From Verrucomicrobiota bacterium (GTDB taxonomy: Bacteria > Verrucomicrobiota > Verrucomicrobiia > Limisphaerales > UBA9464), in NCBI GenBank assembly GCA_017309115.1, contig JAFLEF010000037.1, positions 4,350 through 68,349 on the forward strand: a DNA stretch of 64,000 nt, given 5' to 3'. The translations under genes and the position numbers were made by a program. Shown here one piece after another: positions 1 through 64,000 of the stretch. Numbering within the stretch: the stretch's first letter is position 1; the number at the start of each line of letters is the position of its first letter. The notes under the pieces are model-generated. The model was not told the DNA's origin. It saw nothing but the letters and a program-made list of their open reading frames with translations, and made no database searches.

Positions 1-311
1 TTGACACGCACCGCCAAAGGCACGGTGTATTCGAGGTTGTTGACGAAATTGTAGGGATCGGCTTGGGCTTGGGCAGAGCTGCTGGTGAACAGGCGGAGCC
101 GAACGCAGTTCAACCCCCGGGCGCGCAGAAGAGTCGGTGCGTCACCAGCTTGACCCGCTTCGCGATAGACGATTCCGCGATCCTCGAAGAAGCGGAGGTG
201 CGAGAGATCAGCACCGGCGAGGAATTCCCCGGCGTTCAACCTCAAACCAGAAAAAGCCGTGACCGTTAACACGGCCACGGCCAACCACCGGATGACGAGC
301 AACCCGTTCAC
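1..311 (-). CDS. Glycoside hydrolase family 53 (arabinogalactan endo-beta-1,4-galactanase), N-terminal part; gene runs off the left edge
   Basis: My own minus-strand translation; it is absent from the ORF track because it is truncated. GTG at 311 gives MNGLLVIRWLAVAVLTVTAFSG (signal peptide), then EFLAGADLSHLRFFEDRGIVYREAGQAGDAPTLLRARGLNCVRLRLF...DPYNFVNNLEYTVPLAVRVK. This resembles the GADxSxL...GxNxVRLRxW N-terminus I recall for GH53. GTGA overlap with the stop of the upstream gene at 308. Confidence 0.55.
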   Translation of the reverse strand, partial: MNGLLVIRWLAVAVLTVTAFSGLRLNAGEFLAGADLSHLRFFEDRGIVYREAGQAGDAPTLLRARGLNCVRLRLFTSSSAQAQADPYNFVNNLEYTVPLAVRV

Positions 312-1603
312 AGGCTAAACAACCGGAACAACGCTGAACTCGCCCCGACTTCAAGCGTGACCGAGCCCTGCCCTTGAGTGTTGGGGACATCCTGCCAAAC
401 CGCACCATTGAGGCTTCCGGCCGTCTGCAACCGGATCTGGGGGCTGGCCGTCCAAGTGATGGTGATCTGCCCGTTCGTGGGCTGGCTGATCGTGATCGGG
501 CCCAATTGATTCACGTTGTTGAAGTATACCAACGGCAGGGTTTGCGGATCGGTGCTGGCCAGCGAGAAGACTCGGTTGTCGGCTCCGTTGGGTCCCACAT
601 TGACTTCCCACGTCGAACCATTGAGGACGAACTTGTAGTAGAGAACCGCGCCCGCAGTGGTGGTGAGGTCGAAGGTGCCAGTCCAGACGTTGGGATTCGA
701 CTCGCTCCGGTTCAGGATCGAGGCGGTGGGGTTCCAATTGTTCAGCAGATCCCCCGCGACCGAGGCCGTTCCCAGTTCCGGGTCGAAGGTGCCCTGCGCG
801 ATGGGAATTGAGAGATCAACTTGGAAGGTGAGCGGGACAATCGACGGAACGACGGGGAGGTTGTTGAAGTACACCGGCGGCAACGTCTGCGGACCGCTGA
901 CCAGGGTCAGTTGACGGTTTTGGGCTCCGTTCGCTCCGACGTTACCCTCCCACGTGCTGCCGTTCATAACGAACTTGAAAGCAACTCCGCTGTTAACGGC
1001 ACCCGAGAGTGTTTGAGTACCTACCCAAAGGTTGGGATCCGATCCGCTGCGGGATAAGGGGGACGCGGTGGGATTCCAGCCATTGAACTCACCCGCCACC
1101 GTGACCGTGTCGGATTCCGGGTTGAAGTTCCCCATCTCCGTTTGAACCGACATGTTGACTTGGAAGGTGACGTCCGAGGTCACGGCCGTGCCGCCGCTGA
1201 CGTTGTTGAAGTAGACCACGGGCAGCGTTTGATCCGTGTCGGAGATTGTCAGGGTACGGTTTCCGGTGCCCCCACCAGTGCCAACGTTCCCCTCCCAGAC
1301 CTGGCCCGTGCCCGTCGCCAGGAGGAACTTGTACTGCCCGGTTTCGCCGGCCGTGCCCGAGACGTCATAAGTGCCGACGAAAATGGAAGGATTACCGGGG
1401 CTGGGAGTGAGCGGCGACTCGGTGGGACTCCAGCCATTGAGAGGATCCCCAGCGACGAAGACGCCGTCGGTGGCTGGATTAAAGGCGCCGAGCGCGGTCT
1501 GCACCGACAGATCCACCTGGAAGGTGACCGGAGCGGCGACGGTGGCGGTGACGACGGTCGCCAGCAAACATCCGGCGGCGATCAAACGGGTTAAGTGATT
1601 CAT
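308..1603 (-). CDS. Secreted protein with four tandem ~100-aa CBM20/E-set-like carbohydrate-binding repeats and a C-terminal FRL-type module
   Basis: ORF 308..1627 (GTG). The ATG at 1603 gives MNHLTRLIAAGCLLATVV, a signal peptide. Four repeats follow the pattern (V/L)TFQV(D/N)(L/M)S(V/I)...G.F(N/D)P..(D/G).(V/A).VAG..NGW(S/N)PT.S.L......NP..(W/F)(V/T)GT...(Y/F)KF......WEGNVG...NR. The protein ends SSALFRLFSL. Confidence 0.6.
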   Translation of the reverse strand: MNHLTRLIAAGCLLATVVTATVAAPVTFQVDLSVQTALGAFNPATDGVFVAGDPLNGWSPTESPLTPSPGNPSIFVGTYDVSGTAGETGQYKFLLATGTGQVWEGNVGTGGGTGNRTLTISDTDQTLPVVYFNNVSGGTAVTSDVTFQVNMSVQTEMGNFNPESDTVTVAGEFNGWNPTASPLSRSGSDPNLWVGTQTLSGAVNSGVAFKFVMNGSTWEGNVGANGAQNRQLTLVSGPQTLPPVYFNNLPVVPSIVPLTFQVDLSIPIAQGTFDPELGTASVAGDLLNNWNPTASILNRSESNPNVWTGTFDLTTTAGAVLYYKFVLNGSTWEVNVGPNGADNRVFSLASTDPQTLPLVYFNNVNQLGPITISQPTNGQITITWTASPQIRLQTAGSLNGAVWQDVPNTQGQGSVTLEVGASSALFRLFSL

Positions 1604-1804
1604 AGAAGGAATTTCTTCTCTGTACACGAGACCCGTCGGAAGTCACTGGTGGGAATTTTGGGAACGTTTTCTTTTGCGTTCTGTCCGGAGTTGTTTCGGT
1701 GCGCTAGCGATTGGCCAGCCGCGAGGACGGTGCAAGTTCGCGGGTCGCTGGCAGGTAAACTTTTGTTCACTTGCTGACGGCGACCTCTTCCGCAGGATTT
1801 CGCG

Positions 1805-2590
1805 GTGCAATTAAATCGGCGTGAACTGACCGTTCTCTCCGCCATCGTCCTCGGATGGGCGTGTCTACCCCTGGGCATTCACTTCCTGGCTCCCCAATAT
1901 TCCGACCAAACCGGTCCGGTCATGCTGGGTGGCGGAGTGGTGGCAGCCCTGGCAGCCTTCCAATTCCTTTGGGTCCACAGTCAGCGACTGGTCGGAGAAA
2001 CCACTCGTCGTCTGGCGGCATTCGGGTTCGTCGAGGTCTCCCTGCCCTTCCAACCAGACCTCTCCTGGTTTCCCGCAGAGCATCGGGCCAAGAATCCCCG
2101 AATCGACGGGTTCGCCGTGGCCGGTAACGACTCCCTGCGATCGGTATACCAGCGGAATCAAAAAGATGTACGGACCACGCTGTTTGGCTATCGCTATTCC
2201 ACCGGCGGACCACGAAGCCTGGCCGGATTCCAAGCCGTCCGTTTCGAATGCCCCAACTGGAATTGGCCAAGCTTCTCCGCGGCGCGAGCTGATGCCTCGT
2301 CCCAAGGATTTCCCGTGGAAGGTTGGACCCGCGTTCAATTCCCGGAGGATCCTCGCTTCTCCCGTGACTGGTGGATTCAGGCGCCGCACGTCGAGCCAGT
2401 CCGGATACTGTTTTCTGCGCCGGTTCGGGACGCACTTGAGAACCATGCGGATTTCCGAGTCTCAGCCGAGGGACAACTCGTCACGGTCTATTGTGCCCAC
2501 TTGAGGCTGGTCCCGGGCGAGGCGGAACAACTGCTTGAACACGCCGGGCAGTTGGTGACCTCCTTGACCCAAATGCATCAGCAACCGTGA
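1805..2590 (+). CDS. Hypothetical membrane protein
   Basis: 261-aa ORF with a GTG start. Two N-terminal hydrophobic segments (LTVLSAIVLGWACLPLGIHFL and VMLGGGVVAALAAFQFLWV) are followed by a ~180-aa soluble region. No family recognised. Confidence 0.5.
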   Translation: MQLNRRELTVLSAIVLGWACLPLGIHFLAPQYSDQTGPVMLGGGVVAALAAFQFLWVHSQRLVGETTRRLAAFGFVEVSLPFQPDLSWFPAEHRAKNPRIDGFAVAGNDSLRSVYQRNQKDVRTTLFGYRYSTGGPRSLAGFQAVRFECPNWNWPSFSAARADASSQGFPVEGWTRVQFPEDPRFSRDWWIQAPHVEPVRILFSAPVRDALENHADFRVSAEGQLVTVYCAHLRLVPGEAEQLLEHAGQLVTSLTQMHQQP

Positions 2591-2609
2591 GGCGACGGAT
2601 GCTTGAGGC

Positions 2610-3881
2610 CTACTGCGGCAGCGGGCCGGTCCAGCGCTCCGGCCTTACCAACAAGGAAGTGATCACGAATCGACGGTGGTCGTCGAAAGCTGCACCAAAT
2701 AAGCACAGCCAGGATTCCTTGAAGCCCGGGAGTCGCTCCAACCGAAGAGTGGTCTCGCCCTCGGCCGACGGAACCATTTGGAGGGACAACGGCAGATCCA
2801 ACTCGGGCACGCTCGCCTTCAATTCCTTCCATTCTTGAGCCGACAGTGCGGCAGGTTCCCAGCCCGGCCGCAGCCGAACGCTCTGGGCGAGCAACTCCCG
2901 CAGGCGCGGCGGGAGCTGGGACACCGGCACCGCCACCACTTCGACGTCGGCTTCAAACCGGGTCTCGGGGAACGAGAGCGGCTCCCCCTCCGGCCAGAAA
3001 ACTTCGAGTTGTACGCCAGGCAGAACCTCCGCGAGCGGCCGCGGATGGGCCACCGGCACCTCCCGGGCGGACGGAAATGGATCGTACTCGTGCTCGCGCC
3101 AAACGGTGGACGCGGACACGTGTCGCACCACGATGGACCGACCTCCCGGCCACGCTTGGGGAGTGGTCTGACGCCAGCCATCCCAGTGGTGCTTCTGTTG
3201 AGCCTCAAACAGGCGAATGATCGGCACCTCCACCCGGACGAACTCCAGATCCACCCGTCGCAGCGTCGACCACAAGGGAGCTGAGCCACGCAACGGTTGG
3301 GCTCCCAGTCCACTGGGCCGCAGCACGCCGCGCATCGACTCCGCGGCGCACTGCAATCCGAAGCCAGAGTCCAGCTTGGGCGCTGCGGACGTCCAGCGCT
3401 CGAACTCGAAGGTTCCCGTCCGGCGGGCAATCACCCGCACCGTCTCCAATTGGTAAGCATGATAGTCCCCATCGGGATCACGCAGTGACGCCGTAAAGGT
3501 CAAGTTCGATCCGGTCGCTGTAAGCCGCTGCCGAAACGAGTGAAACTCTTCCCGGTTCACCTGAATCAGTTCCTTCGAACGTCCGCCAATCCAGCCGCCG
3601 AGGAAACCAAGGTGCCAGGTCTTCTTTACGTCACGCTCCCGATACGGACGATAAACGCACTCCACGGCGTACGACTCACCGGGCACGGCCGCGCCCCGAA
3701 GCGTGAACTGAATCTCGCCCGCATCAATGGGCTGCCCCAAAGGATGGACGCTGGGATCAACGGCGGTCACAGGGATAACGAAGGAAAGTACGGCCATCCA
3801 GCAACCGAAGGCAAAACCAGGAAACCACCGCGTTCGCCATCCGCGACTCCGTGCCACTTCCCACAGCTTGGAGGGATTCAT
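2610..3881 (-). CDS. Hypothetical membrane-anchored or secreted protein
   Basis: 423-aa ORF with an ATG start. N-terminal hydrophobic anchor WFPGFAFGCWMAVLSFVIPVTA. No recognisable domain. It is the last gene of a co-directional run, 6055 to 2610. Confidence 0.55.
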   Translation of the reverse strand: MNPSKLWEVARSRGWRTRWFPGFAFGCWMAVLSFVIPVTAVDPSVHPLGQPIDAGEIQFTLRGAAVPGESYAVECVYRPYRERDVKKTWHLGFLGGWIGGRSKELIQVNREEFHSFRQRLTATGSNLTFTASLRDPDGDYHAYQLETVRVIARRTGTFEFERWTSAAPKLDSGFGLQCAAESMRGVLRPSGLGAQPLRGSAPLWSTLRRVDLEFVRVEVPIIRLFEAQQKHHWDGWRQTTPQAWPGGRSIVVRHVSASTVWREHEYDPFPSAREVPVAHPRPLAEVLPGVQLEVFWPEGEPLSFPETRFEADVEVVAVPVSQLPPRLRELLAQSVRLRPGWEPAALSAQEWKELKASVPELDLPLSLQMVPSAEGETTLRLERLPGFKESWLCLFGAAFDDHRRFVITSLLVRPERWTGPLPQ

Positions 3882-3887
3882 CCGGAT

Positions 3888-4043
3888 TCAATCCACTCCT
3901 TCGTCTCCGGCTTCAAACGCGTCAGGGTCCCGGAGCGTTTGGAGGAGCTTCTGCAGTTCATACACGTCGGCCCGCCATCGTTTCAGCCCGAACGTCCCGT
4001 TGGCCCAGATACCCACCAGTCCGACAAGCCACGTTGCGTTCAT
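3888..4043 (-). CDS. Possible unannotated 51-aa small membrane protein
   Basis: My own translation; it falls below the ORF-track size cutoff. Sequence: MNATWLVGLVGIWANGTFGLKRWRADVYELQKLLQTLRDPDAFEAGDEGVD. Hydrophobic N-terminus and charged tail. It exactly fills the gap between the 660-aa and 423-aa genes. Its TGA lies two codons before, and in frame with, the next ATG. No clear Shine-Dalgarno sequence. Confidence 0.25.
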   Translation of the reverse strand: MNATWLVGLVGIWANGTFGLKRWRADVYELQKLLQTLRDPDAFEAGDEGVD

Positions 4044-4084
4044 GATCGACAAAGTCGGTTACGTCGGCCGCGCCCGGCTCAGCC

Positions 4085-6055
4085 CTACTTCCGCCACAGG
4101 GAAACGCTGTTCGTACTCCCGGTGGCGACGTTCACCAGGACCAGAATGGGCTCGGGGACTTTGTTCGGAATTGGCGGGCGCTCACCAATCAAGGCGATGA
4201 CCTCCGTACCGGGTAGCACTTGTTCCAATCGTCCGATGCCGGTGGTCGCTTTCCAGATCGCCTCGCCCGTGGGTGAAAGTCGCGTCAGGGTGTACGGAGC
4301 GAAGAGTTCTGTTCCCAGGCGAGACAGCAAAAAGACGCTGTCAGGATTCTGCACCCGCAGAATTTTTCCTCGGGGTTGAGACCGCAGGAAGTTCGCCTGC
4401 CGATACTCGGTCGCGGAGAGCCGTTGACGTGTCAGGATTGGAGGGCGCGCTTCCCTGGCATCCGCTGTGCCGCCATACAGAGTTCGTAGCCGATCCTTTT
4501 CGCCCGCATTGAACTCCCGGGGCATTGAATATCTGGGCCTCCAGTCACTTTCGGCCTCCTCGGCGGTAGCCACCGCAATCCACGCGTTGGTGGCGATCCA
4601 TCCGCCGGAACAGAGGCTGATTTCGATTCGGCCGTTACCCTGTTCGTCCACCCAAGAACCCCGCGGCGGGGGCGGACAGGCGTTCGCCTTGAAGGTATCC
4701 ACCGGGAACGCATAGGCCTTGCTCCAGTCCGGCGACACCGCCACCAACTGCTCATTGAACTCCGTTCGCGCCGAATTCAGGAACAACTCCAACTCAGGGT
4801 TCAACCGCTTCAGATCCGCGCTTCGCAGGATCCTCCCGGTCTGAAAATTGACAGCAAACAGATCGAGAGCTTGGACCCAAACCACCTCTCCCTCCACACC
4901 CAAGATTCTGGTCATGGGGGTCAGCGCATTCGCCTGCTGCTGACGAATCAGGGTGAACACCTTCAGTTGCTCCGGATTCGCCGTCGGCACCACCAACAGA
5001 TCAATGCGAAAGCGGTCTTTGCCCGGCGCCCGATGCAAACTCGGCAGATACCGCTCGACCGTGCTGATCAATTGAAACACATGGGTGGGAGTCCGCATGG
5101 CCGGTCCCAGTGGAACCCCAGTGGATTTGATCGACACAAATTGCCAGGCCGCCAAGGCAACCCCGATGGCCACCAGCACCCCGACCAACAAAATCTTGGC
5201 CAAGGGCGACGAATAGAGCGGAGCCATCGCTCCCACACCCAGCACCGGCGGCACCAACGCTGCGCTTGCCAACTGGCTACCGCCCCCGCGCCGCTTCTCG
5301 GTCGCAGGCGACGCCTGATTCATCCGCCGGAGAATCAGTTTCCACGCGTCCAATTCGGACAATCCCTCCGGGCCGGCGTGCTGGACGACGTCGAATCGGC
5401 AGAACTCCCACAACATCTTGAGGAATGCCGCCTCGTCCGGAAATTCGCTCTGACCCGGGTAATCCCCGTAATCGGACCGAACGAACTTCCCCTGACGCCA
5501 GCCGATGTGGGTTCCGCCCTCCTTGTGGGACTTGCTATAGGTGCCACCCCGCTTCAAGCCCTCCACAATCATCTGTTGCACCGCCGCGACGGACGCCAGA
5601 TGCCTCTGTGCCTGCAGCGCCTCTTCACCCTGCTGACGGTAAAGCTCGATGAGGTTTTCGGCGGGCGCGGGTGGCTTCGCTGACACCAGGTCCCGGGTCC
5701 ACAGCGAATACCAACTCTCTGACGCCTTCCGGTGATACTCGTGATGTGCGGTCTGGGTGTCGGCCCATGACGCCTCGGTCCGCAGCGAATAACAGAGATC
5801 GTATTTCTGCGCCGCGAGAAAGAGCAATTCGAACTGATAACGCGCCCCATTAACGTGGGCCGCAGCCTCCCATTTCCACTGGGAACCTTCCCTCGACGGG
5901 CGGAACAGAACCATCAATTCCCGCTCCAACGCGCCTACGATCAAAACGGGGGGCCGCGGGTCGCGGAAGTACAAAACTCGCGTCCAGCCGGTGGCGGTCT
6001 CCGTCTTTCCCGATTCCGGGTGTCCGTCAGCGTTACGACTCATTGGGGTGGGCAT
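4085..6055 (-). CDS. Hypothetical bitopic membrane protein
   Basis: ORF 4085..6067 (TTG), with ATG options at 6055 and 6043. A central TM helix, LAKILLVGVLVAIGVALAAWQFV, separates an N-terminal region of ~290 aa from a C-terminal region of ~330 aa. No family recognised. Confidence 0.6.
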   Translation of the reverse strand: MPTPMSRNADGHPESGKTETATGWTRVLYFRDPRPPVLIVGALERELMVLFRPSREGSQWKWEAAAHVNGARYQFELLFLAAQKYDLCYSLRTEASWADTQTAHHEYHRKASESWYSLWTRDLVSAKPPAPAENLIELYRQQGEEALQAQRHLASVAAVQQMIVEGLKRGGTYSKSHKEGGTHIGWRQGKFVRSDYGDYPGQSEFPDEAAFLKMLWEFCRFDVVQHAGPEGLSELDAWKLILRRMNQASPATEKRRGGGSQLASAALVPPVLGVGAMAPLYSSPLAKILLVGVLVAIGVALAAWQFVSIKSTGVPLGPAMRTPTHVFQLISTVERYLPSLHRAPGKDRFRIDLLVVPTANPEQLKVFTLIRQQQANALTPMTRILGVEGEVVWVQALDLFAVNFQTGRILRSADLKRLNPELELFLNSARTEFNEQLVAVSPDWSKAYAFPVDTFKANACPPPPRGSWVDEQGNGRIEISLCSGGWIATNAWIAVATAEEAESDWRPRYSMPREFNAGEKDRLRTLYGGTADAREARPPILTRQRLSATEYRQANFLRSQPRGKILRVQNPDSVFLLSRLGTELFAPYTLTRLSPTGEAIWKATTGIGRLEQVLPGTEVIALIGERPPIPNKVPEPILVLVNVATGSTNSVSLWRK

Positions 6056-6250
6056 GGGCTGACCCAAACCACAAATCCCACCACCAGGATATTAGGGGCT
6101 CAGTTCAGCGAGAGAGCCGTTCTACACGCTGCGGGACGCCTGGAAATAGGACTTTGGGCGGTGGTCCAAATGGACCAGACCCATCCGAGCCCCTGGACCC
6201 GCTGAAAGCTTCCCTTGGGAATCCGCAAGCGACTGGACCGCGAGCTAGGC

Positions 6251-8416
6251 TCACTGCGGTGACACTCGGAAAAACTCAGGATTCCCACCAATGGCACCTG
6301 GTTCTGGCAAAGGCAAGTCAGTGGTCCCGATCGGAAGATCCTCCGTCGCGACGGGCGCCCAAGTCTTCAGATCCAATGACCGCTCCAAAACGACACGCTG
6401 CGGACGGGTAGCTTGAATGCGCAGCTTCTGCGGTCCCGCCCCCGGATCGGGCAACGCCGTTTGCAAAGGAGGCGACATCTGGGCGTTCAGGGTGATCCAG
6501 AAATCAGAGCTCTGATTGGAATCCACCACGAGATAGTAGGTGGTTCCTGCGGTCGCCAGGAAACGCCGCGGTGAGATGCTTTCGGAGGTCAACCAGTCTG
6601 GAAGGGCATTCGGTGCCGCCACTAAGGATTCCGTCGAATCCCCGTGAAGCACGCGCAGTCGGGGTGGCGTGAAGGTGGTCGTCCAAGGAACCAGCGCGGC
6701 ATGCACCGGCCCCGTCACCGGTGATGTCCAGCGCCACCAGACCTCCGCGCGCTCCGAAGTCAACTCGCCCGTGGCTCCCACCAAGGTCCCGGGCACCGAC
6801 ACAAATAGGCCTTCGATAACAGTCGCCTGGGCAAAGGCGTCATTGGCTGGTGGTCGTGTAAACAGATCCTCTACCGGAAACCGGAGCTGAATCTTGAAGT
6901 CGCCCTCGGTCGGAGCATTGGCCCCAACCTGGATGTAGTAGAGCACCCCCGCCTGCACCCGGAAGGGAACCCGGCTGCTGGTATCCGTCTCGGAACGGTC
7001 GTCGTTCTGACCTCGCACCACGCGGGGGTTGTTGGTGAACACCGAGAGCACGGTGTCCCCCGTCACTTCGGAGGTGCTCACTTCCGCCAGACCATCGGCG
7101 GGAGCGGTCCACTGGTACCAAACGGAGTTGGTGCCGCCAAAAGTTACTTCTCGCGCCGGCTGGTCACCGGTGGCGCCCCGGGTCGTTCCAGCCACCGCCG
7201 GGGCATTCGCCTCTAATACCTGCGCATTGGCAAAGGCGTCATTGGCCGGGGCGGGAGCACTGGGTCCCGGAGTCCACGGAGTCGTCCGGAAATTGAACAT
7301 CAAATTCCCAACATCCCGATTCGTGAGCGCAAACGCGTAGATCTGAAACGTCTGTCCCAACCGGGCCTCAAACTTCAGCCGACTCCAGGGCGTTCTCAAC
7401 GGATCATCCTCGCTACGCACCACCGGCGTTTGGGGTTTTCCAGCGTCTACCCGATTGACCTGCAGGGAGGTGTCGAAGGTGCTGCCAAAAGTATCTACAC
7501 TAACCAACCGGTCGGCCGGAGCCGTCCACAGGAATGAGTAACACGAAGCAATGGAAACCGACGGAAGCCGACCCAACTGAAACTCCGCCAGATCCGACGA
7601 AGCCCGCCGCAAGTCCACCACCAGCCCCTCCACGTCGCCCGTCAACCGGATCGGATTGAGCGGATCGTCACCGGGTGCCGGCCGAAGCTGCGTCAACCGG
7701 ATCGTCTGACGCGTCAACCCGTCGTCGGAATCCCGGGCGGACACCCGCAAATCGCTGGGTGGCCCAAAGAAGTCGTTCACCTGAAAGTCATAGGGAGGTG
7801 CCGTCTTGACCGCCAACGTCCGGTAGCGATTGAGCCCCGCCGGTGACGTCTCCAAAACAACTTCCACAATCGTTCCGTCGGGATCCACCACGGTAACCGG
7901 CAGGAGGAAGTTGACCGGCGCCGTCCAGTTTCCGGCCTGGGGTTCCCCAACGACCATCTCCGGGTACGCATTGAGTCGGATGACCACCTCGGAACTGGCA
8001 TTCGTGGCTCCCAAATTATCCACGGCCACCGCGGTCAGCCGATAGGTTCCGGGAACCACCGGGGCGAATGAGAACGGGAACAAGTCCGGACGGCTCCCCG
8101 GAACCGGCGGCGGGAAGAGCGGCGGCGGAAAGACCGTCGCAAAATTGGTCCCGTTGGCCCAGTACTCCACCCGGGCCACTTTGCCGTCGGCATCGGAAGT
8201 GACCGAAAAGAGCTGTACGCTCCCAAACCGCAGCAGCACCTGATTGGTCACCCCGGACCAAGTCACGGAAGGAGCCTGGTTCTCCACATTAGCCGGCACC
8301 CGAACACGGGTTCGGACCGAGGGTTCGGCGGCTCGAAGGGGATGACTTCCAGCTCCGAACCCAATGAGCCCAACCAAAACCAGAAACACCGCGGACCAAG
8401 AAAATCGAGTTTTCAT
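6251..8416 (-). CDS. Secreted protein with Ig-like domains, three pre-peptidase-C-terminal-like (PPC-like) repeats and a C-terminal FRV module
   Basis: ORF 6251..8497. The likely ATG at 8416 gives MKTRFSWSAVFLVLVGLIGFGAG, a signal peptide. Three PPC-like segments occur; two begin with an NDAFA.A motif (PANDAFANAQVL...SVWYQWTAPADG and PANDAFAQATVI...WWRWTSPVTG) and a third shows only the (W/F)LWTAPADR-type core. The protein ends NPEFFRVSPQ. Confidence 0.7.
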   Translation of the reverse strand: MKTRFSWSAVFLVLVGLIGFGAGSHPLRAAEPSVRTRVRVPANVENQAPSVTWSGVTNQVLLRFGSVQLFSVTSDADGKVARVEYWANGTNFATVFPPPLFPPPVPGSRPDLFPFSFAPVVPGTYRLTAVAVDNLGATNASSEVVIRLNAYPEMVVGEPQAGNWTAPVNFLLPVTVVDPDGTIVEVVLETSPAGLNRYRTLAVKTAPPYDFQVNDFFGPPSDLRVSARDSDDGLTRQTIRLTQLRPAPGDDPLNPIRLTGDVEGLVVDLRRASSDLAEFQLGRLPSVSIASCYSFLWTAPADRLVSVDTFGSTFDTSLQVNRVDAGKPQTPVVRSEDDPLRTPWSRLKFEARLGQTFQIYAFALTNRDVGNLMFNFRTTPWTPGPSAPAPANDAFANAQVLEANAPAVAGTTRGATGDQPAREVTFGGTNSVWYQWTAPADGLAEVSTSEVTGDTVLSVFTNNPRVVRGQNDDRSETDTSSRVPFRVQAGVLYYIQVGANAPTEGDFKIQLRFPVEDLFTRPPANDAFAQATVIEGLFVSVPGTLVGATGELTSERAEVWWRWTSPVTGPVHAALVPWTTTFTPPRLRVLHGDSTESLVAAPNALPDWLTSESISPRRFLATAGTTYYLVVDSNQSSDFWITLNAQMSPPLQTALPDPGAGPQKLRIQATRPQRVVLERSLDLKTWAPVATEDLPIGTTDLPLPEPGAIGGNPEFFRVSPQ

Positions 8417-8775
8417 CTGAGACCATCCAACGGTCCGCGAAGTCGCGTTGAAAGCAACTGTAAACCTGACGAAACCGAAGTTCCACCCCGACCCCAAGGC
8501 CGGCCCACTTCACGGAATTCCCCGCTGCCTTTCCGCGTGGTGGGACCCGGCGGGATCTTGATTGCCCGCCAGACCGCCCTGCTCAATTGAGCGGTCGTCA
8601 CCGCAGAGTTCCCCCGAAACTGGGGAATTGAGTTCCAGATCTGGGTAGCGATCTCCTGAAACAGGTCGTCCTGATCAGTGGGCGTGAACGCGTAGGCGCG
8701 AACCACCTTAAAGATCAACCCCCGATGTTGGGCCAACCAGTCGTCAAACGTCCGCTTTTGCTTTTCCTCGTCCAT
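8413..8775 (-). pseudogene. Truncated ECF sigma-70 family gene (region 2 only)
   Basis: MDEEKQKRTFDDWLAQHRGLIFKVVRAYAFTPTDQDDLFQEIATQIWNSIPQFRGNSAVTT looks like ECF sigma region 2.1-2.3. After about residue 75 the frame becomes low-complexity R/G/P-rich text and overlaps the start of the next gene. No region 4 or HTH is found in any frame. Confidence 0.4.
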
Positions 8776-8965
8776 GCCTTCAATTCACTCATCCCCATTG
8801 GTATCGCCCGGCGGTGAATTTCTTACAACTTGCAGCGCCCGACGAGAACGCCGCCTCGAAGTGGGCATGGCAAACCGACCTCTGGGATGGCATTTACCGA
8901 GTCCCAATTCGTAGGCGGGGCACCCCAATTTCCCTCGCCGGGACAACAGCCTCAGACGATCCAGA

Positions 8966-10546
8966 TCACCGCTCCAACCGGACCTCATGGATCGTTTCCG
9001 GCTGCGGGTCAGCCTGTTCGAAGTACTTCCTGAACTCTTTCGCGGCCGGCCCCGAACCCCGTAGCAACCGTTCCACGGACTCCGGCGGAACACTTTGATA
9101 CCACAAGGTCACCACCGCCTCGACCTTTCCAGACGCAGCGCCCAGATCCATTCGATACGTCACCGTATCGCTGCCACTGCCGGCTGCGTTGAAATTTGCG
9201 TCCCGTGCTGCAGCTCCGTGGATGGCGATGTTCGCCTCGTCCGGTCCACCCTTCCGAAACCCGAGGGGCGGCAGACGGTTGTCCTTGAGGTACCGCGTTG
9301 CGCGCAGCAATGAACGGGTCGGTTGTCCCGCCATGTCGCCCATGACCGCCTCGTAGATCTGCACCTGCTCCGGCCGGGTGATCAGATCCAGGTGCTCAGA
9401 ATGTCCGTCCCCTGCTCCGCGAATCCGGCCTCGCTCGTCGGTCGCCCCGGATTCGAACACCGTCTTCCCATTCGCGTCCTGAACGCGGACGTGGAGCCAG
9501 GCCCTCCGATACGGAAAGCCAGTGGGAAACTTGTGTCCGGCGAGGTTCTCTACCAGCACGGTCAGTTCGAGCTGCTGTCCTACGCGCTGACCTTGAACCG
9601 TAAGCGTCGCCGCCTTCTGCAACTGACGCCGGGTGTGGGCGATCGATTGATCGAAGTCCGCCGGACTGGCGTTGGCCTGAAGGGCCTCGGCGTTTTCCTT
9701 CAGCATCGTGAGCAGGAACGCATTTCCACCCACGAACTGGTGTCGCCAAAAAGGCGCCCGCGGCTCCAGCCAAGGAGGTCGCGTGCTCACCTGGGTCGGC
9801 TCATCGATGCGCGGCATGTGGCAGTCCTGACAGTGCTTGCCGCGTTCGGCGTACACGCTGTTGCGCCACTCCAGATAAGGAACCTGTTCGGGGAACTGAC
9901 CTGTGATCTCCCCCTTGGCATCGATAATGGGGGTGAACAGGGTGTGGCAGGTCGCGCACAACGCCGAGTCTTGCGTGTGCGCCCCAAACTTCGGCGTGTA
10001 GTTGACGTGATTCTGCATCGGCCGCGTGAAGACGTCGTCATACGGACCGAATATCTCCCGTGCCCGGCCGATCTCGAAGTTGCCCGTGAAGCTGGCGGCC
10101 TGACCCAGATTCTTTGGTTGGATCTGATGACACACCGTGCAACTGACCCCATCGCCCGCCAGCGGCAGGGTTTTCGCCTGAGCCAGGGAAAGTTCCTTGA
10201 GTCCGTCTTCGCGCGACTGAGTCCGAGCCATGGGCGCGTGACAGGTCAGACACTTGTTCTCGATGTATCCCTTGAGTTCTGGATGTTCTTCGACCTCCAC
10301 TTCGACCACCGCCCGCCACAGCGGATCCTTGAAAGAGTGGGACATCATGGTGGCCCGCCATTCCCCCACGAGGGATACCTTGGACCGCTCGGACGAATCG
10401 GCCGAGGGGTCGTGGCAAAAGGCACAGTTGGCCGAACCGCTGAAGAGCGTCGACGTGGCCTCGGTCAGTTCGGCTGCTGACGCCATCCCCCACCCGAATG
10501 CGATCAACCCGAGAAACCACCGACTTCCCAAGGCCCAGAGTTTCAT
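8966..10546 (-). CDS. Secreted pentaheme c-type cytochrome with a large non-heme C-terminal domain
   Basis: Signal peptide MKLWALGSRWFLGLIAFGWGMASA. Five CXXCH motifs: CAFCH, CLTCH, CTVCH, CATCH, CQDCH. The last ~250 aa carry no heme motif. Confidence 0.85.
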   Translation of the reverse strand: MKLWALGSRWFLGLIAFGWGMASAAELTEATSTLFSGSANCAFCHDPSADSSERSKVSLVGEWRATMMSHSFKDPLWRAVVEVEVEEHPELKGYIENKCLTCHAPMARTQSREDGLKELSLAQAKTLPLAGDGVSCTVCHQIQPKNLGQAASFTGNFEIGRAREIFGPYDDVFTRPMQNHVNYTPKFGAHTQDSALCATCHTLFTPIIDAKGEITGQFPEQVPYLEWRNSVYAERGKHCQDCHMPRIDEPTQVSTRPPWLEPRAPFWRHQFVGGNAFLLTMLKENAEALQANASPADFDQSIAHTRRQLQKAATLTVQGQRVGQQLELTVLVENLAGHKFPTGFPYRRAWLHVRVQDANGKTVFESGATDERGRIRGAGDGHSEHLDLITRPEQVQIYEAVMGDMAGQPTRSLLRATRYLKDNRLPPLGFRKGGPDEANIAIHGAAARDANFNAAGSGSDTVTYRMDLGAASGKVEAVVTLWYQSVPPESVERLLRGSGPAAKEFRKYFEQADPQPETIHEVRLER

Positions 10547-10714
10547 ACGCGTATCCCCGCAGTTCCGGGAGATCCCGCTCAGTGTTCACGTTTATTCAGG
10601 GAACCCCGGTCCTTGCTTGCACAGTTCGCCAAGTAGCAAAGATTGGCTCGCCCGTTCTTGCCGAGAACTCCTCGGGAATTGCGCCTGCCGGTCCGCGCGC
10701 ATCGCGGTGACATC

Positions 10715-10807
10715 GGTAGGGCGAGGTTCCACCGAGCCGTGCGCGTCTCGGCGAATTGGCGCGAGTGGACTTCCCACGGGAACGGCTCCGCAGAACTTCG
10801 CCCTACC
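10715..10807 (+). repeat. REP-like palindromic element (family GGTAGGGCGAGGTTCCACCGAGCCG...CGCCCTACC)
   Basis: The termini GGTAGGGCGA and TCGCCCTACC are inverted repeats. Internally, ggttccaccgagccgt pairs imperfectly with acggctccgcagaac. Related copies lie at 14489, 24737 (inverted), 42430, 52812 and 52983. Confidence 0.8.
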
Positions 10808-10851
10808 GAGGGAAGAACTGCCTTCAAACGGCACCCGCCCGTTCTGGTCTA

Positions 10852-11006
10852 CCCACAAACCAGTTGAGAGTTGAAAGTCGAGAGTTGAGAGAAAAGATCT
10901 GAATTCCAGCACGTTAGAAATGCCGATGGGTTTGTGGACACAATGCAGATCCGGTTCACCGGTTTTCGCTCCTCTCAACTCTCAGCTCTCAACTCAACTT
11001 TCAACT
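10852..11006 (+). repeat. MITE-like element with heptamer-array inverted arms (copy 1)
   Basis: The left arm cccacaaacc + (AGTTGAG/A)n and the right arm (CTCAACT)n flank a conserved ~85-bp core, ...gaattccagcacgttagaaatgccgatgggtttgtggacacaatgcagatccggttcaccggttttcgctcc. It is near-identical to the copies at 14611 and 24484 (inverted). Confidence 0.8.
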
Positions 11007-11011
11007 GCCGA

Positions 11012-11794
11012 CTATCCCCGCCGGCAGCGCAGACGGTGCCCACCCAAGAAGACCCCCATCACTCCCAATCCGAACAACGCCCAAACCGACGGTTCCGGCA
11101 CCGCTGTAACGCCCGCGAACTGGAAGTTTCCGACATCCTTCCCTTGGTCAGCCGGCGTTCCCAGTAGGAAATTCGCCACTTCGAAACTGACCACCATGTC
11201 TCCGGAAATGGTGAGCGTGTTCCCCGCAGTGCCGGTCGTCACATTCACCAAGTCAAACAACGTTCCGGCCGGGGCAATGTTGCCCACCAAATGCCAACCG
11301 CTGCCACCGACCAACAGCCGAGTAGCATCATACGCCAGCGTAAAGTCACCGAAGACCAGTTTCCCTCCGCCCAACAGCGGATTGACCGTCCACCGGGAAA
11401 TCCCGCCGAGTCCAATGACTCCCGTGTGGCTAGTAAGGTTGTCCGGCGAAAACTGGAAGGTCGTGGGCTTCGCCGTCCGACCTGCCAAGTTGGAGACCTG
11501 CGCGCCGTTTAGCGCATAGGTCAATCCTGTGTAGGAAGGCGAAGCTTGGACCTCGTCCGCGAGAATCTGCGCGCCGGTTCGCGATGCGGCCCCCGCCTGG
11601 TCGAAGGTCTCGTCGAGGGTAAGCGCTTCGAAGCCCGGCACACTCGCCCCGCCGGCGAGGCTATCCCAAGCCGCCTGATGAAAATCTATCGTGGCCTGAC
11701 CGGTCACCAAAACGTCCGCCCGGGCAGACGTAACGGCGATGGCGACCCACCAAGCGGTGGCCGCGACGGTTCGAAAACGGGGCAAAGACTTCAT
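11012..11794 (-). CDS. PEP-CTERM-anchored secreted protein (paralog A)
   Basis: Signal peptide MKSLPRFRTVAATAWWVAIAVTSARA. The C-terminus VPEPSVWALFGLGVMGVFLGGHRLRCRRG shows PEP motif + TM + basic tail. The body is paralogous to 11946..12845. Confidence 0.8.
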   Translation of the reverse strand: MKSLPRFRTVAATAWWVAIAVTSARADVLVTGQATIDFHQAAWDSLAGGASVPGFEALTLDETFDQAGAASRTGAQILADEVQASPSYTGLTYALNGAQVSNLAGRTAKPTTFQFSPDNLTSHTGVIGLGGISRWTVNPLLGGGKLVFGDFTLAYDATRLLVGGSGWHLVGNIAPAGTLFDLVNVTTGTAGNTLTISGDMVVSFEVANFLLGTPADQGKDVGNFQFAGVTAVPEPSVWALFGLGVMGVFLGGHRLRCRRG

Positions 11795-11945
11795 ACCAAT
11801 TAGGGCAGATCCGCGAGGACGGGCTCGTGTCGGAAGACTCAGTCTTTACGGATGAGGGTTTCTTCCATCAAGGACTCAGATCGATTCCCGGTGTGGCATT
11901 TTGCCGCAACGTGAATTCGGGCGGGGATCGGCATGTTCCCGAACC

Positions 11946-12845
11946 GTGAAGTCCCTTGCGCCGCTGCTGGCGTTCCTGTTTTCAGCCGGATCCCGGATCC
12001 ATGCCGCCTCGTTGTCCACGGGCACCGCGTTGATGGACTTCGATCGCACCGCCTGGGACGCCCTTGCGGCCGAGATTGGTTTGCCCACACCAGTGTTGAC
12101 TCTGGACTCATTCTTCGACGCCGACGGAGCGACTGCGAGAAACTACAATCAAATCCTGCGCGACCCCTCCACCAACGCCATTTACACGGGTCAGGTCTAT
12201 CGGATGAATGGCAGTACCGTGACCAATCTGGAAGGCCGCACCTCCCAGCCCACCACCTTCTTCTTCACTCCGGGAAATCCCAGTCAGCACACCGGGGCTA
12301 TTGGTCTGGCGGGAATCGCGCGGTTCGCGGTCAGCGGCGGAGGCTCCCTGCTGTATGGCGATTACACACTGCAGTACGATGCCGCCCGAATCGCCCGCGG
12401 CGGGACTGGCTGGTATCTGAAAGGCAACATTCCTCCGGTCGCCCCCGCCTTTGATCTCCTCCAAGTCGCGCTCGAGGAAACCGCGTCAACCCTCCGACTG
12501 ACCGGAGATCTGGCCGTCACCTTTGAACTGGCCCATTTTCTCTACAGCACTCCAGCCGATGCCCTCCGGGTGGTGGGCACCTTCGAATTCACTGCCGGGA
12601 TCGCCGGAGTCGCCACACCACCCGCGCTGCGCGAATTCCGGGTCGTCGACGGCTCGCTGATCTTGCTCGGGACCGGATCCCCGGGAGGATCCTACACTCT
12701 CGAGACGGCGACGAACCTGGAGTTGCCCGCCCTCTCCTGGAGCCCGGCGGTGACCGGCACCTTTGATGCGTTGGGGAATTCGTCGAACTCGCTACCGGTT
12801 CTGCCGGCCGACTCGGTTCGCTGGTTCCGACTGCAGCAGCCATGA
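11946..12845 (+). CDS. Secreted protein, paralog B of the PEP-CTERM protein, carrying a C-terminal FRL-type module instead
   Basis: ORF 11901..12845 (TTG). The GTG at 11946 gives VKSLAPLLAFLFSAGSRIHA, a signal peptide that parallels paralog A. Shared blocks include GRTSQPTTFFFTPGNPSQHTGAIGLAGI and GDYTLQYDAARIARGGTGWYLKGNI. The protein ends SVRWFRLQQP. Confidence 0.75.
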   Translation: MKSLAPLLAFLFSAGSRIHAASLSTGTALMDFDRTAWDALAAEIGLPTPVLTLDSFFDADGATARNYNQILRDPSTNAIYTGQVYRMNGSTVTNLEGRTSQPTTFFFTPGNPSQHTGAIGLAGIARFAVSGGGSLLYGDYTLQYDAARIARGGTGWYLKGNIPPVAPAFDLLQVALEETASTLRLTGDLAVTFELAHFLYSTPADALRVVGTFEFTAGIAGVATPPALREFRVVDGSLILLGTGSPGGSYTLETATNLELPALSWSPAVTGTFDALGNSSNSLPVLPADSVRWFRLQQP

Positions 12846-13600
12846 GGTGGAGTCGTTCCAATGCCAACCGACTGGCCTTCACGCTCGTCGAACTGTTGGT
12901 GGCCCTCGCCATCATCGCTGTGCTGGCTGCCTTGCTGCTGCCCGGGTTGGCGAGGGCGCGTCAGAACGCCCGCCGAATCGTGTGTTTGAACAATCTTCGT
13001 CAATTCGTGGTGGCCGATACGGTGTATGCCCACGACCACGGCGAACTGCCGGCGCCCAATGCCTTCGTTCCCAGCACGCTGAGCGTCCCTCGTCTGACAA
13101 CACTCGCGACCGAACTGCGAATGCCGATTCCCCCGGGTCCTGCCGGCACCTGGCCGAAACGTGCCGCCCAACCCAAGTGGATCAATTGCCCGCTCGCCGC
13201 AGAATCGGGTCTGGCCGAAGGTGTCGTGCTGGGGGGCGGACTCTACACGGGCTACGCCTACTACGGCGGTCTCGAGGAATCCTCAATGGTGACGAATGGT
13301 TTCGCCCGAGTGGTGAATCCGGGGCAGGCTGCCAATCGCTTGAACACGCGACGCGGTGTGCTCTGGACCGATGTTCTCGACGAATTCGCCACCAGTGATC
13401 CCCGCCGCTTCGAATTCTTCCACGTCCGACGTCGAGTCCAGTATCCCGATTTCCGCTTCCACGCCGAAGAACTCGAAGGAATTCATCGAGCCTGGTCCGA
13501 TGGATCCGTGGAATGGGTTCCCGGACGGCGGATCATGTTGACCGGGCCCACCAGTCCGGACTGCCGTCTTCAGCATCTGCTCGGAAATTACTACTTCTAA
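12842..13600 (+). CDS. Prepilin-type N-terminal cleavage/methylation domain protein (DUF1559-like pseudopilin)
   Basis: The N-terminus LAFTLVELLVALAIIAVLAALLLPGLARARQNARRIVCLNNLRQ is a class III signal/pseudopilin motif. ATGA overlap with the upstream gene. Confidence 0.85.
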   Translation: MRWSRSNANRLAFTLVELLVALAIIAVLAALLLPGLARARQNARRIVCLNNLRQFVVADTVYAHDHGELPAPNAFVPSTLSVPRLTTLATELRMPIPPGPAGTWPKRAAQPKWINCPLAAESGLAEGVVLGGGLYTGYAYYGGLEESSMVTNGFARVVNPGQAANRLNTRRGVLWTDVLDEFATSDPRRFEFFHVRRRVQYPDFRFHAEELEGIHRAWSDGSVEWVPGRRIMLTGPTSPDCRLQHLLGNYYF

Positions 13601-13620
13601 ATACCCGCTCATTCTCCCCC

Positions 13621-14484
13621 ATGAATCCTCCCGTCTCCACCCTCTCGCGCCGCGAACTCCTCCTTCAATTGTCCCTTCTTTCGGCTGCGAGCGGTCTGAG
13701 CGCCGCTTCCAGTCGGGCTGCCGAGACTGCCTCGAAGGACCATCTGCACGGTCCCCAGCCCCAACTCCGCATGGGATCAGAGAAGATCGCCATCCTAGTG
13801 TATCCGGAGTTCACGGCCCTGGATGCCATGGGGCCGCACTACCCACTCGCCGGCATGATGGGCGCCTCAGTGCAGTTTGTGGCCAAAACCCTCGACGTCG
13901 TCCCCGCCGAGGGAGCCAGTCGGGGTGGCTTCTGTGTTAAGCCGCAGCTGACCTTCGAAAGCTGTCCGGCGGATCTGGATCTGCTGCTCGTTCCGGGCGG
14001 GATCAAGGGAACGCTGGCCGCCATGCAGGACAAGGCAACCCTCGACTTTCTGGCAGACCGCGGAGCCAAAGCCAAGCGGGTGGGAAGTGTTTGCACCGGC
14101 TCCCTGGTGCTAGGCGCGGCCGGACTGTTGAAGGGCCGTCGCGCCACCAGCCACTGGCAGACGTTGTCACTCTTGCGCGACGTCGGAGCCACTCCGGTGG
14201 CCGAACGCTTCGTGTTCGACGGCGACACCTTGGTGACCGCCGCCGGAGTCAGCGCCGGACTGGATCTCGGGTTCGAACTGGTTCGCCGGTATCGGGGCGA
14301 CTTCTATGCGAAGGGGGTCCAACTGCTGGGCGAATACGATCCCCAGCCGCCCTTCCCGGGCGGGGGAAATCCGCGGACGGCCGATCCGTTGACCGTCAAG
14401 ATGCTGGACGAGATGCACGTCCCCCTTGTGGACATGTTTCGTCAGGCCTTGGAAGTGGCGAAGGCGGTAAGCGGTAAGCGGTAA
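13621..14484 (+). CDS. DJ-1/PfpI family protein with a Tat-like signal
   Basis: The ATG at 13621 gives MNPPVSTLSRRELLLQLSLLSAASGLSAASSRA (twin-arginine motif). The nucleophile-elbow region GSVCTGSLVLGAAGLLKGRRATSHW is typical of DJ-1/PfpI. Confidence 0.85.
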   Translation: MNPPVSTLSRRELLLQLSLLSAASGLSAASSRAAETASKDHLHGPQPQLRMGSEKIAILVYPEFTALDAMGPHYPLAGMMGASVQFVAKTLDVVPAEGASRGGFCVKPQLTFESCPADLDLLLVPGGIKGTLAAMQDKATLDFLADRGAKAKRVGSVCTGSLVLGAAGLLKGRRATSHWQTLSLLRDVGATPVAERFVFDGDTLVTAAGVSAGLDLGFELVRRYRGDFYAKGVQLLGEYDPQPPFPGGGNPRTADPLTVKMLDEMHVPLVDMFRQALEVAKAVSGKR

Positions 14485-14486
14485 GA
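14466..14486 (+). repeat. Heptamer microsatellite (GGTAAGC)x3 forming the last codons and the stop of the DJ-1 gene
   Basis: ggtaagc ggtaagc ggtaaga. The TAA stop at 14482..14484 lies inside the third unit, and the array abuts the REP-like element at 14489. The inverse array (CCTTACC/GCTTACC)x4 is at 35304..35331. Confidence 0.8.
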
Positions 14487-14488
14487 TT

Positions 14489-14568
14489 GGTAGGGCGAGC
14501 GGTGCGCCGCAGCGAATTGACGCCAGTGGACGCCACACGGGAACGGCTCCGCAGAGCGTCGCCCTACC
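14489..14568 (+). repeat. REP-like palindromic element (copy 2)
   Basis: GGTAGGGCGAGcggtgcgccgcagcgaattgacgcc...cacgggaacggctccgcagagcgTCGCCCTACC. Same termini and internal blocks as 10715..10807. Confidence 0.8.
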
Positions 14569-14610
14569 AGTGCGTCGCCTCACCGGTGCATCGCCCGGGT
14601 GGGTATTTTT

Positions 14611-14776
14611 CTCTCAACTACCCACAAACCAGTTGAGAGTTGAAAGTTGAGAGTTGAGAGAAAAGACCTGAATTCCCGCACGTTCGAAATGCCGATGGGT
14701 TTGTGGACACAATGCAGATCCGGTTCACCGGTTTTCGCTCCTCTCAACTCTCAACTCTCAACTTTCAACTCTCAAC
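14611..14776 (+). repeat. MITE-like element with heptamer-array inverted arms (copy 2, best preserved)
   Basis: A small hairpin, ctctcaact-acccacaaacc-agttgagag, comes first. Then follow (AGTTGAG/A)x4, the conserved core, and (CTCAACT/TTCAACT)x5. As at copy 1, it sits directly after a REP-like element. Confidence 0.85.
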
Positions 14777-14830
14777 GAGCTCGCCCCCTCCCGCCCCCGC
14801 GTCATAGGGTCCACGCCGCAGAACAATCGC

Positions 14831-15406
14831 ATGGCCCTCAAAGCAACCATCTACAAGGCGCAGATCCAGCTCTCGGATATCGACCGCAACGTTTACTCCG
14901 ACTACTCTGTCACCATTGCCCGACATCCTTCCGAGACGGATGAACGTCTGCTGGTACGCTTGCTGGCCTACACCCTCAACACACCCGCCAACGCCGATCA
15001 CGGCGAACTGGAATTCGCGAAGGATCTTTGGGAAGCCGATGAACCCAGCCTCTGGCAAAAGGACCACACCGGCCGGATTGCCCACTGGATTGAAGTCGGC
15101 CAACCCGACGAAAAGCGACTGCTGCGTGTGTCCTCCCGCGTGGATCGAGTCAGCGTCTACTGCTACAGCGCGAGCTCGCCGACTTGGTGGAAGAGCCTGG
15201 AAACCCGACTGACCCGCACCCGCAACCTGGCGATCTGGCAAATTCCTGCCCACCAAAGCCAGGCCCTCGCCGCCTTGGCCGGACTTTCGATGCAACTTCA
15301 GGTCACCGTGCAGGACGGAACCATCTGGATGGGCGACGGGACCCGCTCGGTGGAAGTGGATCTCCGCAGTCTCTGGAGTCCACCGGAGACCGAGGACCGC
15401 CGATAA
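14831..15406 (+). CDS. yaeQ: YaeQ family protein
   Basis: MALKATIYKAQIQLSDIDRNVYSDYSVTIARHPSETDERLLVRLLAYTLN closely matches the conserved YaeQ N-terminus (MALKATIYK...ARHPSET.ER). Confidence 0.9.
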   Translation: MALKATIYKAQIQLSDIDRNVYSDYSVTIARHPSETDERLLVRLLAYTLNTPANADHGELEFAKDLWEADEPSLWQKDHTGRIAHWIEVGQPDEKRLLRVSSRVDRVSVYCYSASSPTWWKSLETRLTRTRNLAIWQIPAHQSQALAALAGLSMQLQVTVQDGTIWMGDGTRSVEVDLRSLWSPPETEDRR

Positions 15407-15538
15407 TGCGCCCGAGTCCACCATCTTTGGAGGACCCGAAATCGAGCAGACGCCATTGAACACTTGAATGTGCGCCTCGGGCCAGCGTGTGATTCGCAAG
15501 GCCCGGACCCTCTCGCGTCCGCCCGCCAGTCCCGCTCC

Positions 15539-16666
15539 ATGCCGACCCCATCTTCACCCGCGCCGCCGTCCTCTCCCTCCTCATCCCGACTCATGTCCCT
15601 AGATGCCCTCCGCGGGTTTACCATGTTCTGGATTGTCGGTGCCGAGGAACTGGTTCGTGGACTTCAAAAGATTTCCAGTGGCGGGTTCATTGGACTGATC
15701 GCCGAACAGCTCCATCACAAGGCTTGGGAGGGATTCCACTTCGAGGATCTGATCTTCCCGATGTTCGTGTTTATCGCGGGGGTCTCGATCGTGTTCTCGC
15801 TGGGAAGAGTTCTGGAAAAGGCCGACCGACGGGCCGCCACGTGGCGCATCCTGCGACGAGCGGCGCTCCTTTATTTCCTGGGCATTCTCTACTACGGCGG
15901 CTTCTCCACTCCCTTCCAAGAAATCCGGTTGCTGGGTGTCCTCCAACGCATCGCCCTCAGTTACCTCTTCGCGGCCCTGCTCTTTCTCTATCTGAAACCC
16001 AAAGCCCTGCTGGGCGTGCTGGTGGGATTGCTCCTAGGTTACTGGGCCCTGTTGGCGCTCGTTCCGGTGCCCGGTCACGGCGCCGGCAACTACGCTGAAG
16101 GCGCCAATCTCGCGAACTACGTCGATCAACAATACCTGCCGCTGCGGAAACACGACGGCGACCACGATCCCGAGGGCTTGCTCAGCACGCTGCCCGCCAT
16201 TGCCAGCTGTCTGCTCGGGGTCTTCGCCGGCTTGGCGTTGAGGAATCCGTTGAGCAATGACCGCCAACGAGTGGGGCAACTGGTGGTGGCCGGCTTGGTC
16301 TGTCTGGCGCTCGGCTGGGCTTGGAATCCGTTCTTCCCGGTCATCAAGAAAATCTGGACCTCGTCCTTCGTCCTGGTGGCCGGAGGCTACAGCTGCCTGT
16401 TCCTGGCGGCGTTCTACCAGGTGATTGATGTCTGGAAGATCCAGCGGTGGGCCATGCCGTTCGTGTGGATTGGTGTCAATCCGATCCTGATCTACTTCGG
16501 CGGCAAATTCATCGACTTCGAGGCCATGGCCAAGCTGTTCGTGGGCGGCCCGGTATTCGTGGCGTTGGGTCGTTACGGGGAACTCGTGTTGGCCCTGACC
16601 ACGCTGGCATTCGGCTTCTGGTTCATGCGCTTCCTCTATCAGCGCAAAATCTTCCTCCGAGTTTGA
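15539..16666 (+). CDS. Polytopic membrane acyltransferase-like protein (DUF5009 / heparan-alpha-glucosaminide N-acetyltransferase-like)
   Basis: ATG at 15539. The motif RLMSLDALRGFTMFWIVGAEE is followed by ~10 hydrophobic segments. The family assignment is from memory of the R..SLD.(F/L)RG motif. Confidence 0.6.
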   Translation: MPTPSSPAPPSSPSSSRLMSLDALRGFTMFWIVGAEELVRGLQKISSGGFIGLIAEQLHHKAWEGFHFEDLIFPMFVFIAGVSIVFSLGRVLEKADRRAATWRILRRAALLYFLGILYYGGFSTPFQEIRLLGVLQRIALSYLFAALLFLYLKPKALLGVLVGLLLGYWALLALVPVPGHGAGNYAEGANLANYVDQQYLPLRKHDGDHDPEGLLSTLPAIASCLLGVFAGLALRNPLSNDRQRVGQLVVAGLVCLALGWAWNPFFPVIKKIWTSSFVLVAGGYSCLFLAAFYQVIDVWKIQRWAMPFVWIGVNPILIYFGGKFIDFEAMAKLFVGGPVFVALGRYGELVLALTTLAFGFWFMRFLYQRKIFLRV

Positions 16667-16945
16667 AACAGTACCGAATCAGCGATTTTGCCAAGCCGAC
16701 CAACTTGGACGAAGTCGCCAACTGGGTCCCCAGTTCAATCAGTTCAACCCGAGACTAAATCGCGCGCTAGCCGGGCGACGCCGGCCAAGGTGCCGATTTC
16801 GGACCGTCACCTGATCCGGACTTGGACCAATCGGTACGAATCGGGACCGTAAACACGTGGCGGCACCCCTCCGAGGAAGTCGCCCGAGACGGCCAGCGGA
16901 CGAGCGTGAATTTCCGTTCAGGGTCCGTCCCACCTCTGACGCACG

Positions 16946-16982
16946 AAAAAGCCGGTGCCCGGGCGAACCTCAGGCACCGGCT
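16946..16982 (-). terminator. Rho-independent terminator of the CHRD/PEP-CTERM gene
   Basis: Stem gccggtgcc (16951..16959) pairs with ggcaccggc (16973..16981). The A-run 16946..16950 on the plus strand becomes a U-tail on the minus strand. The hairpin lies 15 nt after the stop at 16997. Confidence 0.7.
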
Positions 16983-16996
16983 CGAAGCGAAGCGCC

Positions 16997-17710
16997 TTAG
17001 CGGCGTCGGGCGCGCACCACCAAGCCGGCCAGGCTCAGGAGCACGAGCGGAGCGGCGCCAGCCTCTGGAACCGCCGTGATCTGACCCCGAATCTCGCTGG
17101 TGGGAGTCAAGTTGGTATGAATGTCGAAATAGAGGGGAACTTCGTCGCCGGTTTTCGCGGCTGCCAGGATGGGGCCCCAATACTCCAAATTGCCCTGCTG
17201 AGTCTGGGGAACCGTTCCGCCCACCAGACCGTCGGACAAGTCCCACGTCCCATAAATGCGCACATGGGTAGGACTAAGAATATCGATCTCGATGTTGGGT
17301 TCGATACCGTTCTCGCGATCGGGAGCTCGCACCGAGTACGCCACCGGCCCGGTGGCTCCGGACGCTCCCGTGTGGATGTGGAAATTGCGGACATCATCGA
17401 AGAGACTAACCGTGGTCGCCGTGGCCGAAACGGCACCATCCAGCGGACTGGTCCCAGTGGTGACATGCGGGACCATGTAGGCCCCGAAGTCGTAGTTGTG
17501 GAAGTCGCCCACGTACGAGAACACCCATGTGCCTGGGCCTCCCGTTAAGGTGGCCTTGACAAATCCGGTGCCAGTAGCCGTCGGGGTAACGCCAACGATT
17601 TGGTCAGGAGTTAGGGTGGCGGTGAAGTGCGTCGCCGCATCAACGCAAGGGATGGTCGTCAGGAGCGCGGAAAGCGCGAGTAACGTGAGTGTAGGTGTTT
17701 TGTTCTGCAT
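16997..17710 (-). CDS. CHRD domain protein with PEP-CTERM anchor
   Basis: Signal peptide MQNKTPTLTLLALSALLTTIPCVDA. CHRD hallmarks NFHIHTGASGATGPV and YFDIHTNLTPTSEIRGQI. The C-terminus VPEAGAAPLVLLSLAGLVVRARRR is a PEP-CTERM variant. Confidence 0.8.
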   Translation of the reverse strand: MQNKTPTLTLLALSALLTTIPCVDAATHFTATLTPDQIVGVTPTATGTGFVKATLTGGPGTWVFSYVGDFHNYDFGAYMVPHVTTGTSPLDGAVSATATTVSLFDDVRNFHIHTGASGATGPVAYSVRAPDRENGIEPNIEIDILSPTHVRIYGTWDLSDGLVGGTVPQTQQGNLEYWGPILAAAKTGDEVPLYFDIHTNLTPTSEIRGQITAVPEAGAAPLVLLSLAGLVVRARRR

Positions 17711-17893
17711 GGAGACTAGGGGTGAGTGTGGGACTGTGTCGGGCAGCTCAGGACTACACCGACCGGACCGTTCCGCAACTATCGAGCCAGAGGCGAATCG
17801 AGTTCCTCCCCCGAACCAAAACGCCTCTCACTCCCGATCTTTGGACTCCCCATCGATGACTCGCTCACTAATGTGCGCCTTCCCTCCGGACGA

Positions 17894-19009
17894 TCACGGC
17901 CTCATCCAGTCGGCACGGCGCCGGAACTCTTCCTGAACTTCGGGTCGCCAGCGCCAGACAGTGCGGCCACCCGCCGGGTCATCAAACCAATGGTTCTTCG
18001 ACGAATCCGGTCGGACAAATCTCCCGCCCCAGCCGGGTTGATCCGGCTTCTCGGGATCATTCAAACCGCGTCGTGCGCTGATCAAATGCAGGAACGACGG
18101 AGTGTCCCCCTCGATCACACCAGGGGTCGCCGGATTGGCACCACTTTCGGGGTAGACCGCGCCCAAGGGACCGTGGCCGGTTCGAATGTTCGTGTTGATC
18201 CAGGCCAGATTCGCCAAGGACTGATCGGAGCCAGGAGAGTTCCAAAACATGCCCAAATAGTTCCGCTCGCTGAGAATCACAAAGAGCTGTGGAAACTCGT
18301 CCAGCAACCACTGCGCAGTCCCATCCTGACGGATGATCAGATAAATCCGAAGCTTCGCGAGGAACCGATCCAAGTCCGCGGCGTTGCGCGTGGCGCGAAC
18401 TTTCCAGATCGCCTGTGCCAAATCCGCGGGGCCACCCCAGACACAGAACCAAATCGGGCGCGAATCCGGTTCGTCGACCAGCCGGATGATCGCCTCCGAC
18501 GCCTCGCTATCCCGACCCTCTCCCAAGATCTCGGCCGCAGGCTTGCCCCAGGTGTGGTCCCGGCCTTGCCACGTTATTGAGCGAAGCTGCGACGCTGGCG
18601 GATATCGGAGATCCTGCCGGTGCAAAGCTTCATCGACTTGGTCATAAACGTTCAGCAGGTCGAGCAGGTTCTGCTTGCGGGCGACATTGGCCACGGTCGC
18701 CGCGGAAGCCACCAAGCCCTCGACTTCGAATTCATTGGCGTACAGAAGAAACCGCACCATCGACTGCAGGTCATCCGGGTCGCTGCGCTTGTCCGGGGGA
18801 CCAAATCCGGCACCTACCGGGACGACATCGAGCGGAGGGAAATCCGACAGAATCACCACCCGGATCGGAGGCAGGTTGGTCCTGACTTCCGCACTGGGTG
18901 ACAATGGAGGGGTCCCGGCGAGCACCCAGACACCTAAAGACATCCACCCAATGGCCCAACCCACCCAACGGGAGACCCCAACCCGACGGCTCGATTGATT
19001 CGTGCTCAC
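17894..19009 (-). CDS. DUF1593 (nucleoside-hydrolase-like, Sde182 N-terminal type) secreted protein
   Basis: IRVVILSDFPPLDVVP...SDPDDLQSMVRFLLYANEFEVEGLVASAAT is a DUF1593-like motif. GTGA overlap with the upstream paralog. Confidence 0.7.
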   Translation of the reverse strand: MSTNQSSRRVGVSRWVGWAIGWMSLGVWVLAGTPPLSPSAEVRTNLPPIRVVILSDFPPLDVVPVGAGFGPPDKRSDPDDLQSMVRFLLYANEFEVEGLVASAATVANVARKQNLLDLLNVYDQVDEALHRQDLRYPPASQLRSITWQGRDHTWGKPAAEILGEGRDSEASEAIIRLVDEPDSRPIWFCVWGGPADLAQAIWKVRATRNAADLDRFLAKLRIYLIIRQDGTAQWLLDEFPQLFVILSERNYLGMFWNSPGSDQSLANLAWINTNIRTGHGPLGAVYPESGANPATPGVIEGDTPSFLHLISARRGLNDPEKPDQPGWGGRFVRPDSSKNHWFDDPAGGRTVWRWRPEVQEEFRRRADWMRP

Positions 19010-20502
19010 GGCTTTGTCCCGCGATGGATCGCCTCCGGAGCGGCCTCAGGGTTTATTGGCTTCACAAGAATCCGCCGATATGACGTCAGATTCGGGGTCC
19101 CGTTGTCCGTGACCTCGCAAATGACGTGGAATTGTTGGCCGCCGGAATCAGCCGGCACCAGCAACGTGAGTCGACTGGTATTGGTGTTCGCTAGAGCGAT
19201 TTCCCGGGGGTACGTCCCGGCCTCTGGGAGAATCCACCAAGAATACCGCAGCGAGTCACCTTCGAGATCCCGGGAGCCGGACGCGTCGAGAGTGAGGGTG
19301 GTGCCGGGCCCGGGCGTGAGTCGAAGGACGTCCAGGCTAAGATCTTCTCCCACGGCCACAATCGGCTCGCGGTTCCCGACCCCATCCCGAGCCCAGTTCA
19401 TGCGGGCGACAAACTGTTGGAATGTTGCCGGATAAAAATGGGTGAAAAGCCGGTGGGAAATCTCATGGCCTCGAAGCCCCTTCTGATTGCAGTAAGCGGA
19501 CGTTTGACCATCCGGACCAACGGCCCACTCGTAGAACCCGCCCCAACCTCCCTGTCCGGGTTGCTGCGGATCGTTCAAACCAATCGGCAAGACGTACCAA
19601 AAAGACGGCGTGTCCCCCTCCACTCCATACCGATACTTGGGATACATCCGGCCCAGATGGCCCCGATTCTGAATAAGCTTCTCGTACTCCGCCCAGTTCC
19701 GCTTGCCGGTTCCGTTCTGGAACATCCAGGTCCCCTCATCCCAAATGAACAACAGATCCTGACTGAACTCCCGGCGCATCCACTGGTGCGAACTGCTGTC
19801 GAAGGGCGTTCCCGCTTGGTAGCCCCGATCCTGATCCGTGATTGCGTAGAAGCGCACCCGTTTGAGAAAGGACTTGAGTTGGTCCGGGCTCCGATCCTTC
19901 CGCACGCGCCAGATGGCCTGCGCCAAAGTGTTTCCGCCGCCCCAACCCAGAACCCAAACGGGACGGGCATCAGCTTCATCGGCACAACGAATGATCAAGT
20001 CGCTGCCCGGAGAATCATTGTTCGCACCTACGAACCGCTGCCCCCGGGTCCGACTGCCCAGCACGGTACGCGACCGCAGATATTCGGCGCTCGGCCAGTA
20101 GCCCACGGACTGTTGCGACTCATCGGTCTGATGACCGGCCTGCCGTGATCGTTGGCGCAGATTCGGCAAATCCTTCGCGTAAGCGTCTATCAAAGCGTGA
20201 AGCAAATCCGGCCGCTCCTGCCCCCCGTCATTACTCCATCCGGTCGTGGCCACGAGACCTTCGATCTCCACGAGATCCACCAGGACAAGTAGCCGAATCA
20301 TCGATTCGGTATCGTCGGGTTCGATGTGATTCGGGGAGATATCCGTCAGGACAATGACCCTCGGCTTAAGGGGACCATCCGCTCCGACGGGAGGCGGCAT
20401 GCTGAGCAACAGCATGACCAACCCGAGCAGGCTAATAACCCGGCCTCTGGGGACTCCGGCCTGGCGAGTTCGCTCTGCCGGATGGCTCAGCGTGTGGTTC
20501 AC
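19006..20502 (-). CDS. DUF1593 (nucleoside-hydrolase-like) protein with a C-terminal Ig-like Sde182-C-type domain
   Basis: PRVIVLTDISPNHIEPDDTESMIRLLVLVDLVEIEGLVATTGW. The C-terminal segment LTLDASGSRDLEGDSLRYSWWILPEAG...VICEVTDNGTPNLTSYRRILV is PKD/Ig-like. Confidence 0.75.
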   Translation of the reverse strand: MNHTLSHPAERTRQAGVPRGRVISLLGLVMLLLSMPPPVGADGPLKPRVIVLTDISPNHIEPDDTESMIRLLVLVDLVEIEGLVATTGWSNDGGQERPDLLHALIDAYAKDLPNLRQRSRQAGHQTDESQQSVGYWPSAEYLRSRTVLGSRTRGQRFVGANNDSPGSDLIIRCADEADARPVWVLGWGGGNTLAQAIWRVRKDRSPDQLKSFLKRVRFYAITDQDRGYQAGTPFDSSSHQWMRREFSQDLLFIWDEGTWMFQNGTGKRNWAEYEKLIQNRGHLGRMYPKYRYGVEGDTPSFWYVLPIGLNDPQQPGQGGWGGFYEWAVGPDGQTSAYCNQKGLRGHEISHRLFTHFYPATFQQFVARMNWARDGVGNREPIVAVGEDLSLDVLRLTPGPGTTLTLDASGSRDLEGDSLRYSWWILPEAGTYPREIALANTNTSRLTLLVPADSGGQQFHVICEVTDNGTPNLTSYRRILVKPINPEAAPEAIHRGTKP

Positions 20503-20576
20503 CGGCCCAATCTGCCGATCAAGCCCTCCCGATTCATCCTTGTTGCTCCACGTCCTTCTCCTGAATCCTAAGGTGT

Positions 20577-21437
20577 ATGCGTCTCCACACGTTCAATCAT
20601 GCTCGCCCGGATCTGACCCCATATGGGTTCACCTGCGAACTGTGGAAGGGCGCCCTGATGCGTCGTCCCGATCGGCATAATGAAATCGAACTTAATCTGA
20701 TGTTGCGCGGCTCGCTGACCTATCTCATCGGCGGGCAGCGGGTGACCCTACAGGAAACCGGCCTGGGGGCCTTCTGGGCAGCGCTGCCCCACCAAATCAT
20801 CGGGGCCAGGGACGAGCCCCAATACTACGTCGTAACGCTGCCACTCGCCTGGTTTCTTCAATGCCAGCTTCCGGCGAAGCTGGTGGATCGCTTGCTGGCC
20901 GGAGAGTTTCTCACCGAAACCACCCGCTCTTCGGAGGGATTCGACAACGCCCTTTTCGATCAGTGGGAAAGAGATCTCTCCGTCGGTGCGGAAAACCCAC
21001 CCACGGCTGTCTTGCTGGAACTCCAAGCTCGAATGCTTCGGTTCGCCTCGACCTTGCCGGAAATGCCGGTGCGAGGTGCCTGGCCAAGGATCCGTACCGG
21101 CAGTTCGAACGCCACCAAGGCCGAACTCATGGCAAGCTACATCGCCCGACATTTTCAGGAACCACTGTCCGTCCAAGACGTCGCCAGTCACGTCGGTCTC
21201 CATCCCAACTACGCCATGACTCTCTTCAAGAAAACCTTTCGAACCACCCTGAACGACTATGTGACGCATTACCGACTGGCTCAGGCCCAGCGCCTCCTCG
21301 CCACCACCCAAGACAAAATTCTGGAGATTGCCTATGCCTCGGGATTCCGAACTTCCAGCCGGTTCTACGACGCTTTTCAGCGGGCGTGTGGCTGTTCCCC
21401 CAACCACTACCGACGTCAACATGGAGCGACGACCTAA
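20577..21437 (+). CDS. AraC family transcriptional regulator (cupin-type sensor + HTH)
   Basis: The C-terminal segment SVQDVASHVGLHPNYAMTLFKKTFRTTLNDYVTHYRLAQAQRLLATTQDKILEIAYASGFRTSSRFYDAFQRACGCSPNHYRRQH is a canonical AraC double HTH. It is divergent from the DUF1593 pair, with a 74-bp spacer. Confidence 0.9.
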   Translation: MRLHTFNHARPDLTPYGFTCELWKGALMRRPDRHNEIELNLMLRGSLTYLIGGQRVTLQETGLGAFWAALPHQIIGARDEPQYYVVTLPLAWFLQCQLPAKLVDRLLAGEFLTETTRSSEGFDNALFDQWERDLSVGAENPPTAVLLELQARMLRFASTLPEMPVRGAWPRIRTGSSNATKAELMASYIARHFQEPLSVQDVASHVGLHPNYAMTLFKKTFRTTLNDYVTHYRLAQAQRLLATTQDKILEIAYASGFRTSSRFYDAFQRACGCSPNHYRRQHGATT

Positions 21438-21453
21438 TCACTTCAGTTCCTTC

Positions 21454-21488
21454 AAAAAAAGGCGGGACGGCCTTGAGCTCGTCCCGCC
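21454..21488 (-). terminator. Rho-independent terminator between convergent genes
   Basis: Stem ggcgggacg (21461..21469) pairs with cgtcccgcc (21480..21488). The A7 run 21454..21460 gives a U-tail on the minus strand, so it serves the 955-aa gene. It may also stop the araC transcript. Confidence 0.7.
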
Positions 21489-21510
21489 CGAATTCGTCTC
21501 GTTCTTCAGA

Positions 21511-24378
21511 TCAGGGTTGGGTCAGTCGGAAGTAGGCGGGACCGGCACCCACCGGCAGGGTCACTGTCTTCTGCCCGCCTTGTTCCACTGGGGTTCCGCC
21601 GGCTGCACTCCAGGTGCCACCCAAGGAACCCGCCGTCTCCAACGTCGCCGCTGCGGCCGAGGCCGGCCAGGACAGGGAAACGTTGGATCCACTCAGCGAA
21701 ATGGCCAGGGGCGGCGGAGCGACGGGTGCCAGGTGGGACGAGGTGATCTGCAGGGCTGCCAGAGACGTCGCCGAACCATTGTTAAAGGCCACCAGGAACT
21801 GGCCCGCCGCCGGCGAGTAGTGGATGACATGATCGTTCGGACCGGTCCCGATCGGCGTGCCCGTGTCCGTCAGGAACAAGGCCGTTCCCAGCTGACTCGG
21901 CAGCGGTCGTCCGTCTGGCCCCAGCAGCGTGACCACATAAGCATTGGGCAGGCCCACGGCACTGCCGAAGGCCTGATGTCCCAGGGCAATCACGCCGCTG
22001 ACCGGATCAGCGGCGAATTGCGGATGCTGATGGTTGAACGGGTTGCCGGAGGTACCGGCCAAGTACGGAATCTCCGGACGAATGGACGTGAACGAGTACG
22101 CGGGAGCCGGACCGATATTGAAGTAGGAAAGATCGCCGATGGCCGTCCCGTTGCCGCCATCGTACGCCGTCAGCAACTCGCCGTTGAAGGGATTCAGGAA
22201 CGACGCCGGATGACCTTCCGGAACCGGCGTCCCGTCGCTCAATACCTGCTCGACCGTGGACCGCAGTTTACCATCCGCTCCCGGAGTGGTCTGGACTACA
22301 GCCCCCACAATCCGATTGCTCAGAACCCCGTCCGATCCGTTCGAGTTATCGGTGTTCGTGACGTAGAAGAACACATCCCGACCCGGCAGATAAATGACGT
22401 CCGGATCATCCTCGTCCCCGACGCTCTGCAATCGGTCGAGCCGGGTGAATTCCGGTGTCAGGAGAGTCCCGCTCTTGTCGAAAAGCACACCCACCGCGCC
22501 TTCGCCTTCGCCGGTGAAGCTGTACTCCGCCGCCAGCAGGATGTTGCCGTTGACCGTACTGACCGCTACCGCGAGGTCATCAAAGTTCGAAGTTGTCTCC
22601 GGCATGAACGCCGCTGTCCGCGCCACCGGCGAACCGGTGCCCGCCGTCGCCAGCGGATTCACCAACGCGATTCGCGGGACGTGATTTCCCGTCGGGCTCG
22701 ACGCCCGGGCATTGGCCACCACCACGTATTGCCGGGTCACCGGGTTGAACTCGACATCCACCTTCGAGAAGGCGCCGGCGGAGTTCCCGAAAATGCTGAA
22801 GGGCTCACTGGTGGGAGTCAGCGTCCTCGGGTCATAGAACCGACCCACGACGGCGGCCGTGGCCGGTTGCGAAGTGAGTTCGTCTGTCGCGGCAATTACA
22901 TTGGCCGTGTCGATGGTCACCACCAGCACCTCGGGCTCCGTGGAGTGAACGCCTAACCCGGCATCACGGGACAATACGCCTTCGCCATTGACCACGACGG
23001 GCGCCACGTCGCGCAACCGCGGCCCGGCCGGGGGTGCGAGCGGATTCGTAAAATCCACCCAGGCCACGTAGAAATTGGCGTCCGTCAGATCCGCGGTGGT
23101 GTCTCCAGTCGTCTTGCGCGACTGGATCACGAACTTCCCGTTCACGAACTCGTACGAGAGGAACGCCCGGGAGGCCAGTGGCACTGACGTTCCCGCCTCC
23201 AGATCGGCCACTTGAAGCAGCAGCATTCCATCGGCGCCCGTCTTGCCCGGCAGCGTCAGTTCATAAACCCCCGTGCCGGTTCGGACCACGGCGAAGTCGC
23301 CCACGGCCTTTCGCTTGGCACCCGAACTTCCCACAATGTGGCCACCCACGAGGCGCTGGGAATCAAAGGGCACATAGACAAATTGGAACTCCGATTGTCC
23401 TTCCGGAACGAGTGTCTCGGCGTCCGTGGCCGCGTCTTCGCGAATAGTAACCAGCCAACCGGAACCATCTTCTTTCGGCGCGACCCCCACCACATTCACA
23501 TCGCTTCCGCCATCAGAAGAAGAGGCGAAGATCATTCCGTCCTCCAGGGCATTGACTCCGGGCAGCGTCAATTCAGCCCGACCTCCGAAGGTTCCCGAAC
23601 CCTCCGGAAATCCCGGCCAACGGACCAGTCCGGCGGTGAGTCCGCTGGCATGCGCCTCCGGCGACGACCACCGACTGGTGCCGTCGGGGATCACGCCGTT
23701 GGGATCTCCCACGATCGGTGCTCCCACATCGCCCCCCAGCCAGCCCTGATCAAACGGAAACCAAGCCGTGGAGAAGGCAAAGTTGGCCTCCGGACTGGAC
23801 GCATGTGTCCCGGCCCGACCGGTGTTGATGTCCAGATCGCCATTGGCGAAGGAGCCGTCGTTCATGCTGTAGGACGGCCCGGAAGACGCCCAGGAGACCG
23901 CCACCGTGGGAAAGAGCGGTCCTTCGCCATCGCCCCAATCCACCGGTCCGTTTTGGCGTGCCGTGGGAATCACCACGCCGAAATTGCGGCTCGGCCGCCA
24001 AGCCTGACTGGCCGGAAGTGACACCGCACCGTCGCCAAACTCGATAAACCCCTGATTCAAGTTCCCCAACGCCGCCACTGGGTCTCCCGGCGAGAGTCGC
24101 AAGGCAAAGTCCCCGCGATTGTATCGATTCACAGTCCAACGAATCGGACCCTGACCGTCCAGGCCCGTGACCTCGACACTGCTGTTGAACGTGGTGCTCC
24201 CCTTCGCCAACACATTAACCCCGGTCACCGAGGTGTTGGGGAACGCTCCCGGCAAACCGCCGCCCTCGGGAACTGTGGGAGTCGGGCCGGCCGGCGCGCC
24301 CTGAAGCACTCCGGCCGCCAAAGCCACGCTGGTGGAGAGGGGAACTCTGAGAAGGCTGTGAATGGATTTACTCTTCAT
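21511..24378 (-). CDS. Large secreted hypothetical protein (955 aa) with a C-terminal FRL-type module
   Basis: Signal peptide MKSKSIHSLLRVPLSTSVALAAGVLQG. The composition is G/T/S/V-rich and beta-like. No family recognised. The protein ends GAGPAYFRLTQP. Confidence 0.7.
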   Translation of the reverse strand: MKSKSIHSLLRVPLSTSVALAAGVLQGAPAGPTPTVPEGGGLPGAFPNTSVTGVNVLAKGSTTFNSSVEVTGLDGQGPIRWTVNRYNRGDFALRLSPGDPVAALGNLNQGFIEFGDGAVSLPASQAWRPSRNFGVVIPTARQNGPVDWGDGEGPLFPTVAVSWASSGPSYSMNDGSFANGDLDINTGRAGTHASSPEANFAFSTAWFPFDQGWLGGDVGAPIVGDPNGVIPDGTSRWSSPEAHASGLTAGLVRWPGFPEGSGTFGGRAELTLPGVNALEDGMIFASSSDGGSDVNVVGVAPKEDGSGWLVTIREDAATDAETLVPEGQSEFQFVYVPFDSQRLVGGHIVGSSGAKRKAVGDFAVVRTGTGVYELTLPGKTGADGMLLLQVADLEAGTSVPLASRAFLSYEFVNGKFVIQSRKTTGDTTADLTDANFYVAWVDFTNPLAPPAGPRLRDVAPVVVNGEGVLSRDAGLGVHSTEPEVLVVTIDTANVIAATDELTSQPATAAVVGRFYDPRTLTPTSEPFSIFGNSAGAFSKVDVEFNPVTRQYVVVANARASSPTGNHVPRIALVNPLATAGTGSPVARTAAFMPETTSNFDDLAVAVSTVNGNILLAAEYSFTGEGEGAVGVLFDKSGTLLTPEFTRLDRLQSVGDEDDPDVIYLPGRDVFFYVTNTDNSNGSDGVLSNRIVGAVVQTTPGADGKLRSTVEQVLSDGTPVPEGHPASFLNPFNGELLTAYDGGNGTAIGDLSYFNIGPAPAYSFTSIRPEIPYLAGTSGNPFNHQHPQFAADPVSGVIALGHQAFGSAVGLPNAYVVTLLGPDGRPLPSQLGTALFLTDTGTPIGTGPNDHVIHYSPAAGQFLVAFNNGSATSLAALQITSSHLAPVAPPPLAISLSGSNVSLSWPASAAAATLETAGSLGGTWSAAGGTPVEQGGQKTVTLPVGAGPAYFRLTQP

Positions 24379-24483
24379 AGGTTAGGAAATTGGACACGTC
24401 TCCAATCAGTCGGCCAATCCCCCGCCACTGGCGAGTCTTCTTCCATGAACTCGCGGTTACGGTCCGCTGACGATTTCGCTCAG

Positions 24484-24632
24484 CCCACAAACCAGTTGAG
24501 AGTTGAAAGTTAAGAGGAGCGAAAACCGGTGAACCGGATCTGCCTTGTGTCCACAAACCCATCGGCATTTCTAACGTGCTGGAATTCAGGTTTTCTCTCT
24601 CAACTCTCAACTGGTTTGTGGGTAGTTGAGAG
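24484..24632 (-). repeat. MITE-like heptamer-armed element (copy 3, inverted, with both terminal inverted repeats)
   Basis: The core is the reverse complement of copies 1 and 2. The ends cccacaaaccagttgagag (24484..) and ctctcaactggtttgtggg (..24622) form a perfect 19-bp terminal inverted repeat. Confidence 0.8.
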
Positions 24633-24651
24633 ATACGCAATGGAATCGAGG

Positions 24652-24725
24652 ACGTTAGAGGTGCCGAAGAGTTTGTGGACGCAATGCGCACCGGTTCCCT
24701 GGTTTTGGTTGCTTTCAACCTCACC
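24652..24725 (+). repeat. Degenerate core of the MITE-like element (copy 4)
   Basis: acgttagaggtgccgaagagtttgtggacgcaatgcgcaccggttccctggttttggttgctttcaacc aligns with the conserved core, with many substitutions. It is head-to-head with copy 3. Confidence 0.6.
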
Positions 24726-24736
24726 TCTCCTCCCCG

Positions 24737-24816
24737 GTGGGGCGACGCTCCGCGGAGCCGTGCGTTGGTGGACTCCCACACGTCACCGCCGAGACGCGAA
24801 CGGCTCGGTGGAACCA
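24737..24816 (-). repeat. REP-like palindromic element (inverted, degenerate ends)
   Basis: ggtggggcgacgctccgcggagccgtgcg...gagacgcgaacggctcggtggaacc matches the reverse complement of 10715..10807. Confidence 0.7.
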
Positions 24817-24971
24817 ATTCCCGCTTCCGACCTCTCTACCACTGGTTCCTGGAGAGACATCTCCGCGAAACCAGTCCGGCACCGAAACTTCACCGTGGCG
24901 CGTTTGTCATCAGGTCGAACTCAGGATACCGAAGCTGCGCACTTTCGAACCGTCGTCTGCCAACTCTCCTC

Positions 24972-27900
24972 ATGCGCTCTGTCTTGACCTGTTTGCTGGC
25001 TCTAGGAGCCGGATACCCTCTCCATTCCGCGACGCAATTCCTCCATGGAATTGCCTCCGGCGATCCCGCTCCGGATTCGGTCGTCCTGTGGACGCGAGCG
25101 ACGCCCGACGCCGCCGGTCCAGTGACGCTAACCTGGCAGATCTCCACGACTCCTGAATTCACCACCACCCTGCAATCGGGAACCTTTCAGACTGATGCGA
25201 ACCGGGATTACACGGTCAAGGTCATCCCCACCGGACTCCAGGCCGGGACAACATATTATTACCGCTTCCTCGCAGACAACGGAGCGGCCGCCTCGGAAAC
25301 GGGCCGCACCAAGACGCTTCCGACGGGTGAGGTCGGCCAGGTGCGGCTCGCGGTGTTCAGTTGCGCCAATATCACCGCCGATCCGTTTGATGCGTATGCG
25401 AAGGCAGCCCGAATCGGGGACTACGATGCCCTCGTTCACACCGGCGACTACATTTACGAATACGGCTTGGGTGGCTATCCGGAGGCGGAAGGACTGGCCG
25501 AAGCCGTCGGCTTCGAACCCGACCGCGAGTGTATCACCCTCGAGGACTATCGCCTGCGCTACGCCCAATATCATCGGGCGCCGAAACTCCAGGCCGCCCG
25601 CGCTTCCGCGCCATTCATTGTGATCTGGGACGATCACGAAACCGCCAATGACGCCTACGCCGGCGGAGCGCAGAACCATTCGCCCGCCATCGAAGGTTCC
25701 TGGACCAACCGGGTGAGCGCAGCACTCCAAGCCTACTACGAATGGCAGCCTATTCGGGAACCCGCGAGCGGCGACCGACGGCAGGCTTACCGCTCTTTTG
25801 ACTTCGGCAATCTGGTTTCGCTGCACATGCTCGAAACGCGGTTGAACGCCCGGGATCTTCAGCTCGATCTCGCCCCGACCCAGACCCAGGCCGTCACACG
25901 CATCGGAGCCATTCTCGCCGATCCCACCCTGGTGGCGCAGTACGCCACCACCTACGGACTGTCGCCGCCCACAGGCCCCGGCGACACGGCTGGTATCACC
26001 GCGTTCAGCACCGCACTCGGTCCAATCGTGACGGCGGAGTTTGTCACCCAGAATGTGACCCAGATGTACACTGGTGATCGCAAGCTGCTGGGTGCGGAGC
26101 AACTCCAGTGGCTGCAGGGGCAACTGGCTGGATCCGGCGCCACCTGGCAGGTCCTGGGGCAACAAGTGCTCATGGGCAACATGACCATGCCCGCTGAACT
26201 CCTGATCGAACTGGCCAGCGGATCGGTCTCCCCGGCTACCATCGTCAAGTATCTCACGCCCGTGACGAAGCGCGCCAACGGGCTCCCTCTAACCCCGGCT
26301 GAGCAGGCCGTCCTCGCGAACGCGAATCCCCTGCCCTACAACTCCGACGCGTGGGATGGGTACGGTCGGGAACGCGAAACCGTCCTCCAGACCGCTGCCA
26401 GCCTGGGCAAGAAGCTGGTGGTCTTCGCGGGCGATACCCACAACGCCTGGTCCAGCACCCTGCGAACCTTCAGTGCCGGACCGGGAGTTCCCGCCGGTAC
26501 GGTGGCTGGCATCGAGTTCGCCGCCCCGGGCGTGTCCTCTCCGGGCATCGAACGTTACTTCCCGGGTCAGCAAGGAATTCTCCGCGACTTGTTTCTTGGC
26601 TACAGCCCGAATCTGAAGTTCGCCAACCTGGCCAACCGCGGCTTTCTGGATGTGACCTTCAAGCCTGACGGCGTGACCGCGAAGTTCTACCTGCGGGAAC
26701 GTTCTGCTGACCGCCGCCAGTGGCTGGTTGAAACCCTTTCTGGTCCTACGCCTTCGTCGATTTCCCAGAGCGCACCCACCTCCGAGAACGACAACTATCG
26801 GCTTCAGATCCTTCACGCCTCGGACATGGAAGCCGACGTTGTCACGCTCGAGACCGCACCTCGCTTTGCCGCCCTGGTAGATCGACTCGAAGACAATTCC
26901 GCCGTCGACGCCTCCATCACCCTGGCTGCCGGAGACATCGTCATTCCGGGCGCGTTCCTCTCCGCTGGCAATGATCCCTCCACCGTCGCCCCGCTGAAGA
27001 CCGTGCTCGGACTGGTGTTTAACTTTGACGCTTCCGGCGCCGCCACGGATCTGCGCGAAAGCGCCGGACGTCCCGACATCGCGATCCTGAACGCCATCGG
27101 CTTCGACGCCGCTTCAATCGGCAATCACGAGTTCGACCTCGGGCCGACCGAATTCGCCTCCATGATTCTCCCGGATGTCCGGTCCGGTGGATTGCCCCGC
27201 TTGCGCAACTACGGCGCCGCCTTCCCGCTCCTGAGCGCGAACCTCGACTTCAGCGGTGTTCCAACGGGCGAATCCGCGCTGGCTGCCCGCTCCACGCAAC
27301 AGATTCTTCCGGCCAGTCGCTTTGGAGCCAATCCCTCCACCGACGCCAGCTACGTCAGCACGGCGGCGGCGGACATCGCCCAGCATCCCAAACTCGCCAC
27401 CGCCACGATCATCGAACGTGGCACTGAGAAGATCGGAGTCCTCGGCGTGACGCCGCCAGACCTCGCCAACATTTCTTCACCCGGGTCCGTGCGGGTGACC
27501 GGTCCGCAGGGATCCACTGCCACCAGTCCGCGTACTTACGACATCGCCGCCCTGGCCGCCCATCTGCAACCCGTGATCGACGCGCTGCGCACCAACGGCT
27601 GCACCAAGATCGTGCTGTCGTCGCAACTGCAGCAGATCGACAATGAGAAGGCGCTCGCCCAAAGCTTGGACGGCGTGGATGTCATCGTCGCCGGCGGATC
27701 CGGAACCATCTACGTCAATGATCCCGCCAATCTTCTCCCCGGCGACACCGCCGCTGGCCGTTATCCATTCCTCACCACCGACAAGCTGGGCCGGACCGTG
27801 GCCGTGGTCAGCACCGAAGGCCAATATCAGTACCTCGGTCAACTGGTCGTAGACTTCGACAACGAAGGAAACGTACTGGGAGTTTCTGGCGATACGCTAC

Positions 27901-29342
27901 CAACGACCGCCGCCAAAGTGACTTCCCTTTGGGGAGCCTCCGATCCCTTTGCTCCGGGAACCCGCGGCGCAGCTGTCAAAGTTATTACGGACGCCATCGG
28001 TTCGGTCATCAATTCCAAGGACGGCCTGATCCTCGGCCGCGCTTCGGTGTATCTCGAAGGTCGCCGAACCACCGTGCGCCAGCAGGAATCCAACTTCGGC
28101 AATCTCTCCGCCGACGCCAATCTCTGGTACGCCCAGCAGTATGATCCCGCCGTCCAAGTCTCACTCAAGAACGGCGGTGGCATTCGGAATTCCATTGGCT
28201 CCACTGGACCCGCCGGCGAACTCCTGCCCACCCGCGCCAATCCCTCGGCCGGCAAGATCGGCGGGGACATCAGCCGGCTGGACATTGAGGATTCCCTCAA
28301 GTTCAACAACGCCCTGACCGTTCTCAGTGTAAATGCCGGCCAGCTCAAGCTGCTCCTGGAACACGGGGTCGCGGCCAGCACTGGAACCGGAGCCGACCGC
28401 GCCACGCCTGGTCAGTTCTGTCAGTTGGGAGGCATCGTCGTGGTCGCCGATCTGACCCAACCCGCCCAGCGCTACACCAGCGCCGCCAACGTGATCTCCG
28501 CAGTCACGGAAGGTCAGCGCATCCGCTTCGCAGCCTTGCTCGATGAGAATGGGCAACCGGGCGACGTGTTGGTTGCTGACGGCGAAGTTCTGAATCCCGG
28601 ACGCACGATTCGGTTGGTGACCCTCAACTTCCTCGCCAATCCCGGCGCCGCAGGCTCGGACTTCGGCGGTGACAGCTATCCATTCCCGTACATCAACCGT
28701 CTCAACGGCAATCTGGCTTACGATCGTCGCGACTTGAACTCGGCCACGCTGACTCCTCCCCTGCCGGCAACCTTCCCGGCCCTTGCTTCGTTCGCCCTGC
28801 CCGGCACCGAGCAGGACGCCTTTGCCGAGTATCTTCAGGCTTTCCACAAAACCACCCCGTTTGCCCAGGCCGACACCTCCGGCGATCGCGACCGCCGCCT
28901 GGTTCAGGGAACGGCGGACACGGATGGCGACGGATTCTCCAACGCCGAGGAAACGTCGCTGTTCTCCCTGGGGATGAGCCCGGATCGGAGCGCCACGGCG
29001 TCCCAGACCAACGCTCTCCTTCGTCTCCGGCGTCAGGGACAGTCTGACGTCGTCGGAACTCCGTCCGCCTTCAACCTGTTTACTTCCCTCCAGGTGGATG
29101 AAGCGCGATTGGCAGGTCGAACCGACGTGGTTTCGGATCCCGCGCCCTACGGACTCTACACGGCACCCCGAGCGGACATTCGTTTGGATGGCCTGATCCT
29201 GCCCTTTACCAACAACGCGGTGGTCACCTTCAAGCTCCAATCCTCGGATGACTTCACCACGTGGACCGATGCCGCCGTCGTCCCCAACGTCTCGGTGGAT
29301 CTGACCACTCCGGCGAAGTACTTCCGCTTCCGAGCGGAGTAA
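24972..29342 (+). CDS. Secreted fusion protein: PhoD-like phosphatase + UshA-type 5'-nucleotidase/metallophosphoesterase + acidic Ca-binding-like repeat + C-terminal FRF module
   Basis: The ATG at 24972 gives MRSVLTCLLALGAGYPLHS, a signal peptide. The PhoD N-terminus is FLHGIASGDPAPDSVVLWTRA, with VIWDDHETAND. The second half has ILHASDMEAD, GNHEFDLG and the 5'-nucleotidase C-domain motif (ESNFGNLSADA). It also carries DTDGDGFSNAEE. The protein ends AKYFRFRAE. Confidence 0.85.
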   Translation: MRSVLTCLLALGAGYPLHSATQFLHGIASGDPAPDSVVLWTRATPDAAGPVTLTWQISTTPEFTTTLQSGTFQTDANRDYTVKVIPTGLQAGTTYYYRFLADNGAAASETGRTKTLPTGEVGQVRLAVFSCANITADPFDAYAKAARIGDYDALVHTGDYIYEYGLGGYPEAEGLAEAVGFEPDRECITLEDYRLRYAQYHRAPKLQAARASAPFIVIWDDHETANDAYAGGAQNHSPAIEGSWTNRVSAALQAYYEWQPIREPASGDRRQAYRSFDFGNLVSLHMLETRLNARDLQLDLAPTQTQAVTRIGAILADPTLVAQYATTYGLSPPTGPGDTAGITAFSTALGPIVTAEFVTQNVTQMYTGDRKLLGAEQLQWLQGQLAGSGATWQVLGQQVLMGNMTMPAELLIELASGSVSPATIVKYLTPVTKRANGLPLTPAEQAVLANANPLPYNSDAWDGYGRERETVLQTAASLGKKLVVFAGDTHNAWSSTLRTFSAGPGVPAGTVAGIEFAAPGVSSPGIERYFPGQQGILRDLFLGYSPNLKFANLANRGFLDVTFKPDGVTAKFYLRERSADRRQWLVETLSGPTPSSISQSAPTSENDNYRLQILHASDMEADVVTLETAPRFAALVDRLEDNSAVDASITLAAGDIVIPGAFLSAGNDPSTVAPLKTVLGLVFNFDASGAATDLRESAGRPDIAILNAIGFDAASIGNHEFDLGPTEFASMILPDVRSGGLPRLRNYGAAFPLLSANLDFSGVPTGESALAARSTQQILPASRFGANPSTDASYVSTAAADIAQHPKLATATIIERGTEKIGVLGVTPPDLANISSPGSVRVTGPQGSTATSPRTYDIAALAAHLQPVIDALRTNGCTKIVLSSQLQQIDNEKALAQSLDGVDVIVAGGSGTIYVNDPANLLPGDTAAGRYPFLTTDKLGRTVAVVSTEGQYQYLGQLVVDFDNEGNVLGVSGDTLPTTAAKVTSLWGASDPFAPGTRGAAVKVITDAIGSVINSKDGLILGRASVYLEGRRTTVRQQESNFGNLSADANLWYAQQYDPAVQVSLKNGGGIRNSIGSTGPAGELLPTRANPSAGKIGGDISRLDIEDSLKFNNALTVLSVNAGQLKLLLEHGVAASTGTGADRATPGQFCQLGGIVVVADLTQPAQRYTSAANVISAVTEGQRIRFAALLDENGQPGDVLVADGEVLNPGRTIRLVTLNFLANPGAAGSDFGGDSYPFPYINRLNGNLAYDRRDLNSATLTPPLPATFPALASFALPGTEQDAFAEYLQAFHKTTPFAQADTSGDRDRRLVQGTADTDGDGFSNAEETSLFSLGMSPDRSATASQTNALLRLRRQGQSDVVGTPSAFNLFTSLQVDEARLAGRTDVVSDPAPYGLYTAPRADIRLDGLILPFTNNAVVTFKLQSSDDFTTWTDAAVVPNVSVDLTTPAKYFRFRAE

Positions 29343-29453
29343 GATCGACACCCGACGGGAACAACCCGGGCGGACCGGTGGTCCGACCGTCCGAGGGCTT
29401 GCCAACATCTCAACATCGACATCGGTGCGGCCTTGCCGTAATTCCTGCGCCGG

Positions 29454-30248
29454 ATGACGACGCCAAACCACCATCTCCTCGAGAAACTCTGTCGCTTGGC
29501 CGAACAGGCCGGGTTGGAAACCCTGCGGTTCTACCGCACGGGAACCGCAGCCACGCTTAAGGAAGACAAATCCCCACTCACCGATGCCGATCGCGCCTCG
29601 CACACGCTGATCGTCAATGCCCTCCCTCAGTTGCTCCCGGGCGTGCGGGTGATTTCCGAGGAATCCGACGACTTGGCGGACGCCGTGATCGACACCACCC
29701 AGCCGTTCTGGCTCGTCGATCCTTTGGACGGCACCAAGGAATTCCTCAAGGGCACGGGGGAGTTCACGGTGAACATCGCCTTGCTCGAGAACGGCCGCCC
29801 CGTCTTGGGCGTGGTGCATGCCCCGGCCATTAGGCTCACCTACTTCGCCACCCTCGAAGGCGGCGCCTTTCGTCAGAGTGGCGATGCCCCAGCCACCGCC
29901 ATTCGCACCCAACCCGCACCGGCGAACGCCATGCGCGTCGTAGCCAGCAAGGATCACGCTGGTCCGCTGGTGCAAAAACTCCTCTCGAGCCTGACCAACC
30001 CGGAACTCAAGTCGATGGGCAGTTCGCTCAAGTTCTGCATGGTGGCGGCAGGTGAGGCAGACGTTTACCTGCGAGATGTTCCGACCATGGAATGGGACAC
30101 CGCAGCCGCTCAATGCGTGGTCGAAGCGGCCGGCGGCTCGCTCTGCACACTGGACGGCGAGCCCCTTCGCTACGGCAAACCCGGATTGAAGAATGGTGGC
30201 ATCATCACCGTGGGCGATCCGAAGCTGAACTGGAAAGCGCTCCTGTAG
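29454..30248 (+). CDS. cysQ: 3'(2'),5'-bisphosphate nucleotidase CysQ (inositol monophosphatase family)
   Basis: EESDD, WLVDPLDGTKEFL and WDTAAAQCVVEAAGG motifs. The length is typical at 264 aa. Confidence 0.85.
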   Translation: MTTPNHHLLEKLCRLAEQAGLETLRFYRTGTAATLKEDKSPLTDADRASHTLIVNALPQLLPGVRVISEESDDLADAVIDTTQPFWLVDPLDGTKEFLKGTGEFTVNIALLENGRPVLGVVHAPAIRLTYFATLEGGAFRQSGDAPATAIRTQPAPANAMRVVASKDHAGPLVQKLLSSLTNPELKSMGSSLKFCMVAAGEADVYLRDVPTMEWDTAAAQCVVEAAGGSLCTLDGEPLRYGKPGLKNGGIITVGDPKLNWKALL

Positions 30249-30258
30249 ATACCGGAAG

Positions 30259-30288
30259 AATCTGTGAAAATCTGCGTTAAATCTGCGG
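30259..30288 (+). repeat. 30-bp element made of three phased AATCTG(T/C)G decamer units (copy 1)
   Basis: aatctgtgaaaatctgcgttaaatctgcgg, preceded by ccggaag. It differs at one base from 55053..55082. Confidence 0.75.
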
Positions 30289-30345
30289 ATAAACCCGCCT
30301 TTCACCACGGAGGCTGATCCGCGGTTCCAACTGAATCGCGCCCGG

Positions 30346-31341
30346 TCAGAACACCGCGATCGGATTGACCGGCGAACCCGTTCCGCCCGGGACCGTCAAC
30401 GGCGCTACTGTGAGCATAAACACCCACCGCTGCCGCTGCCCGGCCGCTTGGCTCAATGCCTCCAGGTCGCAGTTGTCGAGAATCCAGGTTCCCATAGCGA
30501 CCAGACACAGTTGGTGAAGAGGCATGGCGACTCCCTCGACGCCCGAAGGCAACACATCGGCGGCCGCGTCGCTCCCCAGAACGGCCACGTCGCGTTCCCG
30601 CAGCCAACGGGCGCAGCTCCCGTGCAAACCCGCGAAGGACCCACTCCACGGTCCCAGCTTCAGTCGCCGAGCCCAGCGACCGGTGCGGATCAGCACCACA
30701 TCACCCGCCCCAACCTTCAACCCGGTCTTTTGTTCCCAAGCGATGAGGTCGGCCGGATAAATCGCCGTCCCGGGTTCAAGGAATTCGACGCCCTTGAGCA
30801 GGGGTAAATCGATCAGGATTCCCCGGCTCACAATTCCGTTCTTGAGGTTCGCAATCCCAAGCCGCTGGGCGCCCTCCGAAGTGATCCCGCTCTGCGGATA
30901 CCCGTTGTACAGGCGGCCCTGATGAAACATGTGGCACAGGCTGTCGATGTGGGTGTGGGCCAGTCCGTGATAGGACATCCGAAAGGTGTCGGCGCTGGAA
31001 TACCCGGGGTTGTTGGTTCCCGCCCGATCCATCAAATGCTGAAACGGCGCCCCATTGTCGGCCGCCTTCTCCTTCTCGACCAAGCGCGCGCAGGAAACCG
31101 ACACGCCCTCTCTGACCAACGCCGCAGCCGCCTGGCGCTTGGCTGGCGTCACCAGATTGAGCGCGCCCAGCTCGTCCTCCGGACCCCATCGACCCCAGTT
31201 GGACAACTCCTTCATCCAGACCTCGAAGTCCGCCCGATTCCGCAACACCGAGGTCGATGCAACCTCCTCCGCCGCCCGGGCGCCGATCGGGTCAAGACCG
31301 AGAACAACGTGCACCAGAATCAGGACCAGTCGGAGTTTCAT
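30346..31341 (-). CDS. Secreted cyclase-family protein (kynurenine formamidase-like fold)
   Basis: ORF 30346..31362 (TTG). The ATG at 31341 gives MKLRLVLILVHVVLGLDPIGARA, a signal peptide. YHGLAHTHIDSLCHMF resembles the HxGTHxDxxxH cyclase motif. The assignment is moderate. Confidence 0.65.
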   Translation of the reverse strand: MKLRLVLILVHVVLGLDPIGARAAEEVASTSVLRNRADFEVWMKELSNWGRWGPEDELGALNLVTPAKRQAAAALVREGVSVSCARLVEKEKAADNGAPFQHLMDRAGTNNPGYSSADTFRMSYHGLAHTHIDSLCHMFHQGRLYNGYPQSGITSEGAQRLGIANLKNGIVSRGILIDLPLLKGVEFLEPGTAIYPADLIAWEQKTGLKVGAGDVVLIRTGRWARRLKLGPWSGSFAGLHGSCARWLRERDVAVLGSDAAADVLPSGVEGVAMPLHQLCLVAMGTWILDNCDLEALSQAAGQRQRWVFMLTVAPLTVPGGTGSPVNPIAVF

Positions 31342-31377
31342 CACAGGGAGAAATTGGAACAACCCACCACCACGAAC

Positions 31378-32775
31378 TCAGGGCACATAGTCAAAACGCA
31401 CCAATTGGGCGTCGCGATTGTTGGCCCAGGCGGAACCCCACTCCAGCAGGTACAGCGCACCATCCGGCCCAAAGGACATCGAGATGGGACGCTTCACACT
31501 CAAGTGCGGTGCGAACGGTTCGAGGGAGTTCAGCCGACCTTCGGAATCAAGGCGCACCGTGCAGATCCAACTGCGCTCCCATTCGAAAATGAAGAGCGCC
31601 CCGTCGTAGTCCCGCGGAAACTTCCGGGGTGACTCGAGGGCGCCGTTGAAATGATACCTTGGCCCAGCCATGGCGGACCGCGCCCCGGAACCCACCTGCG
31701 GAAAGCGGGTCGAGAATCCCGGCGGATACCAAATCAGCGCCGGTTGGGCGGGGGGCAGATCGACGATGCCCGTGTTGTTGGCCGACCGGTTGACCGGCGC
31801 GAGCGGATCAAACGGCGAACCGGATTCGCGGTTCGCAAAGTCAAAGGCCCGGTACGGCTTGTTGTCGGCAAGGAAATAGGGCCAGCCAAAGTTGCCCGCC
31901 CGAGTGGCCACATTGAATTCGTCAAAACCCGCTGGGCCCTGCTGCGCACTGGGCTCCATGGCGTCCGGCCCCACATCCCCCCAGAACAGCCAACCGGTCT
32001 CCTCATCGACGCTGAATCGAAACGGATTCCGGCATCCCATGATGTAGATCTCCGGAAGTGTCTTCGGGGTCCCGGGCGGAAAGAGATTCCCCGCCGGGAT
32101 CTGATACGTGCCATCCGGCAGCGGATGAATCCGCAGGATCTTTCCGCGCAGATCCAGGGTGTTGGCCGCTGTCCGTTGGGAATCGTGGATCTCCCGGCCC
32201 GGCCGATCGTCCAGCGGGCTGTAGCCTTCGGAGTCGTTGATGGAGGTGTAGTCGCCGGTGGACACATACAGATTGCCCGCTCCGTCAAAGCCCAGCCCAC
32301 CTCCGGAATGATTGGGCTTGGGGATCAGCGTGGGAATGCGGAGCAACACCCGGGCTGAAGTCAGGTCCAGAGAATCCCCGGTGACGGTGAATCGGGACAC
32401 CCGATTCTCCAGGACTCCAGGAACCGAATGAAACAGGTAGAGCCAATGGTTCGTGAGGAAGCCCGGATCCAACGCCAACCCGAGGAGTCCGTCCTCCGGT
32501 CCCGTGAAGACCTCCAGTTTGCCCAGGGTCTGCGCTCCCGAGCGGTCAGGCCGCCAGACCTTAACGCCCCCGTGGCGTTCACCGAAAAACACCCGGCCAT
32601 CCCGCGCCACCGAAAGTTGAATGGGTTCATCCAGTCCGGTTGCCAAAACCACCTTCTGGAACGGGAGCGAATTGACGCGCGGAGTTCCCTGGCCGCCTGG
32701 GATCGGATGCGCTCCGACGGCTTCCACGATCAGAAGGCAGATCCAAACCACACACCTCGCCCAAGTGGGGAACAC
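31378..32775 (-). CDS. PQQ-dependent sugar (glucose/sorbosone) dehydrogenase, beta-propeller
   Basis: GLLGLALDPGFLTNHWLYLFHS, HSGGGLGFDGAGNLYVSTGD, GKILRIHPLPDGTYQIPAGNLF, GCRNPFRFSVD and GFDEFN motifs. Confidence 0.8.
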   Translation of the reverse strand: MFPTWARCVVWICLLIVEAVGAHPIPGGQGTPRVNSLPFQKVVLATGLDEPIQLSVARDGRVFFGERHGGVKVWRPDRSGAQTLGKLEVFTGPEDGLLGLALDPGFLTNHWLYLFHSVPGVLENRVSRFTVTGDSLDLTSARVLLRIPTLIPKPNHSGGGLGFDGAGNLYVSTGDYTSINDSEGYSPLDDRPGREIHDSQRTAANTLDLRGKILRIHPLPDGTYQIPAGNLFPPGTPKTLPEIYIMGCRNPFRFSVDEETGWLFWGDVGPDAMEPSAQQGPAGFDEFNVATRAGNFGWPYFLADNKPYRAFDFANRESGSPFDPLAPVNRSANNTGIVDLPPAQPALIWYPPGFSTRFPQVGSGARSAMAGPRYHFNGALESPRKFPRDYDGALFIFEWERSWICTVRLDSEGRLNSLEPFAPHLSVKRPISMSFGPDGALYLLEWGSAWANNRDAQLVRFDYVP

Positions 32776-32865
32776 CCGGAAATCCTATCCGGACACCTGG
32801 GAAAGTCCGCCACAAATCCGGTCCGAACACCCAACCTCAAAATCCAGCATCACGAGGAGACGGGA

Positions 32866-34512
32866 TTAAGGGACAGCACCGGATTCGGCCTGCGGACGGC
32901 CCTCCCGATAAAGCTCGCTCATTTCCTCGGGATTGAGCGCCCGGCTGAACAGGTAGAACTCATCCATTGCCCCGCTGAAATTGCGAATCAGAAAGGGATC
33001 CTTCCCGGGAAATCCGCTCGCGTTCCAGTTGCCCAACTCCGCCACGCCAATCTGGAACGGAGGGTCGATTCGCAGGGCCTTGGTCCCCACCGGCCGGCCG
33101 TTGACGTAATGCGTCACAGTCCCGCCTTCGCCATCCAACACCACCGCCAAATGCAGCCAGCTTCCCAACTGATCCAAGGTCAGCACCGGCGAACTGGCCA
33201 CAATCTGGAACTCACCTTCGCCCGGACCAATCACCGTGAACCCGAGCACACCGTCGTCGCGAATCGACCAGTGCACGGTTCCGGGCGCGAATCCGTCCGA
33301 CATGAACAAGGAATTGATCTGTCGATCCAGTCCTTGCACCCGCACCCACGCCGCCAGGGTCAGGGACTCAAACTCACCGGGCAGATTCATCCGCACGCGA
33401 TCCCCAACGCGTTGAAACTCCAGCGCCGGTTTCGCCGGCCATCGTCCTTCGACCCACTGACCGCCGACGATGGTGGCGTCGGGCATCTCAGCACCTCCCT
33501 GCCCCACATTCTGCAGCTGCCAATCCGACCGCGCCGAATGCTCGAAGTCAAAGTGCACCCGCAGCGAGGGATCGGCCTGACGCCGGCGGGCAGTCAACCG
33601 CCATTGATCGTACCGCTTGGCTTCGGCGACGGCGGACTTTGCCTGCAACGCGAACAACGAACCAAATGCCGCCGCGTCGGCAACCGTCCGTTGCGGCCGC
33701 CCCGCTCGTTCGACCGCGACTCCGGCGCCCTGGGGCAGGACCTGCGGGACGGCGCTCGACATCGACTGAACCTGCACGCTTCCCTGGAACACGTGGAGTT
33801 CCGCCCCGGTCGCCTGCACGGCCAAGCCGAAAGACGTGCCCAGGTCGGTCACGGCCAGGTCGGGCGTTCGCACGCGGAAGCCGCGGGCTTCGGGAGGAAC
33901 TTCCGCCACCAAACGACCAACCGGACAAAAGGCCTCTCCCGGCGAAATGATCTGAAGTTCAGCCGGTCCTTCCAACACCACCCGGGCCCCGCTGTAAAAC
34001 ACCACCTGCACCAGCCCGCTCCGGACGCGAATCCAACCCGGTTCCAGGGGAGCACCCAGTTTAGGAATGGGACCGCCAGCCTCCCACTGCGCGTCGACGA
34101 CGCGGTTCAAGAGGGCTACGGCCTTGCTGGTGGCGCCTCGCTTGCCCCCATTCAAATCCGGACGCAGGACCCAGAATCCCACGGCCAGGAACACCAGGGC
34201 CGCCGCCATCGCCAAGGTCCAGACCGACCCCAACCGTTTCCCTCGCCTGCCCCGAATCGATCCACGCCGAACCTCCGACGGAGGTGCCTCCCCTGCGAAC
34301 GCGCCGGTCAATTCCCGCGGGCCGCTCAAGTGCAGTTCCGATTCCGACGCGAGCCACGAATGCAGTTCCACCCGCAGGAGGTATTCGTCCCGCGCCGCCG
34401 CCTCAGTCCGCAACAGCCCATGAAGCGCCTGGAGTTGATCCTCGGACGCCGTGCCGTGACACACCGCCGCCACGGCGTCATCGAAGTCCCGGGAGGGGAA
34501 CGTCAGCTTCAT
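32866..34512 (-). CDS. Anti-sigma factor (FecR-like) with a C-terminal LamG/concanavalin-like domain
   Basis: The ATG at 34512 (MKLTFPSRDFDDAVAAVCHGTASEDQLQALHGLL) forms an ATGA overlap with the sigma gene stop. A single TM helix, LAMAAALVFLAVGFWVL, is followed by a FecR-like region and then a LamG tail (LTLAAWVRVQG...MDEFYLFSRALNPEEMSELY). Confidence 0.8.
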   Translation of the reverse strand: MKLTFPSRDFDDAVAAVCHGTASEDQLQALHGLLRTEAAARDEYLLRVELHSWLASESELHLSGPRELTGAFAGEAPPSEVRRGSIRGRRGKRLGSVWTLAMAAALVFLAVGFWVLRPDLNGGKRGATSKAVALLNRVVDAQWEAGGPIPKLGAPLEPGWIRVRSGLVQVVFYSGARVVLEGPAELQIISPGEAFCPVGRLVAEVPPEARGFRVRTPDLAVTDLGTSFGLAVQATGAELHVFQGSVQVQSMSSAVPQVLPQGAGVAVERAGRPQRTVADAAAFGSLFALQAKSAVAEAKRYDQWRLTARRRQADPSLRVHFDFEHSARSDWQLQNVGQGGAEMPDATIVGGQWVEGRWPAKPALEFQRVGDRVRMNLPGEFESLTLAAWVRVQGLDRQINSLFMSDGFAPGTVHWSIRDDGVLGFTVIGPGEGEFQIVASSPVLTLDQLGSWLHLAVVLDGEGGTVTHYVNGRPVGTKALRIDPPFQIGVAELGNWNASGFPGKDPFLIRNFSGAMDEFYLFSRALNPEEMSELYREGRPQAESGAVP

Positions 34513-35066
34513 GACACCGCCCCTCCCGCCTTCGCGGCGTTCTCGATACAAGCCTGAAGCGCTTGTCGGACCCGTTGCAGGGTTTTGTAGGTGGCGCCCA
34601 CGGTTCGACCCGAATGTTCGGCCAGTGTCTCGATACCGTCCCGGCGGTAGTAGTAGCCTTCCACCAAATCGCGTTGCTCCCGCGGCAACTGGGTCAGACA
34701 CCCTTCCAGGTGCTTCAAGCGAAGTTCCAAGTCCGGCCGCAGCTCCTCGCGCCGGCGGGCCAGTTCCTCCGCCAAACCTCCCTGCAGCAGCGCCTGCCAC
34801 CGCTGGCGGCGTTCGATCCACTGACGGGTCTTGTTAAGCGCGAATCGACAAGCCCAGGGGGTGAACGGTTGCTGCGGATCGTAAGCGTCAAACTTCTCCC
34901 AGAGCGTCAACGCCGTTTGCTGAACAATATCCTCGGCGTCCGCCACGTTGGGAACGAGCGCGGCCACGTACCGGAAAATCTCCCGTTCGCTGCGCAGGAA
35001 CAGCGACAGGAACCGCTGTTGGGCGGCATTCTGATCCCCAAAAGGGCGCGTTGGTTCGGAAGACAT
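34509..35066 (-). CDS. ECF-type RNA polymerase sigma factor
   Basis: The ATG at 35066 gives MSSEPTRPFGDQNAAQQRFLSLFLRSEREIFRYVAALVPNVADAEDIVQQTALTLWEKFDAYDP (region 2). Region 4 follows: REQRDLVEGYYYRRDGIETLAEHSGRTVGATYKTLQRVRQAL. Confidence 0.85.
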   Translation of the reverse strand: MSSEPTRPFGDQNAAQQRFLSLFLRSEREIFRYVAALVPNVADAEDIVQQTALTLWEKFDAYDPQQPFTPWACRFALNKTRQWIERRQRWQALLQGGLAEELARRREELRPDLELRLKHLEGCLTQLPREQRDLVEGYYYRRDGIETLAEHSGRTVGATYKTLQRVRQALQACIENAAKAGGAVS

Positions 35067-35303
35067 TCTAGAGGTTCTCGTCGTACTTCCGTTAAACCCA
35101 CCGTTTTGGACAAAGAATGGCCACCGAATTCCTCCCAGCCTTCCCGGCGGACAGTGGGGCGCCGCTCCTACCCTTCGACTCCGCCGCAAGTAGCCGACGA
35201 GGGGACGAGGCGCTGACTCACGAGGCAAACCTCCACGCCCGGGTCCAGCCACGACGGGCAGGGAGAAGAATGGCGCCTCCTGCCGTCGGCGACTACCGCA
35301 GCT

Positions 35304-35331
35304 TTCCTTACCCCTTACCGCTTACCCCTTA
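35304..35331. repeat. Heptamer microsatellite (CCTTACC/GCTTACC)x4
   Basis: ccttacc ccttacc gcttacc ccttacc. This is the reverse complement of the unit at 14466..14486. It is intergenic. Confidence 0.8.
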
Positions 35332-35358
35332 CCCGTTCCGACCTCTCAGCTTGAATGC

Positions 35359-35388
35359 AAAAAGCCGGAAGGATTCCTCCTTCCGGCT
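35359..35388 (-). terminator. Rho-independent terminator of the giant LamG/PA14 gene
   Basis: Stem agccggaagga (35363..35373) pairs with tccttccggct (35378..35388) around the loop ttcc. The A-run 35359..35363 gives a U-tail on the minus strand. The hairpin lies 34 nt after the stop at 35422. Confidence 0.75.
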
Positions 35389-35421
35389 GTGCACCGTTAT
35401 CCAAACTACCTCATCAAATTC

Positions 35422-38400
35422 CTACGGTACCGCCCGGTAGAACGTCGTTCCGACCGCCGTTGTGGTGAAGGGACTCGTCGCGCCCACCACCGAAGTGAAT
35501 GGTCCGGCCAACGAAGGCGCTGATTGCAGCGTTCCGGTGTAGATGATTGTGATCGAATCGCCGGTCGCGGAGATGGCCACCGTCGGAGTCGTTGTTGCCG
35601 TCACTACGTTGACCACTTCGGAAGTTACAAACCGACCCGGAACACCCACTACCACTCGGTAGTCCGACTCAAAGTCCGCCGGTTGGATCGCGAAGAAGCT
35701 CAGGTCCGAGCCAATCTCATTGGGCAGGTCCACAAAACCCGACCCGGAGTCCCGTTGCCACTGGTAGGTGAACGTGGTCGGAGTGCCTTGACGGGTGACC
35801 ACGGCTTCAGAATCGAAGGTGACCCGCGTCGGCGGATCGATTGTGGAGAGGGTGAAACTCTTGATGGCCCAACTGGGCAAACTGGCTCGGGAGCAGTCAT
35901 CCCAGGCCCCCAGGAACTGCACCGCGACCCGATCGCCCGCAGCGAACACCCCCAGGACCGCTGTCGTGGTGATGAACTCACCCGCCGCGTACCCCGCCGA
36001 GTCTCCGTTAAAGGCATACTGCCCATTGATCACCCCGCCCCCCTGAATGGTCCGACCAGTGGCGTAGCCGTTGGAGACAAAGTTCTCCTTCGGAACCAGC
36101 ACAAACGGTCCGCCGTTCGTACTCACCAGGATTTGTCCGCCGTCCCAGTAGTCGCTTTCGAACGAATACCGATGGGTCAGGCTGATCATGACCGCCTGGG
36201 ACGCTGGCACCACAAACTCCGGACTGATCAGCCGCGAATTGTAAGGACCATCGCACCCTTCCGAGGAACCATCCGCCGTCCAGGTCCCCGACCCGCTATC
36301 GTAAAGGAACGGTCCCGGTGGCTCAGGGGTGGTGTTGGTCACAGTGAACCCACCCCCGGAGGTGGCAAAACTCACATTGGTGAAGGCCACCGGCACGGAA
36401 AGCGGGGCCGCCAACTCATCCGTCGGCTGAAGCGAGAAAGCGATCTCGGCGTTGGGATCCACATAGGAGGCGAAGAATTCACCCGGAATCGGAGGCAACG
36501 CGGTCGCGGCCGTCGAGTCCGTGGACTTGCGCCACGCCACCCGCAGATAATCCCCGCCGCCACCCTCCTTGAGCAGGGCCAGAATCGCATACTTGCGGCC
36601 CGCCACCAAACTGATGGGAGTGGCGGTCGTGGCAGCGTCCCCGGCATCCGGTTCGGCGTAGCCCGCACAGCAGTCCAACTCGAAGATGATCGGTGCATCT
36701 ACCGCCGGATTGGGCGGAGTTTCATTCGAACTCAGGTACACCCGCGAAGCATCGTCCGAGGAAACGAAGAAGTAGTAGTCTCCCGATTCCGTCGGCGTGA
36801 TGAAGCCGGACATCTGGGCGAAGTAGTTTTCGTGACTGTCGTCGGCGAAGAATGTCCGGGTGTCGAATCGGCCGACCAAGTTCCCCAAGGTCGTCGGCTT
36901 TCCTGCCACCACGCGCGAATCGCTCAGTGCGGCCGTAATCGCCGCATCGTTGGCGGCGGGCAGATTGTCGTAGTGCTCGAAGCGGAGAATGCCCTGGGCC
37001 AGAACCCAGGAGCCAAAGCTGATCGAAGCTCCCGCGGCAATGGTCGAGGCCGGAAGCATCTGATCCTTAATGCCCGTCACCGTCACGGTGTAGGTCTGAC
37101 CCGGGGTCTGAGGCGAAGTCGTCAACACCACGATGTTGTCGCCCTCGAGTCCCGGACTGGCGGCAAGAGCGGCGGCAGTGACGGTGAGACCGGGGATTTG
37201 ATAGCTCGACGGATTCTGGGCCGTGACTGGATCCAGCGGCTTCGAGAACCAGATTCGAGCCTGGGTGAAACTGGGGAGTCCAGCGGCGTATTGAATCACC
37301 GGGGCGATTCCATCCGCCGGGAGAACCGAGACGCTGACCGGTGCGCTCGTCGCTGATCCATAGGGATTCGACACCACGACGTCGTACAATCCGGCCAGAG
37401 CCTCGGTCATCGAGGGAATCTCCAGAGACGCATTCGTCTGGGTGTTCAGATCAACCCCGGCCCGCCGCCATTGGAAGCTCACCGGATCGGAACCGCGGGC
37501 CGCCACCGACAGCGCCAGAGTATAACCGGCGTACAACGGTCGGCTCGGAAGCGCTGGCTGGCGGGTGATCACGGGCGCCACTTCGGACGTGAAGTAGAGT
37601 TGTTGCACCTGCTCGGCCGTCAGGGCGGTCGGGAAAACCGCAACTTCATCAATGTCTCCGAGAAAGAAGTCTCCTGCCGTGTTGAAGATCCCACCGCCGC
37701 CAATGTTGAAGGTGTAGGCGCTGGAACCATACGACTCGACCGGACCGGTCATGCGTCCGATCTCGAGACCATTCGCGTAGAGAACGGTGTTGGTCGGGCT
37801 CGCGACCACGGTAAACAGCCCCCATTCGTCGTCCCGGAAGGGATAATTCGCAATGATGTTGCCAGCACGGGCGTTCACGTAGAGCTCTACGCTGGCACCG
37901 CTGTTGGCATCGCCGAATTCCAGCAGATCATTCTGGCCAAAATAGCCGCCCCGACCGCTGTGGATCGCCCCGCGCCGGACCCATCCCGACAGAGTGAACT
38001 CCGTCAGATCATTCAAAGTAAACTGGGTTCCGACGTAGCCTGCGGCGCCATTGAAGCGACCCGCGAGGTTCGACGGGTCGAATCCGGAAAAGGCCGGCGG
38101 ACGCGGTCCTTCGACGGCCACGGTCATTCCCGGATTGAAGGAACCGTCTGCTGCCGCGCCGATGCTTCCCTGATTCTTAGCCACGGGCAGCGAGGAGGGC
38201 GGCGTGTAGGCGGACTCACCCAGGCGGTAGTACGCAAGGGGAGCCGACGCCAGTACCAGCGAGTTGTACGGAGTGGTCGGAGTAGCACTCGTGCCATTCG
38301 CAAAGTGCGCGGAAATCTGAGCCGCGCTCAGTGCGGTCGGGTACAAGGCCACTTCATCCGCCGAACCATTCCAGTAGAACGAAGCATCGGCGCGTCCGGC

Positions 38401-39063
38401 AATGGCCAGGCCACCTGAAGCGCCCGGGACATAGCCCGTGGGAGTTCCTTCGGCCGCCATCTGGCCATTCACATACAGTTTGGCCACGGTTCCGTCGTAG
38501 ACCGCCACCACATGATACCAGAGTCCTGGCGTCGGCGCTCCCCCGCCCGTGATGCTCAACGATGTGGCCGTGCCTTTGTTGTCGTACATCCGCAGGTTCC
38601 ACCCGGTCTCGGACTGATAGATCAGCCATCCCGTGCGCGGAGAGGCAAATTGCCCCGCCGAAAGAGCGCAGGTCAGCGTGCCCGATCCCGCGTCGAATGA
38701 GGTGCCAGGATTGAGCCAAGCTTCCACCGTAAACGGTGCGGCGGGATGCAAAGCCGGCAGATAGGGAACCAGCGCATAACTCCCCGCAGTGCCGTCAAAA
38801 TACGCCGCCGAATCGGTACTGCCGGCGAGGGCACCGGTGACCGGATGGCTGGCAAGGCCCAAATAGAACGCGTTGGCAGGGGAGCCCACCGAGCCCAGAT
38901 TGGACGCCACATCCGCCGGAGGTAGAGGCGTCGATTCATCGAGCTGCCAATACGCCAGGGGATTAAGGCCGGTTACCGTCGAGACGAAATCCGCCTTCGA
39001 CGTGGAGAGGGCGCTACTGACGAGCGCCACCATGCTGACAAGTTTCAGGAGTCGACTTTTCAT
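35422..39063 (-). CDS. Giant secreted LamG-repeat / Ig-like / PA14-like protein (1213 aa) with a C-terminal FYRA module
   Basis: The ATG at 39063 gives MKSRLLKLVSMVALVSSALSTSKA, a signal peptide. Repeated LamG_3-type blocks occur (LAYWQLDES..., DEVALYPTALSAAQI, DEVAVFPTALTAEQV). There is an I-set Ig-like block (PVITRQP...FQWRRAG...YDVVVSNPYGSATS) and a PA14-like block (FEHYDN...GFITPTESGDYYFFVSSDDASRVYLS). Confidence 0.8.
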   Translation of the reverse strand: MKSRLLKLVSMVALVSSALSTSKADFVSTVTGLNPLAYWQLDESTPLPPADVASNLGSVGSPANAFYLGLASHPVTGALAGSTDSAAYFDGTAGSYALVPYLPALHPAAPFTVEAWLNPGTSFDAGSGTLTCALSAGQFASPRTGWLIYQSETGWNLRMYDNKGTATSLSITGGGAPTPGLWYHVVAVYDGTVAKLYVNGQMAAEGTPTGYVPGASGGLAIAGRADASFYWNGSADEVALYPTALSAAQISAHFANGTSATPTTPYNSLVLASAPLAYYRLGESAYTPPSSLPVAKNQGSIGAAADGSFNPGMTVAVEGPRPPAFSGFDPSNLAGRFNGAAGYVGTQFTLNDLTEFTLSGWVRRGAIHSGRGGYFGQNDLLEFGDANSGASVELYVNARAGNIIANYPFRDDEWGLFTVVASPTNTVLYANGLEIGRMTGPVESYGSSAYTFNIGGGGIFNTAGDFFLGDIDEVAVFPTALTAEQVQQLYFTSEVAPVITRQPALPSRPLYAGYTLALSVAARGSDPVSFQWRRAGVDLNTQTNASLEIPSMTEALAGLYDVVVSNPYGSATSAPVSVSVLPADGIAPVIQYAAGLPSFTQARIWFSKPLDPVTAQNPSSYQIPGLTVTAAALAASPGLEGDNIVVLTTSPQTPGQTYTVTVTGIKDQMLPASTIAAGASISFGSWVLAQGILRFEHYDNLPAANDAAITAALSDSRVVAGKPTTLGNLVGRFDTRTFFADDSHENYFAQMSGFITPTESGDYYFFVSSDDASRVYLSSNETPPNPAVDAPIIFELDCCAGYAEPDAGDAATTATPISLVAGRKYAILALLKEGGGGDYLRVAWRKSTDSTAATALPPIPGEFFASYVDPNAEIAFSLQPTDELAAPLSVPVAFTNVSFATSGGGFTVTNTTPEPPGPFLYDSGSGTWTADGSSEGCDGPYNSRLISPEFVVPASQAVMISLTHRYSFESDYWDGGQILVSTNGGPFVLVPKENFVSNGYATGRTIQGGGVINGQYAFNGDSAGYAAGEFITTTAVLGVFAAGDRVAVQFLGAWDDCSRASLPSWAIKSFTLSTIDPPTRVTFDSEAVVTRQGTPTTFTYQWQRDSGSGFVDLPNEIGSDLSFFAIQPADFESDYRVVVGVPGRFVTSEVVNVVTATTTPTVAISATGDSITIIYTGTLQSAPSLAGPFTSVVGATSPFTTTAVGTTFYRAVP

Positions 39064-39326
39064 GCGTCGGGAACTGGCGACGGAAGACGATTCCCGGATG
39101 ACATCCATCACCGGGTCTTCTCGTAGCGGACTACGGCATCGCGGTGTCCGACCGGGGCCATCGGACAACAACACCGCGTCAAATTGCGCTTGGAGATTTA
39201 GTCTTCCCTCACCGCTGATTCGGCCGGTTGCACCTTTTGGACCAAGCGGGCACGGCCACCGGAATTTGTATGAGATTACGCGGCCAGGGCTCCTTTCGAT
39301 CCTCACCATCCCGCCGCTTCATCCTG

Positions 39327-39361
39327 AAAAAACCCAAGAAACGGCCTAATTCAGGCCGTTT
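39327..39361. terminator. Orphan terminator-like hairpin inside a divergent intergenic region
   Basis: Stem aaacggcct (39339..39347) pairs with aggccgttt (39353..39361) around the loop aattc. An A6 run lies upstream (39327..39332) and TTTT follows downstream, so it could terminate either strand. Confidence 0.45.
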
Positions 39362-39707
39362 TCAACCACTACTGCCCGACCCGAGAAGAACTTTCCTTCA
39401 GATTCTGCCCAGCCTGAAGAGAATGAGGCATCGTGTCGCACCGAACTGTACAAAATTCAACCCCGCCCATTGACGTCGTGTCAGCGGAATCGCCAGGACT
39501 CTCCCTGATCCAGCCGGGTGCAACCAAAGCCAGCCGACGGGCGCACGGCATCCAAGAACAAGACAGCGGCCAATCGGCAGAGTGATCGCATCAGTCGCCT
39601 CCGGAACCGAATCGGCCTTCGCGTTCTCTAGACGACCCACCCCAATTGAAATCTTTTCGCGATGGACGGTTGCGGGATTCTCGACGGGGTGTTTAATACG
39701 TCTACGT

Positions 39708-40991
39708 ATGAATTCCGTGGAGACGTTCGATTGCATCGTGATTGGGGGCGGTCCGGCCGGTTGCGCGGCCGCCACAATCCTGGCGGAGTACGGGCATCGG
39801 GTGGTGGTGCTCGAGCGGGAAAAGTTCCCTCGCTATCACATCGGGGAATCCATGATTCCGTTCACCTACCCGTCTTTGGAGCGCTTGGGACTGGTGCCAG
39901 TCATGAAACAGTCCGGGTTCGTCAAAAAGTACTCGGTTCAGTTCGTCTCCCCCTCCGGCCACGCCTCGCAGCCCTTCTACTTTTTCAATCGCTACGACCG
40001 CGAAACGATCGCCCAGACGTGGCAGGTGCTCCGCAGCGAGTTCGACGAGATCCTCATGGGCCAGGCCCGCAGCAAAGGCGCCGATGTCCGCGAGCAGCAC
40101 ACCGTGGAGGAGTTCCTTCGCGAAGAAGGTCGCTACGTAGGCGTTCGCGCCCGGAATGCCGACGGTGAGCAATTCGAGTTTCGTGCTCCCGTTACCATTG
40201 ATGCCAGCGGCCGGGATGCTGTAGCCGCCACCCGCAACGCCTGGCGACGAGGCGATCCGATGCTCAACAAGGTGGCGGTTTGGACCTACTACGAAGGTTC
40301 CAAACGCGATGCCGGTCTGGACGAGGGACAAACCACCGTGGCCTTCATCCCCCACAAAGGCTGGTTTTGGCACATTCCGCAGCACAACAACCGGGTCAGC
40401 GTCGGCGTGGTGGCGGATGGCAAGTATCTGACTCGGGACGGTCTCAAGGATCCCCAAGCCATCTTCGAACGGGAAATTCCCAGCAACAAATGGATTCAGG
40501 ATCGTCTGTCCACCGGGACTTGCACCGGCGAGTACTGGCTGACCGCCGAATACACTTTCCGCTCCGAATACTGCTCCGCTGACGGATTGATCCTCGTGGG
40601 CGATGCCTACGGGTTTCTGGATCCCGTGTTTTCCAGCGGCCTGATGCTCGCGTTGAAGAGCGGCGTGGCGGGAGCTGATGCCGTGCACGAAGCCCTGGTC
40701 GCAGGCGATACCTCTGCCGAACGCTTCCGCGCGTACGGTGAGATGATGCAGCGCAGCATGGAGAACATGCGGAAGCTCGTTTACGCCTTCTACGATCCGA
40801 ACGTCAGTTTCCGCACGGTGACCGAACGCTTCCCCGAAATGAACGGAGCCCTGACGGACTGCCTTTCGGGCGACATGGAAAAGGATTATTCGGCGCTGCA
40901 TCAGGCTTTGGGCGAGTGGACCAAAGTCCCGGACGATTTGCCCTACGGACGTCCGCAACCCCGCCGCACGCCGGAGCTTGTCGCCGCGTGA
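39708..40991 (+). CDS. FAD-dependent oxidoreductase of the flavin-dependent halogenase-like family
   Basis: The ATG at 39708 is followed by FDCIVIGGGPAGCAAATILAEYGHRVVVLEREKFPRYHIGESMIP (GxGxxG). GWFWHIP fits the WxWxIP halogenase motif. Confidence 0.7.
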   Translation: MNSVETFDCIVIGGGPAGCAAATILAEYGHRVVVLEREKFPRYHIGESMIPFTYPSLERLGLVPVMKQSGFVKKYSVQFVSPSGHASQPFYFFNRYDRETIAQTWQVLRSEFDEILMGQARSKGADVREQHTVEEFLREEGRYVGVRARNADGEQFEFRAPVTIDASGRDAVAATRNAWRRGDPMLNKVAVWTYYEGSKRDAGLDEGQTTVAFIPHKGWFWHIPQHNNRVSVGVVADGKYLTRDGLKDPQAIFEREIPSNKWIQDRLSTGTCTGEYWLTAEYTFRSEYCSADGLILVGDAYGFLDPVFSSGLMLALKSGVAGADAVHEALVAGDTSAERFRAYGEMMQRSMENMRKLVYAFYDPNVSFRTVTERFPEMNGALTDCLSGDMEKDYSALHQALGEWTKVPDDLPYGRPQPRRTPELVAA

Positions 40992-41014
40992 AACGAGTCT
41001 AGCCTGAGCCCGTC

Positions 41015-42370
41015 GTGAACATCGTCCAGATCACTCCGGGAGCCGGTGGCATGTACTGCGGAAATTGCTTCCGCGACAACGCGCTGGTGGCGGCGCTCCG
41101 GCGCCAGGGACATCAGGCGCTGATGGTGCCGCTGTACCTCCCAATGACTCTGGACGAAGAGTCGACCCGAGCCGACACGCCGACCTTCTTCGGTGGGTTA
41201 AACGTTTTCTTCGATCAGAAATTCGCCTGGTACCGGCGAGCTCCCCATTGGTTTCGAAAACTGTTTGATGCCCAGTTCCTGCTCAAACTCGCCGCCGGCA
41301 AAGCCGCCAAAACCCGGGCCACCGACGTCGGCGAACTGACGGTCTCGATGCTCGAAGGCGAGCGAGGCAATCAGGCCCGGGACCTGGATGAACTCGTCGC
41401 GTGGCTGAAGGAACACGTCAAACCCGATGCGGTGTTCCTGTCCAATGCCCTCCTGATCGGCTTCAGCCGGCGCCTGAAGGAAGAACTGGGAACCCGGGTG
41501 GTGTGCTTTCTGCAAAGCGAGGAATCCTTCCTCGACTCGATCCCGGAGCCCTGGAAAACCCGGTCGTGGGACACGCTGATTGAGCGGGCGCCGGATGTAG
41601 ATTCCTGGATCGCCCCGAGTCGCTACTTTGCCGGTCGGATGAGCGAGCGTCTGGGCCTTCCTTCGGAGAAAATGTCGGTGGTGCCCAATGGCATCCAACT
41701 GGCCGGCTATTCGGAGCTACCCCACCGGATCACCAAGAAACCTGGAGAAACCCTGTACCTCGGTTACTTCGCGCGCATGTGCGCCGACAAGGGTTTGGAC
41801 ACCGTGGTGGACGCCTTCATTGAACTGCGCCGACGCAACCGCATTCCCCACCTGAAACTGCGCATCGGCGGCGGCTGTGGTCCGGGCGACGAAGCATTTG
41901 TGGCGGAACAGAAGGACAAGCTCCAGGCCGCCGGGATTCTCGAGGACGTCTCTTTCCATCCGAACGTCTCGCGGGCCGAGAAGGTTGCGTTCTACGCCAG
42001 CTGCGATGTGTTGTCGGTTCCGGCCAAGATGAGCGAATCTTTTGGCTTGTACGTCATCGAATCCCTGGCCGCCGGGACGCCTCTGGTCCAACCCGAAGCC
42101 GCGACGTATCCGGAACTACTCTCCGACACCCAGGGTGGAGTCCTCTGCGGACCCAACAACGTGGGTGCCCTGGTGGCCACGCTGGAGCCCCTGCTGCTGG
42201 ATCCGGCCAAGCTGCGAACCTTGGGCGAAGCCGGTCGAAAAGCAGTGTTCGAGCGTTACACCGACGATCTCATGGCCGAACGTATCATCGGCGCCCTGAG
42301 TCACCCGCGGACCGAGGCGACCCGCCCGCTCCGAGTTCCCTCCCCGGGAAACAACCGCACGACTTCGTAA
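41015..42370 (+). CDS. Glycosyltransferase family 4 (GT-B, RfaB-like)
   Basis: GTG start. The C-terminal GT1/GT4 signature is SFGLYVIESLAAGTPLVQPEAATYPELL, and the length is typical. Confidence 0.8.
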   Translation: MNIVQITPGAGGMYCGNCFRDNALVAALRRQGHQALMVPLYLPMTLDEESTRADTPTFFGGLNVFFDQKFAWYRRAPHWFRKLFDAQFLLKLAAGKAAKTRATDVGELTVSMLEGERGNQARDLDELVAWLKEHVKPDAVFLSNALLIGFSRRLKEELGTRVVCFLQSEESFLDSIPEPWKTRSWDTLIERAPDVDSWIAPSRYFAGRMSERLGLPSEKMSVVPNGIQLAGYSELPHRITKKPGETLYLGYFARMCADKGLDTVVDAFIELRRRNRIPHLKLRIGGGCGPGDEAFVAEQKDKLQAAGILEDVSFHPNVSRAEKVAFYASCDVLSVPAKMSESFGLYVIESLAAGTPLVQPEAATYPELLSDTQGGVLCGPNNVGALVATLEPLLLDPAKLRTLGEAGRKAVFERYTDDLMAERIIGALSHPRTEATRPLRVPSPGNNRTTS

Positions 42371-42429
42371 CGCGTTGCGGGAAGACTTTCCCGCTTACCC
42401 CTCAGCTCCCCGCTCTCCGCTCCCTCAAT

Positions 42430-42495
42430 GGTAGGGCGAGGTTCCACCGAGCCGTTCCCGCGTGGAGTAGCGCCGCTCCATTTCGCCCGGACGCG
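42430..42495 (+). repeat. REP-like element, partial copy
   Basis: GGTAGGGCGAGGTTCCACCGAGCCGTTCCCGCGTGG... shares its first ~40 bp with the family. It lacks the closing GCCCTACC. Confidence 0.65.
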
Positions 42496-42510
42496 CCGAA
42501 CAAAGACTGC

Positions 42511-42577
42511 CAAGTCCCACCCTCCCACTTTCTCCCCCTCCCCCATTCCTGTTTTCCTGTGTTCCAGATTCACCTCC
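42511..42577 (+). repeat. C/T-rich repeat (V-type) just downstream of ureG
   Basis: caagtcccaccctcccactttctccccctcccccattcctgttttcctgtgttccagattcacctcc aligns with 53258..53328 and partly with 54290..54340. Confidence 0.7.
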
Positions 42578-42584
42578 CTACCCG

Positions 42585-43370
42585 TCAGTGGGAATGCTCC
42601 ACGCCGTGAGCGTGGGCTCGGGCGTGCAGGATGTGGGCAATGATCTCATCCAGTCCCACGCCGTTCTTTACCTGCGCCATCACAAACGGTCCGTAGCCCC
42701 GCATCTTTTTCGCGTCGCGGGCCATCACCTCCAGATTGGCCCCCACCGCGGGTGCGAGATCGGTCTTGTTGATCACCAACAGATCCGACTGCGTCAGGCC
42801 CGGTCCCCCCTTGCGCGGGATCTTATCTCCGCCGGCCACGTCGATCACCTGGATCGTGAAGTCGGCCAATTCCCGACTGAAACACGCGGCCAAATTGTCG
42901 CCCCCCGATTCCAGCAACAGCAGTTCGGGAGCCACCGCCCGATGCAGATCCTCCAAGGCGAGCAGGTTGGCGGAGATGTCTTCGCGAATGGCCGCGTGGG
43001 GACAGCCACCGGTCTCGACCGCCCGGATCCGTTCCGCCGGGAGCGCCTCGTGTCGCAACAGGAATTCCCCGTCTTCCCGGGTGAAAATGTCGTTGGTCAC
43101 CGCGGCCAGGCTCAGACGATCCCGCAATCGCAAGCAAAGCTGAAGCATGAGCGCGGTCTTGCCACTGCCCACTGGTCCTCCGACCCCGACGGTAAAGGCA
43201 CGCTTCCGATAATCCCGCGCCAACGGCTGATCCCGATCCTGGAAGTGTCCCGGATGCTCCAGATGCTCGTGAGTATGTCCATGCGGCCCGTGGTCGTGGG
43301 AATGGCTGTGGCTGTGGCTGTGCGAATGCGAGTGTCCGTGGGAATGCTCGTGCGAATGTGGGGCGCCCAT
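42585..43370 (-). CDS. ureG: Urease accessory GTPase UreG with a His-rich N-terminal extension
   Basis: ATG at 43370 (the ORF extends to a TTG at 43406). [41 protein letters not shown] is followed by the P-loop [12 protein letters not shown] and the conserved [18 protein letters not shown] and ESGGDNL motifs. Confidence 0.95.
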
Positions 43371-43446
43371 CGCGGGAATAGTGAGCACAGTCCGTTCGAG
43401 TGGCAAATAGGCAGAGACCGCGAATGGCGAACATGAGTCCGGGCCG

Positions 43447-43878
43447 TCAGCTTCGGGAAGCTAAGTATCCCCGCCATCCGCCAAAGACCGTGATTTCGTG
43501 CTGACCTTCGCACAGCCACGGTTCGCCCAGAACGCCCAACACATCGGTTCCATCGCGCAGTCGAACCTTGCCGATGCTCAATCCCGGCGGTTCGGCCAGA
43601 AGCACTGACGCCAAGCCCGCGGGTGGAACGGCCCAGATCTCCAAGGCGACCGAGGAACCACCTTGGCGAAACCGCATCATCGCCGGATGCCGGTCCCCAA
43701 TGGTCCAGACCCGGTACTCGGGTGCCGTCGCATCCTCGCGCACAAACGTGGCTCCCACCCGCAACAGATTCGGATTGAGTTCCAAACCTCGCATCAGAGT
43801 CCCATTAACGGCCAACCACACAGGAGATGAATCCATAGAAATTCCAGAAGTGGGCCCGCCGATCTGCTCCCCCGACAC
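43447..43878 (-). CDS. Stand-alone homolog of the allophanate hydrolase C-terminal domain (gamma-glutamylcyclotransferase-like fold)
   Basis: [40 protein letters not shown]...[16 protein letters not shown]...[18 protein letters not shown]...[11 protein letters not shown] parallels the AH C-domain pattern as I remember it (VAVVGAH.SG.PLN..L...GA......T.P.YRLY.L...IE.EVW..P...FG.F...IG.V.L.DG....GF..E......DIT.FGGWRAYL). The start is GTG at 43878 or ATG at 43836. Confidence 0.6.
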
Positions 43879-43881
43879 GCC

Positions 43882-44298
43882 CTATTCTTCGAGAAACACC
43901 ACCGGCTTCTCGTAAATCGCCAAAACAATGCAACCCGCTTCGCTGATCACCCGGTGGGACGTTCCCGGCGGATTGATCATCAGGGTCCCCGCCGTGGCGA
44001 CGCTGTTCTGATCCCGCTGCGATCCCGCCAAGATCAGGATGTGCTCATAGCCGGCATGGGAGTGCAGCGGGATCCGTCCCGCCTTTTGGAAACGCAGCAG
44101 CGCCGCCGTCGGCCCGGTCCGACCATCGCCGTACAGCCGGTGAATCTGCACGCCCTCGCGAAAGGGTTGCCAGGGGATCTGATCCGCCCGCGCGGCCAGT
44201 TGGAACAACTCCGTCAGTTCGATCCGGGGATAAGTGGGGAGCGAGAGTGAGGTGTCAGACACGTTGGGACGAAAGCCTACCGGGCGGGTGCGCGACAT
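43882..44298 (-). CDS. Cupin domain protein (ChrR-like cupin)
   Basis: IPWQPFREGVQIHRLYGDGRTGPTAALLRFQKAGRIPLHSHAGYEHILILAGSQRD...PPGTSHRV is a two-motif cupin. I prefer the ATG at 44298, because the upstream part of ORF 43882..44508 is R/P/W-rich and overlaps the next gene. Confidence 0.6.
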   Translation of the reverse strand: MSRTRPVGFRPNVSDTSLSLPTYPRIELTELFQLAARADQIPWQPFREGVQIHRLYGDGRTGPTAALLRFQKAGRIPLHSHAGYEHILILAGSQRDQNSVATAGTLMINPPGTSHRVISEAGCIVLAIYEKPVVFLEE

Positions 44299-44449
44299 CA
44301 AAGCCCCGGTTGTCGGGGAAATATCCCTCCGCCAAGCCGGCCACCGGCCCCGGTGGAAGCAACGGGCTTCGCCTGGAGGAACCAAGGCAAACCAGGGCCG
44401 GCGCCGGAAGGTCGAACTACTTTGGTCTGTCGGGAGACACGGCATCTGC

Positions 44450-45133
44450 TTACTTCGAAATCGCCTGAATGAAGGCCGCGGAATCCGCGACCGCCCCGAA
44501 AACGCCACCCTGCATTTTGATCATTTTCAAGGCGGCGCGGTAATTGCCCACGTCCGTCGCCCCCGTGCAATCCGAGAGCATCAAGCACTCGTAGCCGCGG
44601 TCATTGGCCTCGCGCATGGTGGTATGGACACACACATCCGTGGTGATACCCGCTAAGGCAATGTTCTGGATCTGACGCCGTCGAAGCAGCATGTCCAGGT
44701 CAGTGGCGTAGAACGACCCCTTGCCCGGCTTGTCGATGACCGCTTCCCCGGGCAGGGGCGCCAGCTCAGGAATGATGTCCCAGCCGGGTTCGCCCCGAAT
44801 CAGAATCCGTCCGCACGGGCCGGCATCGCCAATTCCCGCCCCAATCCGCTGGCTGCGCCACCGCTTGTTCTCGGGCAGATCCGCCAAGTCCGGCCGATGT
44901 CCCTCCCGGGTGTGCATGATGTGAAATCCGGCCGCCCGGGCCGCCGCCAACACCTTCTTGATCGGCTCAATCGGAGCCCGGGTCAGGGACAGGTCGTAAC
45001 CCATCTTGTCCACGTACCCGCCGACCCCGCAAAAGTCGGTCTGCATGTCGATGACCAGCACGACGGTATTCTCGGGCCGCAAATCACCATTGTACGGCCA
45101 GGGATACGGATCAGCTGCCACGGTGCGCTTCAT
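44450..45133 (-). CDS. Isochorismatase-like (IHL) cysteine amidohydrolase, paralog A
   Basis: The Asp-Lys-Cys triad motifs are present: [31 protein letters not shown]. The insert [14 protein letters not shown] is shared with paralog B. ATGA overlap with the permease stop. Confidence 0.85.
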
Positions 45134-46743
45134 GCGGTCGCTCCTTGGGGTTCATGGTGGGACTCTTCGGCATGGACCACCGGCGCCGGCACGGTGGCAA
45201 ACTTGGCGCAGGCTGCGAACAGCACCGCCACCAACCCATAGCTTGCCGCCACCACCGGTGATTGCCCGATGCCAATGCGTTCTCCGTGCATGAATCCGAA
45301 ATAGGTCATCAGCGCTCCCGCCAGGGCAAAGCCCGCCGCCTTGTAGAATCTCCGGTCAATGATGCACACGGCGATCGCCCCGAGGATCAAGCCGCCCAAA
45401 ATTGATCCACCGCCGAGTACCTGCAGACCATGATACAGCACGCCTTCGTTGCGCATTTTGCCCTCGAGATCCGCCAGTTGTTGCGGACTCAAAGCCGGCA
45501 TGACCGTTCCCGCCGCCGCCAATGCGCCGTTGATCAACGTCACGGCCCAGTTGGCCAGATGCGGAACCAGCGAGAGGATGATCGCCGGCGCGTGGGACTT
45601 CGGAGTCTCCTGGAAGGCCTGCGAACCAATCAGCATCGCGATGTAGAGCAGGATCGGGAGAATCGCCACCGCCGGAATGACCGCCAACATCAGCGAGATC
45701 GTTCCAAACCAGCACAGCAGGATCACCAGGATTCCCGTCGCCGCCGAGTATCCGATTCGCCCGCCCATCGCCTTCCAACCCGGATGCCCAATGTACACGG
45801 CGTTGATGAACGGATTACCCATCATACATCCGATCAGGCTGACCACGCCGTCCGCGGTCAGCACCCGAACCGTCGGGAAGCTGTCCCCAGCTACCGCGGC
45901 GCTCTCCACGTTGTCGATGGCTTCCACCAGGTCATAGATGCCGAACGGGATGGCAGTCACGAGCAGGATTCCCAGGAACTCAAACCCGGAGAACACATGC
46001 CCGAACGCCGGCAACGGCACCCGGAACCCGAAGCTGGTGAAAGCATCCGTCACTCCCTTCAACGACATCCCGCCGAAGTTCAATCCCACGGCCGTCGAAC
46101 CCCAGGCAATCGCCGTGCCCACCGCAATGGCGATCAGACCCGCAGGCACTCCCCGATACCGCACGCCGCCAAACCAGCTCAGCAAGATGATCGCAAAGCA
46201 CACCAACCCGATCACCGGATTGAGGAACATCTCCAGCGCCGGTCGCATCGAGATGAAGGTAATGGAAACACCGGCCAGTGTGCCCAGCAGGGCGGCTCGC
46301 GGCGTGATCTTGCGAATCCACGGCGCCACAAACCCGCCAATCATCAACACAAAGCTTTGAATGAACACCCAAGTCAGTCCCGCCTCCCAACCCTTGATTG
46401 GATCACCCGTCTTGAGGGTGATGGGCAGCATGATCACGAAGGTGACCACGAACATGTGGGGCACGCTGATCCCAGAGGGCAGTGCGCAAATGTCCGAGCG
46501 GCCGGTCTTCAACGCCAATTTGTAGGCCAGCCAGGCGTAGTACATCGTGGACAGAAACAGCATCAGTCCAGTCGCGGGCAGGATTCGCCCAAAGACGAGG
46601 TCGTCCGGCATTTTCAGCACAAACCGGAGCAGCGCCGTCAGCGTGAGCAAATTGACCAGGATGTTTGTGCCGAAGCCGAAGAAGGCATTCCAGTCTCCGG
46701 GCACCCAAATCTTGGGTTTAGTGAGCGTGGCAGTGGTGTTCAT
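45130..46743 (-). CDS. Polytopic permease, NCS2/AzgA-like (xanthine/uracil permease superfamily)
   Basis: 537 aa with ~12-14 hydrophobic segments. The N-terminus [18 protein letters not shown] and the overall layout are reminiscent of AzgA-type purine-like permeases. The family call is from memory only. Confidence 0.55.
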
Positions 46744-46782
46744 GGAACTCAGATATCTGCAAGGGGTGGGGTTGGGGAAAAC

Positions 46783-47460
46783 TTACGAGAGGACAGAGAC
46801 CAGGCGGTCGGAATGGGTGACCCAGCCGAAGATGCCGCCCTGGGCTTTGATCATGTTCAGACCCATTTCCTGGAAATGGGGGAAGTAGGAACCCACACAA
46901 TCCTCAGGCACGAGGCAGTCATAGCCCCGGTCATTGGCCTCGCGGACGGTGGTGTTGACGCAGACCTCGGTCGTCACTCCGGTGACCACCAACTGGGTGA
47001 GTCCCTGATGCTGCAGAATCGACTGCAGATCCGTGGCGTAGAAAGCGCCCTTGCCCGGCTTGTCGATGATCGGTTCCGAAGGCAGCGGGTAAAGTTCGGG
47101 AATGATGTCATGCCCGACTTCTCCCCGAACGAGGATTCGACCCATCGGGCCGACATCCCCGATGCAGGTCGTACCCCGCCCGCGAATCTTCTTCGCCGGC
47201 GGTAGATCGGTGAGATCGGGCCGATGCCCTTCGCGGGTGTGAATCACCGTCAGGCCCGCCTTTCGCCAGGCGGCCAGAAGGCGGCGGTTGGGTTCAATGG
47301 TCCGACGCAACTGAGAGACGTCGTTCCCCAACATTTCCCCGAAACCGCCGGGCTCGAGAAAGTCCCGCTGCATATCTATAATCAGCAGCGCGCACTTCGC
47401 CGGAGTCCACTCGAAGGGATAAGGCTCCGCTTCGATCGGTATCGTGGGTGGGAGTTGCAT
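46783..47460 (-). CDS. Isochorismatase-like (IHL) cysteine amidohydrolase, paralog B
   Basis: Triad motifs [49 protein letters not shown] is also present. By eye, about half the positions are identical to paralog A. Confidence 0.85.
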   Translation of the reverse strand: MQLPPTIPIEAEPYPFEWTPAKCALLIIDMQRDFLEPGGFGEMLGNDVSQLRRTIEPNRRLLAAWRKAGLTVIHTREGHRPDLTDLPPAKKIRGRGTTCIGDVGPMGRILVRGEVGHDIIPELYPLPSEPIIDKPGKGAFYATDLQSILQHQGLTQLVVTGVTTEVCVNTTVREANDRGYDCLVPEDCVGSYFPHFQEMGLNMIKAQGGIFGWVTHSDRLVSVLS

Positions 47461-47474
47461 GGGTTGGCAGAGAA

Positions 47475-48482
47475 TCAGAAGAAGATACCAATACCTCCGT
47501 ACACCTGGGTGATGTCGGAGACCGCTTTGCCCGGGGCATTGAACTGCTGCATGCCCTGGAGATTTTCGTCGATGAAGTCCTGGAAGCGGAAGCCAACGTG
47601 GAAGTTCCAGTTGCCGTAGCCCGGCGCGATGAACTTCAACGGCACACTGCCCTTCACCCCCAGTTCGTAGAGGCCCACGGTCGAGCTCGGTCCGTAGTAC
47701 TCGCCGTAGAAGTTCGAGTCCGGCAGCAATACCCGCAGCGGCGCCTCCAGCCGAATCTGATACTTACTGAACGTGTATCCCGGGGTCACCCCGAGCTCAA
47801 AATAGAATCCTTCGCCCGGTCCCGGTTCGCCCAGAAACACATTGTACGGAACCCTCGCCGCCGTGGCCTTTTCGGAGAGTTCAGCCCAGAACATGAAATA
47901 GGGGCGCAGCGAGAACTGCTTCAGCCAGGGAGAATCATCCAACGTCAACTTCACCTCCAGATTCTGCGACGTCGGGATGTCCAGGATCTGCATGTTGAAG
48001 ACGCTGTAGGTCATGTCCAACTTCAGCTGCTTCATCAGCGTCAGCGAAACTCCGGCGATGGCATCAATTTCCACCCAATGGGTCTTGGGCTCGCTGCCGA
48101 AGGGCGCCTGCCGGGAGACGGGTTCCGTGGCGAAGTCGTTCCAGACTCCGCCCACCAACGTCACGTCATTCACGAAGGAGTCGGACTTGTAGACGTTCAC
48201 GAATCCCAAGAGCAATGGCTGAAAGGTCAAACCGTCGTCTTGGACGATCATGCCGCGGGGCGTCAGATACGCGTCGGCGAATTCAAAGTTCAACAGCATG
48301 TTGACCCGCGACGGTGACGGCGGCGGACTGGGATCCTGCCCTTCGTTGATTTGCGCGACGGCCGAGAGCCCGGGAGCGCTCAACAACGCCGCCGTTGCCA
48401 GCGAACGCCAGGGACGAGAAACACCGGAATAGCCAGACCGGTGGGAAACCGCAGATGTCTTCGAGGAAGCCAACATGTTCAC
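47475..48482 (-). CDS. Putative outer-membrane beta-barrel (porin-like) protein
   Basis: Signal peptide ...LATAALLSAPGLSAVAQ. Amphipathic beta-strand pattern rich in Y/F/G. The C-terminal GGIGIFF has an OMP-type terminal Phe. It is the first gene of the hydrolase/permease run. Confidence 0.55.
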   Translation of the reverse strand: MNMLASSKTSAVSHRSGYSGVSRPWRSLATAALLSAPGLSAVAQINEGQDPSPPPSPSRVNMLLNFEFADAYLTPRGMIVQDDGLTFQPLLLGFVNVYKSDSFVNDVTLVGGVWNDFATEPVSRQAPFGSEPKTHWVEIDAIAGVSLTLMKQLKLDMTYSVFNMQILDIPTSQNLEVKLTLDDSPWLKQFSLRPYFMFWAELSEKATAARVPYNVFLGEPGPGEGFYFELGVTPGYTFSKYQIRLEAPLRVLLPDSNFYGEYYGPSSTVGLYELGVKGSVPLKFIAPGYGNWNFHVGFRFQDFIDENLQGMQQFNAPGKAVSDITQVYGGIGIFF

Positions 48483-48532
48483 AGGAGGTTCGAGGGTGGG
48501 ACCGCGAGTTCATCGACTCGCTGCCCTCCTTA

Positions 48533-48549
48533 AAGCTCCCGCCATGCCA
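48533..48549 (-). promoter_or_regulatory. Candidate sigma-54 (-24/-12) promoter upstream of the beta-barrel gene
   Basis: The minus strand reads TGGCATGGCGGGAGCTT. The GG and GC dinucleotides have the canonical spacing of TGGCAC-N5-TTGC. It lies ~50-65 nt upstream of the start at 48482, next to a gene for a GAFTGA-containing activator. The -12 box is imperfect (GAGCT). Confidence 0.35.
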
Positions 48550-48674
48550 GCGGCACCACTGTCCAAAAACCTCGTGTTTACAGGGCTTTCTCCTTCCGCC
48601 CTCCCCGGGCCGCCAAACCTCGCCTGTTTCAAGTGTCGCCTGTGAAACACCTGCGACAGAGGGTCGGGATGGTC

Positions 48675-50189
48675 TCATGCGCTTCCTTCGCGTCCGGCCG
48701 CCGCCGGTTGCTCCTCCAACGCAAGTTTGCGGTAGATGCGCGTGCGATGAACCCCGAGCAGTCGGGCCGCATCCGCAATGTTGCCACCGGTCTCCTGCAA
48801 GGCGCGCTGAATTAAAAGATCCTCCGCGGCCGCCAGATTCAATGGCAGTTCCTCCACCGCCAGCGGACGGCTGCGAACCGGGGAGTCACTGACCCGTCGC
48901 CCTCCCGGCAAGCCCAGATGCGCCGCCTCAATCGATCCGCCGCCGCTCTCAATCAGCGCGCGCTCCATCACGTTCTTGAGCTCCCGTACATTCCCCGGAA
49001 AGGCATGCTGCGACAGCGCCCTCTCGGCTCCCGGCGTCAGCAGCGGCGGACGCAGCCCCATCTCCCGAGCGAACACTCCCAGGAAGTGTCGCGCGAGCAA
49101 CGGCACATCCTCCGACCGCTCCCGCAGGGCTGGCGTGTGCACCCGATATCGGGCCAGGCGGAAGAACAGATCCTGACGAAACGTTCCCGCCGCTACCCGG
49201 GCATCAAGATCGGCATTGGTCGCGGCGACAATGCGAACATCCACCTGCCGCGCGTGCGTGGCACCCACCGGAGTGATGCGTCCATCTTCCAACACACGGA
49301 GCAGCTTGACCTGAAGGCTCACCGGCATGTCGCCGATTTCGTCGAGAAACAGCGTCCCGCCATCCGCCAGTTCGAAATAACCTTTCCGATCCGTCAGCGC
49401 TCCGGTGAATGCCCCGCGGACATGCCCAAACAGTAGCGACTCCGCCAGTTCCCCAGGGATCGCTACGCAGTTCACCGGGATGAACGGACCCTGGGCGCGT
49501 TGACTGTCAAAGTGGATGGCCCGTGCGACGAGCTCCTTGCCCGTACCGCTTTCTCCGGTGATCAGGACGGAGGTTCGGGCAAACGCATGCAACCGCCGAA
49601 TCTCCTCCACGACCTTGCGAATATGCGGACTGGCTCCCACCAGTCCGGCGACGTTCCAGCGCTCGGCTTCCCGACCCGACATCACCGCGAGCTGTTCGTC
49701 CGCCCGTTCCAGCGCCAGTTCGGCCTGCTTCCGTCGCTGCATCTCCGCAGTGAGCTCGGCGGTGCGCGTTTCCAAGGCCTGATTCTTCTCCCGTAATTCC
49801 CGAGTCAACCGATTCAGCCGCAGATGGGTCGCCACCCGGCTCAGCACTTCGTCGGTCTGGAAGGGCTTCACCACGTAGTCCACACCCCCGGCGCGAAACC
49901 CATCCACCACGCTGGTCAGTTCGGTTCGCGCCGACAGAAAAATCACCGGAATCTCCCGCGTGGCTGGATCCGCCTTCAGCCGCCGACAGGTCTCCAAGCC
50001 GTCCACTTCTGGCATGAGGATGTCCAGCAGGATGAGCTCCGGGGCCGCCCGGTTCGCCACCTTGATTGCCGCCAAACCGCTGGACGCCGCCAGAATCTCG
50101 TACCCTTCAGGTTCCAGCGCCGCAGTCAGCAACGCCAGGTTCTGCGGCACATCATCCACCACCAGGATTTTTCCGGACGTAGGCGACAT
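48675..50189 (-). CDS. Sigma-54-dependent response regulator (NtrC family: REC + coiled-coil linker + AAA+ + Fis HTH)
   Basis: REC domain (KILVVDDVPQNL...DILMPEVDG). Walker A GESGTGKELVARAIH. GAFTGA loop (VRGAFTGAL). The C-terminal HTH is GNIADAARLLGVHRTRIYRKL. Confidence 0.9.
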   Translation of the reverse strand: MSPTSGKILVVDDVPQNLALLTAALEPEGYEILAASSGLAAIKVANRAAPELILLDILMPEVDGLETCRRLKADPATREIPVIFLSARTELTSVVDGFRAGGVDYVVKPFQTDEVLSRVATHLRLNRLTRELREKNQALETRTAELTAEMQRRKQAELALERADEQLAVMSGREAERWNVAGLVGASPHIRKVVEEIRRLHAFARTSVLITGESGTGKELVARAIHFDSQRAQGPFIPVNCVAIPGELAESLLFGHVRGAFTGALTDRKGYFELADGGTLFLDEIGDMPVSLQVKLLRVLEDGRITPVGATHARQVDVRIVAATNADLDARVAAGTFRQDLFFRLARYRVHTPALRERSEDVPLLARHFLGVFAREMGLRPPLLTPGAERALSQHAFPGNVRELKNVMERALIESGGGSIEAAHLGLPGGRRVSDSPVRSRPLAVEELPLNLAAAEDLLIQRALQETGGNIADAARLLGVHRTRIYRKLALEEQPAAAGREGSA

Positions 50190-50210
50190 GAAGGTCGAAG
50201 GAGACGAGTT

Positions 50211-52664
50211 CTAGGTTCCGGAGGGAGTTTCGACCGGCCGGGGTGTGACCGCTTCGGACAGCAAGCGAAGAATGGCGTCCATGTCGTAGCTGCGCATCCG
50301 ATGGCGGATCAACTCCGCCAACACCCGCGCCTCGGGCCCGTGATCACGGAGCTCCACCAAGGCAGCCTTAAGCGCCGTAGTGCTGTGCAATTCAGCGGCC
50401 ACCGTTAATCGTCCGAGCAGATCTTCGGGCAGGGTGATCCGGGGCAGCGGGGCCGACATTGCCGTCAGATGTTCCACCCCCGATTCGGCCAACTCAAACT
50501 CCACTCCCAACTGCCGCGACAAGCAGTCATAGAGCCGCTCGGCGCGAAACGGCTTCGCCAAAAAGTCGACGCAACCCGCGGCGCGGGCCTCCGCCTCGAA
50601 GGCGGGGAGTGCGGACGCGGTATGCGCCACGATCGCTAGCCGAGGGTGAGTCGCCCGCAGCTTCCGCGCGACTTCCAGACCACTGATCCCAGGCAACAGC
50701 AGATCCAAAAACACAATGTCCGGGACCTTCCGCCCGATTGCTTCCAGCGCCGATTCGCCATCGGCGGCCAATTCAACGTCGCAGCCAATCACGGTCAGCA
50801 GCCCGCCCAACACATCGCGATTTTCCCGGGCATCATCCACCACCAAGGCGCTCACCTTCGTTCCTGGTTTGAGCTGCTTCACATCCTGCCCCACCGCTGG
50901 AAAATCCGCCTGGCTGACCGGAAGAGGTACTTCAAAGTGGAATCGCGAGCCAATGCCCTCGGCGGACTGCAACTCGAGCTGACCTCCCAAGAGTTCCACC
51001 TGGCGGCGCGCAATGGCGAGTCCCAATCCCGTCCCTGCCTGATCCCGGGCTCCCCGGCCCTGATGGAACGGCTCAAAGATATCCCGCTGCTCCTCAGGGG
51101 GAATTCCCAGTCCGGTGTCGATCACCTCAAACCGCCAGCGATTCTCCCCCACGCGTCGCGCCTGGACGTACACCTCGCCGCGTCGAGTGAACTTCACGGC
51201 ATTGCCCAACAAATTGATCAGGACCTGACGCAGTTTCCCCTCGTCCCCGCGCACCGCCAAGGTCCCCTCCGGATGCACCTCCATCCGGAATCCGATGCGC
51301 TTCTGGGCGCACAACGGATGGAACGTCGCCGCCAGACTGCGCACTAAGGCGGTCAGATCGAAGTCGACCGGATTCAATTCCATCCGTCCGGCCTCAATCT
51401 TCGACAGATCCAAGATCTCATTGATCAACCCCAACAAGTGCTGGCCGCTGGAACTGATTCCGGCCAGGGCATCGTGTTGTTCCGGCGGCAACGATGGATC
51501 CCGACGCATCAACTGGGCGTACCCCAGGATCGCGTTCAACGGAGTGCGAATCTCGTGGCTCATGTTGGCCAGGAAGTCGGACTTCGCCTGATTGGCCGCC
51601 GCCGCTGCCGCCTCGGCCTCCTGCCGCACCCGGACTTCCTCCTGCAACGCCGCATTGGCCGCCGCGATGTCTTCGGTCCGACGCCAGTTGCCAATCAGGT
51701 AGGCCGTCAGCAGTCCGGAAAACGCCAGTCCCCCCAGCAGCACCCAGCGCGACTGCGTGCGAGTCTGCTTCGACGCAAAGGTGGGCGTCGGCGTGAACAC
51801 CAGCGTCCAGGGACGCCCGGCAAATTCCAGGGTCGTGCGCTGAACTCCATCGGCCGGGGTCAGGGCCAGAGTCGTGTCCCCGAACATCCATTCCCCGCTC
51901 GGTGACTCGTCGAACAACGCCGCCCGAATACCGCCCAAATGCAATTCCCGGAAAGCCGACTCCACCAGTGCGGCCACGCGGAAAACGGCGACGGCGAACC
52001 CGGCCAGTTCCCGTTCCCGATGAAACACCGGACGCAACACCAGCAACCCGGCCTCGCCCTCAGGACCTTGGGCCAACCGGACCGGAGCCGTCGCCACCGG
52101 CTGTCCGGAAGTCCGCGCCGCCTCGATGGATCCCCGACGCCGCGCATCCGATTCCAGATCGAACCCCAGAGCCAGCGCGTTTCGTTCCGGAGGTTCGATC
52201 AGATAGACGGGGACATACTCCGGACGGATTCCGGCGGGCACCAGTGCTCCTTCGGGTGAGTGTTCCCGGAACTCAAAGGACTCCACTCCTTCCGCCCGGG
52301 CAGCGACTTCAAAGGCAGCCCGCTGGGAGGCGGGGACCCAGGGATTCCATGAGAGCGCCTGGAGTTCCGGCTGACGTTCCAAGGCGGGCCGGACAAACGC
52401 GCGAAACTGGCGGCGACTGATTCCGCCTTCGACGTCGTGCAACGCGGCAATGGAATGCAGGACTTCGATCGACTGCAGCATGCTGACCTGCAGTTTCTCC
52501 ACCTGTTCCCGGGTGAAGTCGGCCGCACGCAGATTGAGTTCGCGTTGTTCCCACGACCGCAGGTTCTCGTAGAGCACTCCCGACAACGCGAGAGCCAACC
52601 CCACCACGCTGAAAATCCAGAATGGGGGCCACCGGCGGCGCTGCTGAAAGGTCCTGCGTGGCAA
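50211..52664 (-). CDS. Hybrid sensor histidine kinase with a periplasmic CHASE domain (CHASE-TM-HisKA-HATPase-REC + C-terminal helical tail)
   Basis: TTG start. An N-terminal TM helix is followed by CHASE-like blocks ([55 protein letters not shown]). The H-box is [17 protein letters not shown]. HATPase G-boxes are present ([14 protein letters not shown]). REC domain ([12 protein letters not shown]...DLLLPGISG). Confidence 0.9.
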
Positions 52665-52811
52665 CTCTAACCGGTGGAAGCACTTTGTTTGCCGAGGGGC
52701 CTTTGGCTCAGCAGAAGCCCCGCAATTACCGTCAGCGCAACGCCCCCATTCTCAACGACTCCCGACGCCCCCGCCTAAATCCCCACAGCCTGAGCAATTC
52801 TCGTCCACCTG

Positions 52812-53027
52812 CCTCTCGCCCGCCCGGCAGAGCGAGGTTCCACCGAGCCGTACGTGCAGCAGACACAGGACGTACGTTTCCCCATCCGCATGGCCCACGC
52901 GAAGCGTCTTGGACTGCGGGAGCCCTCTACCGCTTTTCGTCCCGGCTGCTGACGCGTCGATTACTGCCGAACCCCCAACCGACCTCTCGCCCGCCCGGTA
53001 GGGCGAGGTTCCACCGAGCCGTACGTG
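52812..53027 (+). repeat. Two direct copies (171 bp apart) of the REP-like head cctctcgcccgcccgg(c/t)ag(a/g)gcgaggttccaccgagccgtacgtgc
   Basis: 52812..52856 and 52983..53027 are near-identical. Between them lies an inverted copy (52898..52930) of the W-type repeat found at 53205 and 54237. Confidence 0.8.
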
Positions 53028-53204
53028 CTAGCCCGGATATTTCACAGGCTTTCGTCGCGAGGCGCCGCGAAAGCCCGTCTGGCAAGGCGGCCGAAGCGAT
53101 TCCGAACCGGGCTGTATGGGGACATACTTTCCGGCGAGGAATGCGAGGCCAACGCCGCCAGTCTGGCTTGCAGCCAGCCGCAGCAGCAAGAGTGAGAAAT
53201 ATCC

Positions 53205-53328
53205 GGGCTAGAGGGCTGCCGCACTCCAAACGCTTCGCGCCTCCTTCACCGTTTCTCCAAGTCTCCCCCTCCCACTTTCTCCCCTCTCCAGTTCCCTTTC
53301 CTGTTTTCATGTTTTCCAGATTCACTCC
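53205..53328 (+). repeat. Composite W+V repeat, left flank of the ATP-grasp gene
   Basis: gggctagagggctgccgcactccaaacgcttcgcgcctccttcacc (W) is followed by caagtctccccctcccactttctcc...ttccagattcactcc (V). A direct repeat of it lies at 54237..54340, and the V part also occurs at 42511..42577. Confidence 0.8.
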
Positions 53329-53355
53329 TTTTTGCGACTGATCGGAGATCAAATC

Positions 53356-54141
53356 ATGCAAATCCTTTTTCCGAGCGATCCATTCCGAACGCGTCTTCCC
53401 GACGAAGCCTATGCCGAGGAGCACCAGGAATGGAGTGAGCGCGGACTTTCGACGGCGGTGTTTTCGTTTGAATCATTCCTAAATGGTTCCTTCCAGCCCC
53501 GGCCCGCCCTGGAGGCGGAAGTTCCGGTTCTTTACCGCGGCTGGATGCTCACGCCTGACCAGTACGCCCAATTGCACCAAGCCGTCGCCGCCGAAGGTGC
53601 CAGACTCAGAACCTCCCCGGAGGCATACGAACGATGCCATTACCTTCCCCGCTGGTATCCTCTCCTGGCCGAATTCACACCCGAAACCCGCTTCTTTGCG
53701 GAGACCGATCCGATCGTCAGCTCCTTGCGCGAGTCGGGCTGGGACTCCTGCTTTCTCAAGGATTACGTCAAATCGCTCGGCGCCACCGGCAGCATGGTCC
53801 GTGACTTGAATCAGATCCCGGAGGTCCTGACCCGGATGCGAAAGTATCGCGGAACCATTGAGGGGGGAGTCTGCGCGCGTCGATTGGAGTCATTTCTACC
53901 TGATTCGGAAGACCGCTACCTGGTGAGCGATGGAAGGGTCTACGGACGGAGTGGCCCCATTCCGGAAGTCGTCAGATTCGCCGCCGAGCGAATCGCGAGT
54001 CCCTTTTTCACGGTCGATACGACCCAGCGCGATGATGGAACCATTCGGATCATTGAACTCGGTGACGGCCAAGTCTCTGACCGCAAGCAATGGAGTGCGG
54101 GCGACTGGGTGTCGGCGCTTGCTGGCAAAGTTGCTCCATAG
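53356..54141 (+). CDS. ATP-grasp domain protein (DUF4343 / R2K-clade-like)
   Basis: The ATG at 53356 gives MQILFPSDPF...PDEAYAEE. The motifs LYRGWML...Y, CFLKDYVKSL and IIELGDGQVSD match my memory of the DUF4343 ATP-grasp family. It is the only plus-strand gene within the 42.6-64 kb block. Confidence 0.6.
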   Translation: MQILFPSDPFRTRLPDEAYAEEHQEWSERGLSTAVFSFESFLNGSFQPRPALEAEVPVLYRGWMLTPDQYAQLHQAVAAEGARLRTSPEAYERCHYLPRWYPLLAEFTPETRFFAETDPIVSSLRESGWDSCFLKDYVKSLGATGSMVRDLNQIPEVLTRMRKYRGTIEGGVCARRLESFLPDSEDRYLVSDGRVYGRSGPIPEVVRFAAERIASPFFTVDTTQRDDGTIRIIELGDGQVSDRKQWSAGDWVSALAGKVAP

Positions 54142-54154
54142 TCCCAGGATTCCA

Positions 54155-54340
54155 CTCTACGGCTTTTCGGCCCGGCGAGCGACGCATCGAGTGTTGCTAC
54201 TAACCGCACCGACTCCACGCGCCCCAAAGCGGCAGAGGGCTAGAGGGGTGCCGCACTCCAAACGCTTCGCGACTCCTTCACCTTCTCTCCAAGTCTCCCC
54301 CTCTCGTTCTCCCCCTCCCTCGTTCTCCCCCTCTCCCGCC
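54155..54340 (+). repeat. Composite U+W+V repeat, right flank of the ATP-grasp gene
   Basis: ctctacggcttttcggcccggcgagcgacgcatcga parallels 52925..52960. ggctagaggggtgccgcactccaaacgcttcgcgactccttcacc plus the C/T-rich tail parallels 53205..53328. Confidence 0.8.
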
Positions 54341-54350
54341 CACCCTCGCC

Positions 54351-55028
54351 TTAGCTTTGGAAGAGGCGCATCGGCAGGCGGTCGTGCAGACCTTGCCAGA
54401 GATCCTGCAACGGGACCGTCTGCGCCACGTCGTCCAAGCCCAACTGACCGCAGCGAACCCGCACCGATTCTCCCAGCGGCGCCATCCGCCGCTGCCAGCC
54501 CTGCGCTTCGAGCGGACCAAGCCGATTCAACCGAACCGCCGCCGCCACCAGACCCCGCAGATGCCAGAACAGGAACAACCGTTGAACCGTCTCCAGAGGA
54601 AGACCGAGTTGGGCTGTCACCGCGCCGAAGACCGGTGCCAGGTGCCCCCGGAACTGCGGTTCGGAACTCAGGGGCGGGAGTTCGAAGATGCGCTCCGCCG
54701 CCAACAGGAGCGCCCGTCCCTGAAGTCGACTCGCTCGGTTAGCCACGTGATTGGAGGTAAACGCCTCGCAGAACTCGTCCCACTCCAGGATTCGCTCCGG
54801 GGCTTCATAAGCGACCCGAACTAAAGGCAACACCGCCCGACCCACCTGCTCCAGGCTGGTCCGAAAAAACCGTTCCAATCCTGCTCGATCCGACACTTCC
54901 CCGATTTGAACTGCCGCCTCGAGCCCCGCCGAATGCGCGAAGCCGCCCGATGGGAAGGCCGAGTCCACCCACTGCCATACCAACCACTCCAGTTCGGGGG
55001 CCATGCCGGTCATCAGGGCGTCAGCCAA
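54351..55028 (-). CDS. ureF: Urease accessory protein UreF
   Basis: LVWQWVDSAFPSGGFAHSAGLEAAVQ is the UreF signature. The ORF starts at a TTG at 55028, with an alternative ATG at 55013. Confidence 0.9.
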   Translation of the reverse strand: MADALMTGMAPELEWLVWQWVDSAFPSGGFAHSAGLEAAVQIGEVSDRAGLERFFRTSLEQVGRAVLPLVRVAYEAPERILEWDEFCEAFTSNHVANRASRLQGRALLLAAERIFELPPLSSEPQFRGHLAPVFGAVTAQLGLPLETVQRLFLFWHLRGLVAAAVRLNRLGPLEAQGWQRRMAPLGESVRVRCGQLGLDDVAQTVPLQDLWQGLHDRLPMRLFQS

Positions 55029-55052
55029 CGGAGAAGTTCATTCCCATCCGGA

Positions 55053-55082
55053 AATCTGTGAAAATCTGCGTTTAATCTGCGG
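55053..55082 (+). repeat. 30-bp three-decamer element (copy 2) in the ureC-ureF spacer
   Basis: aatctgtgaaaatctgcgtttaatctgcgg differs at one base from 30259..30288. Confidence 0.75.
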
Positions 55083-55107
55083 TTCCACCTTCCCCTACGC
55101 GGCGAGG

Positions 55108-56823
55108 TCAAAAGAGGAAGTATCGCTGGGCCAGCGGCAGTCTGGACGCCGGGTCGCAGACGAGGAGTTCGCCATCGGCACGAACCTCATACGTCTCCGG
55201 ATCCACCGTGATCTTCGGCGTCGCATCGTTCCACTTCAGATCCTTCTTCGAAACCGTTCGGCAGCCCCTCACGGCTTCCAACCGCTTGTTCAGTCCGTAC
55301 TGGGTCACGACCCCTTGTTCCAAGCTGAGCCCGCTGACGAACGCCACCGAACTGGCTCCCGTGGCCCGTCCAAAGCTGCCGAACATCGGTCGCATGAACA
55401 CCGGCTGCGGCGTCGGAATGCTGGCGTTGGGGTCACCCATCTGGGACCACGCAATGAACCCGCCCTTGATCACCATCTCCGGCTTGGCCCCAAAAAAGGC
55501 CGGCTTCCACAAGACGAGATCGGCCAGCTTTCCTTTTTCCACTGAACCCACCAGATGTCCCATGCCATGAGCCAGGGCCGGGTTGATGGTGTACTTGGAG
55601 ATGTATCGCTTGATCCGCAGATTATCGTTGGCACCGGATTCCCCCGGCAGACGTCCCCGCTGCTGCCGCATCTTATCGGCGGTCTGCCAGGTGCGGGTGA
55701 TCACTTCCCCAATGCGCCCCATCGCCTGACTGTCGCTGCTCATCATGCTGATCGCGCCCAAATCGTGCAGGATATCTTCCGCCGCAATGGTCTCGCCGCG
55801 AATCCGACTTTCGGCAAAGGCCACGTCCTCCGGCAACGTGGCATCCAAATGATGACACACCATCAGCATGTCCAGATGCTCATCCAGGGTGTTAACCGTG
55901 TACGGCCGCGTCGGATTGGTAGAACTGGGCAGGACATTCCGCTCCCCGCAGATCCGAATGATGTCCGGCGCGTGCCCACCGCCAGCACCTTCCGAGTGGT
56001 AGGTGTGAATGGTGCGACCTTTGAAGGCAGCGATGGTTCCCTCGACGAAGGTGGATTCGTTCAGCGTGTCGGTGTGGATGGTCACCTGAACGTCATGCTG
56101 ATCCGCCAGGGTCAGACAGCAATCAATGGCGGCCGGCGTCGTTCCCCAGTCCTCGTGCAACTTCAGTCCAGTGGCTCCAGCGCGAACCTGTTCGATCAAT
56201 CCAGCCGGCAACGCGGTGTTCCCCTTGCCGGTCAGACCAAAGTTCAGGGGCAGCGTATCCAACGCTTGAAGCATCAGGCGGAGGTTGTGGGAACCCGGCG
56301 TACAGGTGGTGGCACAGGTTCCGACGGCCGGACCGGTTCCGCCTCCCACCATGGTGGTCAAGCCGGAGGCAATTGCTTCATGGGCCTGCTGCGGACAAAT
56401 GAAATGAATGTGGGTGTCGAGTCCGCCGGCGGTGAGAATCAGTCCCTCGCCCGCGATGACCTCGGTGGTCACGCCCACAATTAGCCCCGGGGTGACCCCG
56501 GCCATGACATCCGGGTTGCCCGCTTTGCCAAGCCCCACAATCAAGCCGCCTTTGATCCCGACGTCGGCTTTGAAGATTCCCGTGTAATCCACCACCAAAG
56601 CGTTGGTGATCACCACATCCAAAGCATCGGCATCCCCAATGCCAGCGGCCTGGCCCATGCCTTCACGAATCACCTTTCCGCCGCCGAACTTGCATTCATC
56701 GCCATAGACGGTGTGGTCCTTCTCCACCTCCAGGATGAGGCTGGTGTCTCCCAACCGAAGTCGGTCCCCGGTGGTGGGACCAAACATCTCGGCGTAGTGC
56801 TGACGGTTCATTCGATGCGGCAT
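55108..56823 (-). CDS. ureC: Urease alpha subunit UreC
   Basis: The ATG at 56823 gives [29 protein letters not shown]. The motifs [32 protein letters not shown] and the C-terminal YFLF are all canonical. Confidence 0.97.
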
Positions 56824-56857
56824 GGCGGAATCTCCGGAAATGGTCAGGGTTGGGAAA

Positions 56858-57625
56858 TCAGGCGGACACGGATTCCTGGTGGGCAAACCCGCGTTGCTTC
56901 ACGGCCGCCAGGGCCTTTTGGCGACCTTCTTCGCTCACCGGGCCACTGGCCAAGGCGTTACCTCCCTGGATTACCCGGTTTCCGGCGATATCCACCAGGA
57001 CTACGGTTTTGGTTTCGCCGGGTTCAAAGCGGACTGCAGTGCCAGCCGGGATATTGAGGCGCTTGCCATAGGCGAGCGAGCGGTCGAAGCGCAGCGCCCC
57101 ATTGGTCTCGACAAAGTGATAGTGACTGCCCACCTGGATGGGTCGGTCTCCGAGGTTAGTGACCGCCAGTGACACTACCGACCGGCCTTCATTAAGAACG
57201 ATTTCGCCGTCCAAAATTTCCGCCGACCCAGGCTCGGGTTCATTCACAGGCGCCGGGAACAAATCAAGTGAAGGCACCGGGAGAAAACTGCCGTACAACG
57301 CCAGAGTCAGATCTCCGTGTTCGGCGGCGATCGGGTGATGCACTGTGACCAGTTTGGAGCCGTCGGGAAACGTCCCTTCCACTTGAACTTCGATGATCAT
57401 CTCCGGAACCCCGGGCAGCACCTGATTTCGCCCCAGAAACTTTCGACCCAGGCTCATCAACTCCGCCACCCGGCGTCCGTCGCGAATGAACTCAAGCAAT
57501 TGCGTGGAGATCAGGGCAACCGCTTCCGGATAGTTCAGCCGAACTCCACGGGCCAGGCGTTTCTGCGCCAGAAACCCGGCGTTGTGCAGAGCCAGTTTCT
57601 CAAGTTCGCGGGGAGTGAGATGCAT
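56858..57625 (-). CDS. ureAB: Fused urease gamma-beta subunit (UreA-UreB)
   Basis: The N-terminal half [39 protein letters not shown]... is UreA (gamma). A ~35-aa linker follows. The C-terminal half [36 protein letters not shown]...[16 protein letters not shown] is UreB (beta). Confidence 0.95.
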
Positions 57626-57667
57626 GGAAGAAAGGATCAGGGAGAACTTCGCAGGAAGGCAACTCTG

Positions 57668-58507
57668 TCACCACTTTCGAGCCAGCGGATCGTCGCCCAA
57701 AAACGCCGGCAAAAACGCGAGACACTCGGCAGTCTGACGGCGAACCGCCTCCACCGTGGTACCCGCCACTCGGATCAATAAGCCTCCGGCGAGTGGACTG
57801 GCACTCAGTCGGGTGGCTGCTCCACGGCCGGCGGGCCGAGTCTGAATCGTCTCACTTAGCGCCTGCACCGCCGTCGCCAGAGGAGGCCCCCACAGAACGA
57901 TCAACGTCATCGCCTGACAGGATCCCATGCGAACCCCGATAGGAATCTCCGGACCGTCTTGGAGGACCACGGAGTCCAGCCAGCGGCGGGATCCTTCGAC
58001 CCACAATTCCGTGCGCGTCCGGTATTCCTCGAACTGCCAGTGTTCGCCCCGTTCGGAGCGACCGGCGGTAAAACCATCCACCCACACCAATCCGGCGGAA
58101 GCGGCCATCCGGATCTCCTGCTGCTGCCGATACCGCGCACCAGCGAAGGCCTGTACCGGATCGGGAATCCAGGCGAGAAAAGAATCCTCCTTCAGAATGG
58201 CCCGGGTCCGTTGCAAGCAGGGAAGTCCGACGGGTGACCGGTAAACTTTGGTGGAAGACTGCGTGCCGAAGAAGGCCGAGGCGCCAGCGCCAATCGTGAG
58301 GTCGAGGTGATGTTCATCGCCGGACACCATGCCTCCGCCATAACTGCTCACATACGCCCAGACACTCCGACCCCGGGGACGCGGCGTGAGCAGTTTGAGC
58401 GGGCTCGTCGCGGACGCCTGAACGACTGCCGACGAACCGGAAACTTGCTGCACGTCCAGTTCCAATCGCCCGGCGGGATTCCGGGTTTCCCAAAGCATTC
58501 GGCTCAA
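57668..58507 (-). CDS. ureD: Urease accessory protein UreD/UreH
   Basis: The position between urtE and ureAB, the length of 279 aa, and blocks such as GGGMVSGDEHHLDLTIGAGA and TQSSTKVYR are typical of UreD. The start is a TTG at 58507 (overlaps the urtE stop) or an ATG at 58498. Confidence 0.85.
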   Translation of the reverse strand: MSRMLWETRNPAGRLELDVQQVSGSSAVVQASATSPLKLLTPRPRGRSVWAYVSSYGGGMVSGDEHHLDLTIGAGASAFFGTQSSTKVYRSPVGLPCLQRTRAILKEDSFLAWIPDPVQAFAGARYRQQQEIRMAASAGLVWVDGFTAGRSERGEHWQFEEYRTRTELWVEGSRRWLDSVVLQDGPEIPIGVRMGSCQAMTLIVLWGPPLATAVQALSETIQTRPAGRGAATRLSASPLAGGLLIRVAGTTVEAVRRQTAECLAFLPAFLGDDPLARKW

Positions 58508-59199
58508 ACCGTCAGATGTTGTTTGACGATGTCGTCGTTGAGGTGGCGGATCGGACCCTCGGCCACAATCGCGCCGCGATCCATGATGTAGAAAACATCC
58601 CCCACCTCGAGACAGAAGTCGAGGTACTGCTCCACCAGCAGGATTCCCATTGTGCCGATGCCCCGCAGGGTTTTGATGGTCTCACCAATCTGGTCGATGA
58701 TGTTCGGCTGGATCCCTTCGGTGGGCTCATCCAGGAGCAACACCTTGGGCCCGGTTAAGAGCGCGCGACCGATCGCCAATTGCTGCTGTTGTCCGCCGGA
58801 AAGCACCCCGCCCTTGCGTTGCAGCATCTCCTTCAGCACCGGAAACAGTTCAAACACCCGTTCCAACTCCCCGTTGAGCCGCTTGCCCTGCGCAATGGCA
58901 CCGATTCGCAGATTCTCCCAAACGGTGAGACTCGGAAAAATGTCCCGTCCCTGGGGCACGTAGCCGACCCCAGAGCGTGCTCGTCCATCCGGGGGAAGGC
59001 CGACCAACTCCTGACCATTCAGTTTCACCGAACCCGAGACCGGCTTCACCAGTCCCACAATGGATTTGAGGGTCGTGGTTTTGCCAACGCCATTGCGGCC
59101 CATCAGACAGACCACCTGCCCGGGCGCGACAGTCAGGCTGACGTCCCGCAGAATGCGCGAGCCGTCGTAGTTCACGAGAATGTTGGAGAGAGCCAGCAT
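58504..59199 (-). CDS. urtE: Urea ABC transporter ATP-binding protein UrtE
   Basis: Walker A GRNGVGKTT, GVGYVPQGRDIFPSLTVWENL, the signature LSGGQQQQLAIGRAL, and LLLDEPTEGIQP. Confidence 0.9.
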   Translation of the reverse strand: MLALSNILVNYDGSRILRDVSLTVAPGQVVCLMGRNGVGKTTTLKSIVGLVKPVSGSVKLNGQELVGLPPDGRARSGVGYVPQGRDIFPSLTVWENLRIGAIAQGKRLNGELERVFELFPVLKEMLQRKGGVLSGGQQQQLAIGRALLTGPKVLLLDEPTEGIQPNIIDQIGETIKTLRGIGTMGILLVEQYLDFCLEVGDVFYIMDRGAIVAEGPIRHLNDDIVKQHLTV

Positions 59200-59216
59200 G
59201 GAAAGTTGGGGGGAAT

Positions 59217-60005
59217 TCAGTGGGCCGCGAGGGCAGGAGTCGGACCAGGCTTCTCCTTTTTCTTGCGCCCGAGATAGACCTCGATGACCCGCTCATCATT
59301 CTGCACCTGATCCACGGTGCCTTCGCAAAGCACATGGCCCTGATGCAACACGGTCACTTTGCGGGCAATCTGCCGGACGAAGACCATGTCATGCTCGATC
59401 ACCACGATCGTGTGCTTGCCGGCCAATCCAATCAGAAGCTCCCCCGTCTTGGCAGTTTCCTCGTCGGTCATGCCCGCGGCGGGTTCGTCCACCAGAAGCA
59501 CCTTGGGATTCTGGGCGAGCAGCATGCCGATCTCGAGCCACTGCTTTTGACCATGCGACAGTGAACCCGCCTTCACGTCGGCCCGGGCGGCCAAGCCCAC
59601 GGTCTGGAGCACCTCATGAATCCGGTCCCGCTGCGATGTGGTCAGTCGAGACACCAACGCCTGCCATAGTCCGCGGCTACCTTCGAGCGACAGCCAAATG
59701 TTCTCGAACACCGTATGATCGGTGTACACTGACGGCGTCTGGAACTTGCGTCCGATGCCCAGTCGATTGATCTGATACTCGTTCAGCCGGGTCAGATCCG
59801 TGTCCTTGCCGAACTCAACCTTGCCGGTGTCGGGTCGGGTCCGGCCGGTGATGATGTCCAGCATGGTACTTTTCCCGGCCCCATTGGGTCCAATGACCAC
59901 CCGGAGCTCGCCCTTATCGAGATACAGGTTGAGGTCATTAATGGCCTTGAAGCCGTCGAAGGTTTTATTGACCCCTTCGAGCATGAGGATGAATTCGGGA
60001 GTCAT
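59217..60005 (-). CDS. urtD: Urea ABC transporter ATP-binding protein UrtD
   Basis: The ATG at 60005 forms an ATGA overlap with the urtC stop. Motifs: [77 protein letters not shown]. Confidence 0.9.
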
Positions 60006-61171
60006 TCGGCGGCGGGTTTGGCGGCTGTGGACGGAGTCGAAGTAGGAGCGTCCTCCGGTTTCGTTTTCTTGCCCCGGCGGAAGGTCCGCCATTGCTCGGG
60101 CAAGCCGACGATTCCCTTTGGCATAAACAGAGTCACAAAAACGAACAAGGCGCCCAGGATGTAGGGCCATTGTTCAGCGAAAGCGTGGGTGGCGTAACTC
60201 TTAAGCGAATTGACACCAATGGCGCCGAGTACCGGGCCTACCAGAGCGCCGCGGCCTCCCACCGCACACCAGACCACTGCTTCGAGTGATTTGTCCGGCG
60301 CCATTTCGCTGGGGTTGATGATCCCGACCAACGGGACAAACAAAGCACCGCCGAGCGCGCATATCACTGCCGCCAGGACGAACACGAAGAGCTTGAACTG
60401 GGCAGTGGCATAGCCGGAGAACAGCACCCGATTCTCAGAATCCCTGATGGCCCGTTGGATCAGACCAAACTTGGTGGAGGTCAGCCAGCGGCAGAACATG
60501 TAGACGCCCAGAAGGAGCGCCACGGCACAAATGAACAAGGCGCGCTTGGTGGAGGGCGAATTGAGGTCGTAGCCGAGGATGAACTTGAAGTCGGTCAGTC
60601 CGTTGTTCCCACCGAAGGTGAAGTCGTTACGGAAAAACATCAGCGAAGCGGCGTACGTCAGCGCCTGGCTCAGAATCGAAAAATACACGCCTTTGATTCG
60701 CGAGCGGAAAGCCAGGTACCCGAACGAAAGCGCCACTAAAGCCGGCACCCAAATCACCGCTGCCGCGGCAAACCAGAAGTTGCGGAACGGGATCCAATGA
60801 GGCGGTAGTCCGCCCGTCTCCGGAAATCGTTTGGGGAACTCGAGAAAGACCATGAAGTCCGGAATGTCGGCCTTGTACTGACCCAAATTCCCAATCATCA
60901 GCATCAGGTACATGCCGAGGCAGTAACCGCCGAGCGAGAAGAACAAGCACTGGCCCAGGCTGAGAAGCCCTGTGTAGCCCCACAGCAGGTTCACTCCCAA
61001 CGCCAGCACGGCGTAGCACAGGTATTTGCCCCAGATGCTGAGACTGAAGGTGCTAACGTGGAAAAAGCTGTCGGGCGACACGAAGGTATTGAGGGCCGGC
61101 AACACGCCGAACCCGACCACCGCCGCCAACAGCAGCAGCCAAGCTTCAGTTCGGGAAAATGAGCGCAACAT
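60002..61171 (-). CDS. urtC: Urea ABC transporter permease UrtC
   Basis: Branched-chain-type permease. [24 protein letters not shown] is typical of UrtC. The position is between urtB and urtD. Confidence 0.9.
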
Positions 61172-61206
61172 GGGGATCTCGTTTCAGGGGGAACCGTCCG
61201 CGTTTC

Positions 61207-62892
61207 TCAACCTTCCAAACTCCGTCCCCGGGTCGGAAAAATTCCAGCCGGACGCCACTGCAGGAACAGAATGACGGCGGCCAGAACGGTGATCTTGCCC
61301 AGCACCGCGCCCAACCACGGCTGCAGGATCTGGTCGGTGATGCCGACTCCAAGCGAAGCGAAGACGGTTCCAAAAAGGCTGCCCACCCCGCCCAACACGA
61401 CGATCATGAAGCAATCCACAATGTAGTTCTGACCGAGACTGGGACCCACATTGCCGATCTGGGAGAGGCACGCGCCTGCCATACCAGCCAGCCCCGATCC
61501 GAACGCGAAGGTGAACATGTTGATTCGATCGGTGCGCACCCCTACGCAGGACGCCATGGCCCGGTTCTGCATGACAGCCCGGACCTGGAGACCCAGAGAG
61601 GTCCGGGTCAGTAACAACCAGGTCGCGACCACGATGAAACAGGCGAAGGCGATGACAAAAACGCGGTTGTAAGCGAACAGCACATCATTGAACACGAAGC
61701 TGCCACTCAGCCAACCCGGGGAAGTTACTTGGACATTGGCGGCGCCGAAGATGTGCCGGAAGAGTTGCTGCAACAGCAGGCTGACACCCCAGGTGGCGAG
61801 GAGCGACTCCAGCGGTCGCTTGTAGAGGAAACGAATGACGCCCCGCTCCAAGGCGAGACCCACACCCCCGGCCACCACGAAGGAAACCGCCAGCGCGAAG
61901 AGAAAATACAGGTCGAAACCACCACCGGATCCGCCAAACCAGGACTTGAACACGTTCTGCACCACATAGGCCGTGTAAGCCCCCACCATCATGATCTCGC
62001 CATGGGCCATGTTGATGACCCCCATCAGCCCGAAGGTGATCGCCAAGCCCAGCGCGGCGACTAACAGGACCGCCGCCAGACTCAGGCCGCGAAAGGCGGT
62101 TCCCAACAGATTGCCCCACGCCTGATACGACTGGATCTGCACCACCGCCGTATGCGCCGCATTGAGGGTCTCCGCGCCGTACTTGGAGGGTTCCGCCTTC
62201 GCCTTCGCCTCCAGTTCCTGAAGGTACCCAACTCCATTGATCGATCGCATTTCCCCGAGCTGCTGAATCGCCGGGATTCGCACCGTTGGATCGGCGTCCG
62301 CCGCCCGAGTTAACGCGATCGCCTCGGTCAACGCGTCCTTCACCTCCAAAGAAACCTCCTCCTTCAAACGATCCGCAAACACGGTCAAGTAGTCCGGGTT
62401 CTGCTCCTGACCCAACTTGATCGCGGCGTCGCGCCGAATCTTCTCGTTGGGATCGGAGAGCGCGTACAAATCCATCGTGGCCTTGATCGCGCGGCGCAGC
62501 TTGGAGGTATTCTCCGCACCCGTCAGTTCGGCCGCCGCGAACCGCAATTCGGCGCCCGAACCATCCTTAAGAAATTCACCATTGAGCAATTGGATCGCCC
62601 GGGCTTTTCCGTCGGCATCCAACTGAACATCGAGCACTACCGGAACGCGGCCGCCGTCCCGCTCCAACAGAAACACCTCACTCTGGCGCCAGGCCGCCAA
62701 GCCCCGCTCCACCAGCGGATCCCGCAAGCGCACCAACTGTTGAATCAACTGAATCTGCTCGTCTTGATCCTCACTCAGCAACGCCTTCACCAACACTGCC
62801 CGGCCGCCTTCCGCCTGCTGAGCATGCAGCTTACCGGCCAGCGCCAGAAACATCAGCAGCCAAACCAGGAGAGGTGCGGGGAGTCGAATCAT
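61207..62892 (-). CDS. urtB: Urea ABC transporter permease UrtB (long form with an N-terminal periplasmic HEAT-like extension)
   Basis: The ATG at 62892 gives MIRLPAPLLVWLLMFLALAGKLHA. A ~270-aa helical-repeat region follows, then the LivH-type core (GLAITFGLMGVINMAHGEIMMVGAYTAY). Confidence 0.9.
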   Translation of the reverse strand: MIRLPAPLLVWLLMFLALAGKLHAQQAEGGRAVLVKALLSEDQDEQIQLIQQLVRLRDPLVERGLAAWRQSEVFLLERDGGRVPVVLDVQLDADGKARAIQLLNGEFLKDGSGAELRFAAAELTGAENTSKLRRAIKATMDLYALSDPNEKIRRDAAIKLGQEQNPDYLTVFADRLKEEVSLEVKDALTEAIALTRAADADPTVRIPAIQQLGEMRSINGVGYLQELEAKAKAEPSKYGAETLNAAHTAVVQIQSYQAWGNLLGTAFRGLSLAAVLLVAALGLAITFGLMGVINMAHGEIMMVGAYTAYVVQNVFKSWFGGSGGGFDLYFLFALAVSFVVAGGVGLALERGVIRFLYKRPLESLLATWGVSLLLQQLFRHIFGAANVQVTSPGWLSGSFVFNDVLFAYNRVFVIAFACFIVVATWLLLTRTSLGLQVRAVMQNRAMASCVGVRTDRINMFTFAFGSGLAGMAGACLSQIGNVGPSLGQNYIVDCFMIVVLGGVGSLFGTVFASLGVGITDQILQPWLGAVLGKITVLAAVILFLQWRPAGIFPTRGRSLEG

Positions 62893-62965
62893 GCGAAAGT
62901 GAACTGGGATTATTGAAAAGGGGACGGGTCGCCTCCGACCCGTCCCGTGTGGCAACAGGAGGAGA

Positions 62966-64000
<1,035 letters not shown>

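Follow-up and report, generated by a model that had tools for sequence, protein, structure and literature searches.

An uncatalogued family of FN3-like beta-sandwich domains at the C-termini of secreted Verrucomicrobiota proteins, with a candidate role in tethering or docking

The C-terminal tails of six secreted proteins encoded in a stretch of Verrucomicrobiota DNA belong to a family of six-stranded, FN3-like beta-sandwich domains that is large, uncatalogued and known chiefly from Verrucomicrobiota. The stretch, called the window below, comprises 64,000 nucleotides (GCA_017309115.1 JAFLEF010000037.1:4350-68349). The domain, here termed the module, is about 60-75 aa long and corresponds to FN3 strands A to F; the chain stops 2-3 residues past the F-strand motif F[YF]RL. 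What is new here, as far as sequence comparison can tell, is a promiscuous terminal domain that occurs across the phylum and for which neither Pfam nor NCBIfam has an entry. Because it is missing from both collections, stands terminally on thousands of secreted proteins and can replace PEP-CTERM, a known sorting signal for the cell surface, the module probably tethers or sorts its cargo. We regard it as a candidate terminal tethering or docking domain, a reading to which we assign a probability of roughly 0.4.

Verrucomicrobiota are major polysaccharide degraders in soil, freshwater and the sea, and it is poorly understood how they deliver and retain, at the outer membrane or beyond it, the very large sets of glycoside hydrolases, lectins and adhesins that they make. 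The module is a sequence feature from which the surface or secreted proteome of these largely uncultured bacteria could be predicted in a simple way, and a bait for its partner or machinery through phylogenetic profiling or pull-down. Even if the module were only structural, a family model would still bring annotation to a segment that at present has none there, in more than 10,000 protein clusters.

Six secreted proteins sharing a tail

A first-pass annotation of the window had proposed six open reading frames (ORFs) with N-terminal signal peptides, unrelated bodies and a similar C-terminal tail. All six are present, with coordinates and terminal residues exactly as proposed (Table 1), and plausible Sec-type signal peptides are found at sensible starts in 6/6. 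In protein F this start, Met83, corresponds to coordinate 39063, and protein C read from Val16 is identical to a 299-aa NCBI hypothetical protein of a Verrucomicrobia MAG. The bodies are indeed unrelated: Pfam and NCBIfam give different domains or none across proteins A-F, and the bodies of C and D are without a match in either collection.

Table 1. Coordinates of the six proteins, their modules and two neighbouring genes in the window
Feature	Coordinates	Strand	Description
Protein A	308..1603	-	Signal peptide start Met9; CBM48-containing body; C-terminal module
Module of A	311..511	-	67 aa, ends ...ALFRLFSL; outside profile 8e-9, envelope reaches last residue; leave-one-out HMM 1e-4
Protein B	6251..8416	-	Signal peptide start Met28; weak PPC match in body; C-terminal module
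Module of B	6254..6478	-	About 75 aa, ends ...EFFRVSPQ; divergent, probable member; hhalign and AF2
PEP-CTERM paralogue of C	11012..11794	-	Divergently transcribed; PEP-CTERM replaces module; PF07589 and TIGR02595 match
Protein C	11946..12845	+	299 aa; signal peptide start Val16; ~230-aa body; C-terminal module
Module of C	12609..12842	+	Ends ...RWFRLQQP; outside profile 1.4e-3; phmmer to family members 1e-5
Prepilin-type (N_methyl/DUF1559) protein	12842..13600	+	Start overlaps stop of C; member of conserved cassette
Protein D	21511..24378	-	Signal peptide start Met1; 880-aa body; C-terminal module
Module of D	21514..21729	-	72 aa, ends ...AYFRLTQP; canonical form; outside profile 3e-21
Protein E	24972..29342	+	Signal peptide start Met100; PhoD phosphatase, 5'-nucleotidase, TSP3; C-terminal module
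Module of E	29160..29339	+	60 aa, ends ...KYFRFRAE; hhalign 95.8 %, E 7e-9; outside profile 4e-3
Protein F	35422..39063	-	Signal peptide start Met83; LamG x2, Ig, PA14; C-terminal module
Module of F	35425..35595	-	57 aa, short 'GATSPFT' subtype, ends ...TFYRAVP; phmmer links

Membership of the tails in one family has been assessed with a profile of 270 module copies, none of them from the window (the outside profile), which matches tails D, A, C and E. Leave-one-out HMMs, made from the window tails alone, recover A and D and no others, and tail E is also supported by hhalign probability and E-value (Table 1). Tail F is connected by phmmer to C-terminal tails of the short subtype, namely those of P0160 (6e-10) and of a protein at locus L039 (8e-9), and also to P0041 and P0161. 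Tail B, recovered by neither the leave-one-out HMMs nor the outside profile, aligns in hhalign over the C to F strands (56 % probability, E 1e-4), and AF2, when guided by an alignment, likewise models it with the six strands (pLDDT 76). It is the weakest of the six and a probable, divergent member of the family. The similarity proposed for all six tails thus holds for A, C, D and E by profile and for F via the short subtype, and is only probable for B.

The strict motif [FYW][FYW]R[LVFAIM] followed by 2-3 residues ends five of the 269 six-frame ORFs that reach at least 100 aa in the window, compared with 0.11 expected from motif density; protein A, which ends LFRL, falls outside this strict form. 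Given this excess and the outside-profile matches, a chance motif has been rejected as an explanation. None of the cytoplasmic-type proteins of the window (urease, UreG-type GTPase, isochorismatases, sigma54 activator, kinase, GT4 and inositol monophosphatase) carries the module.

Family size, fold and relation to known domains

Word-indexed protein searches with the short profiles returned 4 and 7 matches only, so an exhaustive search was needed, which yielded 10,229 clusters at 50 % identity (E<=1e-3). The source databases name module proteins uninformatively, as 'hypothetical protein' or 'SBBP repeat-containing protein'.

The AF2 model of module D (pLDDT 93) has six strands. Foldseek with the module model gives weak FN3, Ig and CBM matches only, the best being FN3 domains of cytokine receptors (TM 0.64, E 0.04), and the module profile aligns end to end with the FN3-type repeats of protein P0014, as far as 'YYYRV' in the F strand. 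The conserved residues are the Trp of SWP, a second Trp and F[YF]RL; they may all be structural, so they need not mark a binding surface.

No Pfam or NCBIfam family covers the module, whether the search is made with the six proteins, with the isolated tails to E<=10 or with ten canonical array proteins, and the suggestion that the tail is not any named sorting signal is thereby borne out. Pfam fn3 (PF00041) leaves the window tails unmatched and reaches a best E of 0.49 in the canonical arrays. The T9SS CTD models (TIGR04183/PF18962, TIGR04131) match neither the six tails nor the ten canonical multi-copy proteins at E<=1 to 10, and the NCBIfam sorting-domain models (LPXTG, GlyGly-CTERM, MYXO-CTERM and others) do not match the tails, which are without a transmembrane segment. 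Since no family in these collections covers the module, membership in the T9SS CTD, PEP-CTERM, LPXTG-type, fn3 and Big families has been rejected. The PDB holds no specific relative detectable by sequence profile or by Foldseek with two models. We found no description of the module in the literature searched; in a preprint on C-terminal sorting signals, Verrucomicrobiota appear only with PEP-CTERM (Haft, 2023). For the first-pass annotation, a match to a generic Ig/FN3-type domain without terminal-motif conservation would have spoken against a sorting tag; this applies in part, the module being a distant FN3-type domain with a conserved terminal motif.

Position in the chain

The module generalises beyond the window on unrelated signal-peptide proteins. 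It forms the end of 47 of the 49 ORFs that carry it in 39 reference-genome loci and of 135 of the 149 top database matches, with terminal placement in 94-96 % of ORFs. It is single-copy in all 50 genome-locus ORFs and internal in three of them. Other module proteins carry 2-8 near-identical copies in tandem, some internal copies are followed by further domains, and an N-terminal module is occasionally found right behind the signal peptide of giant FG-GAP and RHS proteins. A conserved module fixed at the extreme C-terminus, as originally envisaged, therefore stands as a strong bias and not as a rule. The variable tandem number and the rare internal and N-terminal copies make the module unlike a strictly C-terminal signal and like a binding or docking domain.

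The chain end itself is constrained, with 152/184 terminal copies (83 %) stopping 2-3 residues past the motif. Arg or Lys occupies position +1 in 85/184 terminal versus 15/151 internal copies, and Pro is common at +3 of terminal copies; the ends of terminal copies are enriched in basic residues and Pro, whereas internal copies are without such enrichment. The basic end of canonical terminal copies is missing from all six window tails. When terminal copies are compared across proteins, the best match is again a terminal one in 118 of 138 cases, the background being 44 %. Judged from these sequences, terminal copies form a subtype of their own, and the contrast with internal copies can be due in part to orthology of related array proteins combined with the usual divergence of edge repeats.

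These patterns bear on whether the module is simply a generic structural FN3-like domain, serving as spacer or as stability or solubility cap, whose C-terminal bias would have arisen from 3' domain shuffling. The generic fold class, the distant sequence likeness to FN3-type repeats, the conserved positions that fit a purely structural core, the tandem arrays, as in other Ig/FN3 stalk domains, and the occasional internal or N-terminal copies all agree with such an origin. However, 94-96 % terminal placement on unrelated bodies (58 Pfam families) is unlike generic FN3 or Big domains, selection on the terminus is suggested by the 2-3-residue stop rule and by an end composition specific to terminal copies, and the module exchanges with PEP-CTERM at an orthologous position (see below). 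We consider a purely structural role rather doubtful.

Taxonomy and cargo

Verrucomicrobiota account for 37 of the 39 reference-genome loci with the module, a picture biased to the canonical subtype because the HMM consensus served as query in the genome scan. The cargo is extracellular and diverse: 40 proteins contain members of 58 Pfam families, among them GH3, GH5, GH16, GH53, CBM6, CBM35, LamG, lectins and SBBP. Clear signal peptides are present in 36 of 58 module proteins with a Met start and a body, and most of the others look like truncated gene calls. The neighbours of the array-only protein P0156 (M23 peptidase, S15 peptidase and a two-component system) suggest no machinery. In viruses, an IMG/VR scan with the consensus found no module and Foldseek against BFVD gave generic Ig-like matches only; there is therefore nothing to suggest that phage receptor-binding proteins have the module in common with these bacteria.

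The prominence of glycoside hydrolases, lectins and CBM-containing proteins among the carriers, together with the terminal position and variable copy number, would also suit a small carbohydrate-binding module that sends enzymes to their substrate polysaccharide and not to the cell. Aromatic residues are conserved, Foldseek gives weak matches to CBM48, CBM21 and CBM56 (E 0.3-0.8), and the best match in the PDB profile search (E 0.036) is a local one to discoidin/CBM32-type glucanase domains that covers 50 residues of a discoidin domain of 137 aa, with F5_F8_type_C matching tail E at E 0.083. All of these scores are non-significant, however, and membership in a CBM family (CBM32/discoidin, CBM48, CBM21, CBM56) was rejected as no sequence or structure match is significant. 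The module also occurs on phosphatase/nucleotidase, RHS-type, SBBP, FG-GAP and cassette proteins without a glycan link, and the PEP-CTERM exchange points to the cell, not to the substrate. Substrate targeting thus seems quite unlikely.

Exchange with PEP-CTERM

Protein C lies next to a divergently transcribed paralogue in which PEP-CTERM takes the place of the module (Table 1). Up to the tail junction, where the similarity stops, the two bodies share 46 % identity (E 7e-62). Among 108 homologues of protein C, the module forms the end of about 63-75, PEP-CTERM that of 28-29 and VPLPA-CTERM that of one, and none has both the module and PEP-CTERM. The body protein also belongs to a cassette with a DUF1559 prepilin-like protein and DJ-1/PfpI, in which, in other genomes, it has the module form at two loci (L046 and L047) and the PEP-CTERM form at two others (L048 and L049). 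The module and PEP-CTERM thus interchange both within the protein C family and at the same cassette position, which offers a natural comparison of the two endings inside single protein families. In protein P0006, repeats of the NCBIfam 'choice-of-anchor' GloVer type are joined to eight modules.

A PEP-CTERM-like end (motif, transmembrane helix and Arg/Lys cluster), such as the neighbouring paralogue has, was found in 0/217 module proteins, the tails being without a hydrophobic helix. As evidence that the two endings do not co-occur in one protein this count is weak, since only 2/735 ORFs of the sampled loci have PEP-CTERM.

Proposed role

Under the tethering or docking reading, proteins would first be exported by Sec, after which the module would hold or dock the attached enzyme, lectin or adhesin on the surface of the producing cell. 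Attachment would be non-covalent, via an envelope component or a partner protein, in a role parallel to the PEP-CTERM/exosortase anchoring of the paralogous proteins. In multi-copy proteins, internal copies might form a stalk, while attachment might fall to the last copy, whose end is distinct, short and often basic. Tethering by the module, its binding target and the absence of cleavage are what we infer. Tethering alone does not explain why the chain ends 2-3 residues past the last strand.

The tightly constrained chain end, the placing of a small beta-sandwich at the very C-terminal end of many unrelated Sec-dependent exoproteins of one phylum, and the interchangeability with another C-terminal sorting signal would also suit a T9SS-CTD-like export signal, read and probably cleaved by an outer-membrane translocon, possibly with covalent re-attachment. 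Arrays of 2-8 copies, internal copies before further domains and N-terminal copies are unexpected for such a signal, though; the module has no sequence match to T9SS CTD models, the T9SS CTD is not among the listed structural matches, and no candidate machinery emerged. A signal of this kind is improbable in our estimate. The original comparison with the hallmark of a sorting domain is accordingly upheld in part: the terminal bias, the stop rule and the PEP-CTERM swap favour it, and the FN3-type relationship, the arrays and the internal or N-terminal copies speak against it.

More tentatively, and with the odds against it, the module could be the cargo tag of an undescribed Verrucomicrobiota localisation pathway, in which a dedicated outer-membrane or surface partner would read the exposed last strand and the short C-terminal end for export or attachment. 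Such a pathway might serve about a hundred or more exoproteins per genome, a figure roughly extrapolated from six carriers in 64 kb here and a further 11 in loci that add up to about 390 kb, and would be parallel to PEP-CTERM/exosortase and analogous to the T9SS CTD.

Comparison with known systems

The T9SS CTD (Por_Secre_tail, TIGR04183/PF18962) of Bacteroidota has seven strands and is about 70-100 aa long. The module resembles it as a beta-sandwich (described for the CTD in PMC4804311) at the extreme C-terminus of many unrelated signal-peptide exoproteins in one lineage, with a sequence that diverges highly between cargos. It differs in having no sequence match, six strands (AF2), a Verrucomicrobiota host, tandem arrays and sometimes an internal or N-terminal position. 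To our knowledge, no PorU/PorV/Sov-type machinery or cleavage is associated with the module.

PEP-CTERM (TIGR02595, PF07589) shares with the module its place at the C-terminus of secreted proteins, its presence in the same genomes and an interchangeable position in one family. In PEP-CTERM, however, a motif of about 25 aa precedes a transmembrane helix and a basic cluster, whereas the module folds as a soluble all-beta domain and has no hydrophobic helix. FN3 domains (PF00041 and relatives such as PF01108) have in common with it the beta-sandwich fold class, 'SW(P)' in the B strand and Tyr/Phe-x-hydrophobic in the F strand, and its profile cross-matches FN3-type repeats; the module departs from them in its best Pfam fn3 score (E 0.49), in the apparent lack of the seventh (G) strand and in being nearly always terminal.

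SLH, GW and WxL modules, choline-binding repeats and dockerins are promiscuous terminal modules on diverse exoproteins, vary in tandem number and are occasionally found at the other terminus. With these the module has no kinship of sequence or fold, and its host is a PVC-group diderm; in promiscuity, copy number and placement it broadly resembles them.

Six secreted proteins with a common tail

The six open reading frames (ORFs) A-F named in the first-pass annotation are all present and terminate as quoted there, and each has a plausible Sec-type signal peptide given a sensible start codon; the start of F is coordinate 39063, the upper limit of the range given in that annotation. Pfam and NCBIfam comparison also bore out that the bodies are unrelated, and an NCBI hypothetical protein from a 'Verrucomicrobia bacterium' MAG is identical to protein C. 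The window (G+C ~61%) has 269 six-frame ORFs of 100 aa or longer, and five of them terminate in [FYW][FYW]R[LVFAIM] followed by 2-3 residues, against 0.11 expected; A, the sixth tail, falls outside this strict motif (terminus LFRL-FSL). Housekeeping and cytoplasmic genes in the window lack the module, among them those for urease, a UreG/CobW-type GTPase, isochorismatases, a sigma54 activator, a CHASE kinase, a GT4 glycosyltransferase, a halogenase-like flavoprotein and an inositol monophosphatase.

Leave-one-out HMMs built from window tails only recovered A (1e-4) and D (2e-5) and missed B, E and F, with C as the best non-member match (0.16). Taken alone, the window makes an incomplete case for homology, most of which outside sequences settle. 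A seven-sequence profile (A2), run exhaustively with HMMER against 1.84 billion cluster representatives, matched 10,229 proteins at E<=1e-3, 370 of them at E<=1e-10. The 270 domain copies that went into an outside profile were drawn from the top matches, with none from the window. The F matches represent a short subtype, '...LQSS..L.GP(F/W)..V.GATSP(F/Y)T...F(Y/F)R', and an alignment-guided AF2 model of the B tail has the same six strands (pLDDT 76). From the outside profile, hhalign, phmmer and AF2 results, therefore, the proposed tail common to all six is supported for five (A, C, D, E and F) and probable for B.

Features in the window and on other loci, with support for the six tails
Feature	Coordinates (strand)	Start giving Sec signal peptide	Body or content	Tail support
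A	308..1603 (-)	Met9	CBM48	outside profile 8e-9
B	6251..8416 (-)	Met28	PPC, weak match	hhalign 56% probability, E 1e-4, C to F strands covered
C	11946..12845 (+)	Val16	no Pfam family	outside profile 1.4e-3
D	21511..24378 (-)	Met1	no Pfam family	outside profile 3e-21
E	24972..29342 (+)	Met100	PhoD phosphatase, 5'-nucleotidase, TSP3	outside profile 4e-3; hhalign 95.8% probability, E 7e-9
F	35422..39063 (-)	Met83	LamG x2, Ig, PA14	phmmer 6e-10 to P0160 (database protein), 8e-9 to C-terminal tail of L039 protein
Neighbour of C	11012-11794		PEP-CTERM ending	
Cassette, window	11012-14484		module on first gene	
Cassette, other loci	L046:7061-10727; L047:212-3878		module on first gene	
Cassette, other loci	L048:8001-10432; L049:8001-10432		PEP-CTERM on first gene	
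Tail pair	L012:4393-7149		module and PEP-CTERM proteins	
P0156	L042:6001-6432		small-protein class	
Cytochrome	8966-10546 (-)		multihaem c-type	
CHRD protein	16997-17710 (-)		CHRD domain	
Sde182-like pair	17894-20502 (-); 20577-21437 (+)		nucleoside-hydrolase-like	
Sigma/anti-sigma	32866-35252 (-)		ECF sigma factor, FecR-like	
GTPase and urease region	42585-43406 (-); 55108-58507 (-)		CobW/HypB/UreG-type GTPase, urease	

Several neighbouring genes are also of note. The CHRD-domain protein has a signal peptide and the terminus '...AVPEAGAAPLVLLSLAGLVVRARRR', which looks PEP-CTERM-like by eye and draws no call from Pfam or NCBIfam. The tandem Sde182-like genes, one with a Sde0182 C-terminal domain, adjoin an AraC-type regulator and protein D, an arrangement repeated on Logan contigs L001 and L002. 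Directly downstream of the LamG-rich protein F lie the ECF sigma factor gene and then the FecR-like anti-sigma protein, which has a C-terminal LamG domain. The cytochrome, secreted and with weak MtrC/OmcA-like matches, is encoded amid exoprotein genes, and the GTPase, with a long His-rich run at its N-terminus, lies ~12 kb from UreC and UreD urease genes and a urea/branched-chain-type ABC permease.

Fold and family identity

The pattern first noticed upstream of the terminus matches the family consensus, 'P.L.I...G..VVLSWP....GF.LE.S..L....W..V...P...G....VT.P......F(Y/F)RL'. The AF2 model of the D tail (38-sequence alignment) has six beta strands at pLDDT 93. Foldseek against PDB and BFVD gave weak generic matches only (best E 0.04, TM 0.64), to cytokine-receptor FN3 domains, Ig domains, CBM48, CBM21 and CBM56, and a profile search of PDB sequences gave zero significant matches. 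In a 3,561-aa protein, FN3-type repeats (Pfam name there PF01108 Tissue_fac) cross-match the module profile from 'ILLSWP' through 'YYYRV', a strand past which the repeats go on and the module ends. Together with the six-strand model, this suggests that the module may be a distant FN3 derivative terminating after strand F.

The first-pass annotation had counted a match to a generic described Ig/FN3-type domain lacking a conserved terminal motif against its sorting-tag idea. Distant FN3 kinship is indeed seen; the module is covered by none of the models in Pfam-A or NCBIfam (release 20), even in canonical multi-copy proteins, and its ending is kept, 152/184 terminal copies (83%) having exactly two or three residues beyond F[YF]RL. 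A plain structural FN3-like domain, which that kinship favours and the conserved ending does not, is a somewhat unlikely explanation. Terminal localisation domains, as a general idea, and the FN3-like fold class are already known; for the module itself we found no earlier description in the searchable literature and no Pfam or NCBIfam model.

Distribution and the protein end

When each GTDB species was scanned through one genome, 39 loci were confirmed, 37 of them by record title in Verrucomicrobiota (MAGs of subdivision 3, Limisphaerales, Verrucomicrobiales and Akkermansiaceae), the family consensus used as query tilting the scan towards the canonical subtype. Each of their 50 module ORFs carries a single copy, and the claimed C-terminal position holds, the module lying <=6 residues from the stop in 47 of 49 stop-ended ORFs. 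Among the best 149 database matches it lies <=5 residues from the protein end in 135, and 118 have at least two tandem copies (maximum 8), in a ranking by summed score that favours arrays. Cargo is broad: 40 genome-locus module proteins span 58 distinct Pfam families, every one of extracellular type, including LamG, Ig, SBBP, CBM6, CBM35, GH3, GH5, GH16, GH53, lectins and F5/8-type C. Co-occurrence with signal peptides is clear in 36/58 Met-starting proteins with a body, and the remainder mostly look like truncated gene calls. Exceptions to the terminal position are L016, with a ~390-aa further domain C-terminal to the module, L019 and L014, also with extra C-terminal sequence, and two giant proteins with modules directly after the signal peptide, P0044 (2462 aa, FG-GAP and Big_5; residues 28-239) and P0122 (2223 aa, RHS/teneurin-like; residues 16-245).

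A small-protein class (P0005, P0007, P0010, P0012, P0015, P0156) combines a signal peptide with an N-terminal domain of ~65 aa ('DWFTIDGGGG..Y.v.GTIGQPDAG..Y.v.GGFW'; zero Pfam or NCBIfam matches) and 1-6 module copies; the P0156 neighbourhood (M23 and S15 peptidases, two-component system) offers no clue. P0026 (1613 aa), probably from outside Verrucomicrobiota, has four internal copies of a divergent module ('...FFFDLRQP') separated by poly-Gly linkers, and a hydrophobic C-terminus rich in Trp/Leu.

The terminus is, to a degree, special in itself. R/K occupies +1 in 85/184 terminal copies versus 15/151 internal copies, K/R is frequent at +2 and Pro stands at +3 in 64 terminal copies. The 2-3-residue spacing is kept by all six window tails, and Pro lies at or beside the end in four; basic end residues are absent from the six. 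Compared across proteins, terminal copies match another terminal copy best in 118/138 cases (background 44%), and same-protein identity is 60.6% between internal copies and 49.4% between internal and last copies, comparisons confounded by orthology among related array proteins and by the general divergence of edge repeats.

Interchange with PEP-CTERM

Protein C and its divergently transcribed neighbour are 46% identical (E 7e-62) up to '...F(E/Q)F(T/A)(A/G)', beyond which C has the module and the neighbour PEP-CTERM, the exosortase-linked sorting signal. Among 108 database homologues of C, about 63-75 end in the module (typically ...FFRLQQP), 28-29 in PEP-CTERM (VPEP, transmembrane helix, Arg cluster) and one, from a Nitrospira relative, in VPLPA-CTERM; none carries both module and PEP-CTERM. 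Members of this family open a conserved Verrucomicrobia cassette, in which a ~230-aa secreted 'VGNFTFTA' body protein is followed by a prepilin-type N_methyl/DUF1559 protein, ending HLLGNYY(F/Y), and DJ-1/PfpI, and whose first gene bears either tail; in the window the DUF1559 start overlaps the C stop. Trypsin_2 (L046-L049) and SCO1/SenC-family (L046-L048) genes lie nearby. P0006 fuses NCBIfam 'choice-of-anchor' GloVer repeats to eight modules. Such tail-swap comparison is the logic by which C-terminal anchors are recognised; it shows that the module sits in an anchor's place, and being an anchor is a separate matter. On locus L012 a PEP-CTERM protein comes immediately after a module-bearing one on the same strand; therefore, both tail kinds also occur next to each other in another genome.

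A possible surface-docking module

Promiscuous cargo, confinement to one lineage, a nearly always terminal position, secreted cargo and the PEP-CTERM swap are traits common to lineage-specific localisation modules. Our leading, tentative reading, at a probability of roughly 0.4, is a terminal module by which proteins are tethered or docked at the cell surface. It would act non-covalently and, in array proteins, internal copies might form a stalk and the last copy the attaching unit. The original sorting or attachment tag survives in part, favoured by terminal bias, secreted cargo and the swap, with arrays and rare internal and N-terminal copies speaking against a strictly C-terminal tag. These same features fit less well with PEP-CTERM and the T9SS CTD, which must be C-terminal, and a cleaved, T9SS-CTD-like export signal, weakened by specific observations, is improbable. 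A substrate-binding module, likewise weakened by specific observations, is equally improbable. The varying number of tandem copies, the few internal ones and the N-terminal positions are in keeping with a folded domain that binds or docks, of the kind known from SLH, GW, WxL and dockerin modules.

Follow-up and report, generated by a model that had tools for sequence, protein, structure and literature searches.

Two divergently transcribed genes of a Verrucomicrobiota bacterium encode paralogous exported proteins that differ at their C-termini: one, paralog A, ends in a PEP-CTERM signal, and the other, paralog B, in an additional domain that finishes in WFRLQQP, called here the FRL-type tail or module. 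A sequence-only reading of the locus had proposed that this second ending occupies the functional slot of a known sorting signal, and that the pseudopilin-like gene coupled to B hints at a type II or pilus-like route of export. The question is whether the FRL-type tail can be understood in this way. We analysed the pair within a window of 64 kb (the whole stretch of DNA under study), among 108 homologs and in 37 related loci, some of which are duplicates of one contig. The answer that we favour, with a probability of about 0.6, is that alternative tails on a paired body domain set its fate at the envelope, that the pilin-like protein belongs with the body, and that these genes form a conserved cassette probably handling copper.

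A pair of divergent paralogs and their control region

The two open reading frames are both present, and all the peptide blocks from which their paralogy had been deduced were found in the translations; A and B share 46% identity over 238 amino acids (BLASTP, E = 7e-62; Table 1). Their mature bodies measure about 200 amino acids and not the ~230 first estimated, and the extra part of B, put at ~90 amino acids, comes to about 80, the envelope of an independent HMM of the tail covering residues 219-299. The most likely start of B is GTG 11946, which was preferred to TTG 11901 given the identity of the resulting product with a database protein. No plasmid match was found for B. Pairs of the A/B type with the same two tails are kept, with identities of 46-63%, in separate lineages of Verrucomicrobiota.

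Table 1. Features of the locus (positions in the 64-kb window).
Feature	Position	Strand	Description
Paralog A	11012..11794	-	260 aa; ORF and translation
A, stop	11012-11014
A, linker and PEP-CTERM	11015-11110
A, body	11111-11716
A, signal peptide	11717-11794
Shared divergent control region A/B	11795..11945	.	sequence read
Palindrome TGTGGCATTTTGCCGCA	11892..11908	+	pattern TGYGGCA-N3-TGCCRCA; 38 bp upstream of B start; candidate operator
Paralog B	11946..12845	+	299 aa from GTG 11946; identical to database protein P0001
B, signal peptide	11946-12005
B, body	~12006-12596
B, FRL-type C-terminal module	12600..12842 (start approximate)	+	predicted six-stranded Ig/FN3-like beta-sandwich, ends WFRLQQP
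B, stop	12843-12845
Prepilin-type protein, DUF1559-like	12842..13600	+	252 aa; overlaps B by ATGA
DJ-1/PfpI protein	13621..14484	+	Pfam PF01965, E=1.3e-24; twin-arginine-type leader SRRELLL

No Pfam or NCBIfam family was found for the body in scans of B and of 51 family members, which gave weak matches to DUF1997 in 11 members (best E = 0.015) and a partial match to NF038129 (22.8 bits, cutoff 65). A profile search with the family alignment (A1) retrieved no relevant PDB sequence for the body. We regard the body as an uncurated, beta-rich domain of about 200 amino acids, whose predicted fold comes closest, weakly, to HtaA-type ligand-binding domains.

The assignment of the end of A to PEP-CTERM was borne out. 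Its C-terminus, VPEPSVWALFGLGVMGVFLGGHRLRCRRG, combines a PEP motif, a hydrophobic helix and a basic cluster, and scores above the cutoffs of both Pfam PF07589 (25 bits versus 20.7) and TIGR02595 (18.5 bits versus 16). At the other end, a signal peptide can be read from the translation (MKSLPRFRTVAATAWWVAIAVTSARA, followed by DV).

No sigma-70-like promoter consensus was found in the region between the two genes. The pattern of the palindrome that lies there is matched once in the 64-kb window, versus 0.07 matches expected. The exact pattern is present in ten loci, in nine of which it stands upstream of the family gene (L001-5, L011, L012, L021 and L025); the remaining match (L028) is located ~3.7 kb downstream of that gene.

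Two endings alternate at a single junction

Alignment A1 shows that A and B diverge directly after a conserved VGxFxF(T/A)(A/G) block, which maps the junction to one fixed site. The "natural domain swap" proposed for this pair is real and general: 104 of the 108 homologs carry either an FRL-type tail (74) or a PEP/VPLPA-CTERM (30), none carries both, and the four with neither look truncated. A VPLPA-CTERM ending is carried by a Nitrospira protein (P0108), in which the same junction block precedes the tail. On a crude neighbour-joining tree of the bodies, about five switches between PEP and FRL endings are needed. At this junction the two endings genuinely replace each other, and nearly all members of the family have one of them only. 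Fused forms of ~500 amino acids also exist, composed of two body copies and a single FRL tail, with no PEP-CTERM partner nearby.

A second FRL-tailed family, that of a CBM48/CBM20 protein, yielded no PEP-CTERM variants among its homologs. The Pfam family PF26349, listed for homologs of this CBM48 protein and considered as a possible name for the tail, turned out to be an N-terminal YoqH match.

The FRL-type module is a widespread C-terminal domain

The ending SVRWFRLQQP reported for B is present in its translation. AlphaFold2 (AF2) models B with a pLDDT of 89.6 and places strands in the tail at residues 227-234, 237-243, 249-255, 266-272, 278-284 and 293-297; the pLDDT of the tail is 85-93 inside the full model and 79 when modelled alone. 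An HMM built independently from terminal tails of public proteins also recognises the tail, with 28 bits and E = 4e-8. No meaningful match to Pfam, NCBIfam or PDB sequences (the latter by profile search) was obtained with B and 40 tails. The tail of B has no short motif followed by a transmembrane helix and a basic cluster, and is predicted to be a soluble beta-sandwich.

At E<=1e-3, a profile of the tail matched 2,053 representative clusters. Only four short fragments came out of a word-indexed search for homologs with this profile, and cluster look-ups for proteins that bear the tail yielded neither names nor taxonomy. The module has a strong preference for the extreme C-terminus: its last copy forms the protein end in 129 of the 147 top matches, and it is terminal in 60 of the 63 single-copy proteins among them. 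Fragments and Ig arrays of a non-FRL kind account for most of the non-terminal exceptions, the one true case being P0117, with N-terminal copies. Within the top 150 matches, some 130 FRL-type proteins terminate with the module, with one clear exception, and none of them has a further domain or an anchor signal behind it. Within the 64-kb window itself, six ORFs have FRL tails, at least five of them with clear signal peptides, versus a single PEP-CTERM ORF; these FRL-tailed products include PhoD, LamG/PA14 and CBM48 proteins. The module is widespread and without a curated model; many secreted proteins have one copy or a tandem series of copies at their C-terminus, and we found no relevant description of it in the literature.

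The sequence-only reading named as a refutation that the extra part of B be an ordinary domain also found internally in other proteins, and this is partly the case. Tandem arrays of two to eight copies are present in 84 of the 147 top matches. Internal copies, of which there are 100 in 67 proteins, likewise end in [FY][FY]RL, so that "FRL" corresponds to a strand motif and not to a linear signal. Terminal copies score only ~8 bits higher than internal ones, and for this reason we rejected the strong claim that they form a distinct "signal" subtype. Since internal tandem copies exist, together with the N-terminal ones of P0117, the module is possibly a plain structural domain. The proposal that the FRL tail sits in the same slot as a sorting signal consequently stands in part: the junction is shared, the two endings exclude each other and the module is nearly always terminal, but it appears from the models to be a folded, repeatable domain, with at most a putative role in sorting.

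A pilin-like gene linked to the body

The coupling of B to a pseudopilin-like gene was confirmed, with an ATGA overlap at 12842-12845. The encoded protein passes the cutoffs of N_methyl (29.2 bits versus 21.2), SBP_bac_10/DUF1559 (29.8 versus 23.3) and TIGR02532 (24.1 versus 16.3). Its prepilin leader, MRWSRSNANRLA, precedes FTLVELL (NRLA/FTLVELLV at the cleavage site) and is of class III, with A at -1, F at +1 and E at +5. The protein falls far below every cutoff of the GspG/H/I/J and ComG equivalogs (e.g., 24.3 versus 88.85 for GspG). We found nothing relevant in the literature on the function of DUF1559.

The suggestion that this gene points to a T2SS or pilus-like export of the FRL-tailed protein was not supported. 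In nearly all related loci, an ortholog is located directly 3' of the family gene; L030 and L033 have it at a distance of 1-2 kb downstream. In loci of Chthoniobacteraceae, such an ortholog (56% identity) comes immediately after PEP-CTERM forms. Moreover, neither the window nor the annotated related loci yielded any assembly genes of a T2SS or type IV pilus (GspD/E/F, PilB/C/Q). The link of the pilin-like gene is with the body family and does not depend on which tail is present.

A conserved cassette with a probable role in copper handling

The third gene, also conserved in the cassette, encodes the DJ-1/PfpI protein. Its probable start is ATG 13621, inside an ORF that spans 13513-14484, and its leader gives a weak match to a TAT-region model (TIGR02811, E = 6e-4). 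Where a related locus offers enough DNA, the family gene, the pilin-like gene and the DJ-1 gene are found together with hardly an exception, the arrangement being divergent, tandem, fused or PEP-only. The locus studied here is one instance of an envelope cassette conserved in Verrucomicrobiota, which comprises two body domains, either separate or fused, together with a pilin-like protein and a DJ-1/PfpI protein exported by Tat.

In the 37 related loci, the neighbours of the cassette include copper genes, namely SCO1/SenC (14 + 4), CusF-SCO1 (12) and HMA (9), as well as YHS, cytochrome c and MbnB/HvfC genes. A probable function of the cassette is the handling of metals outside the cytoplasm, copper being the likeliest, as suggested by these usual neighbours in other genomes. 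Two points count against our explanation: Cys, His and Met are nowhere invariant in the body family (alignment A1), and copper genes are absent near the cassette in the 64-kb window, where a multihaem cytochrome is encoded upstream and YaeQ downstream. This cytochrome was compared with the CCP_MauG protein of a Nitrospira locus, and the two are unrelated.

Possible roles of the two endings

A and B are two Sec-exported paralogs, encoded by divergent genes that share a region with a conserved palindrome; B is translationally coupled to a dedicated prepilin-type protein, itself followed by the Tat-exported DJ-1/PfpI protein. In the mechanism that we propose, we take the two bodies to act as a putative pair because they are fused into one protein in many lineages. 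The C-terminal appendage would then decide whether this pair is held at the cell envelope or released from it. The PEP-CTERM of A would work through an exosortase, and the FRL module may be a folded retention, spacer or targeting domain that carries no cleavable linear signal, with the pilin-like protein as a partner of the body and not of the tail.

The closest contender, possible but rather doubtful, would make the FRL tail a common FN3-like domain that serves for spacing or binding, without any targeting function, A being anchored and B its soluble or secreted partner, so that the terminal position would be an architectural habit. The frequency of tandem arrays, the canonical FN3 arrays matched by the same profile, the generic nature of the Ig/FN3 matches given by Foldseek, the N-terminal copies of P0117 and the lack of alternation in the CBM48 family all agree with this explanation. 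It accounts poorly for the observation that bodies lacking both tails are hardly ever found, and for the fused two-body forms, which retain an FRL tail with no PEP-CTERM partner nearby. Furthermore, ordinary spacers usually precede anchors, whereas nothing of the kind follows the module in the ~130 FRL-type proteins. It is unlikely that the FRL tail genuinely signals sorting or secretion, as first proposed, taking the place of PEP-CTERM and leading to a type II or pilus-like route including the coupled pseudopilin. The use of the PEP-CTERM junction in mutual exclusion with that signal, the strong bias to the extreme C-terminus, the presence of the tail on varied proteins with signal peptides in the window (PhoD, LamG/PA14, CBM48) and the conserved ATGA coupling to a prepilin-type gene would fit such a signal. 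However, the pilin ortholog stands behind PEP-CTERM forms as well, GspD/E/F and PilB/C/Q are lacking in the window and the annotated related loci, and the module is a folded, tandem-repeating one whose internal copies have the same motif and score almost as high (~8 bits apart); in addition, the tail has no sortase-type motif, transmembrane helix or basic cluster (PMC3237569).

That the similarity of A and B reflects a recent local duplication, with the extra tail arising by chance read-through or from an annotation artefact, has practically no probability left. The adjacency of the two genes is its one point in favour, and it is refuted by the conservation of the pair with both tails in distinct lineages (at the identities given above), by the confident AF2 model of the tail and by its recognition by an independent HMM. 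A more speculative idea, to which we give slightly less credit than to the sorting-signal explanation, is that the FRL module could be a cargo or attachment tag of an undescribed pathway for outer-membrane translocation or surface retention in Verrucomicrobiota and perhaps other PVC bacteria, analogous to the C-terminal domain (CTD) of T9SS; in a variant of this idea, the exposed last strand of the module may dock on a partner by strand pairing. If such a pathway exists, the alternation with PEP-CTERM would be the first genetic evidence of the module in the slot of a sorting signal.

Protein placement at and beyond the outer membrane is poorly understood in Verrucomicrobiota and their relatives. 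As a very common but uncurated terminal domain alternates cleanly with PEP-CTERM in one family, the alternation provides a concrete and testable handle on this placement. The cassette of two bodies, pilin-like protein and DJ-1 protein is also a conserved, uncharacterised envelope system; its operator-like palindrome is conserved as well, it is recurrently linked to copper chaperones, and it gives one member of the large DUF1559 family of pilin-like proteins a specific genomic partner.

Comparison with known systems

The top Foldseek matches to the body are haem-binding CR domains of HtaA/HbpA from Corynebacterium (6jsc, 6jsa, 8smu and 9bcj; probability 0.85-1.0). The match to 6jsc/6jsa is marginal (target TM 0.57, query TM 0.35; E ~1e-3, rmsd ~8 Å), and the body differs from these domains by its lack of sequence similarity to PDB entries and to Pfam HtaA, no member among the 51 scanned matching HtaA or another Pfam family. 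The pilin-like protein resembles T2SS pseudopilins and type IV pilins (the planctomycete and verrucomicrobial DUF1559 proteins among them) by its leader and by the N_methyl, TIGR02532 and DUF1559 models that it passes. It departs from them in scoring below the Gsp/ComG cutoffs, in having no adjoining assembly genes and in the dedication of its ortholog to the cassette.

The tail of B is similar to FN3/Ig domains in its predicted beta-sandwich, in a conserved Trp in the second strand, in a last strand of the type aromatic-aromatic-Arg-aliphatic (compare the FN3 strand "YYFRV") and in the canonical FN3 arrays matched by its profile. It is unlike them in having six predicted strands instead of seven, in the near absence of matches to Pfam fn3 (one of 40 tails, E = 0.14) and in its generic Foldseek matches to FN3/Ig structures (TM 0.45-0.55), the E-values for the tail alone all being above 0.1. 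T9SS is not known in Verrucomicrobiota. By analogy, the module may be likened to the T9SS CTD (Por secretion signal) of Bacteroidota, which is an Ig-like beta-sandwich of ~80 amino acids at the extreme C-terminus of unrelated signal-peptide proteins (PMC3237569). It is distinguished from this domain by the tandem arrays that it forms, by the lack of a match to curated CTD models and by the absence of T9SS CTD structures among the top 50 Foldseek matches of the tail. The architecture of tripartite sortase-type signals, with motif, transmembrane helix and basic cluster (PMC3237569), is not that of the B tail.

Paralog A conforms to the PEP-CTERM/exosortase system in its N-terminal signal peptide and in the PEP motif, hydrophobic helix and basic cluster of its C-terminus; unlike such proteins, B is entirely devoid of the signal, and no exosortase gene (EpsH/Xrt) was found among the scanned ORFs of the 64-kb window. 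The "choice-of-anchor" domain names of NCBIfam rest on the same logic of alternative C-terminal tails as the family described here. In the "sequence suffix" pattern, homologous bodies have PEP-CTERM, LPXTG or GlyGly-CTERM ends (PMC3237569). The present family differs from these cases in its third option, a folded domain of ~80 amino acids with no curated model and no recognised tripartite signal, and agrees with them in its principle, that of one body and one junction with a choice between PEP-CTERM, VPLPA-CTERM and the FRL module.

A divergent paralog pair with alternative C-terminal ends

The divergently transcribed ORFs A and B encode paralogs (46% identity over 238 aa, E=7e-62, BLASTP), and all the sequence blocks quoted for them in the sequence-only reading are present. 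A, the only ORF of the window with a PEP-CTERM end (VPEPSVWALFGLGVMGVFLGGHRLRCRRG), scores above the cutoffs of both PF07589 and TIGR02595 in Pfam and NCBIfam scans. B, which terminates in SVRWFRLQQP, has no match in either scan. Its start was placed at GTG 11946 because the upstream TTG falls within a conserved palindrome; P0001, its 299-aa database twin, starts at the same GTG. As previously noticed, B shares an ATGA stop-start overlap with the following gene, whose product carries a prepilin leader (NRLA/FTLVELL) and passes the N_methyl and DUF1559 models.

A search with B led to 108 homologs, with named sources all in Verrucomicrobiota apart from one Nitrospira protein. Their alignment (A1) places a single junction directly after a conserved VGxFxF(T/A)(A/G) block, beyond which the PEP-CTERM forms continue for 2-4 residues before VPEP and the FRL forms with a module of ~80 aa. 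The swap of ends first seen between A and B is a general alternation: 74 homologs bear an FRL-type tail, always in one copy, 30 bear PEP-CTERM or VPLPA-CTERM and none bears both; the other four, which reach no further than the junction, are apparently truncated. A neighbour-joining tree of the body domains, crude and without bootstrap, requires about five PEP/FRL changes; thus, tail type mostly tracks phylogeny but has probably switched more than once. A second FRL-tailed family, that of the CBM48/CBM20 protein, does not alternate in this way: 113 of its 120 homologs are FRL-tailed, the others are degenerate or truncated, and PEP-CTERM variants are absent among them.

Coordinates of features in the window and in related loci (L) of other genomes
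Feature	Sequence	Coordinates	Strand	Remarks
CBM48 protein	window	308-1642		FRL-tailed ORF
ORF	window	6251-8509		FRL-tailed
526-aa protein	window	8966-10546	-	five CXXCH, weak multihaem-cytochrome Pfam matches; 466 bp downstream of A, same strand
Paralog A	window	11012-11794	-	ORF, 260 aa
Palindrome TGYGGCA-N3-TGCCRCA	window	11892-11908		one occurrence in 64 kb, 0.07 expected
Paralog B	window	listed 11901-12845; start taken as 11946	+	ORF, 299 aa from GTG 11946
ATGA overlap	window	12842-12845		B and pilin-like gene
ORF	window	21511-24381		FRL-tailed
PhoD phosphatase	window	24630-29342		FRL-tailed ORF
LamG/Ig/PA14 protein	window	35422-39318		FRL-tailed ORF
Intergenic repeat, ~280 nt	window	10733-11005, 14496-14776, 24494-24815		dispersed
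Intergenic repeat, partial	window	42421-42496, 52825-53025
Urease alpha subunit	window	55108-56886
5_ureB_sRNA Rfam match	window	56376-56670	+	106.6 bits, E=5e-27
Palindrome	L001	5947-5963
Palindrome	L002	5946-5962
Palindrome	L004	6050-6066
Palindrome	L011	4947-4963
Palindrome	L021	4091-4107		upstream of tandem PEP gene
Palindrome	L025	3191-3207
Palindrome	L028	9597-9613		~3.7 kb downstream of family gene

The FRL-type tail is a repeatable domain

The AF2 model of B (mean pLDDT 89.6) separates a beta-rich body (residues 21-220) from a tail of six strands (227 to 297), the last being WFRLQ, two residues before the end of the protein. Modelled alone, the tail keeps the same strands (pLDDT 79). 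Foldseek detects generic FN3/Ig-like similarity only (every E>0.1), the module has no match in Pfam, NCBIfam or PDB sequences, and our literature searches turned up no account of it.

Five large ORFs of the window share this tail with B; an N-terminal signal peptide is clear in at least five of the six, and all six tails are recognised by an independent HMM made from public tails (E 7e-28 to 2e-3). A tail profile built from six sequences matched 2,053 representative clusters (E<=1e-3) among 1.84 billion proteins. In a local re-scan of the best 150, 84 of 147 top matches contain 2-8 tandem copies, the internal ones having the same [FY][FY]RL end motif with a short Thr/Pro linker after it; the profile also matches canonical FN3 arrays with 'YYFRV'. 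FRL therefore marks the last strand of a repeatable domain and is not a linear signal. The objection that the tail is an ordinary domain also found internally elsewhere is thus partly borne out. The bias to the C-terminus is still strong: of the 147 matches, 129 end with the last copy, as do 60 of the 63 proteins with a single copy. Those that do not are fragments, non-FRL Ig arrays and a single genuine exception, P0117 (2,462 aa), in which three N-terminal modules (residues 20-239) precede over 2,200 further residues. Terminal copies score only ~8 bits higher than internal ones with a terminal-tail HMM (p=1e-4). Three public metagenome proteins (P0109, P0113 and P0124) present a short conserved N-terminal domain (DDFAIDWF.IDGGGG), then 4-6 tandem modules up to the C-terminus.

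A conserved cassette with a pilin-like partner

Family gene(s), the pilin-like ortholog and a DJ-1/PfpI gene, whose product bears a twin-arginine-type leader, occur together in essentially all related loci with enough DNA. PEP and FRL forms are divergent in the window, L001/L012, L011, L002/3, L004/5 and L025, and tandem (PEP then FRL) in L018, L019 and L021. A single long FRL-tailed protein is encoded in L006, L013, L016, L017, L020, L022, L024, L026-29 and L037, and PEP only, or PEP+PEP, in L008/L034, L030, L033 and L035. L010, from a Nitrospira MAG, has two tandem VPLPA-CTERM members between genes for a CCP_MauG di-haem peroxidase and an FGE-sulfatase-domain protein, with neither pilin-like nor DJ-1 gene. 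Proteins of ~500 aa (P0003-P0016; L013, L026) fuse two clear bodies to one FRL tail, which by Rosetta-stone logic hints at joint action of A and B; in other ~500-aa forms (e.g., L006, L027, L029, L037), one body is clear and the N-terminal copy before it is divergent or undetected.

A genome scan located the family in MAGs of Limisphaerales (subdivision 3), Verrucomicrobiales and Chthoniobacteraceae, and in a few with other labels, probably mis-binned. In Chthoniobacteraceae, a PEP-CTERM form lies directly upstream of a pilin ortholog 56% identical to that of the window; therefore, the pilin linkage goes with the body family and not with the FRL tail. Pfam and PDB contain no sequence relatives of the body, whose best fold matches are the HtaA/HbpA haem-binding domains (marginal, E ~1e-3).

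Genomic context and intergenic elements

In other genomes, copper-related genes repeatedly neighbour the cassette: among 37 related loci, some duplicating one contig, SCO1/SenC is nearby in 14+4, a CusF-SCO1 fusion in 12 and HMA in nine, and YHS, cytochrome c and MbnB/HvfC also occur. A two-component system, Trypsin_2 and TonB-dependent receptors recur as well, and a HisKA/response-regulator pair is often close by; these flanks are those of L002-L005, L006, L008, L013 and L018-L030. The window cassette has none of these neighbours; its flanks are a five-CXXCH cytochrome upstream and YaeQ downstream. This cytochrome is unrelated to the cassette-linked cytochromes of other loci.

The palindrome typically precedes the B-type gene by ~40-55 bp and is probably an operator. 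The A-B-pilin-DJ-1 cassette lies exactly between two same-orientation copies, 81% identical, of the ~280-nt repeat, in which a long hairpin module GGTAGGGCGAGG...CGCCCTACC is combined with another, AGTTGAGAGTTGAAAG...CTCTCAACTCTCAGC. Elsewhere in the window, the 5_ureB_sRNA match is antisense within a urease operon that includes the alpha subunit, a gamma/beta fusion, UreD and, downstream, a urea-type ABC transporter.

Possible roles of the two tails

We suggest that the two bodies function as a pair and that the C-terminal appendage sets how this pair is held at the envelope. For PEP-CTERM this would be via exosortase; the FRL module would act as a folded domain for retention, spacing or targeting. 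The cassette probably functions in extracytoplasmic metal handling, most likely of copper.

The sequence-only reading went further, suggesting that the FRL tail fills the slot of a sorting signal and is linked to a pseudopilin/type II secretion route. The shared junction and mutual exclusion with PEP-CTERM agree with a common slot, but the pilin linkage is independent of tail type and neither the window nor the annotated related loci contain secretion or pilus assembly genes, making this route unlikely. Slightly less probable still is the more general reading, in which the module would mark cargo for a pathway not yet described.

The exosortase-dependent mechanism of PEP-CTERM is well established. 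It is also described in PMC3237569, together with families whose members bear alternative C-terminal tails. New here are the nature of the alternative tail, an Ig/FN3-like terminal domain that is very common and has no curated model, and the membership of the A/B pair in a conserved cassette that is uncharacterised and includes a pilin-like partner dedicated to it.

Follow-up and report, generated by a model that had tools for sequence, protein, structure and literature searches.

The route from triuret through carboxybiuret and biuret to allophanate has been published (Tassoulas et al. 2020, PMC7948467). In Herbaspirillum sp. BH-1 and Rhizobium leguminosarum 3841, an operon encodes the paralogous hydrolases TrtA and BiuH together with AtzF and, in some genomes, TrtB (PMC7948467). 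A Nitrosomonadaceae contig carries the genes trtA-trtB-biuH-atzF-bmpA/nupABC, the last specifying an ABC nucleoside-type transporter, with a complete and separate ureABCDEFG cassette nearby (mSystems 2025, PMC12625717). The c4763 island of Escherichia coli, located between ysgA and metE (GR29, strain BEN2908, PMC12928451), has no AtzF and encodes a stand-alone AH_C protein. The same operon encodes a hydrolase with the TrtA signature, FdrA, DUF1116 and DUF2877 proteins (oxamate-carbamoyltransferase-like), a carbamate kinase, a CodB-like permease and a LysR protein; it lacks BiuH, a cupin, a barrel, urease and a sigma-54 system.

We analysed a stretch of 64,000 nt (64 kb, hereafter the window) from a Limisphaerales-like member of the Verrucomicrobiota. 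In our preferred reading, to which we give a probability of about 0.6, it holds a sigma-54-controlled operon for the scavenging of triuret and biuret, placed between ureF and ureG, that would pass urea to the urease. The window has the same paralogous trtA and biuH as the Herbaspirillum and Rhizobium operon, with identical catalytic and specificity residues, and is predicted to follow the same chemistry as far as allophanate. Unlike that operon, it sits within a urease cluster and ends with ureG, and it has neither AtzF nor TrtB; its additional genes encode a cupin, a stand-alone AH_C protein, a permease that matches no Pfam model, a porin-like barrel and a CHASE/sigma-54 two-component regulator. 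As in the Nitrosomonadaceae contig, triuret/biuret and urease genes lie on one contig, but the urease cassette of the former is not split by the module.

A module nested in the urease cluster

The genes on the minus strand are, in order, urtABCDE, ureD, ureAB, ureC, ureF, a CHASE hybrid kinase, a GAFTGA sigma-54 activator, a porin-like beta-barrel, hydrolase B, the permease, hydrolase A, the cupin, the AH_C-only protein and ureG (table 1). An earlier note on this DNA had described a module nested physically inside the urease cluster and ending in ureG; gene order and profile matches bear this out, with all genes on the minus strand where the note had placed them. Successive gaps are 21 nt (kinase to activator), 192 nt (activator to barrel), 14 nt (barrel to hydrolase B) and 39 nt (hydrolase B to permease), followed by a 4-nt ATGA overlap between the permease and hydrolase A, then 151 nt to the cupin, 45 nt from the cupin to AH_C (3 nt with a GTG start) and 76 nt to ureG. 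The genes downstream of ureG are on the plus strand.

Table 1. Features of the locus, with window coordinates, strand and basis of assignment.
Feature	Position	Strand	Evidence
urtA, urtB, urtC, urtD, urtE (urea ABC transporter)	58504..64000	-	TIGR03407-03411 equivalogs are the top matches
ureD	57668-58507	-	PF01774
ureAB, fused	56858-57625	-	NF009671
ureC	55108-56886	-	TIGR01792, 961 bits
ureF	54351-55028	-	PF01730
R2K_3 ATP-grasp ORF	53332..54141	+	PF14243, 2.2e-13; sole opposite-strand gene between ureF and ureG
Hybrid sensor kinase (periplasmic CHASE, HisKA, HATPase_c, REC)	50211..52664	-	Pfam
NtrC-type sigma-54 activator (REC, AAA+, HTH_8)	48675..50189	-	Pfam
Putative sigma-54 -24/-12 promoter, TGGCATGGCGGGAGCT (TGGCAT-N5-GAGCT)	48534..48549	-	Sequence; starts 67 nt upstream of the barrel GTG
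Outer-membrane porin-like beta-barrel	47475..48482	-	Signal peptide; C-terminus ...GIFF
trtA, predicted triuret hydrolase (hydrolase B), IHL	46783..47460	-	Best PDB matches 6XIX, 6XJ4
Multi-pass permease, uncharacterised family	45130..46743	-	Beside trtA
biuH, predicted biuret hydrolase (hydrolase A), IHL	44450..45133	-	NF050097, 419.4 bits vs cutoff 370
Cupin, single-domain ChrR-type (Cupin_7)	43882-44298	-	PF12973
AH_C-only protein, c4763 family	43447-43836	-	PF21986, 1.4e-37
Candidate ureG-proximal sigma-70-type promoter, TTGCCA-N17-CACTAT	43378..43406	-	About 7-9 nt before the ureG ATG
ureG	42585-43370	-	TIGR00101, 271.7 bits vs cutoff 204; last gene of the co-directional run

A survey of gene neighbourhoods found the same order in related assemblies. 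Loci L017, L034 and L038 share it from ureF through the kinase, activator and barrel to the cupin, AH_C and ureG, L032 has it from the kinase through ureG on a contig that stops before any ureF, and two metagenome contigs (L124 and L126) repeat the nested order. The nesting thus recurs in at least six Verrucomicrobiota assemblies besides this one, with proteins 52-90% identical to those of the window, which argues that the arrangement is not due to chance. The R2K_3 ORF is a later insertion that stands outside the module, because it is missing from the gap between ureF and the kinase in L017 and L034.

UrtB to UrtE exceed their equivalog cutoffs; UrtA, whose 5' end is cut by the window, scores 439.6, below its cutoff of 492.75. 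Compared with canonical ureDABCEFG clusters, the locus has the same ureD, fused ureA/B, ureC, ureF and ureG, all co-directional and beside urtABCDE, but 11 kb of foreign genes part ureG from ureF. We did not find ureE in the urease cluster (54351..58507), where there is no room for it because ureD, ureAB, ureC and ureF are contiguous. UreG has a His-rich N-terminal extension, with 18 His within its first 45 residues, which may replace the missing UreE, by analogy with plant UreG.

Two hydrolases with the residues of TrtA and BiuH

Hydrolase B matches PF00857 at 4e-44. The catalytic triad (D24, K129, C162) and the cis-peptide residues V157-T158 are all present at the aligned positions, as are F29, E72, K132 and Q202 of the TrtA consensus. 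At the second-shell positions, where the consensus is F, N, A, E, Y, I in TrtA and Y, Y, S, D, T, V in BiuH (Tassoulas et al. 2020, PMC7948467), it has six out of six TrtA residues (F35, N41, A134, E160, Y187, I205). At all 15 positions that are functional or that discriminate between the enzymes, its signature, DFFNEKKAVTECYQI, is that of Herbaspirillum TrtA, and the 66 TrtA-type sequences derived from the loci (67 with the reference structure) all keep the signature residues, except for one V157I. The protein scores 272.6 bits to TrtA 6XIX, 253.6 to 6XJM and 239 to BiuH 6AZO, and its identity to TrtA exceeds that to BiuH by a modest margin (58% vs 54%). It also falls below the cutoff of the BiuH equivalog NF050097 (273.9 bits vs 370). 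On these residues and scores, we assign hydrolase B to TrtA, an enzyme that hydrolyses triuret and acts on biuret about 10^4-fold less. Hydrolase A gives 411 bits and 76.5% identity to the crystallised Rhizobium BiuH 6AZO, and equals R. leguminosarum BiuH at all 15 positions, among them the triad, the six second-shell residues (Y, Y, S, D, T, V) and the glutamine that corresponds to Q215; we identify it as BiuH.

The earlier note had envisaged two isochorismatase-like amidohydrolases acting in sequence on a ureide. Profile placement and the comparison of active-site residues sustain this part, as both proteins fall within ureide enzymes. Its description of the substrate as unknown no longer stands, given an equivalog-level BiuH and a protein with all six TrtA discriminators, and neither does that of the pathway as undescribed, since the steps from triuret to allophanate are already published. 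It is therefore very improbable that the locus encodes, in the strong form of that proposal, a ureide-to-urea pathway that is entirely undescribed and uses two novel hydrolases of unknown specificity: we did not find the architecture (barrel, permease, cupin, AH_C-only protein, ureG and CHASE/sigma-54 system) described in the literature, but both hydrolases match characterised and crystallised enzymes at the equivalog or signature level.

A stand-alone AH_C protein in the place of AtzF

There is no AtzF amidase domain within the 64-kb window, where tblastn with the full-length AtzF from L051 matches only the AH_C region; in this respect the locus departs from the canonical TrtA-TrtB-BiuH-AtzF operon, although an atzF may lie in the genome beyond these 64 kb. 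TrtB, the carboxybiuret decarboxylase and a member of the AtzH/HpxZ family rather than of AH_C, was not found among the ORFs of the operon, all of which are otherwise assigned; a search of the related loci for a conserved cluster of small ORFs found none.

The AH_C protein is 63% identical to E. coli c4763 (PDB 5C5Z; 160.8 bits over residues 7-125), and the TrtA-signature hydrolase of the c4763 island is 64% identical to hydrolase B. It fits the c4763 family in its length (approx. 130 aa), in consisting of AH_C only and in its 12-residue motif and DRHPAM, both invariant in 10 members. It is homologous to the C-terminal domain of allophanate hydrolase (AtzF and the AH domain of DUR1,2; PDB 4GYR and 4ISS), with 59.7 bits to 4GYR and 20 invariant positions common to both families. 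We considered whether it could itself be an allophanate hydrolase, and this was ruled out: it matches TIGR02713 at profile positions 437-563 only (93 bits vs a cutoff of 511) and lacks the N-terminal amidase-signature catalytic domain. In the stand-alone family, GTLM replaces the GAHL motif of AtzF C-domains, whose His is the proposed catalytic residue of the domain, and the chemistry may differ.

AH_C-only proteins and AtzF do not overlap among the loci that encode the permease: 15 have AH_C-only and none of these AtzF, while 10 have AtzF and none of these AH_C-only. When the comparison is restricted to the 43 loci flanked by 5 kb or more on each side, this exclusivity is not significant (p = 0.17). 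In L028, AtzF immediately follows the permease; at that place its syntenic relatives (L009, L014, L015, L025) have the cupin and AH_C. None of the 37 metagenome loci centred on AH_C that span 5 kb or more has AtzF; in L148, a 30%-identical amidase lies beside AH_C. The cupin accompanies AH_C in 14 out of 14 window-type AH_C-only loci; its metal motif is intact (H79, H81, E85, H115), with these residues kept in 63 homologues.

We propose that the AH_C protein is an N-carboxy-ureide decarboxylase. AH_C-only proteins also occur with TrtA in clusters that lack both BiuH and urease, the order of the E. coli type being FdrA-DUF1116-carbamate kinase-AH_C-permease-trtA. The role of the protein is hence independent of urease, and carboxybiuret, not allophanate, may be its substrate.

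Uptake, regulation and the natural substrate

The beta-barrel reported in the earlier note is real. The protein has no Pfam or NCBIfam match, and its AlphaFold2 model (pLDDT 83) is all-beta over residues 55-335, with approximately 14 strands. Foldseek matches include OmpC (1.4e-7), OmpG, PcoB and NanC, and the top 50 consist solely of outer-membrane barrels and engineered versions of them. The closed antiparallel barrel, the signal peptide and the C-terminal aromatic residues (FF) are those of a porin. The permease lacks Pfam, NCBIfam and PDB matches, and its AlphaFold2 model has a pLDDT of 44, too low for use. It is 71-90% identical across phyla, and 69 of the 80 permease loci have trtA; it is a candidate triuret/biuret importer. 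The module thus has its own uptake parts, as had been suggested, with a predicted role in import.

The earlier note had also given the module its own CHASE kinase and sigma-54 activator, which the Pfam domains and the GAFTGA motif confirm. The kinase has transmembrane segments on both sides of the CHASE domain and an H-box SHEIRTP at residue 369; the activator has Walker A at residue 212 and GAFTGA at 259. Every related barrel-carrying locus except L040 has a TGGCA[CT]-N5-nnGC motif, degenerate in a few cases, before the barrel gene. These are the elements of a sigma-54 enhancer-binding system (AAA+ with GAFTGA, HTH_8, and -24 GG and -12 GC at the target operon), and the operon is predicted to be under its control. 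In 17 of 80 loci, the kinase accompanies the module, at two different positions.

In the preferred reading, the CHASE kinase would sense a periplasmic ligand and activate the NtrC-type regulator, which would fire the conserved -24/-12 promoter before the barrel gene. The barrel and permease would import triuret and/or biuret, the probable physiological substrate. TrtA would convert triuret to carboxybiuret and NH3, carboxybiuret would lose CO2 to give biuret, and BiuH would yield allophanate and NH3.

The same enzymes might instead serve another natural substrate, such as a purine or urate oxidation product or an N-carboxy or carbamoyl ureide entering through an AzgA-like carrier, and not fertiliser triuret or biuret. 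Some annotation pipelines name the permease an AGZA-family purine permease; it aligns co-linearly with E. coli AdeP (residues 288-375 vs 287-372, 30% identity over 84 columns), but with an hhalign probability of only 2.6%. In E. coli and soil contigs, TrtA-type genes lie beside those for carbamate kinase and the oxamate-carbamoyltransferase-like FdrA, DUF1116 and DUF2877 proteins, which would fit such a substrate, as would urate oxidation, proposed as the natural source of triuret (Tassoulas et al. 2020, PMC7948467). We nevertheless consider this improbable: every residue published as determining the specificity of TrtA and BiuH is kept exactly, and TrtA is reported to be ultraspecific for triuret (PMC7948467).

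Possible coupling of the module to urease

Allophanate decarboxylates spontaneously to urea (PMC3944691, Fig. 1 legend). Because the locus lacks the AtzF amidase, we propose that allophanate would become urea by decarboxylation, spontaneous or aided by the stand-alone AH_C protein, and that the flanking Ni-urease, whose GTPase gene ureG ends the run, would free the last two nitrogens. The hand-off of urea to urease, put forward in the earlier note, stands as the most economical account, given that the window lacks an allophanate hydrolase amidase; the flux itself we infer from gene content.

Alternatively, a mobile module may have inserted into an ancestral ureDABCFG cluster, between its ureF and ureG, with no metabolic coupling. 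AtzF or a urea amidolyase would then be encoded elsewhere, ureG would keep a promoter of its own, and the proximity would reflect a shared nitrogen-scavenging neighbourhood. L082 has a contiguous ureD-AB-C-F-G cluster, divergent from trtA-permease, so that the adjacency of ureF and ureG does exist and the module is separable. The module occurs without urease in 34 of 43 loci, the kinase-activator pair is placed elsewhere in L049, L051 and L056, and in L030 and L035 the module directly follows ureF while ureG lies elsewhere, with none after AH_C. Against this, among the 43 loci with at least 5 kb of flanking sequence on each side, urease genes lie within 10 kb of five of the nine AH_C-only loci, none of the seven AtzF loci and two of the 27 others (Fisher p = 0.002, the lineages not being independent). 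Moreover, two of the four nitrogens of triuret are reachable only via urease in the absence of AtzF, and the nested order is kept across the assemblies described above. We regard an uncoupled insertion as possible, yet doubtful. The adjacency could also stem from shared control by nitrogen limitation rather than shared flux.

The transcription of ureG bears on the same question. Co-transcription with the module may be inferred from the gene order, and no terminator-like hairpin was found between AH_C and ureG. The sigma-70-like motif before ureG has a conserved counterpart, TTGCCA-N17-TCCAAT, in L032, L034 and L038, and is thus present in four genomes, as an uncoupled insertion would have it, although the match is weak and at the level of the consensus. 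The earlier note had tied urease activation transcriptionally to the module; strict coupling is unproven because ureG has this conserved candidate promoter of its own.

Several features of the locus look new: the lack of AtzF, the AH_C protein in its place, the conserved sigma-54 promoter and the conserved permease beside trtA. The locus is an unusual version of the known triuret/biuret pathway, rather than a wholly undescribed one.

Layout of the split urease locus

The gene layout described in the earlier note, in which a module lies between ureF and ureG of a urease cluster, is present in the sequence with its coordinates unchanged (table). UrtB to UrtE scored above their TIGR cutoffs, and UrtA, which is cut by the window end, scored 439.6 against a cutoff of 492.75. 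From the kinase to ureG, successive junctions measure 21, 192, 14, 39, −4 (an ATGA overlap), 151, 45 and 76 nt, and the genes downstream of ureG use the opposite strand. The 1.7-kb gap between ureF and the kinase (52664-54351) contains, besides the ATP-grasp ORF, a second plus-strand ORF without assignment at 52622-53341. In L017 and L034 (L-numbers denote related loci from our genome and metagenome scans) the same gap is only about 230-340 nt long, which argues that the plus-strand ORFs of the window are a secondary insertion.

Features of the split urease locus (positions in the window) and, in the last row, the c4763 island of E. coli
Feature	Position	Strand	Assignment
urtA-E, urea ABC transporter		minus	TIGR03407-03411 equivalogs are the top matches
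ureD		minus	PF01774
ureAB, fused		minus	NF009671
ureC		minus	TIGR01792, 961 bits
ureF		minus	PF01730
ATP-grasp ORF (R2K_3), in the ureF-kinase gap	53332-54141	plus	PF14243
Hybrid kinase		minus	CHASE/HisKA/HATPase/REC
Activator		minus	REC/AAA+/HTH_8, GAFTGA at residue 259
Barrel protein, 335 aa		minus	no family match
Hydrolase B		minus	isochorismatase-like
Permease, 537-aa membrane protein	45130-46743	minus	no family match
Hydrolase A		minus	second isochorismatase-like hydrolase
Cupin, 138 aa		minus	Cupin_7
AH_C-only protein, 129 aa		minus	PF21986 as sole domain
ureG	42585-43370	minus	TIGR00101, 271.7 bits
E. coli island (L086)	NZ_CP015229.1 4826940-4845375, locus 8798-16985

No ureE was found in the urease cluster of the window. 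The N-terminus of UreG (43236-43370) is rich in histidine, with 18 His in the first 45 residues and HSHSHSHS repeats; L017, L032, L034 and L038 have a similar, shorter extension. When the first 42 kb of the window were sampled for ureE, nickel transport and atzF, only unrelated secreted proteins and enzymes were seen. Two tandem Sde182-type nucleoside-hydrolase-like genes (17894-20502) and a gene for a 1,555-aa PhoD phosphatase fused to a 5'-nucleotidase C-domain (24675-29342) suggest nucleic-acid and phosphate scavenging nearby; no link to the module was established.

The two hydrolases match TrtA and BiuH

Hydrolase A scores 419 bits with the NCBIfam equivalog of BiuH, biuret amidohydrolase, above the cutoff of 370, and aligns end to end with the crystallised BiuH of Rhizobium leguminosarum (411 bits, 76.5% identity). 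Hydrolase B remains below the BiuH cutoff, with 274 bits, and the solved structures closest to it are 6XIX and 6XJ4, both of Herbaspirillum TrtA (272.6 bits, against 253.6 to Herbaspirillum BiuH). The catalytic triad of TrtA is D24/K129/C162, its substrate-binding residues are F29, E72, K132 and Q202, and six second-shell positions separate more than 500 TrtA and BiuH sequences: F35, N41, A134, E160, Y187 and I205 in TrtA versus Y, Y, S, D, T and V in BiuH (Tassoulas, Elias and Wackett, PMC7948467). We mapped the published positions with a 3-residue numbering offset. Hydrolase B agreed with TrtA, and hydrolase A with BiuH, at 15 out of 15 positions. The signature residues are kept in all 66 TrtA-type sequences of the related loci (67 with the reference structure), bar one V157I substitution.

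On these sequence grounds, the identification of hydrolases B and A as TrtA and BiuH is strongly supported. Hence, two successive enzymes of a published route (triuret to carboxybiuret, biuret and then allophanate) are encoded in the module, which is not categorically new. The earlier note had supposed an undescribed pathway with an unknown substrate, and this view fails, since the profile and active-site comparisons both lead to enzymes that are already described. What does stand is its broader notion that a small ureide is imported and deamidated in two steps.

The nested arrangement recurs in related genomes

With the permease as query, a scan of 185,579 species genomes gave 80 loci (L006-L085). 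Of these, 69 also have trtA, nearly always as the adjacent mapped gene. The earlier note had asked whether its gene order, ending in cupin, AH_C and ureG, is found in relatives, and it does recur in L017, L032, L034 and L038, with a variable position of biuH. Three of these (L017, L034 and L038) have the complete nested order ureC-ureF-kinase-activator-barrel-(biuH)-trtA-permease-(biuH)-cupin-AH_C-ureG, and L032 has the portion from kinase to ureG on a contig that ends before any urease structural gene. In L030 and L035, urtDE-ureD-AB-C-F is followed directly by barrel-biuH-trtA-permease-cupin-AH_C; these two loci have no kinase or activator, and no ureG within the next 9 kb. Their proteins are up to about 85% identical to those of the window. 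The GTDB records of L030, L035 and L042 are titled "uncultured Klebsiella sp." or "Enterobacteriaceae", yet the loci are Verrucomicrobiota-like, and these taxonomic labels of the MAGs are probably wrong. In the myxobacterial locus L082, a contiguous ureD-AB-C-F-G is divergent from trtA-permease. The arrangement of the Limisphaerales type is therefore best read as a module inserted between ureF and ureG.

Among the permease loci, 15 encode a stand-alone AH_C protein (AH_C being the C-domain of allophanate hydrolase, AtzF) and none of these encodes AtzF; conversely, the 10 loci with AtzF all lack the stand-alone protein. For example, L028 is syntenic with L009, L014, L015 and L025, except that its permease is followed by AtzF whereas theirs is followed by cupin and AH_C. 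We also analysed the 43 loci whose flanks are 5 kb or longer on either side. In this subset the exclusivity is not significant (p = 0.17). Urease genes occur within 10 kb in 5/9 AH_C-only loci, 0/7 AtzF loci and 2/27 other loci, a difference (Fisher p = 0.002) whose independence is overstated because the positives are related lineages.

Stand-alone AH_C proteins in metagenomes and in E. coli

A metagenome scan with a profile of the stand-alone AH_C family gave 37 loci of at least 5 kb, none of which encodes AtzF. Six resemble the window (L094, L124, L126, L142, L152 and L154), including L124 and L126, which read ureF-kinase-activator-barrel-biuH-trtA-permease-cupin-AH_C-ureG; in L091, AH_C is followed by ureG. 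Another type, found in 14 of the 37, has the order FdrA-DUF1116-carbamate kinase-AH_C, with a permease paralogue (about 50% identical) in eight and trtA in six. In L148 (Ga0075425_100002076), the stand-alone AH_C gene precedes an amidase-signature gene that is only 30% identical to the AtzF amidase domain; the two may form a split or alternative allophanate-type hydrolase.

The island of E. coli that carries c4763 is of the FdrA type. It is accessory and lies between ysgA and metE, in the order TrtA-signature hydrolase, DUF2877, FdrA, DUF1116, carbamate kinase, c4763 (AH_C only, "allophanate hydrolase-related protein"), cytosine-type permease and LysR. Its hydrolase is 64% identical to hydrolase B, with an identical signature, and its trtA homologue has a match in 1,560 of 5,426 complete E. 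coli genomes. The island was listed as GR29 in a 2026 genome paper, with pyrimidine degradation as a guess (PMC12928451). Rather than pyrimidine degradation, it seems to encode a pathway for triuret or a ureide that yields carbamoyl phosphate.

Missing AtzF and a possible role of the AH_C-only protein

We searched for AtzF with the full-length protein of the related Brevifollis locus L051. The query matched only the AH_C segment, and no AtzF amidase-signature domain was found, a result whose scope is the 64-kb window only. In some systems carboxybiuret is decarboxylated by TrtB, which the supplementary Fig. S11 of PMC12625717 places in the AtzH/HpxZ family. TrtB is also absent from the operon, as all of its ORFs are otherwise assigned. 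Clustering the unassigned ORFs around the module in 160 loci for TrtB or hidden partners returned only ABC-transporter components and lineage-specific neighbours. The AH_C-only protein is ruled out as a TrtB by family, TrtB belonging to AtzH/HpxZ, although it may have a TrtB-like function.

The AH_C-only protein of the window is 63% identical to c4763 of E. coli CFT073 (PDB 5C5Z). When stand-alone AH_C proteins are aligned with the C-domains of AtzF, the two groups share 20 invariant positions, and the AtzF motif V-x-G-A-H-L-x-G-x-P-L-N is altered in every stand-alone member. The His of this motif is reportedly the proposed catalytic residue of the domain. The AH_C-only protein is a general companion of TrtA in loci without AtzF, whether or not they have BiuH and urease. 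This argues for action on an N-carboxylated ureide made in this chemistry, and the companionship fits either carboxybiuret (a TrtB-like role) or allophanate (a role replacing AtzF). It may be that every version of the pathway needs an AH_C activity, either within AtzF as its C-domain or on a protein of its own; this would unify both roles. We tentatively propose, with a probability of roughly 0.3, that the AH_C-only (c4763) family is an undescribed N-carboxy-ureide decarboxylase, converting allophanate to urea and/or carboxybiuret to biuret, and defines AtzF-independent branches of triuret and biuret degradation.

Barrel protein, permease and cupin

An AlphaFold2 model of the barrel protein (42 homologues, pLDDT 83) is all-beta over residues 55-335, and its best fold matches in the PDB are OmpC, OmpG, PcoB, NanC and other porins. 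Together with a signal-peptide-like N-terminus and a C-terminal Phe-Phe, the model points to a genuine outer-membrane-type barrel. Across at least five phyla (Verrucomicrobiota, Acidobacteriota, Planctomycetota, Myxococcota and Proteobacteria), the permease keeps 71-90% identity, which suggests horizontal spread or very strong constraint. Sequence and profile searches of Pfam, NCBIfam and PDB returned no relatives, the AlphaFold2 model from a shallow 30-sequence alignment has a pLDDT of 44, and the comparison with E. coli AdeP (hhalign) gave a co-linear match at 30% identity over 84 columns, with a probability of 2.6%. Databases name the protein "regulator" (NCBI) or "AGZA family permease" (JGI). 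The metal motif of the cupin, H79/H81/E85/H115, is kept in 63 homologues.

In L009, L010, L014, L015, L025, L028 and L039, the module holds an inserted block of about 3-4 kb, located between the barrel gene and trtA, that encodes an ABC transporter. The ATPase gene of this transporter is flanked directly by biuH and trtA, and its product is about 28% identical to UrtD; these loci thus have a second uptake system besides the permease.

Regulation of the module

The 192-nt gap between activator and barrel genes contains TGGCATGGCGGGAGCT at 48549-48534, with GG and GC in −24/−12 register. This candidate sigma-54 promoter starts 67 nt upstream of the barrel start codon. A strict search (TGGCAC-N5-TTGCW, at most 2 mismatches) returned nothing in this gap, and no more matches than expected by chance in the window; it missed the barrel site because the latter has 3 mismatches to the textbook consensus. 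We recognised it by eye and by comparison with the upstream regions of orthologues. The motif TGGCA[CT]-N5-nnGC lies upstream of the barrel gene in all related loci that have this gene, except L040, including those where kinase and activator are downstream of the operon or absent from the fetched stretch. In 17 loci the module comes with the kinase-activator pair, placed at one of two positions; the pair is hence a dedicated regulator.

We found no terminator-like structure between AH_C and ureG (fold z = +0.5), which makes read-through into ureG plausible. However, TTGCCA-N17-(CACTAT/TCCAAT), ending 7-9 nt before the ATG, is common to the AH_C-ureG spacers of the window, L032, L034 and L038, which diverge elsewhere; it is a candidate sigma-70 promoter of ureG. 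As a consequence, ureG may be expressed both constitutively and by read-through, and the coupling of urease activation to substrate sensing imagined in the earlier note is possible. The spacer between biuH and cupin (44299-44448, minus strand) forms a long hairpin rich in GC (−66.8 kcal/mol, z = −1.8). We did not call it a terminator, given its z of only −1.8 and the lack of a U-tract; a role in processing or attenuation is conceivable, as is a REP-like repeat.

Discussion

We propose the following scheme. The CHASE kinase would sense a ligand and activate the operon through sigma-54, and the barrel and the permease would take up triuret and/or biuret. TrtA and BiuH would then release one NH3 each and leave allophanate. 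The spontaneous decarboxylation of allophanate gives urea, according to the legend of Fig. 1 in PMC3944691. Urea would thus be the expected product in a system without AtzF, with AH_C and/or the metal-binding cupin possibly speeding the reaction, and the flanking urease would free the last two nitrogens.

Our literature search returned no description matching this combination of features. In contrast to the TrtA/BiuH systems described there, the module lacks AtzF and TrtB, has a cupin and an AH_C protein of the c4763 type, includes a porin and a permease for which Pfam has no model, is under CHASE/sigma-54 control, and is inserted in a urease cluster without ureE and with a His-rich UreG. Among published cases, the nearest is a contig of Nitrosomonadaceae on which trtA-trtB-biuH-atzF lies "nearby" a complete urease cassette.

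Both biuret and triuret arise from urate oxidation, and as impurities of fertiliser they are applied in amounts of hundreds of millions of pounds a year. In the bacterial degradation known so far, the last step is that of allophanate hydrolase. Urease has been explicitly excluded from this chemistry by the field (Cheng et al. 2005, as cited in PMC5806882). A widespread variant of soil Verrucomicrobiota that has no AtzF, an orphan AH_C and a link to urease would mean that the release of the last two nitrogens has to be reconsidered. It would also put forward four proteins whose functions deserve study, namely the porin, the permease, the cupin and the AH_C-only protein. If the proposed decarboxylase role is true, one branch ends in urease, as in the Verrucomicrobiota locus of the window, and the other leads to carbamoyl phosphate and ATP via an AllFGH-like transferase and carbamate kinase, in soil bacteria and in about 29% of complete E. 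coli genomes. The permease without Pfam match would then be the first triuret/biuret transporter, and the rule "allophanate hydrolase, not urease" would fail for a large group of soil bacteria. For the c4763 island of E. coli, which is ExPEC-associated and so far unexplained, this reading of the window supplies a concrete hypothesis, and a urease-dependent branch would meaningfully amend the accepted pathway.

Follow-up and report, generated by a model that had tools for sequence, protein, structure and literature searches.

The stand-alone allophanate hydrolase C-terminal (AH_C) gene of the window, by which the whole analysed stretch of 64,000 nucleotides from a Verrucomicrobiota bacterium is meant, is the penultimate gene of a mobile biuret/triuret cassette that has been inserted between ureF and ureG. 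With a probability of roughly one half, and as argued from sequence, its product would be a catalytic partner that decarboxylates N-carboxy-ureides in a biuret/triuret cassette devoid of allophanate hydrolase (AH), thereby feeding urease. The substrate, the decarboxylation reaction and urea as the product are those parts of the proposal that we infer.

Family, fold and conserved residues of the AH_C protein

Counted from a GTG at 43878, the open reading frame comprises 143 aa and contains all of the strings (48 and 11 protein letters) quoted from it in an earlier note on this DNA. Because its nearest database twin (P0001, 99% identical) has 129 aa, the ATG at 43836 is the likelier start, which would yield a protein of the same length. 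In a profile search, the frame is matched by positions 3-123 of 123 of the Pfam family AH_C (PF21986) with 128.9 bits (E 1.4e-37), the gathering cut-off being 27 bits, whereas the GGACT/AIG2-like family (PF06094) attains 20.4 bits in the N-terminal half only and stays below its cut-off of 22.8. The NCBIfam models of allophanate hydrolase match with their last ~130 positions only. For instance, TIGR02713 (allophanate hydrolase, EC 3.5.1.54) scores 93 bits against a cut-off of 511 and aligns at model positions 437-563 only; the polypeptide falls outside this model, as the amidase-signature N-domain is missing from it. Nor is an amidase domain encoded beside the gene, and the domain is truly free-standing, just as the earlier note had it.

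The AlphaFold model of the protein (mean pLDDT 84.9), when compared with solved structures by Foldseek, superposes best on PDB 5C5Z (TMt 0.92, rmsd 1.5 A) and on the C-domain of the K. lactis AH (KlAH, 4ISS; TMq 0.80, rmsd 2.1 A). It hence displays the GGCT-like fold as defined by superposition on a solved AH C-domain, while true GGCT/GGACT structures give a much weaker TM of 0.47-0.61. 5C5Z represents c4763 of E. coli CFT073, a "uropathogenic E. coli-specific protein", which is likewise free-standing, is 58% identical to the protein of the window (E 3e-46), belongs to the same clade and features the same VNGTLMRG motif. The resemblance to AH C-domains is thus specific rather than generically AIG2- or GGACT-like, with respect to both profile (PF21986 versus PF06094) and fold. 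The presence of an NGTL loop and an invariant E80 was judged by sequence alone, both being set against the YGSL-type carboxylate-binding loop and the catalytic Glu82 of GGACT.

In a tree of 142 AH_C sequences, the stand-alone family and the fused-AH C-domains fall on opposite sides of a split with 100/97 support. Members of the c4763-type clade are defined by grouping with 5C5Z, the motif VNGTLMRG and a length of about 125-145 aa; the protein of the window is of this type, carrying the motif and branching together with 5C5Z, separately from the C-domains of AHs that are fused. Common to both clades are G26, G31, T51, Y55, R69, G74, E80, E119, W135 and R136. Fused AHs feature the motif (V/C)GAHLxG, with His in 36 of 38 cases, whereas Leu (L28) replaces this His within the motif of the stand-alone clade in 100/104 sequences. 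Across these 104 sequences, N25, T27, L28, M29, E33, D62, H64, E96 and K104 are nearly fixed, and N25, E33, D62, H64, E96 and K104 are clade-specific in comparison with fused AHs. The c4763-type family is a sister clade of the AH C-domain and not an AH fragment. The earlier statement that the protein mirrors this domain accordingly stands with regard to Pfam family and fold, but not in the sense of a copy, given the separate clade and the loss of the fused-AH His. Two short proteins on the fused side of the tree look like split AHs. The same applies to L072 and L073, the short AH_C frames of which were rejected as family members; these are split or frameshifted true AHs of the fused clade, located beside an amidase ORF or urea carboxylase.

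The His of the fused-AH motif is presumably the catalytic His492 of K. lactis AH; in that case, the stand-alone clade, with its Leu at this position, must do without this catalytic residue. Fan et al. are said to have observed in 2013 that mutation of His492 halves the ammonia release of the K. lactis enzyme, and they reportedly proposed that the fused C-domain converts N-carboxycarbamate to carbamate and CO2. The replacement of this His by Leu, as read from the alignment, counts against a decarboxylase in that AH chemistry cannot simply be copied. Stand-alone proteins are 60-80% identical across phyla, and polar residues conserved at such a level would fit an enzyme rather than a spacer and argue for an active site.

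The cassette, its host genome and related genomes

The gene indeed lies immediately upstream of ureG, at a distance of 40 nt; however, it is not simply part of a urease operon, as had been supposed, but belongs to the biuret/triuret cassette nested between ureF and ureG (Table 1). On the minus strand, the urt/ure block up to ureF is followed by the genes for the CHASE kinase, the NtrC-type regulator, the beta-barrel protein, the second IHL, the permease, BiuH, the cupin, AH_C and finally UreG, with a plus-strand ATP-grasp gene sitting between the ureF block and the kinase. From the beta-barrel gene through ureG, the intergenic gaps amount to 14, 39, -4, about 151, 3 and 40 nt, the cupin gene ending 3 nt upstream of AH_C. 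BiuH and the second IHL are located upstream of AH_C in the same orientation, which bears out the proposed neighbourhood of IHL hydrolases with a BiuH equivalog and a TrtA-like member. Because the cassette is inserted in between, ureG is ~11 kb away from ureD-ureAB-ureC-ureF (54351-58507). No ureE-like gene was apparent when the ORFs from 52.6 to 58.5 kb were scanned.

Table 1. Genes of the cassette and the adjoining urease region in the window
Feature	Position	Strand	Evidence
UreG urease-maturation GTPase, His-rich N-terminus, last gene on cassette strand	42585..43406	-	TIGR00101 271.7 bits, cut-off 204
Stand-alone AH_C (c4763-type)	43447..43878	-	PF21986, 5C5Z, Foldseek, P0001 twin
Small ChrR-type cupin (Cupin_7), intact HxH...E...H metal motif	43882..44298	-	PF12973 E 2.5e-19; PDB ChrR cupin matches
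Biuret amidohydrolase BiuH (makes allophanate)	44450..45133	-	NF050097 equivalog 419.4 bits, cut-off 370
537-aa multi-pass permease	45130..46743	-	75-90% identical copies in all related cassettes; 4-nt overlap with BiuH
Second IHL cysteine hydrolase, TrtA-like	46783..47460	-	6XIX/6XJ4 best PDB matches
Putative outer-membrane beta-barrel, first cassette gene	47475..48482	-	Kept at cassette head in relatives
NtrC-type sigma-54 response regulator	48675..50189	-	Pfam; synteny
CHASE hybrid histidine kinase	50211..52664	-	Pfam; synteny
urtABCDE, ureD, ureAB, ureC, ureF (urease and urea uptake)	54351..64000	-	NCBIfam and Pfam

The second IHL scores 274 bits against the BiuH model and thus stays under the cut-off of 370. 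In the PDB it matches 6XIX/6XJ4 with 272 bits (about 62% identical) and the Herbaspirillum BiuH 6XJM with 254 bits. On the basis of PMC7948467, we take 6XIX/6XJ4 to be the entries of the triuret hydrolase TrtA. With TrtA as the closest structures, the view that the second IHL constitutes an IHL-type allophanate amidohydrolase, which would feed N-carboxycarbamate to AH_C, is weakened.

The open frame of the cupin reaches 44508, 70 codons upstream of where conservation sets in, and runs into the end of BiuH. Judging by the conserved stretch and by the relatives, translation probably starts near 44298, so that ~150 nt after BiuH would remain untranslated. Neither the 537-aa permease (at E<=0.01) nor the putative beta-barrel protein matched a Pfam or NCBIfam family. 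Homologues of the permease that are ~50% identical come after AH_C in the betaproteobacterial carbamate-kinase cassettes. Profile searches with Pfam and NCBIfam detected no AllFGH or carbamate kinase genes in the cassette of the window. According to synteny, the NtrC-type regulator and the CHASE kinase travel with the cassette. Matches to the sigma-54 promoter consensus TGGCAC-N5-TTGC were no commoner than in shuffled sequence, and none was located in the gap 48483..48674.

The host genome (7.5 Mb, 95% complete) harbours a single AH_C match, the gene of the window. No full-length AH was found in this 95%-complete genome, the best TIGR02713 score being 164 bits against a cut-off of 511. Its amidase-signature genes are only two in number, namely GatA (605 bits, TIGR00132) and a Tat-secreted PRK08137 amidase. 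Hence, a split AH, the amidase part of which would reside elsewhere in the genome without a C-domain, was rejected as far as a 95%-complete genome allows; the search for such an amidase had been proposed in the earlier note.

A related arrangement is the TrtA-(TrtB)-BiuH-AtzF pathway of Herbaspirillum sp. BH-1 and Rhizobium leguminosarum (PMC7948467), in which TrtA-like and BiuH-type hydrolases are clustered with a transporter as well. This pathway includes AtzF/TrtB, whereas the host genome is devoid of both and features the cupin, AH_C and urease in their place. A search of the host genome for a TrtB/AtzH homologue (PF11533) was empty, and the known carboxybiuret decarboxylase TrtB was rejected as a pathway member. 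TrtB is said by Aukema et al. in 2020 to be AtzH-like. The AH_C protein itself does not belong to PF11533, its fold being unlike the AtzH-like NTF2 fold. TrtB resembles it in the proposed decarboxylation of an N-carboxy-ureide within the same pathway, but, with an unrelated fold, AH_C would be an analogue and not a homologue.

Of 121 genomes searched within the genus, family and order of the host, 20 contain AH_C, in each case as a short frame. BiuH/TrtA-type genes occur in exactly the same 20 genomes and in none of the other 101 (Fisher p 3e-23), and a full AH is absent from all 20. Urease is encoded by 19/20 AH_C-positive as compared with 26/101 AH_C-negative relatives (p 5e-9, kinship being ignored), a correlation that could also reflect a shared nitrogen-scavenging lifestyle. 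AH_C directly follows the cupin gene within the same cassette in all 17 related loci that were read. In these 17 relatives, the order of TrtA-like gene, permease, BiuH, cupin and AH_C is kept with small permutations; ureG comes after AH_C in some of them, and the kinase-regulator pair and the barrel gene are usually found ahead. In some verrucomicrobial loci, AH_C is preceded by two tandem small-cupin copies (L092 9157-9900, L108 9209-10000 and L142 9078-10000). Four records (L075, L077, L078 and L102) comprise the verrucomicrobial cassette with 70-80% identical proteins and the same synteny, yet bear the titles 'uncultured Klebsiella sp.', 'Bifidobacterium sp.' or 'Klebsiella pneumoniae'; mislabelling of the MAG bins is the probable cause.

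Conservation of this kind also bears on the view that the protein is a generic gamma-glutamyl(amine) cyclotransferase-type enzyme or the fragment of a decayed AH, carried along as a chance passenger. Its weak GGACT match of 20.4 bits and the existence of short AH_C ORFs that are split or frameshifted AHs (L072, L073) might point in this direction, but the match is sub-threshold, the TM values of 0.47-0.61 for GGCT/GGACT are surpassed by those for 5C5Z and KlAH, no amidase remnant is adjacent, and a distinct, strongly conserved clade is perfectly co-inherited with BiuH/TrtA. Such a passenger is therefore highly improbable and essentially excluded. A drifting duplicate, the alternative envisaged in the earlier note, fails as well, since the genome contains no canonical AH and the neighbourhood is strongly conserved.

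Occurrence, genomic contexts and fusions in other phyla

A length-restricted search returned 6,251 clusters of stand-alone AH_C homologues at 90% identity, the best 120 of which all measure 123-148 aa and are 70-99% identical. An all-against-library search yielded 1,491 AH_C representatives, the closest of them being nearly all short proteins. Scanning one genome per species for the motif VNG[TG]LMRG gave at least 600 matches, at least 590 of them confirmed relatives; the listed matches stem from Verrucomicrobiota, cyanobacteria, Methylomirabilota/Rokubacteria, betaproteobacteria, Mycobacterium, Aeromonas, Vibrionaceae, Trueperaceae and others. The assumption that a stand-alone version is unusual is thus contradicted by more than 6,000 clusters, at least 590 species-level loci and the crystallised member 5C5Z.

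When the neighbours within 10 kb were surveyed at 80 species-level loci, a BiuH/TrtA-type IHL, carbamate kinase or urea/guanidine carboxylase was encountered in 52/80. Type A, found in Verrucomicrobiota, corresponds to the cassette of the window. In type B (betaproteobacteria, Mycobacterium, Aeromonas and Vibrionaceae; 17/80 loci), carbamate kinase is encoded directly upstream of AH_C. The order in Aeromonas is AllH / IHL-AllF-AllG-carbamate kinase-AH_C-NCS1 permease / LysR; in contrast to this c4763-type context, the AH_C gene of the window follows a cupin in a TrtA-permease-BiuH cassette. Type C, observed in Chthoniobacterales, consists of NikR-like, DUF1989, DUF1989, SMR, urea/guanidine carboxylase and AH_C genes, the latter occupying the usual place of AH behind the carboxylase, in genomes that are urease-positive and lack AH. 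We take it to be the guanidine carboxylase/carboxyguanidine deiminase operon, which ends in allophanate. In a Chthoniobacterales MAG (L154 4251-10384), the first gene of the DUF1989-DUF1989-SMR-carboxylase-AH_C operon encodes a nickel-responsive regulator of the NikR type, which hints at a nickel (urease) coupling of the pathway. Type D of cyanobacteria comprises BiuH, a second IHL and an ABC transporter, but no cupin. In Trueperaceae (L159 8156-10381), AH_C follows a hydrolase of the gamma-glutamyltranspeptidase (GGT) family. Nothing recognisable is linked to AH_C in 23/80 loci, for example beside dnaA in Pseudanabaena.

Several of these neighbours also occur as fusion partners, giving rise to AH_C-BiuH (P0134, BiuH part 394 bits), IHL-AH_C (P0131), AH_C-BiuH-IHL (P0186), Cupin_7-AH_C (P0122), carbamate kinase-AH_C (P0123), GGT-AH_C (P0227), SnoaL-AH_C (P0253) and AH_C-VOC (P0194) proteins. 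P0134, P0131, P0186, P0122, P0123 and P0227 were placed in the tree, where all six fall in the stand-alone clade. The carbamate kinase-AH_C fusion forms a single frame of about 456 aa in Mycolicibacterium sphagni and Mycobacterium sp. RTGN5 (L141 9029-10399; L132) and, since these are isolate genomes, is real and not a metagenome artefact. The GGT pairing (Trueperaceae, P0227) adds a third unrelated amidohydrolase class that is associated with AH_C. Through the fusions to BiuH and BiuH-like IHLs, the suggestion of the earlier note that the domain may act on a carboxylated intermediate or dock onto the IHL hydrolases gains support at the level of gene architecture.

Throughout the context types, a full AH is missing from 26/27 sampled AH_C genomes, including four with a carboxylase operon. 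Urease is present in 23/27, comprising 5/5 of type A, 4/4 of type C and 7/7 cyanobacterial genomes. The urease-less carriers are Aeromonas enteropelogenes, a 2.1-Mb Vibrionaceae MAG, a complete Trueperaceae chromosome and a Caldilineaceae MAG, in which AH_C is next to or fused with carbamate kinase along with AllFGH-type genes, or follows a GGT-type hydrolase. What the contexts have in common is the lack of AH and an enzyme that gives rise to allophanate or an N-carboxy acid like it, be it BiuH, TrtA or a carboxylase along with a deiminase.

In the four urease-less carriers, urea cannot be a useful end product, and a carbamate-like product would fit the carbamate kinase fusion better than urea. 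AH_C might accordingly be an amidase-independent enzyme that splits allophanate, by hydrolysis or elimination, to carbamate and either a second carbamate or cyanate in a urease-free manner, the carbamate being captured by carbamate kinase. We regard this as unlikely, though it would accommodate the carbamate kinase gene directly upstream in 17/80 loci, the in-frame fusions in M. sphagni and Mycobacterium sp. RTGN5, the occurrence in urease-less Aeromonas and Trueperaceae, the almost complete mutual exclusion of AH_C and full AH, and the AH position of AH_C behind the urea/guanidine carboxylase. On the contrary, the link to urease (19/20 versus 26/101 relatives, and 16/16 of the BiuH-, cyanobacterial- and carboxylase-type genomes sampled) is not what complete mineralisation of allophanate would lead one to expect; no precedent is known for amide hydrolysis by a 14-kDa protein of the GGCT fold, and no obvious nucleophile is apparent; and an AllFGH-type carbamoyltransferase could supply the substrate of carbamate kinase in the kinase contexts.

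The multitude of fusion partners, in conjunction with the loss of the conserved AH His, would also be compatible with a non-catalytic scaffold or assembly subunit, which docks onto BiuH, TrtA or the cupin for stabilisation or channelling. AtzF without its C-terminal 14 kDa retains its activity while its oligomeric state changes (PMC3944691), and a role of this kind has been suggested for that fragment. However, the partners represent unrelated folds (IHL, biotin carboxylase, carbamate kinase, GGT and cupin), which a single docking surface could hardly accommodate, AH_C is unlinked to any partner in 23/80 loci, and polar residues including N25, E33, D62, H64, E80, E96 and E119 are invariant across phyla. 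A purely structural function thus appears quite improbable.

Proposed reactions and their significance

In the decarboxylase reading, the genes for the beta-barrel, TrtA-like hydrolase, permease, BiuH, cupin, AH_C and UreG would constitute a cassette that imports and degrades triuret and biuret. The TrtA-like hydrolase would convert triuret to carboxybiuret and NH3, followed by the release of CO2 from carboxybiuret to yield biuret, perhaps catalysed by AH_C with or without the cupin. Subsequently, BiuH would hydrolyse biuret to allophanate and NH3, and AH_C, possibly together with the cupin, would turn allophanate into urea and CO2. AH_C would bind the -NH-COO- end of the unstable acids, thereby speeding CO2 loss. 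Finally, the neighbouring urease would split urea and thus free the last two nitrogens as 2 NH3. This scheme is the simplest one in which every part has a role. The host genome contains nothing else that is known to process allophanate, but urease is encoded close by.

The C-domains of fused AHs (K. lactis AH/DUR1,2, G. bethesdensis AH and AtzF) have PF21986 and the fold in common with the AH_C of the window, and both come after an amidohydrolase reaction with an N-carboxy product. The latter differs in that it has no amidase-signature partner, belongs to a separate clade and carries Leu for His. Its chemistry would be of the type proposed for the fused C-domain but would involve a different substrate, i.e. 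a neutral rather than a dianionic partner, which could explain the change from His to Leu.

TrtA yields carboxybiuret, which loses CO2 by itself only slowly (half-life ~20 min); TrtB serves some bacteria as a dedicated carboxybiuret decarboxylase, and BiuH yields allophanate (PMC7948467). In view of TrtB and the slow loss of CO2 from carboxybiuret, enzymatic help at such steps has precedent. Allophanate also decarboxylates spontaneously, so that an enzyme may not be strictly needed, and catalysis could be due to the cupin instead of AH_C.

Both the structure of the AH_C family (5C5Z) and the triuret/biuret pathway are already known. The full-text literature searched describes no allophanate decarboxylase and no triuret/biuret pathway that is AtzF-less, cupin-coupled and urease-nested; neither does it report a function for the stand-alone AH_C family or give an account of a strict complementarity between stand-alone AH_C and full AH.

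On a more tentative note, and extrapolating from gene neighbourhoods, AH_C proteins of the c4763 type may be widespread cofactor-free decarboxylases of N-carboxy-ureides (allophanate and carboxybiuret) that replace AH in many phyla. Nitrogen from biuret, triuret and guanidine would thereby be rerouted via urea and urease, or to carbamoyl phosphate in the AllFGH/carbamate-kinase cassettes. Biuret and triuret are impurities that are spread with urea fertiliser in very large amounts, while guanidine and ureides are common nitrogen sources, and the textbook end of these routes is allophanate hydrolase. Nevertheless, Verrucomicrobiota, cyanobacteria, Methylomirabilota, betaproteobacteria, mycobacteria and Aeromonas include carriers of the upstream enzymes that lack AH and possess the 14-kDa AH_C instead. 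A function for AH_C would fill a gap in the pathway annotation of hundreds of species and would explain the tie between the cassette and urease. Moreover, the stand-alone protein provides a clean system for the question of whether the fold of the AH C-domain is catalytic or not, which arises from the studies on the K. lactis enzyme and AtzF; if these proteins indeed form a decarboxylase family, the old question of catalyst versus scaffold would be settled for the AH C-domain, too.
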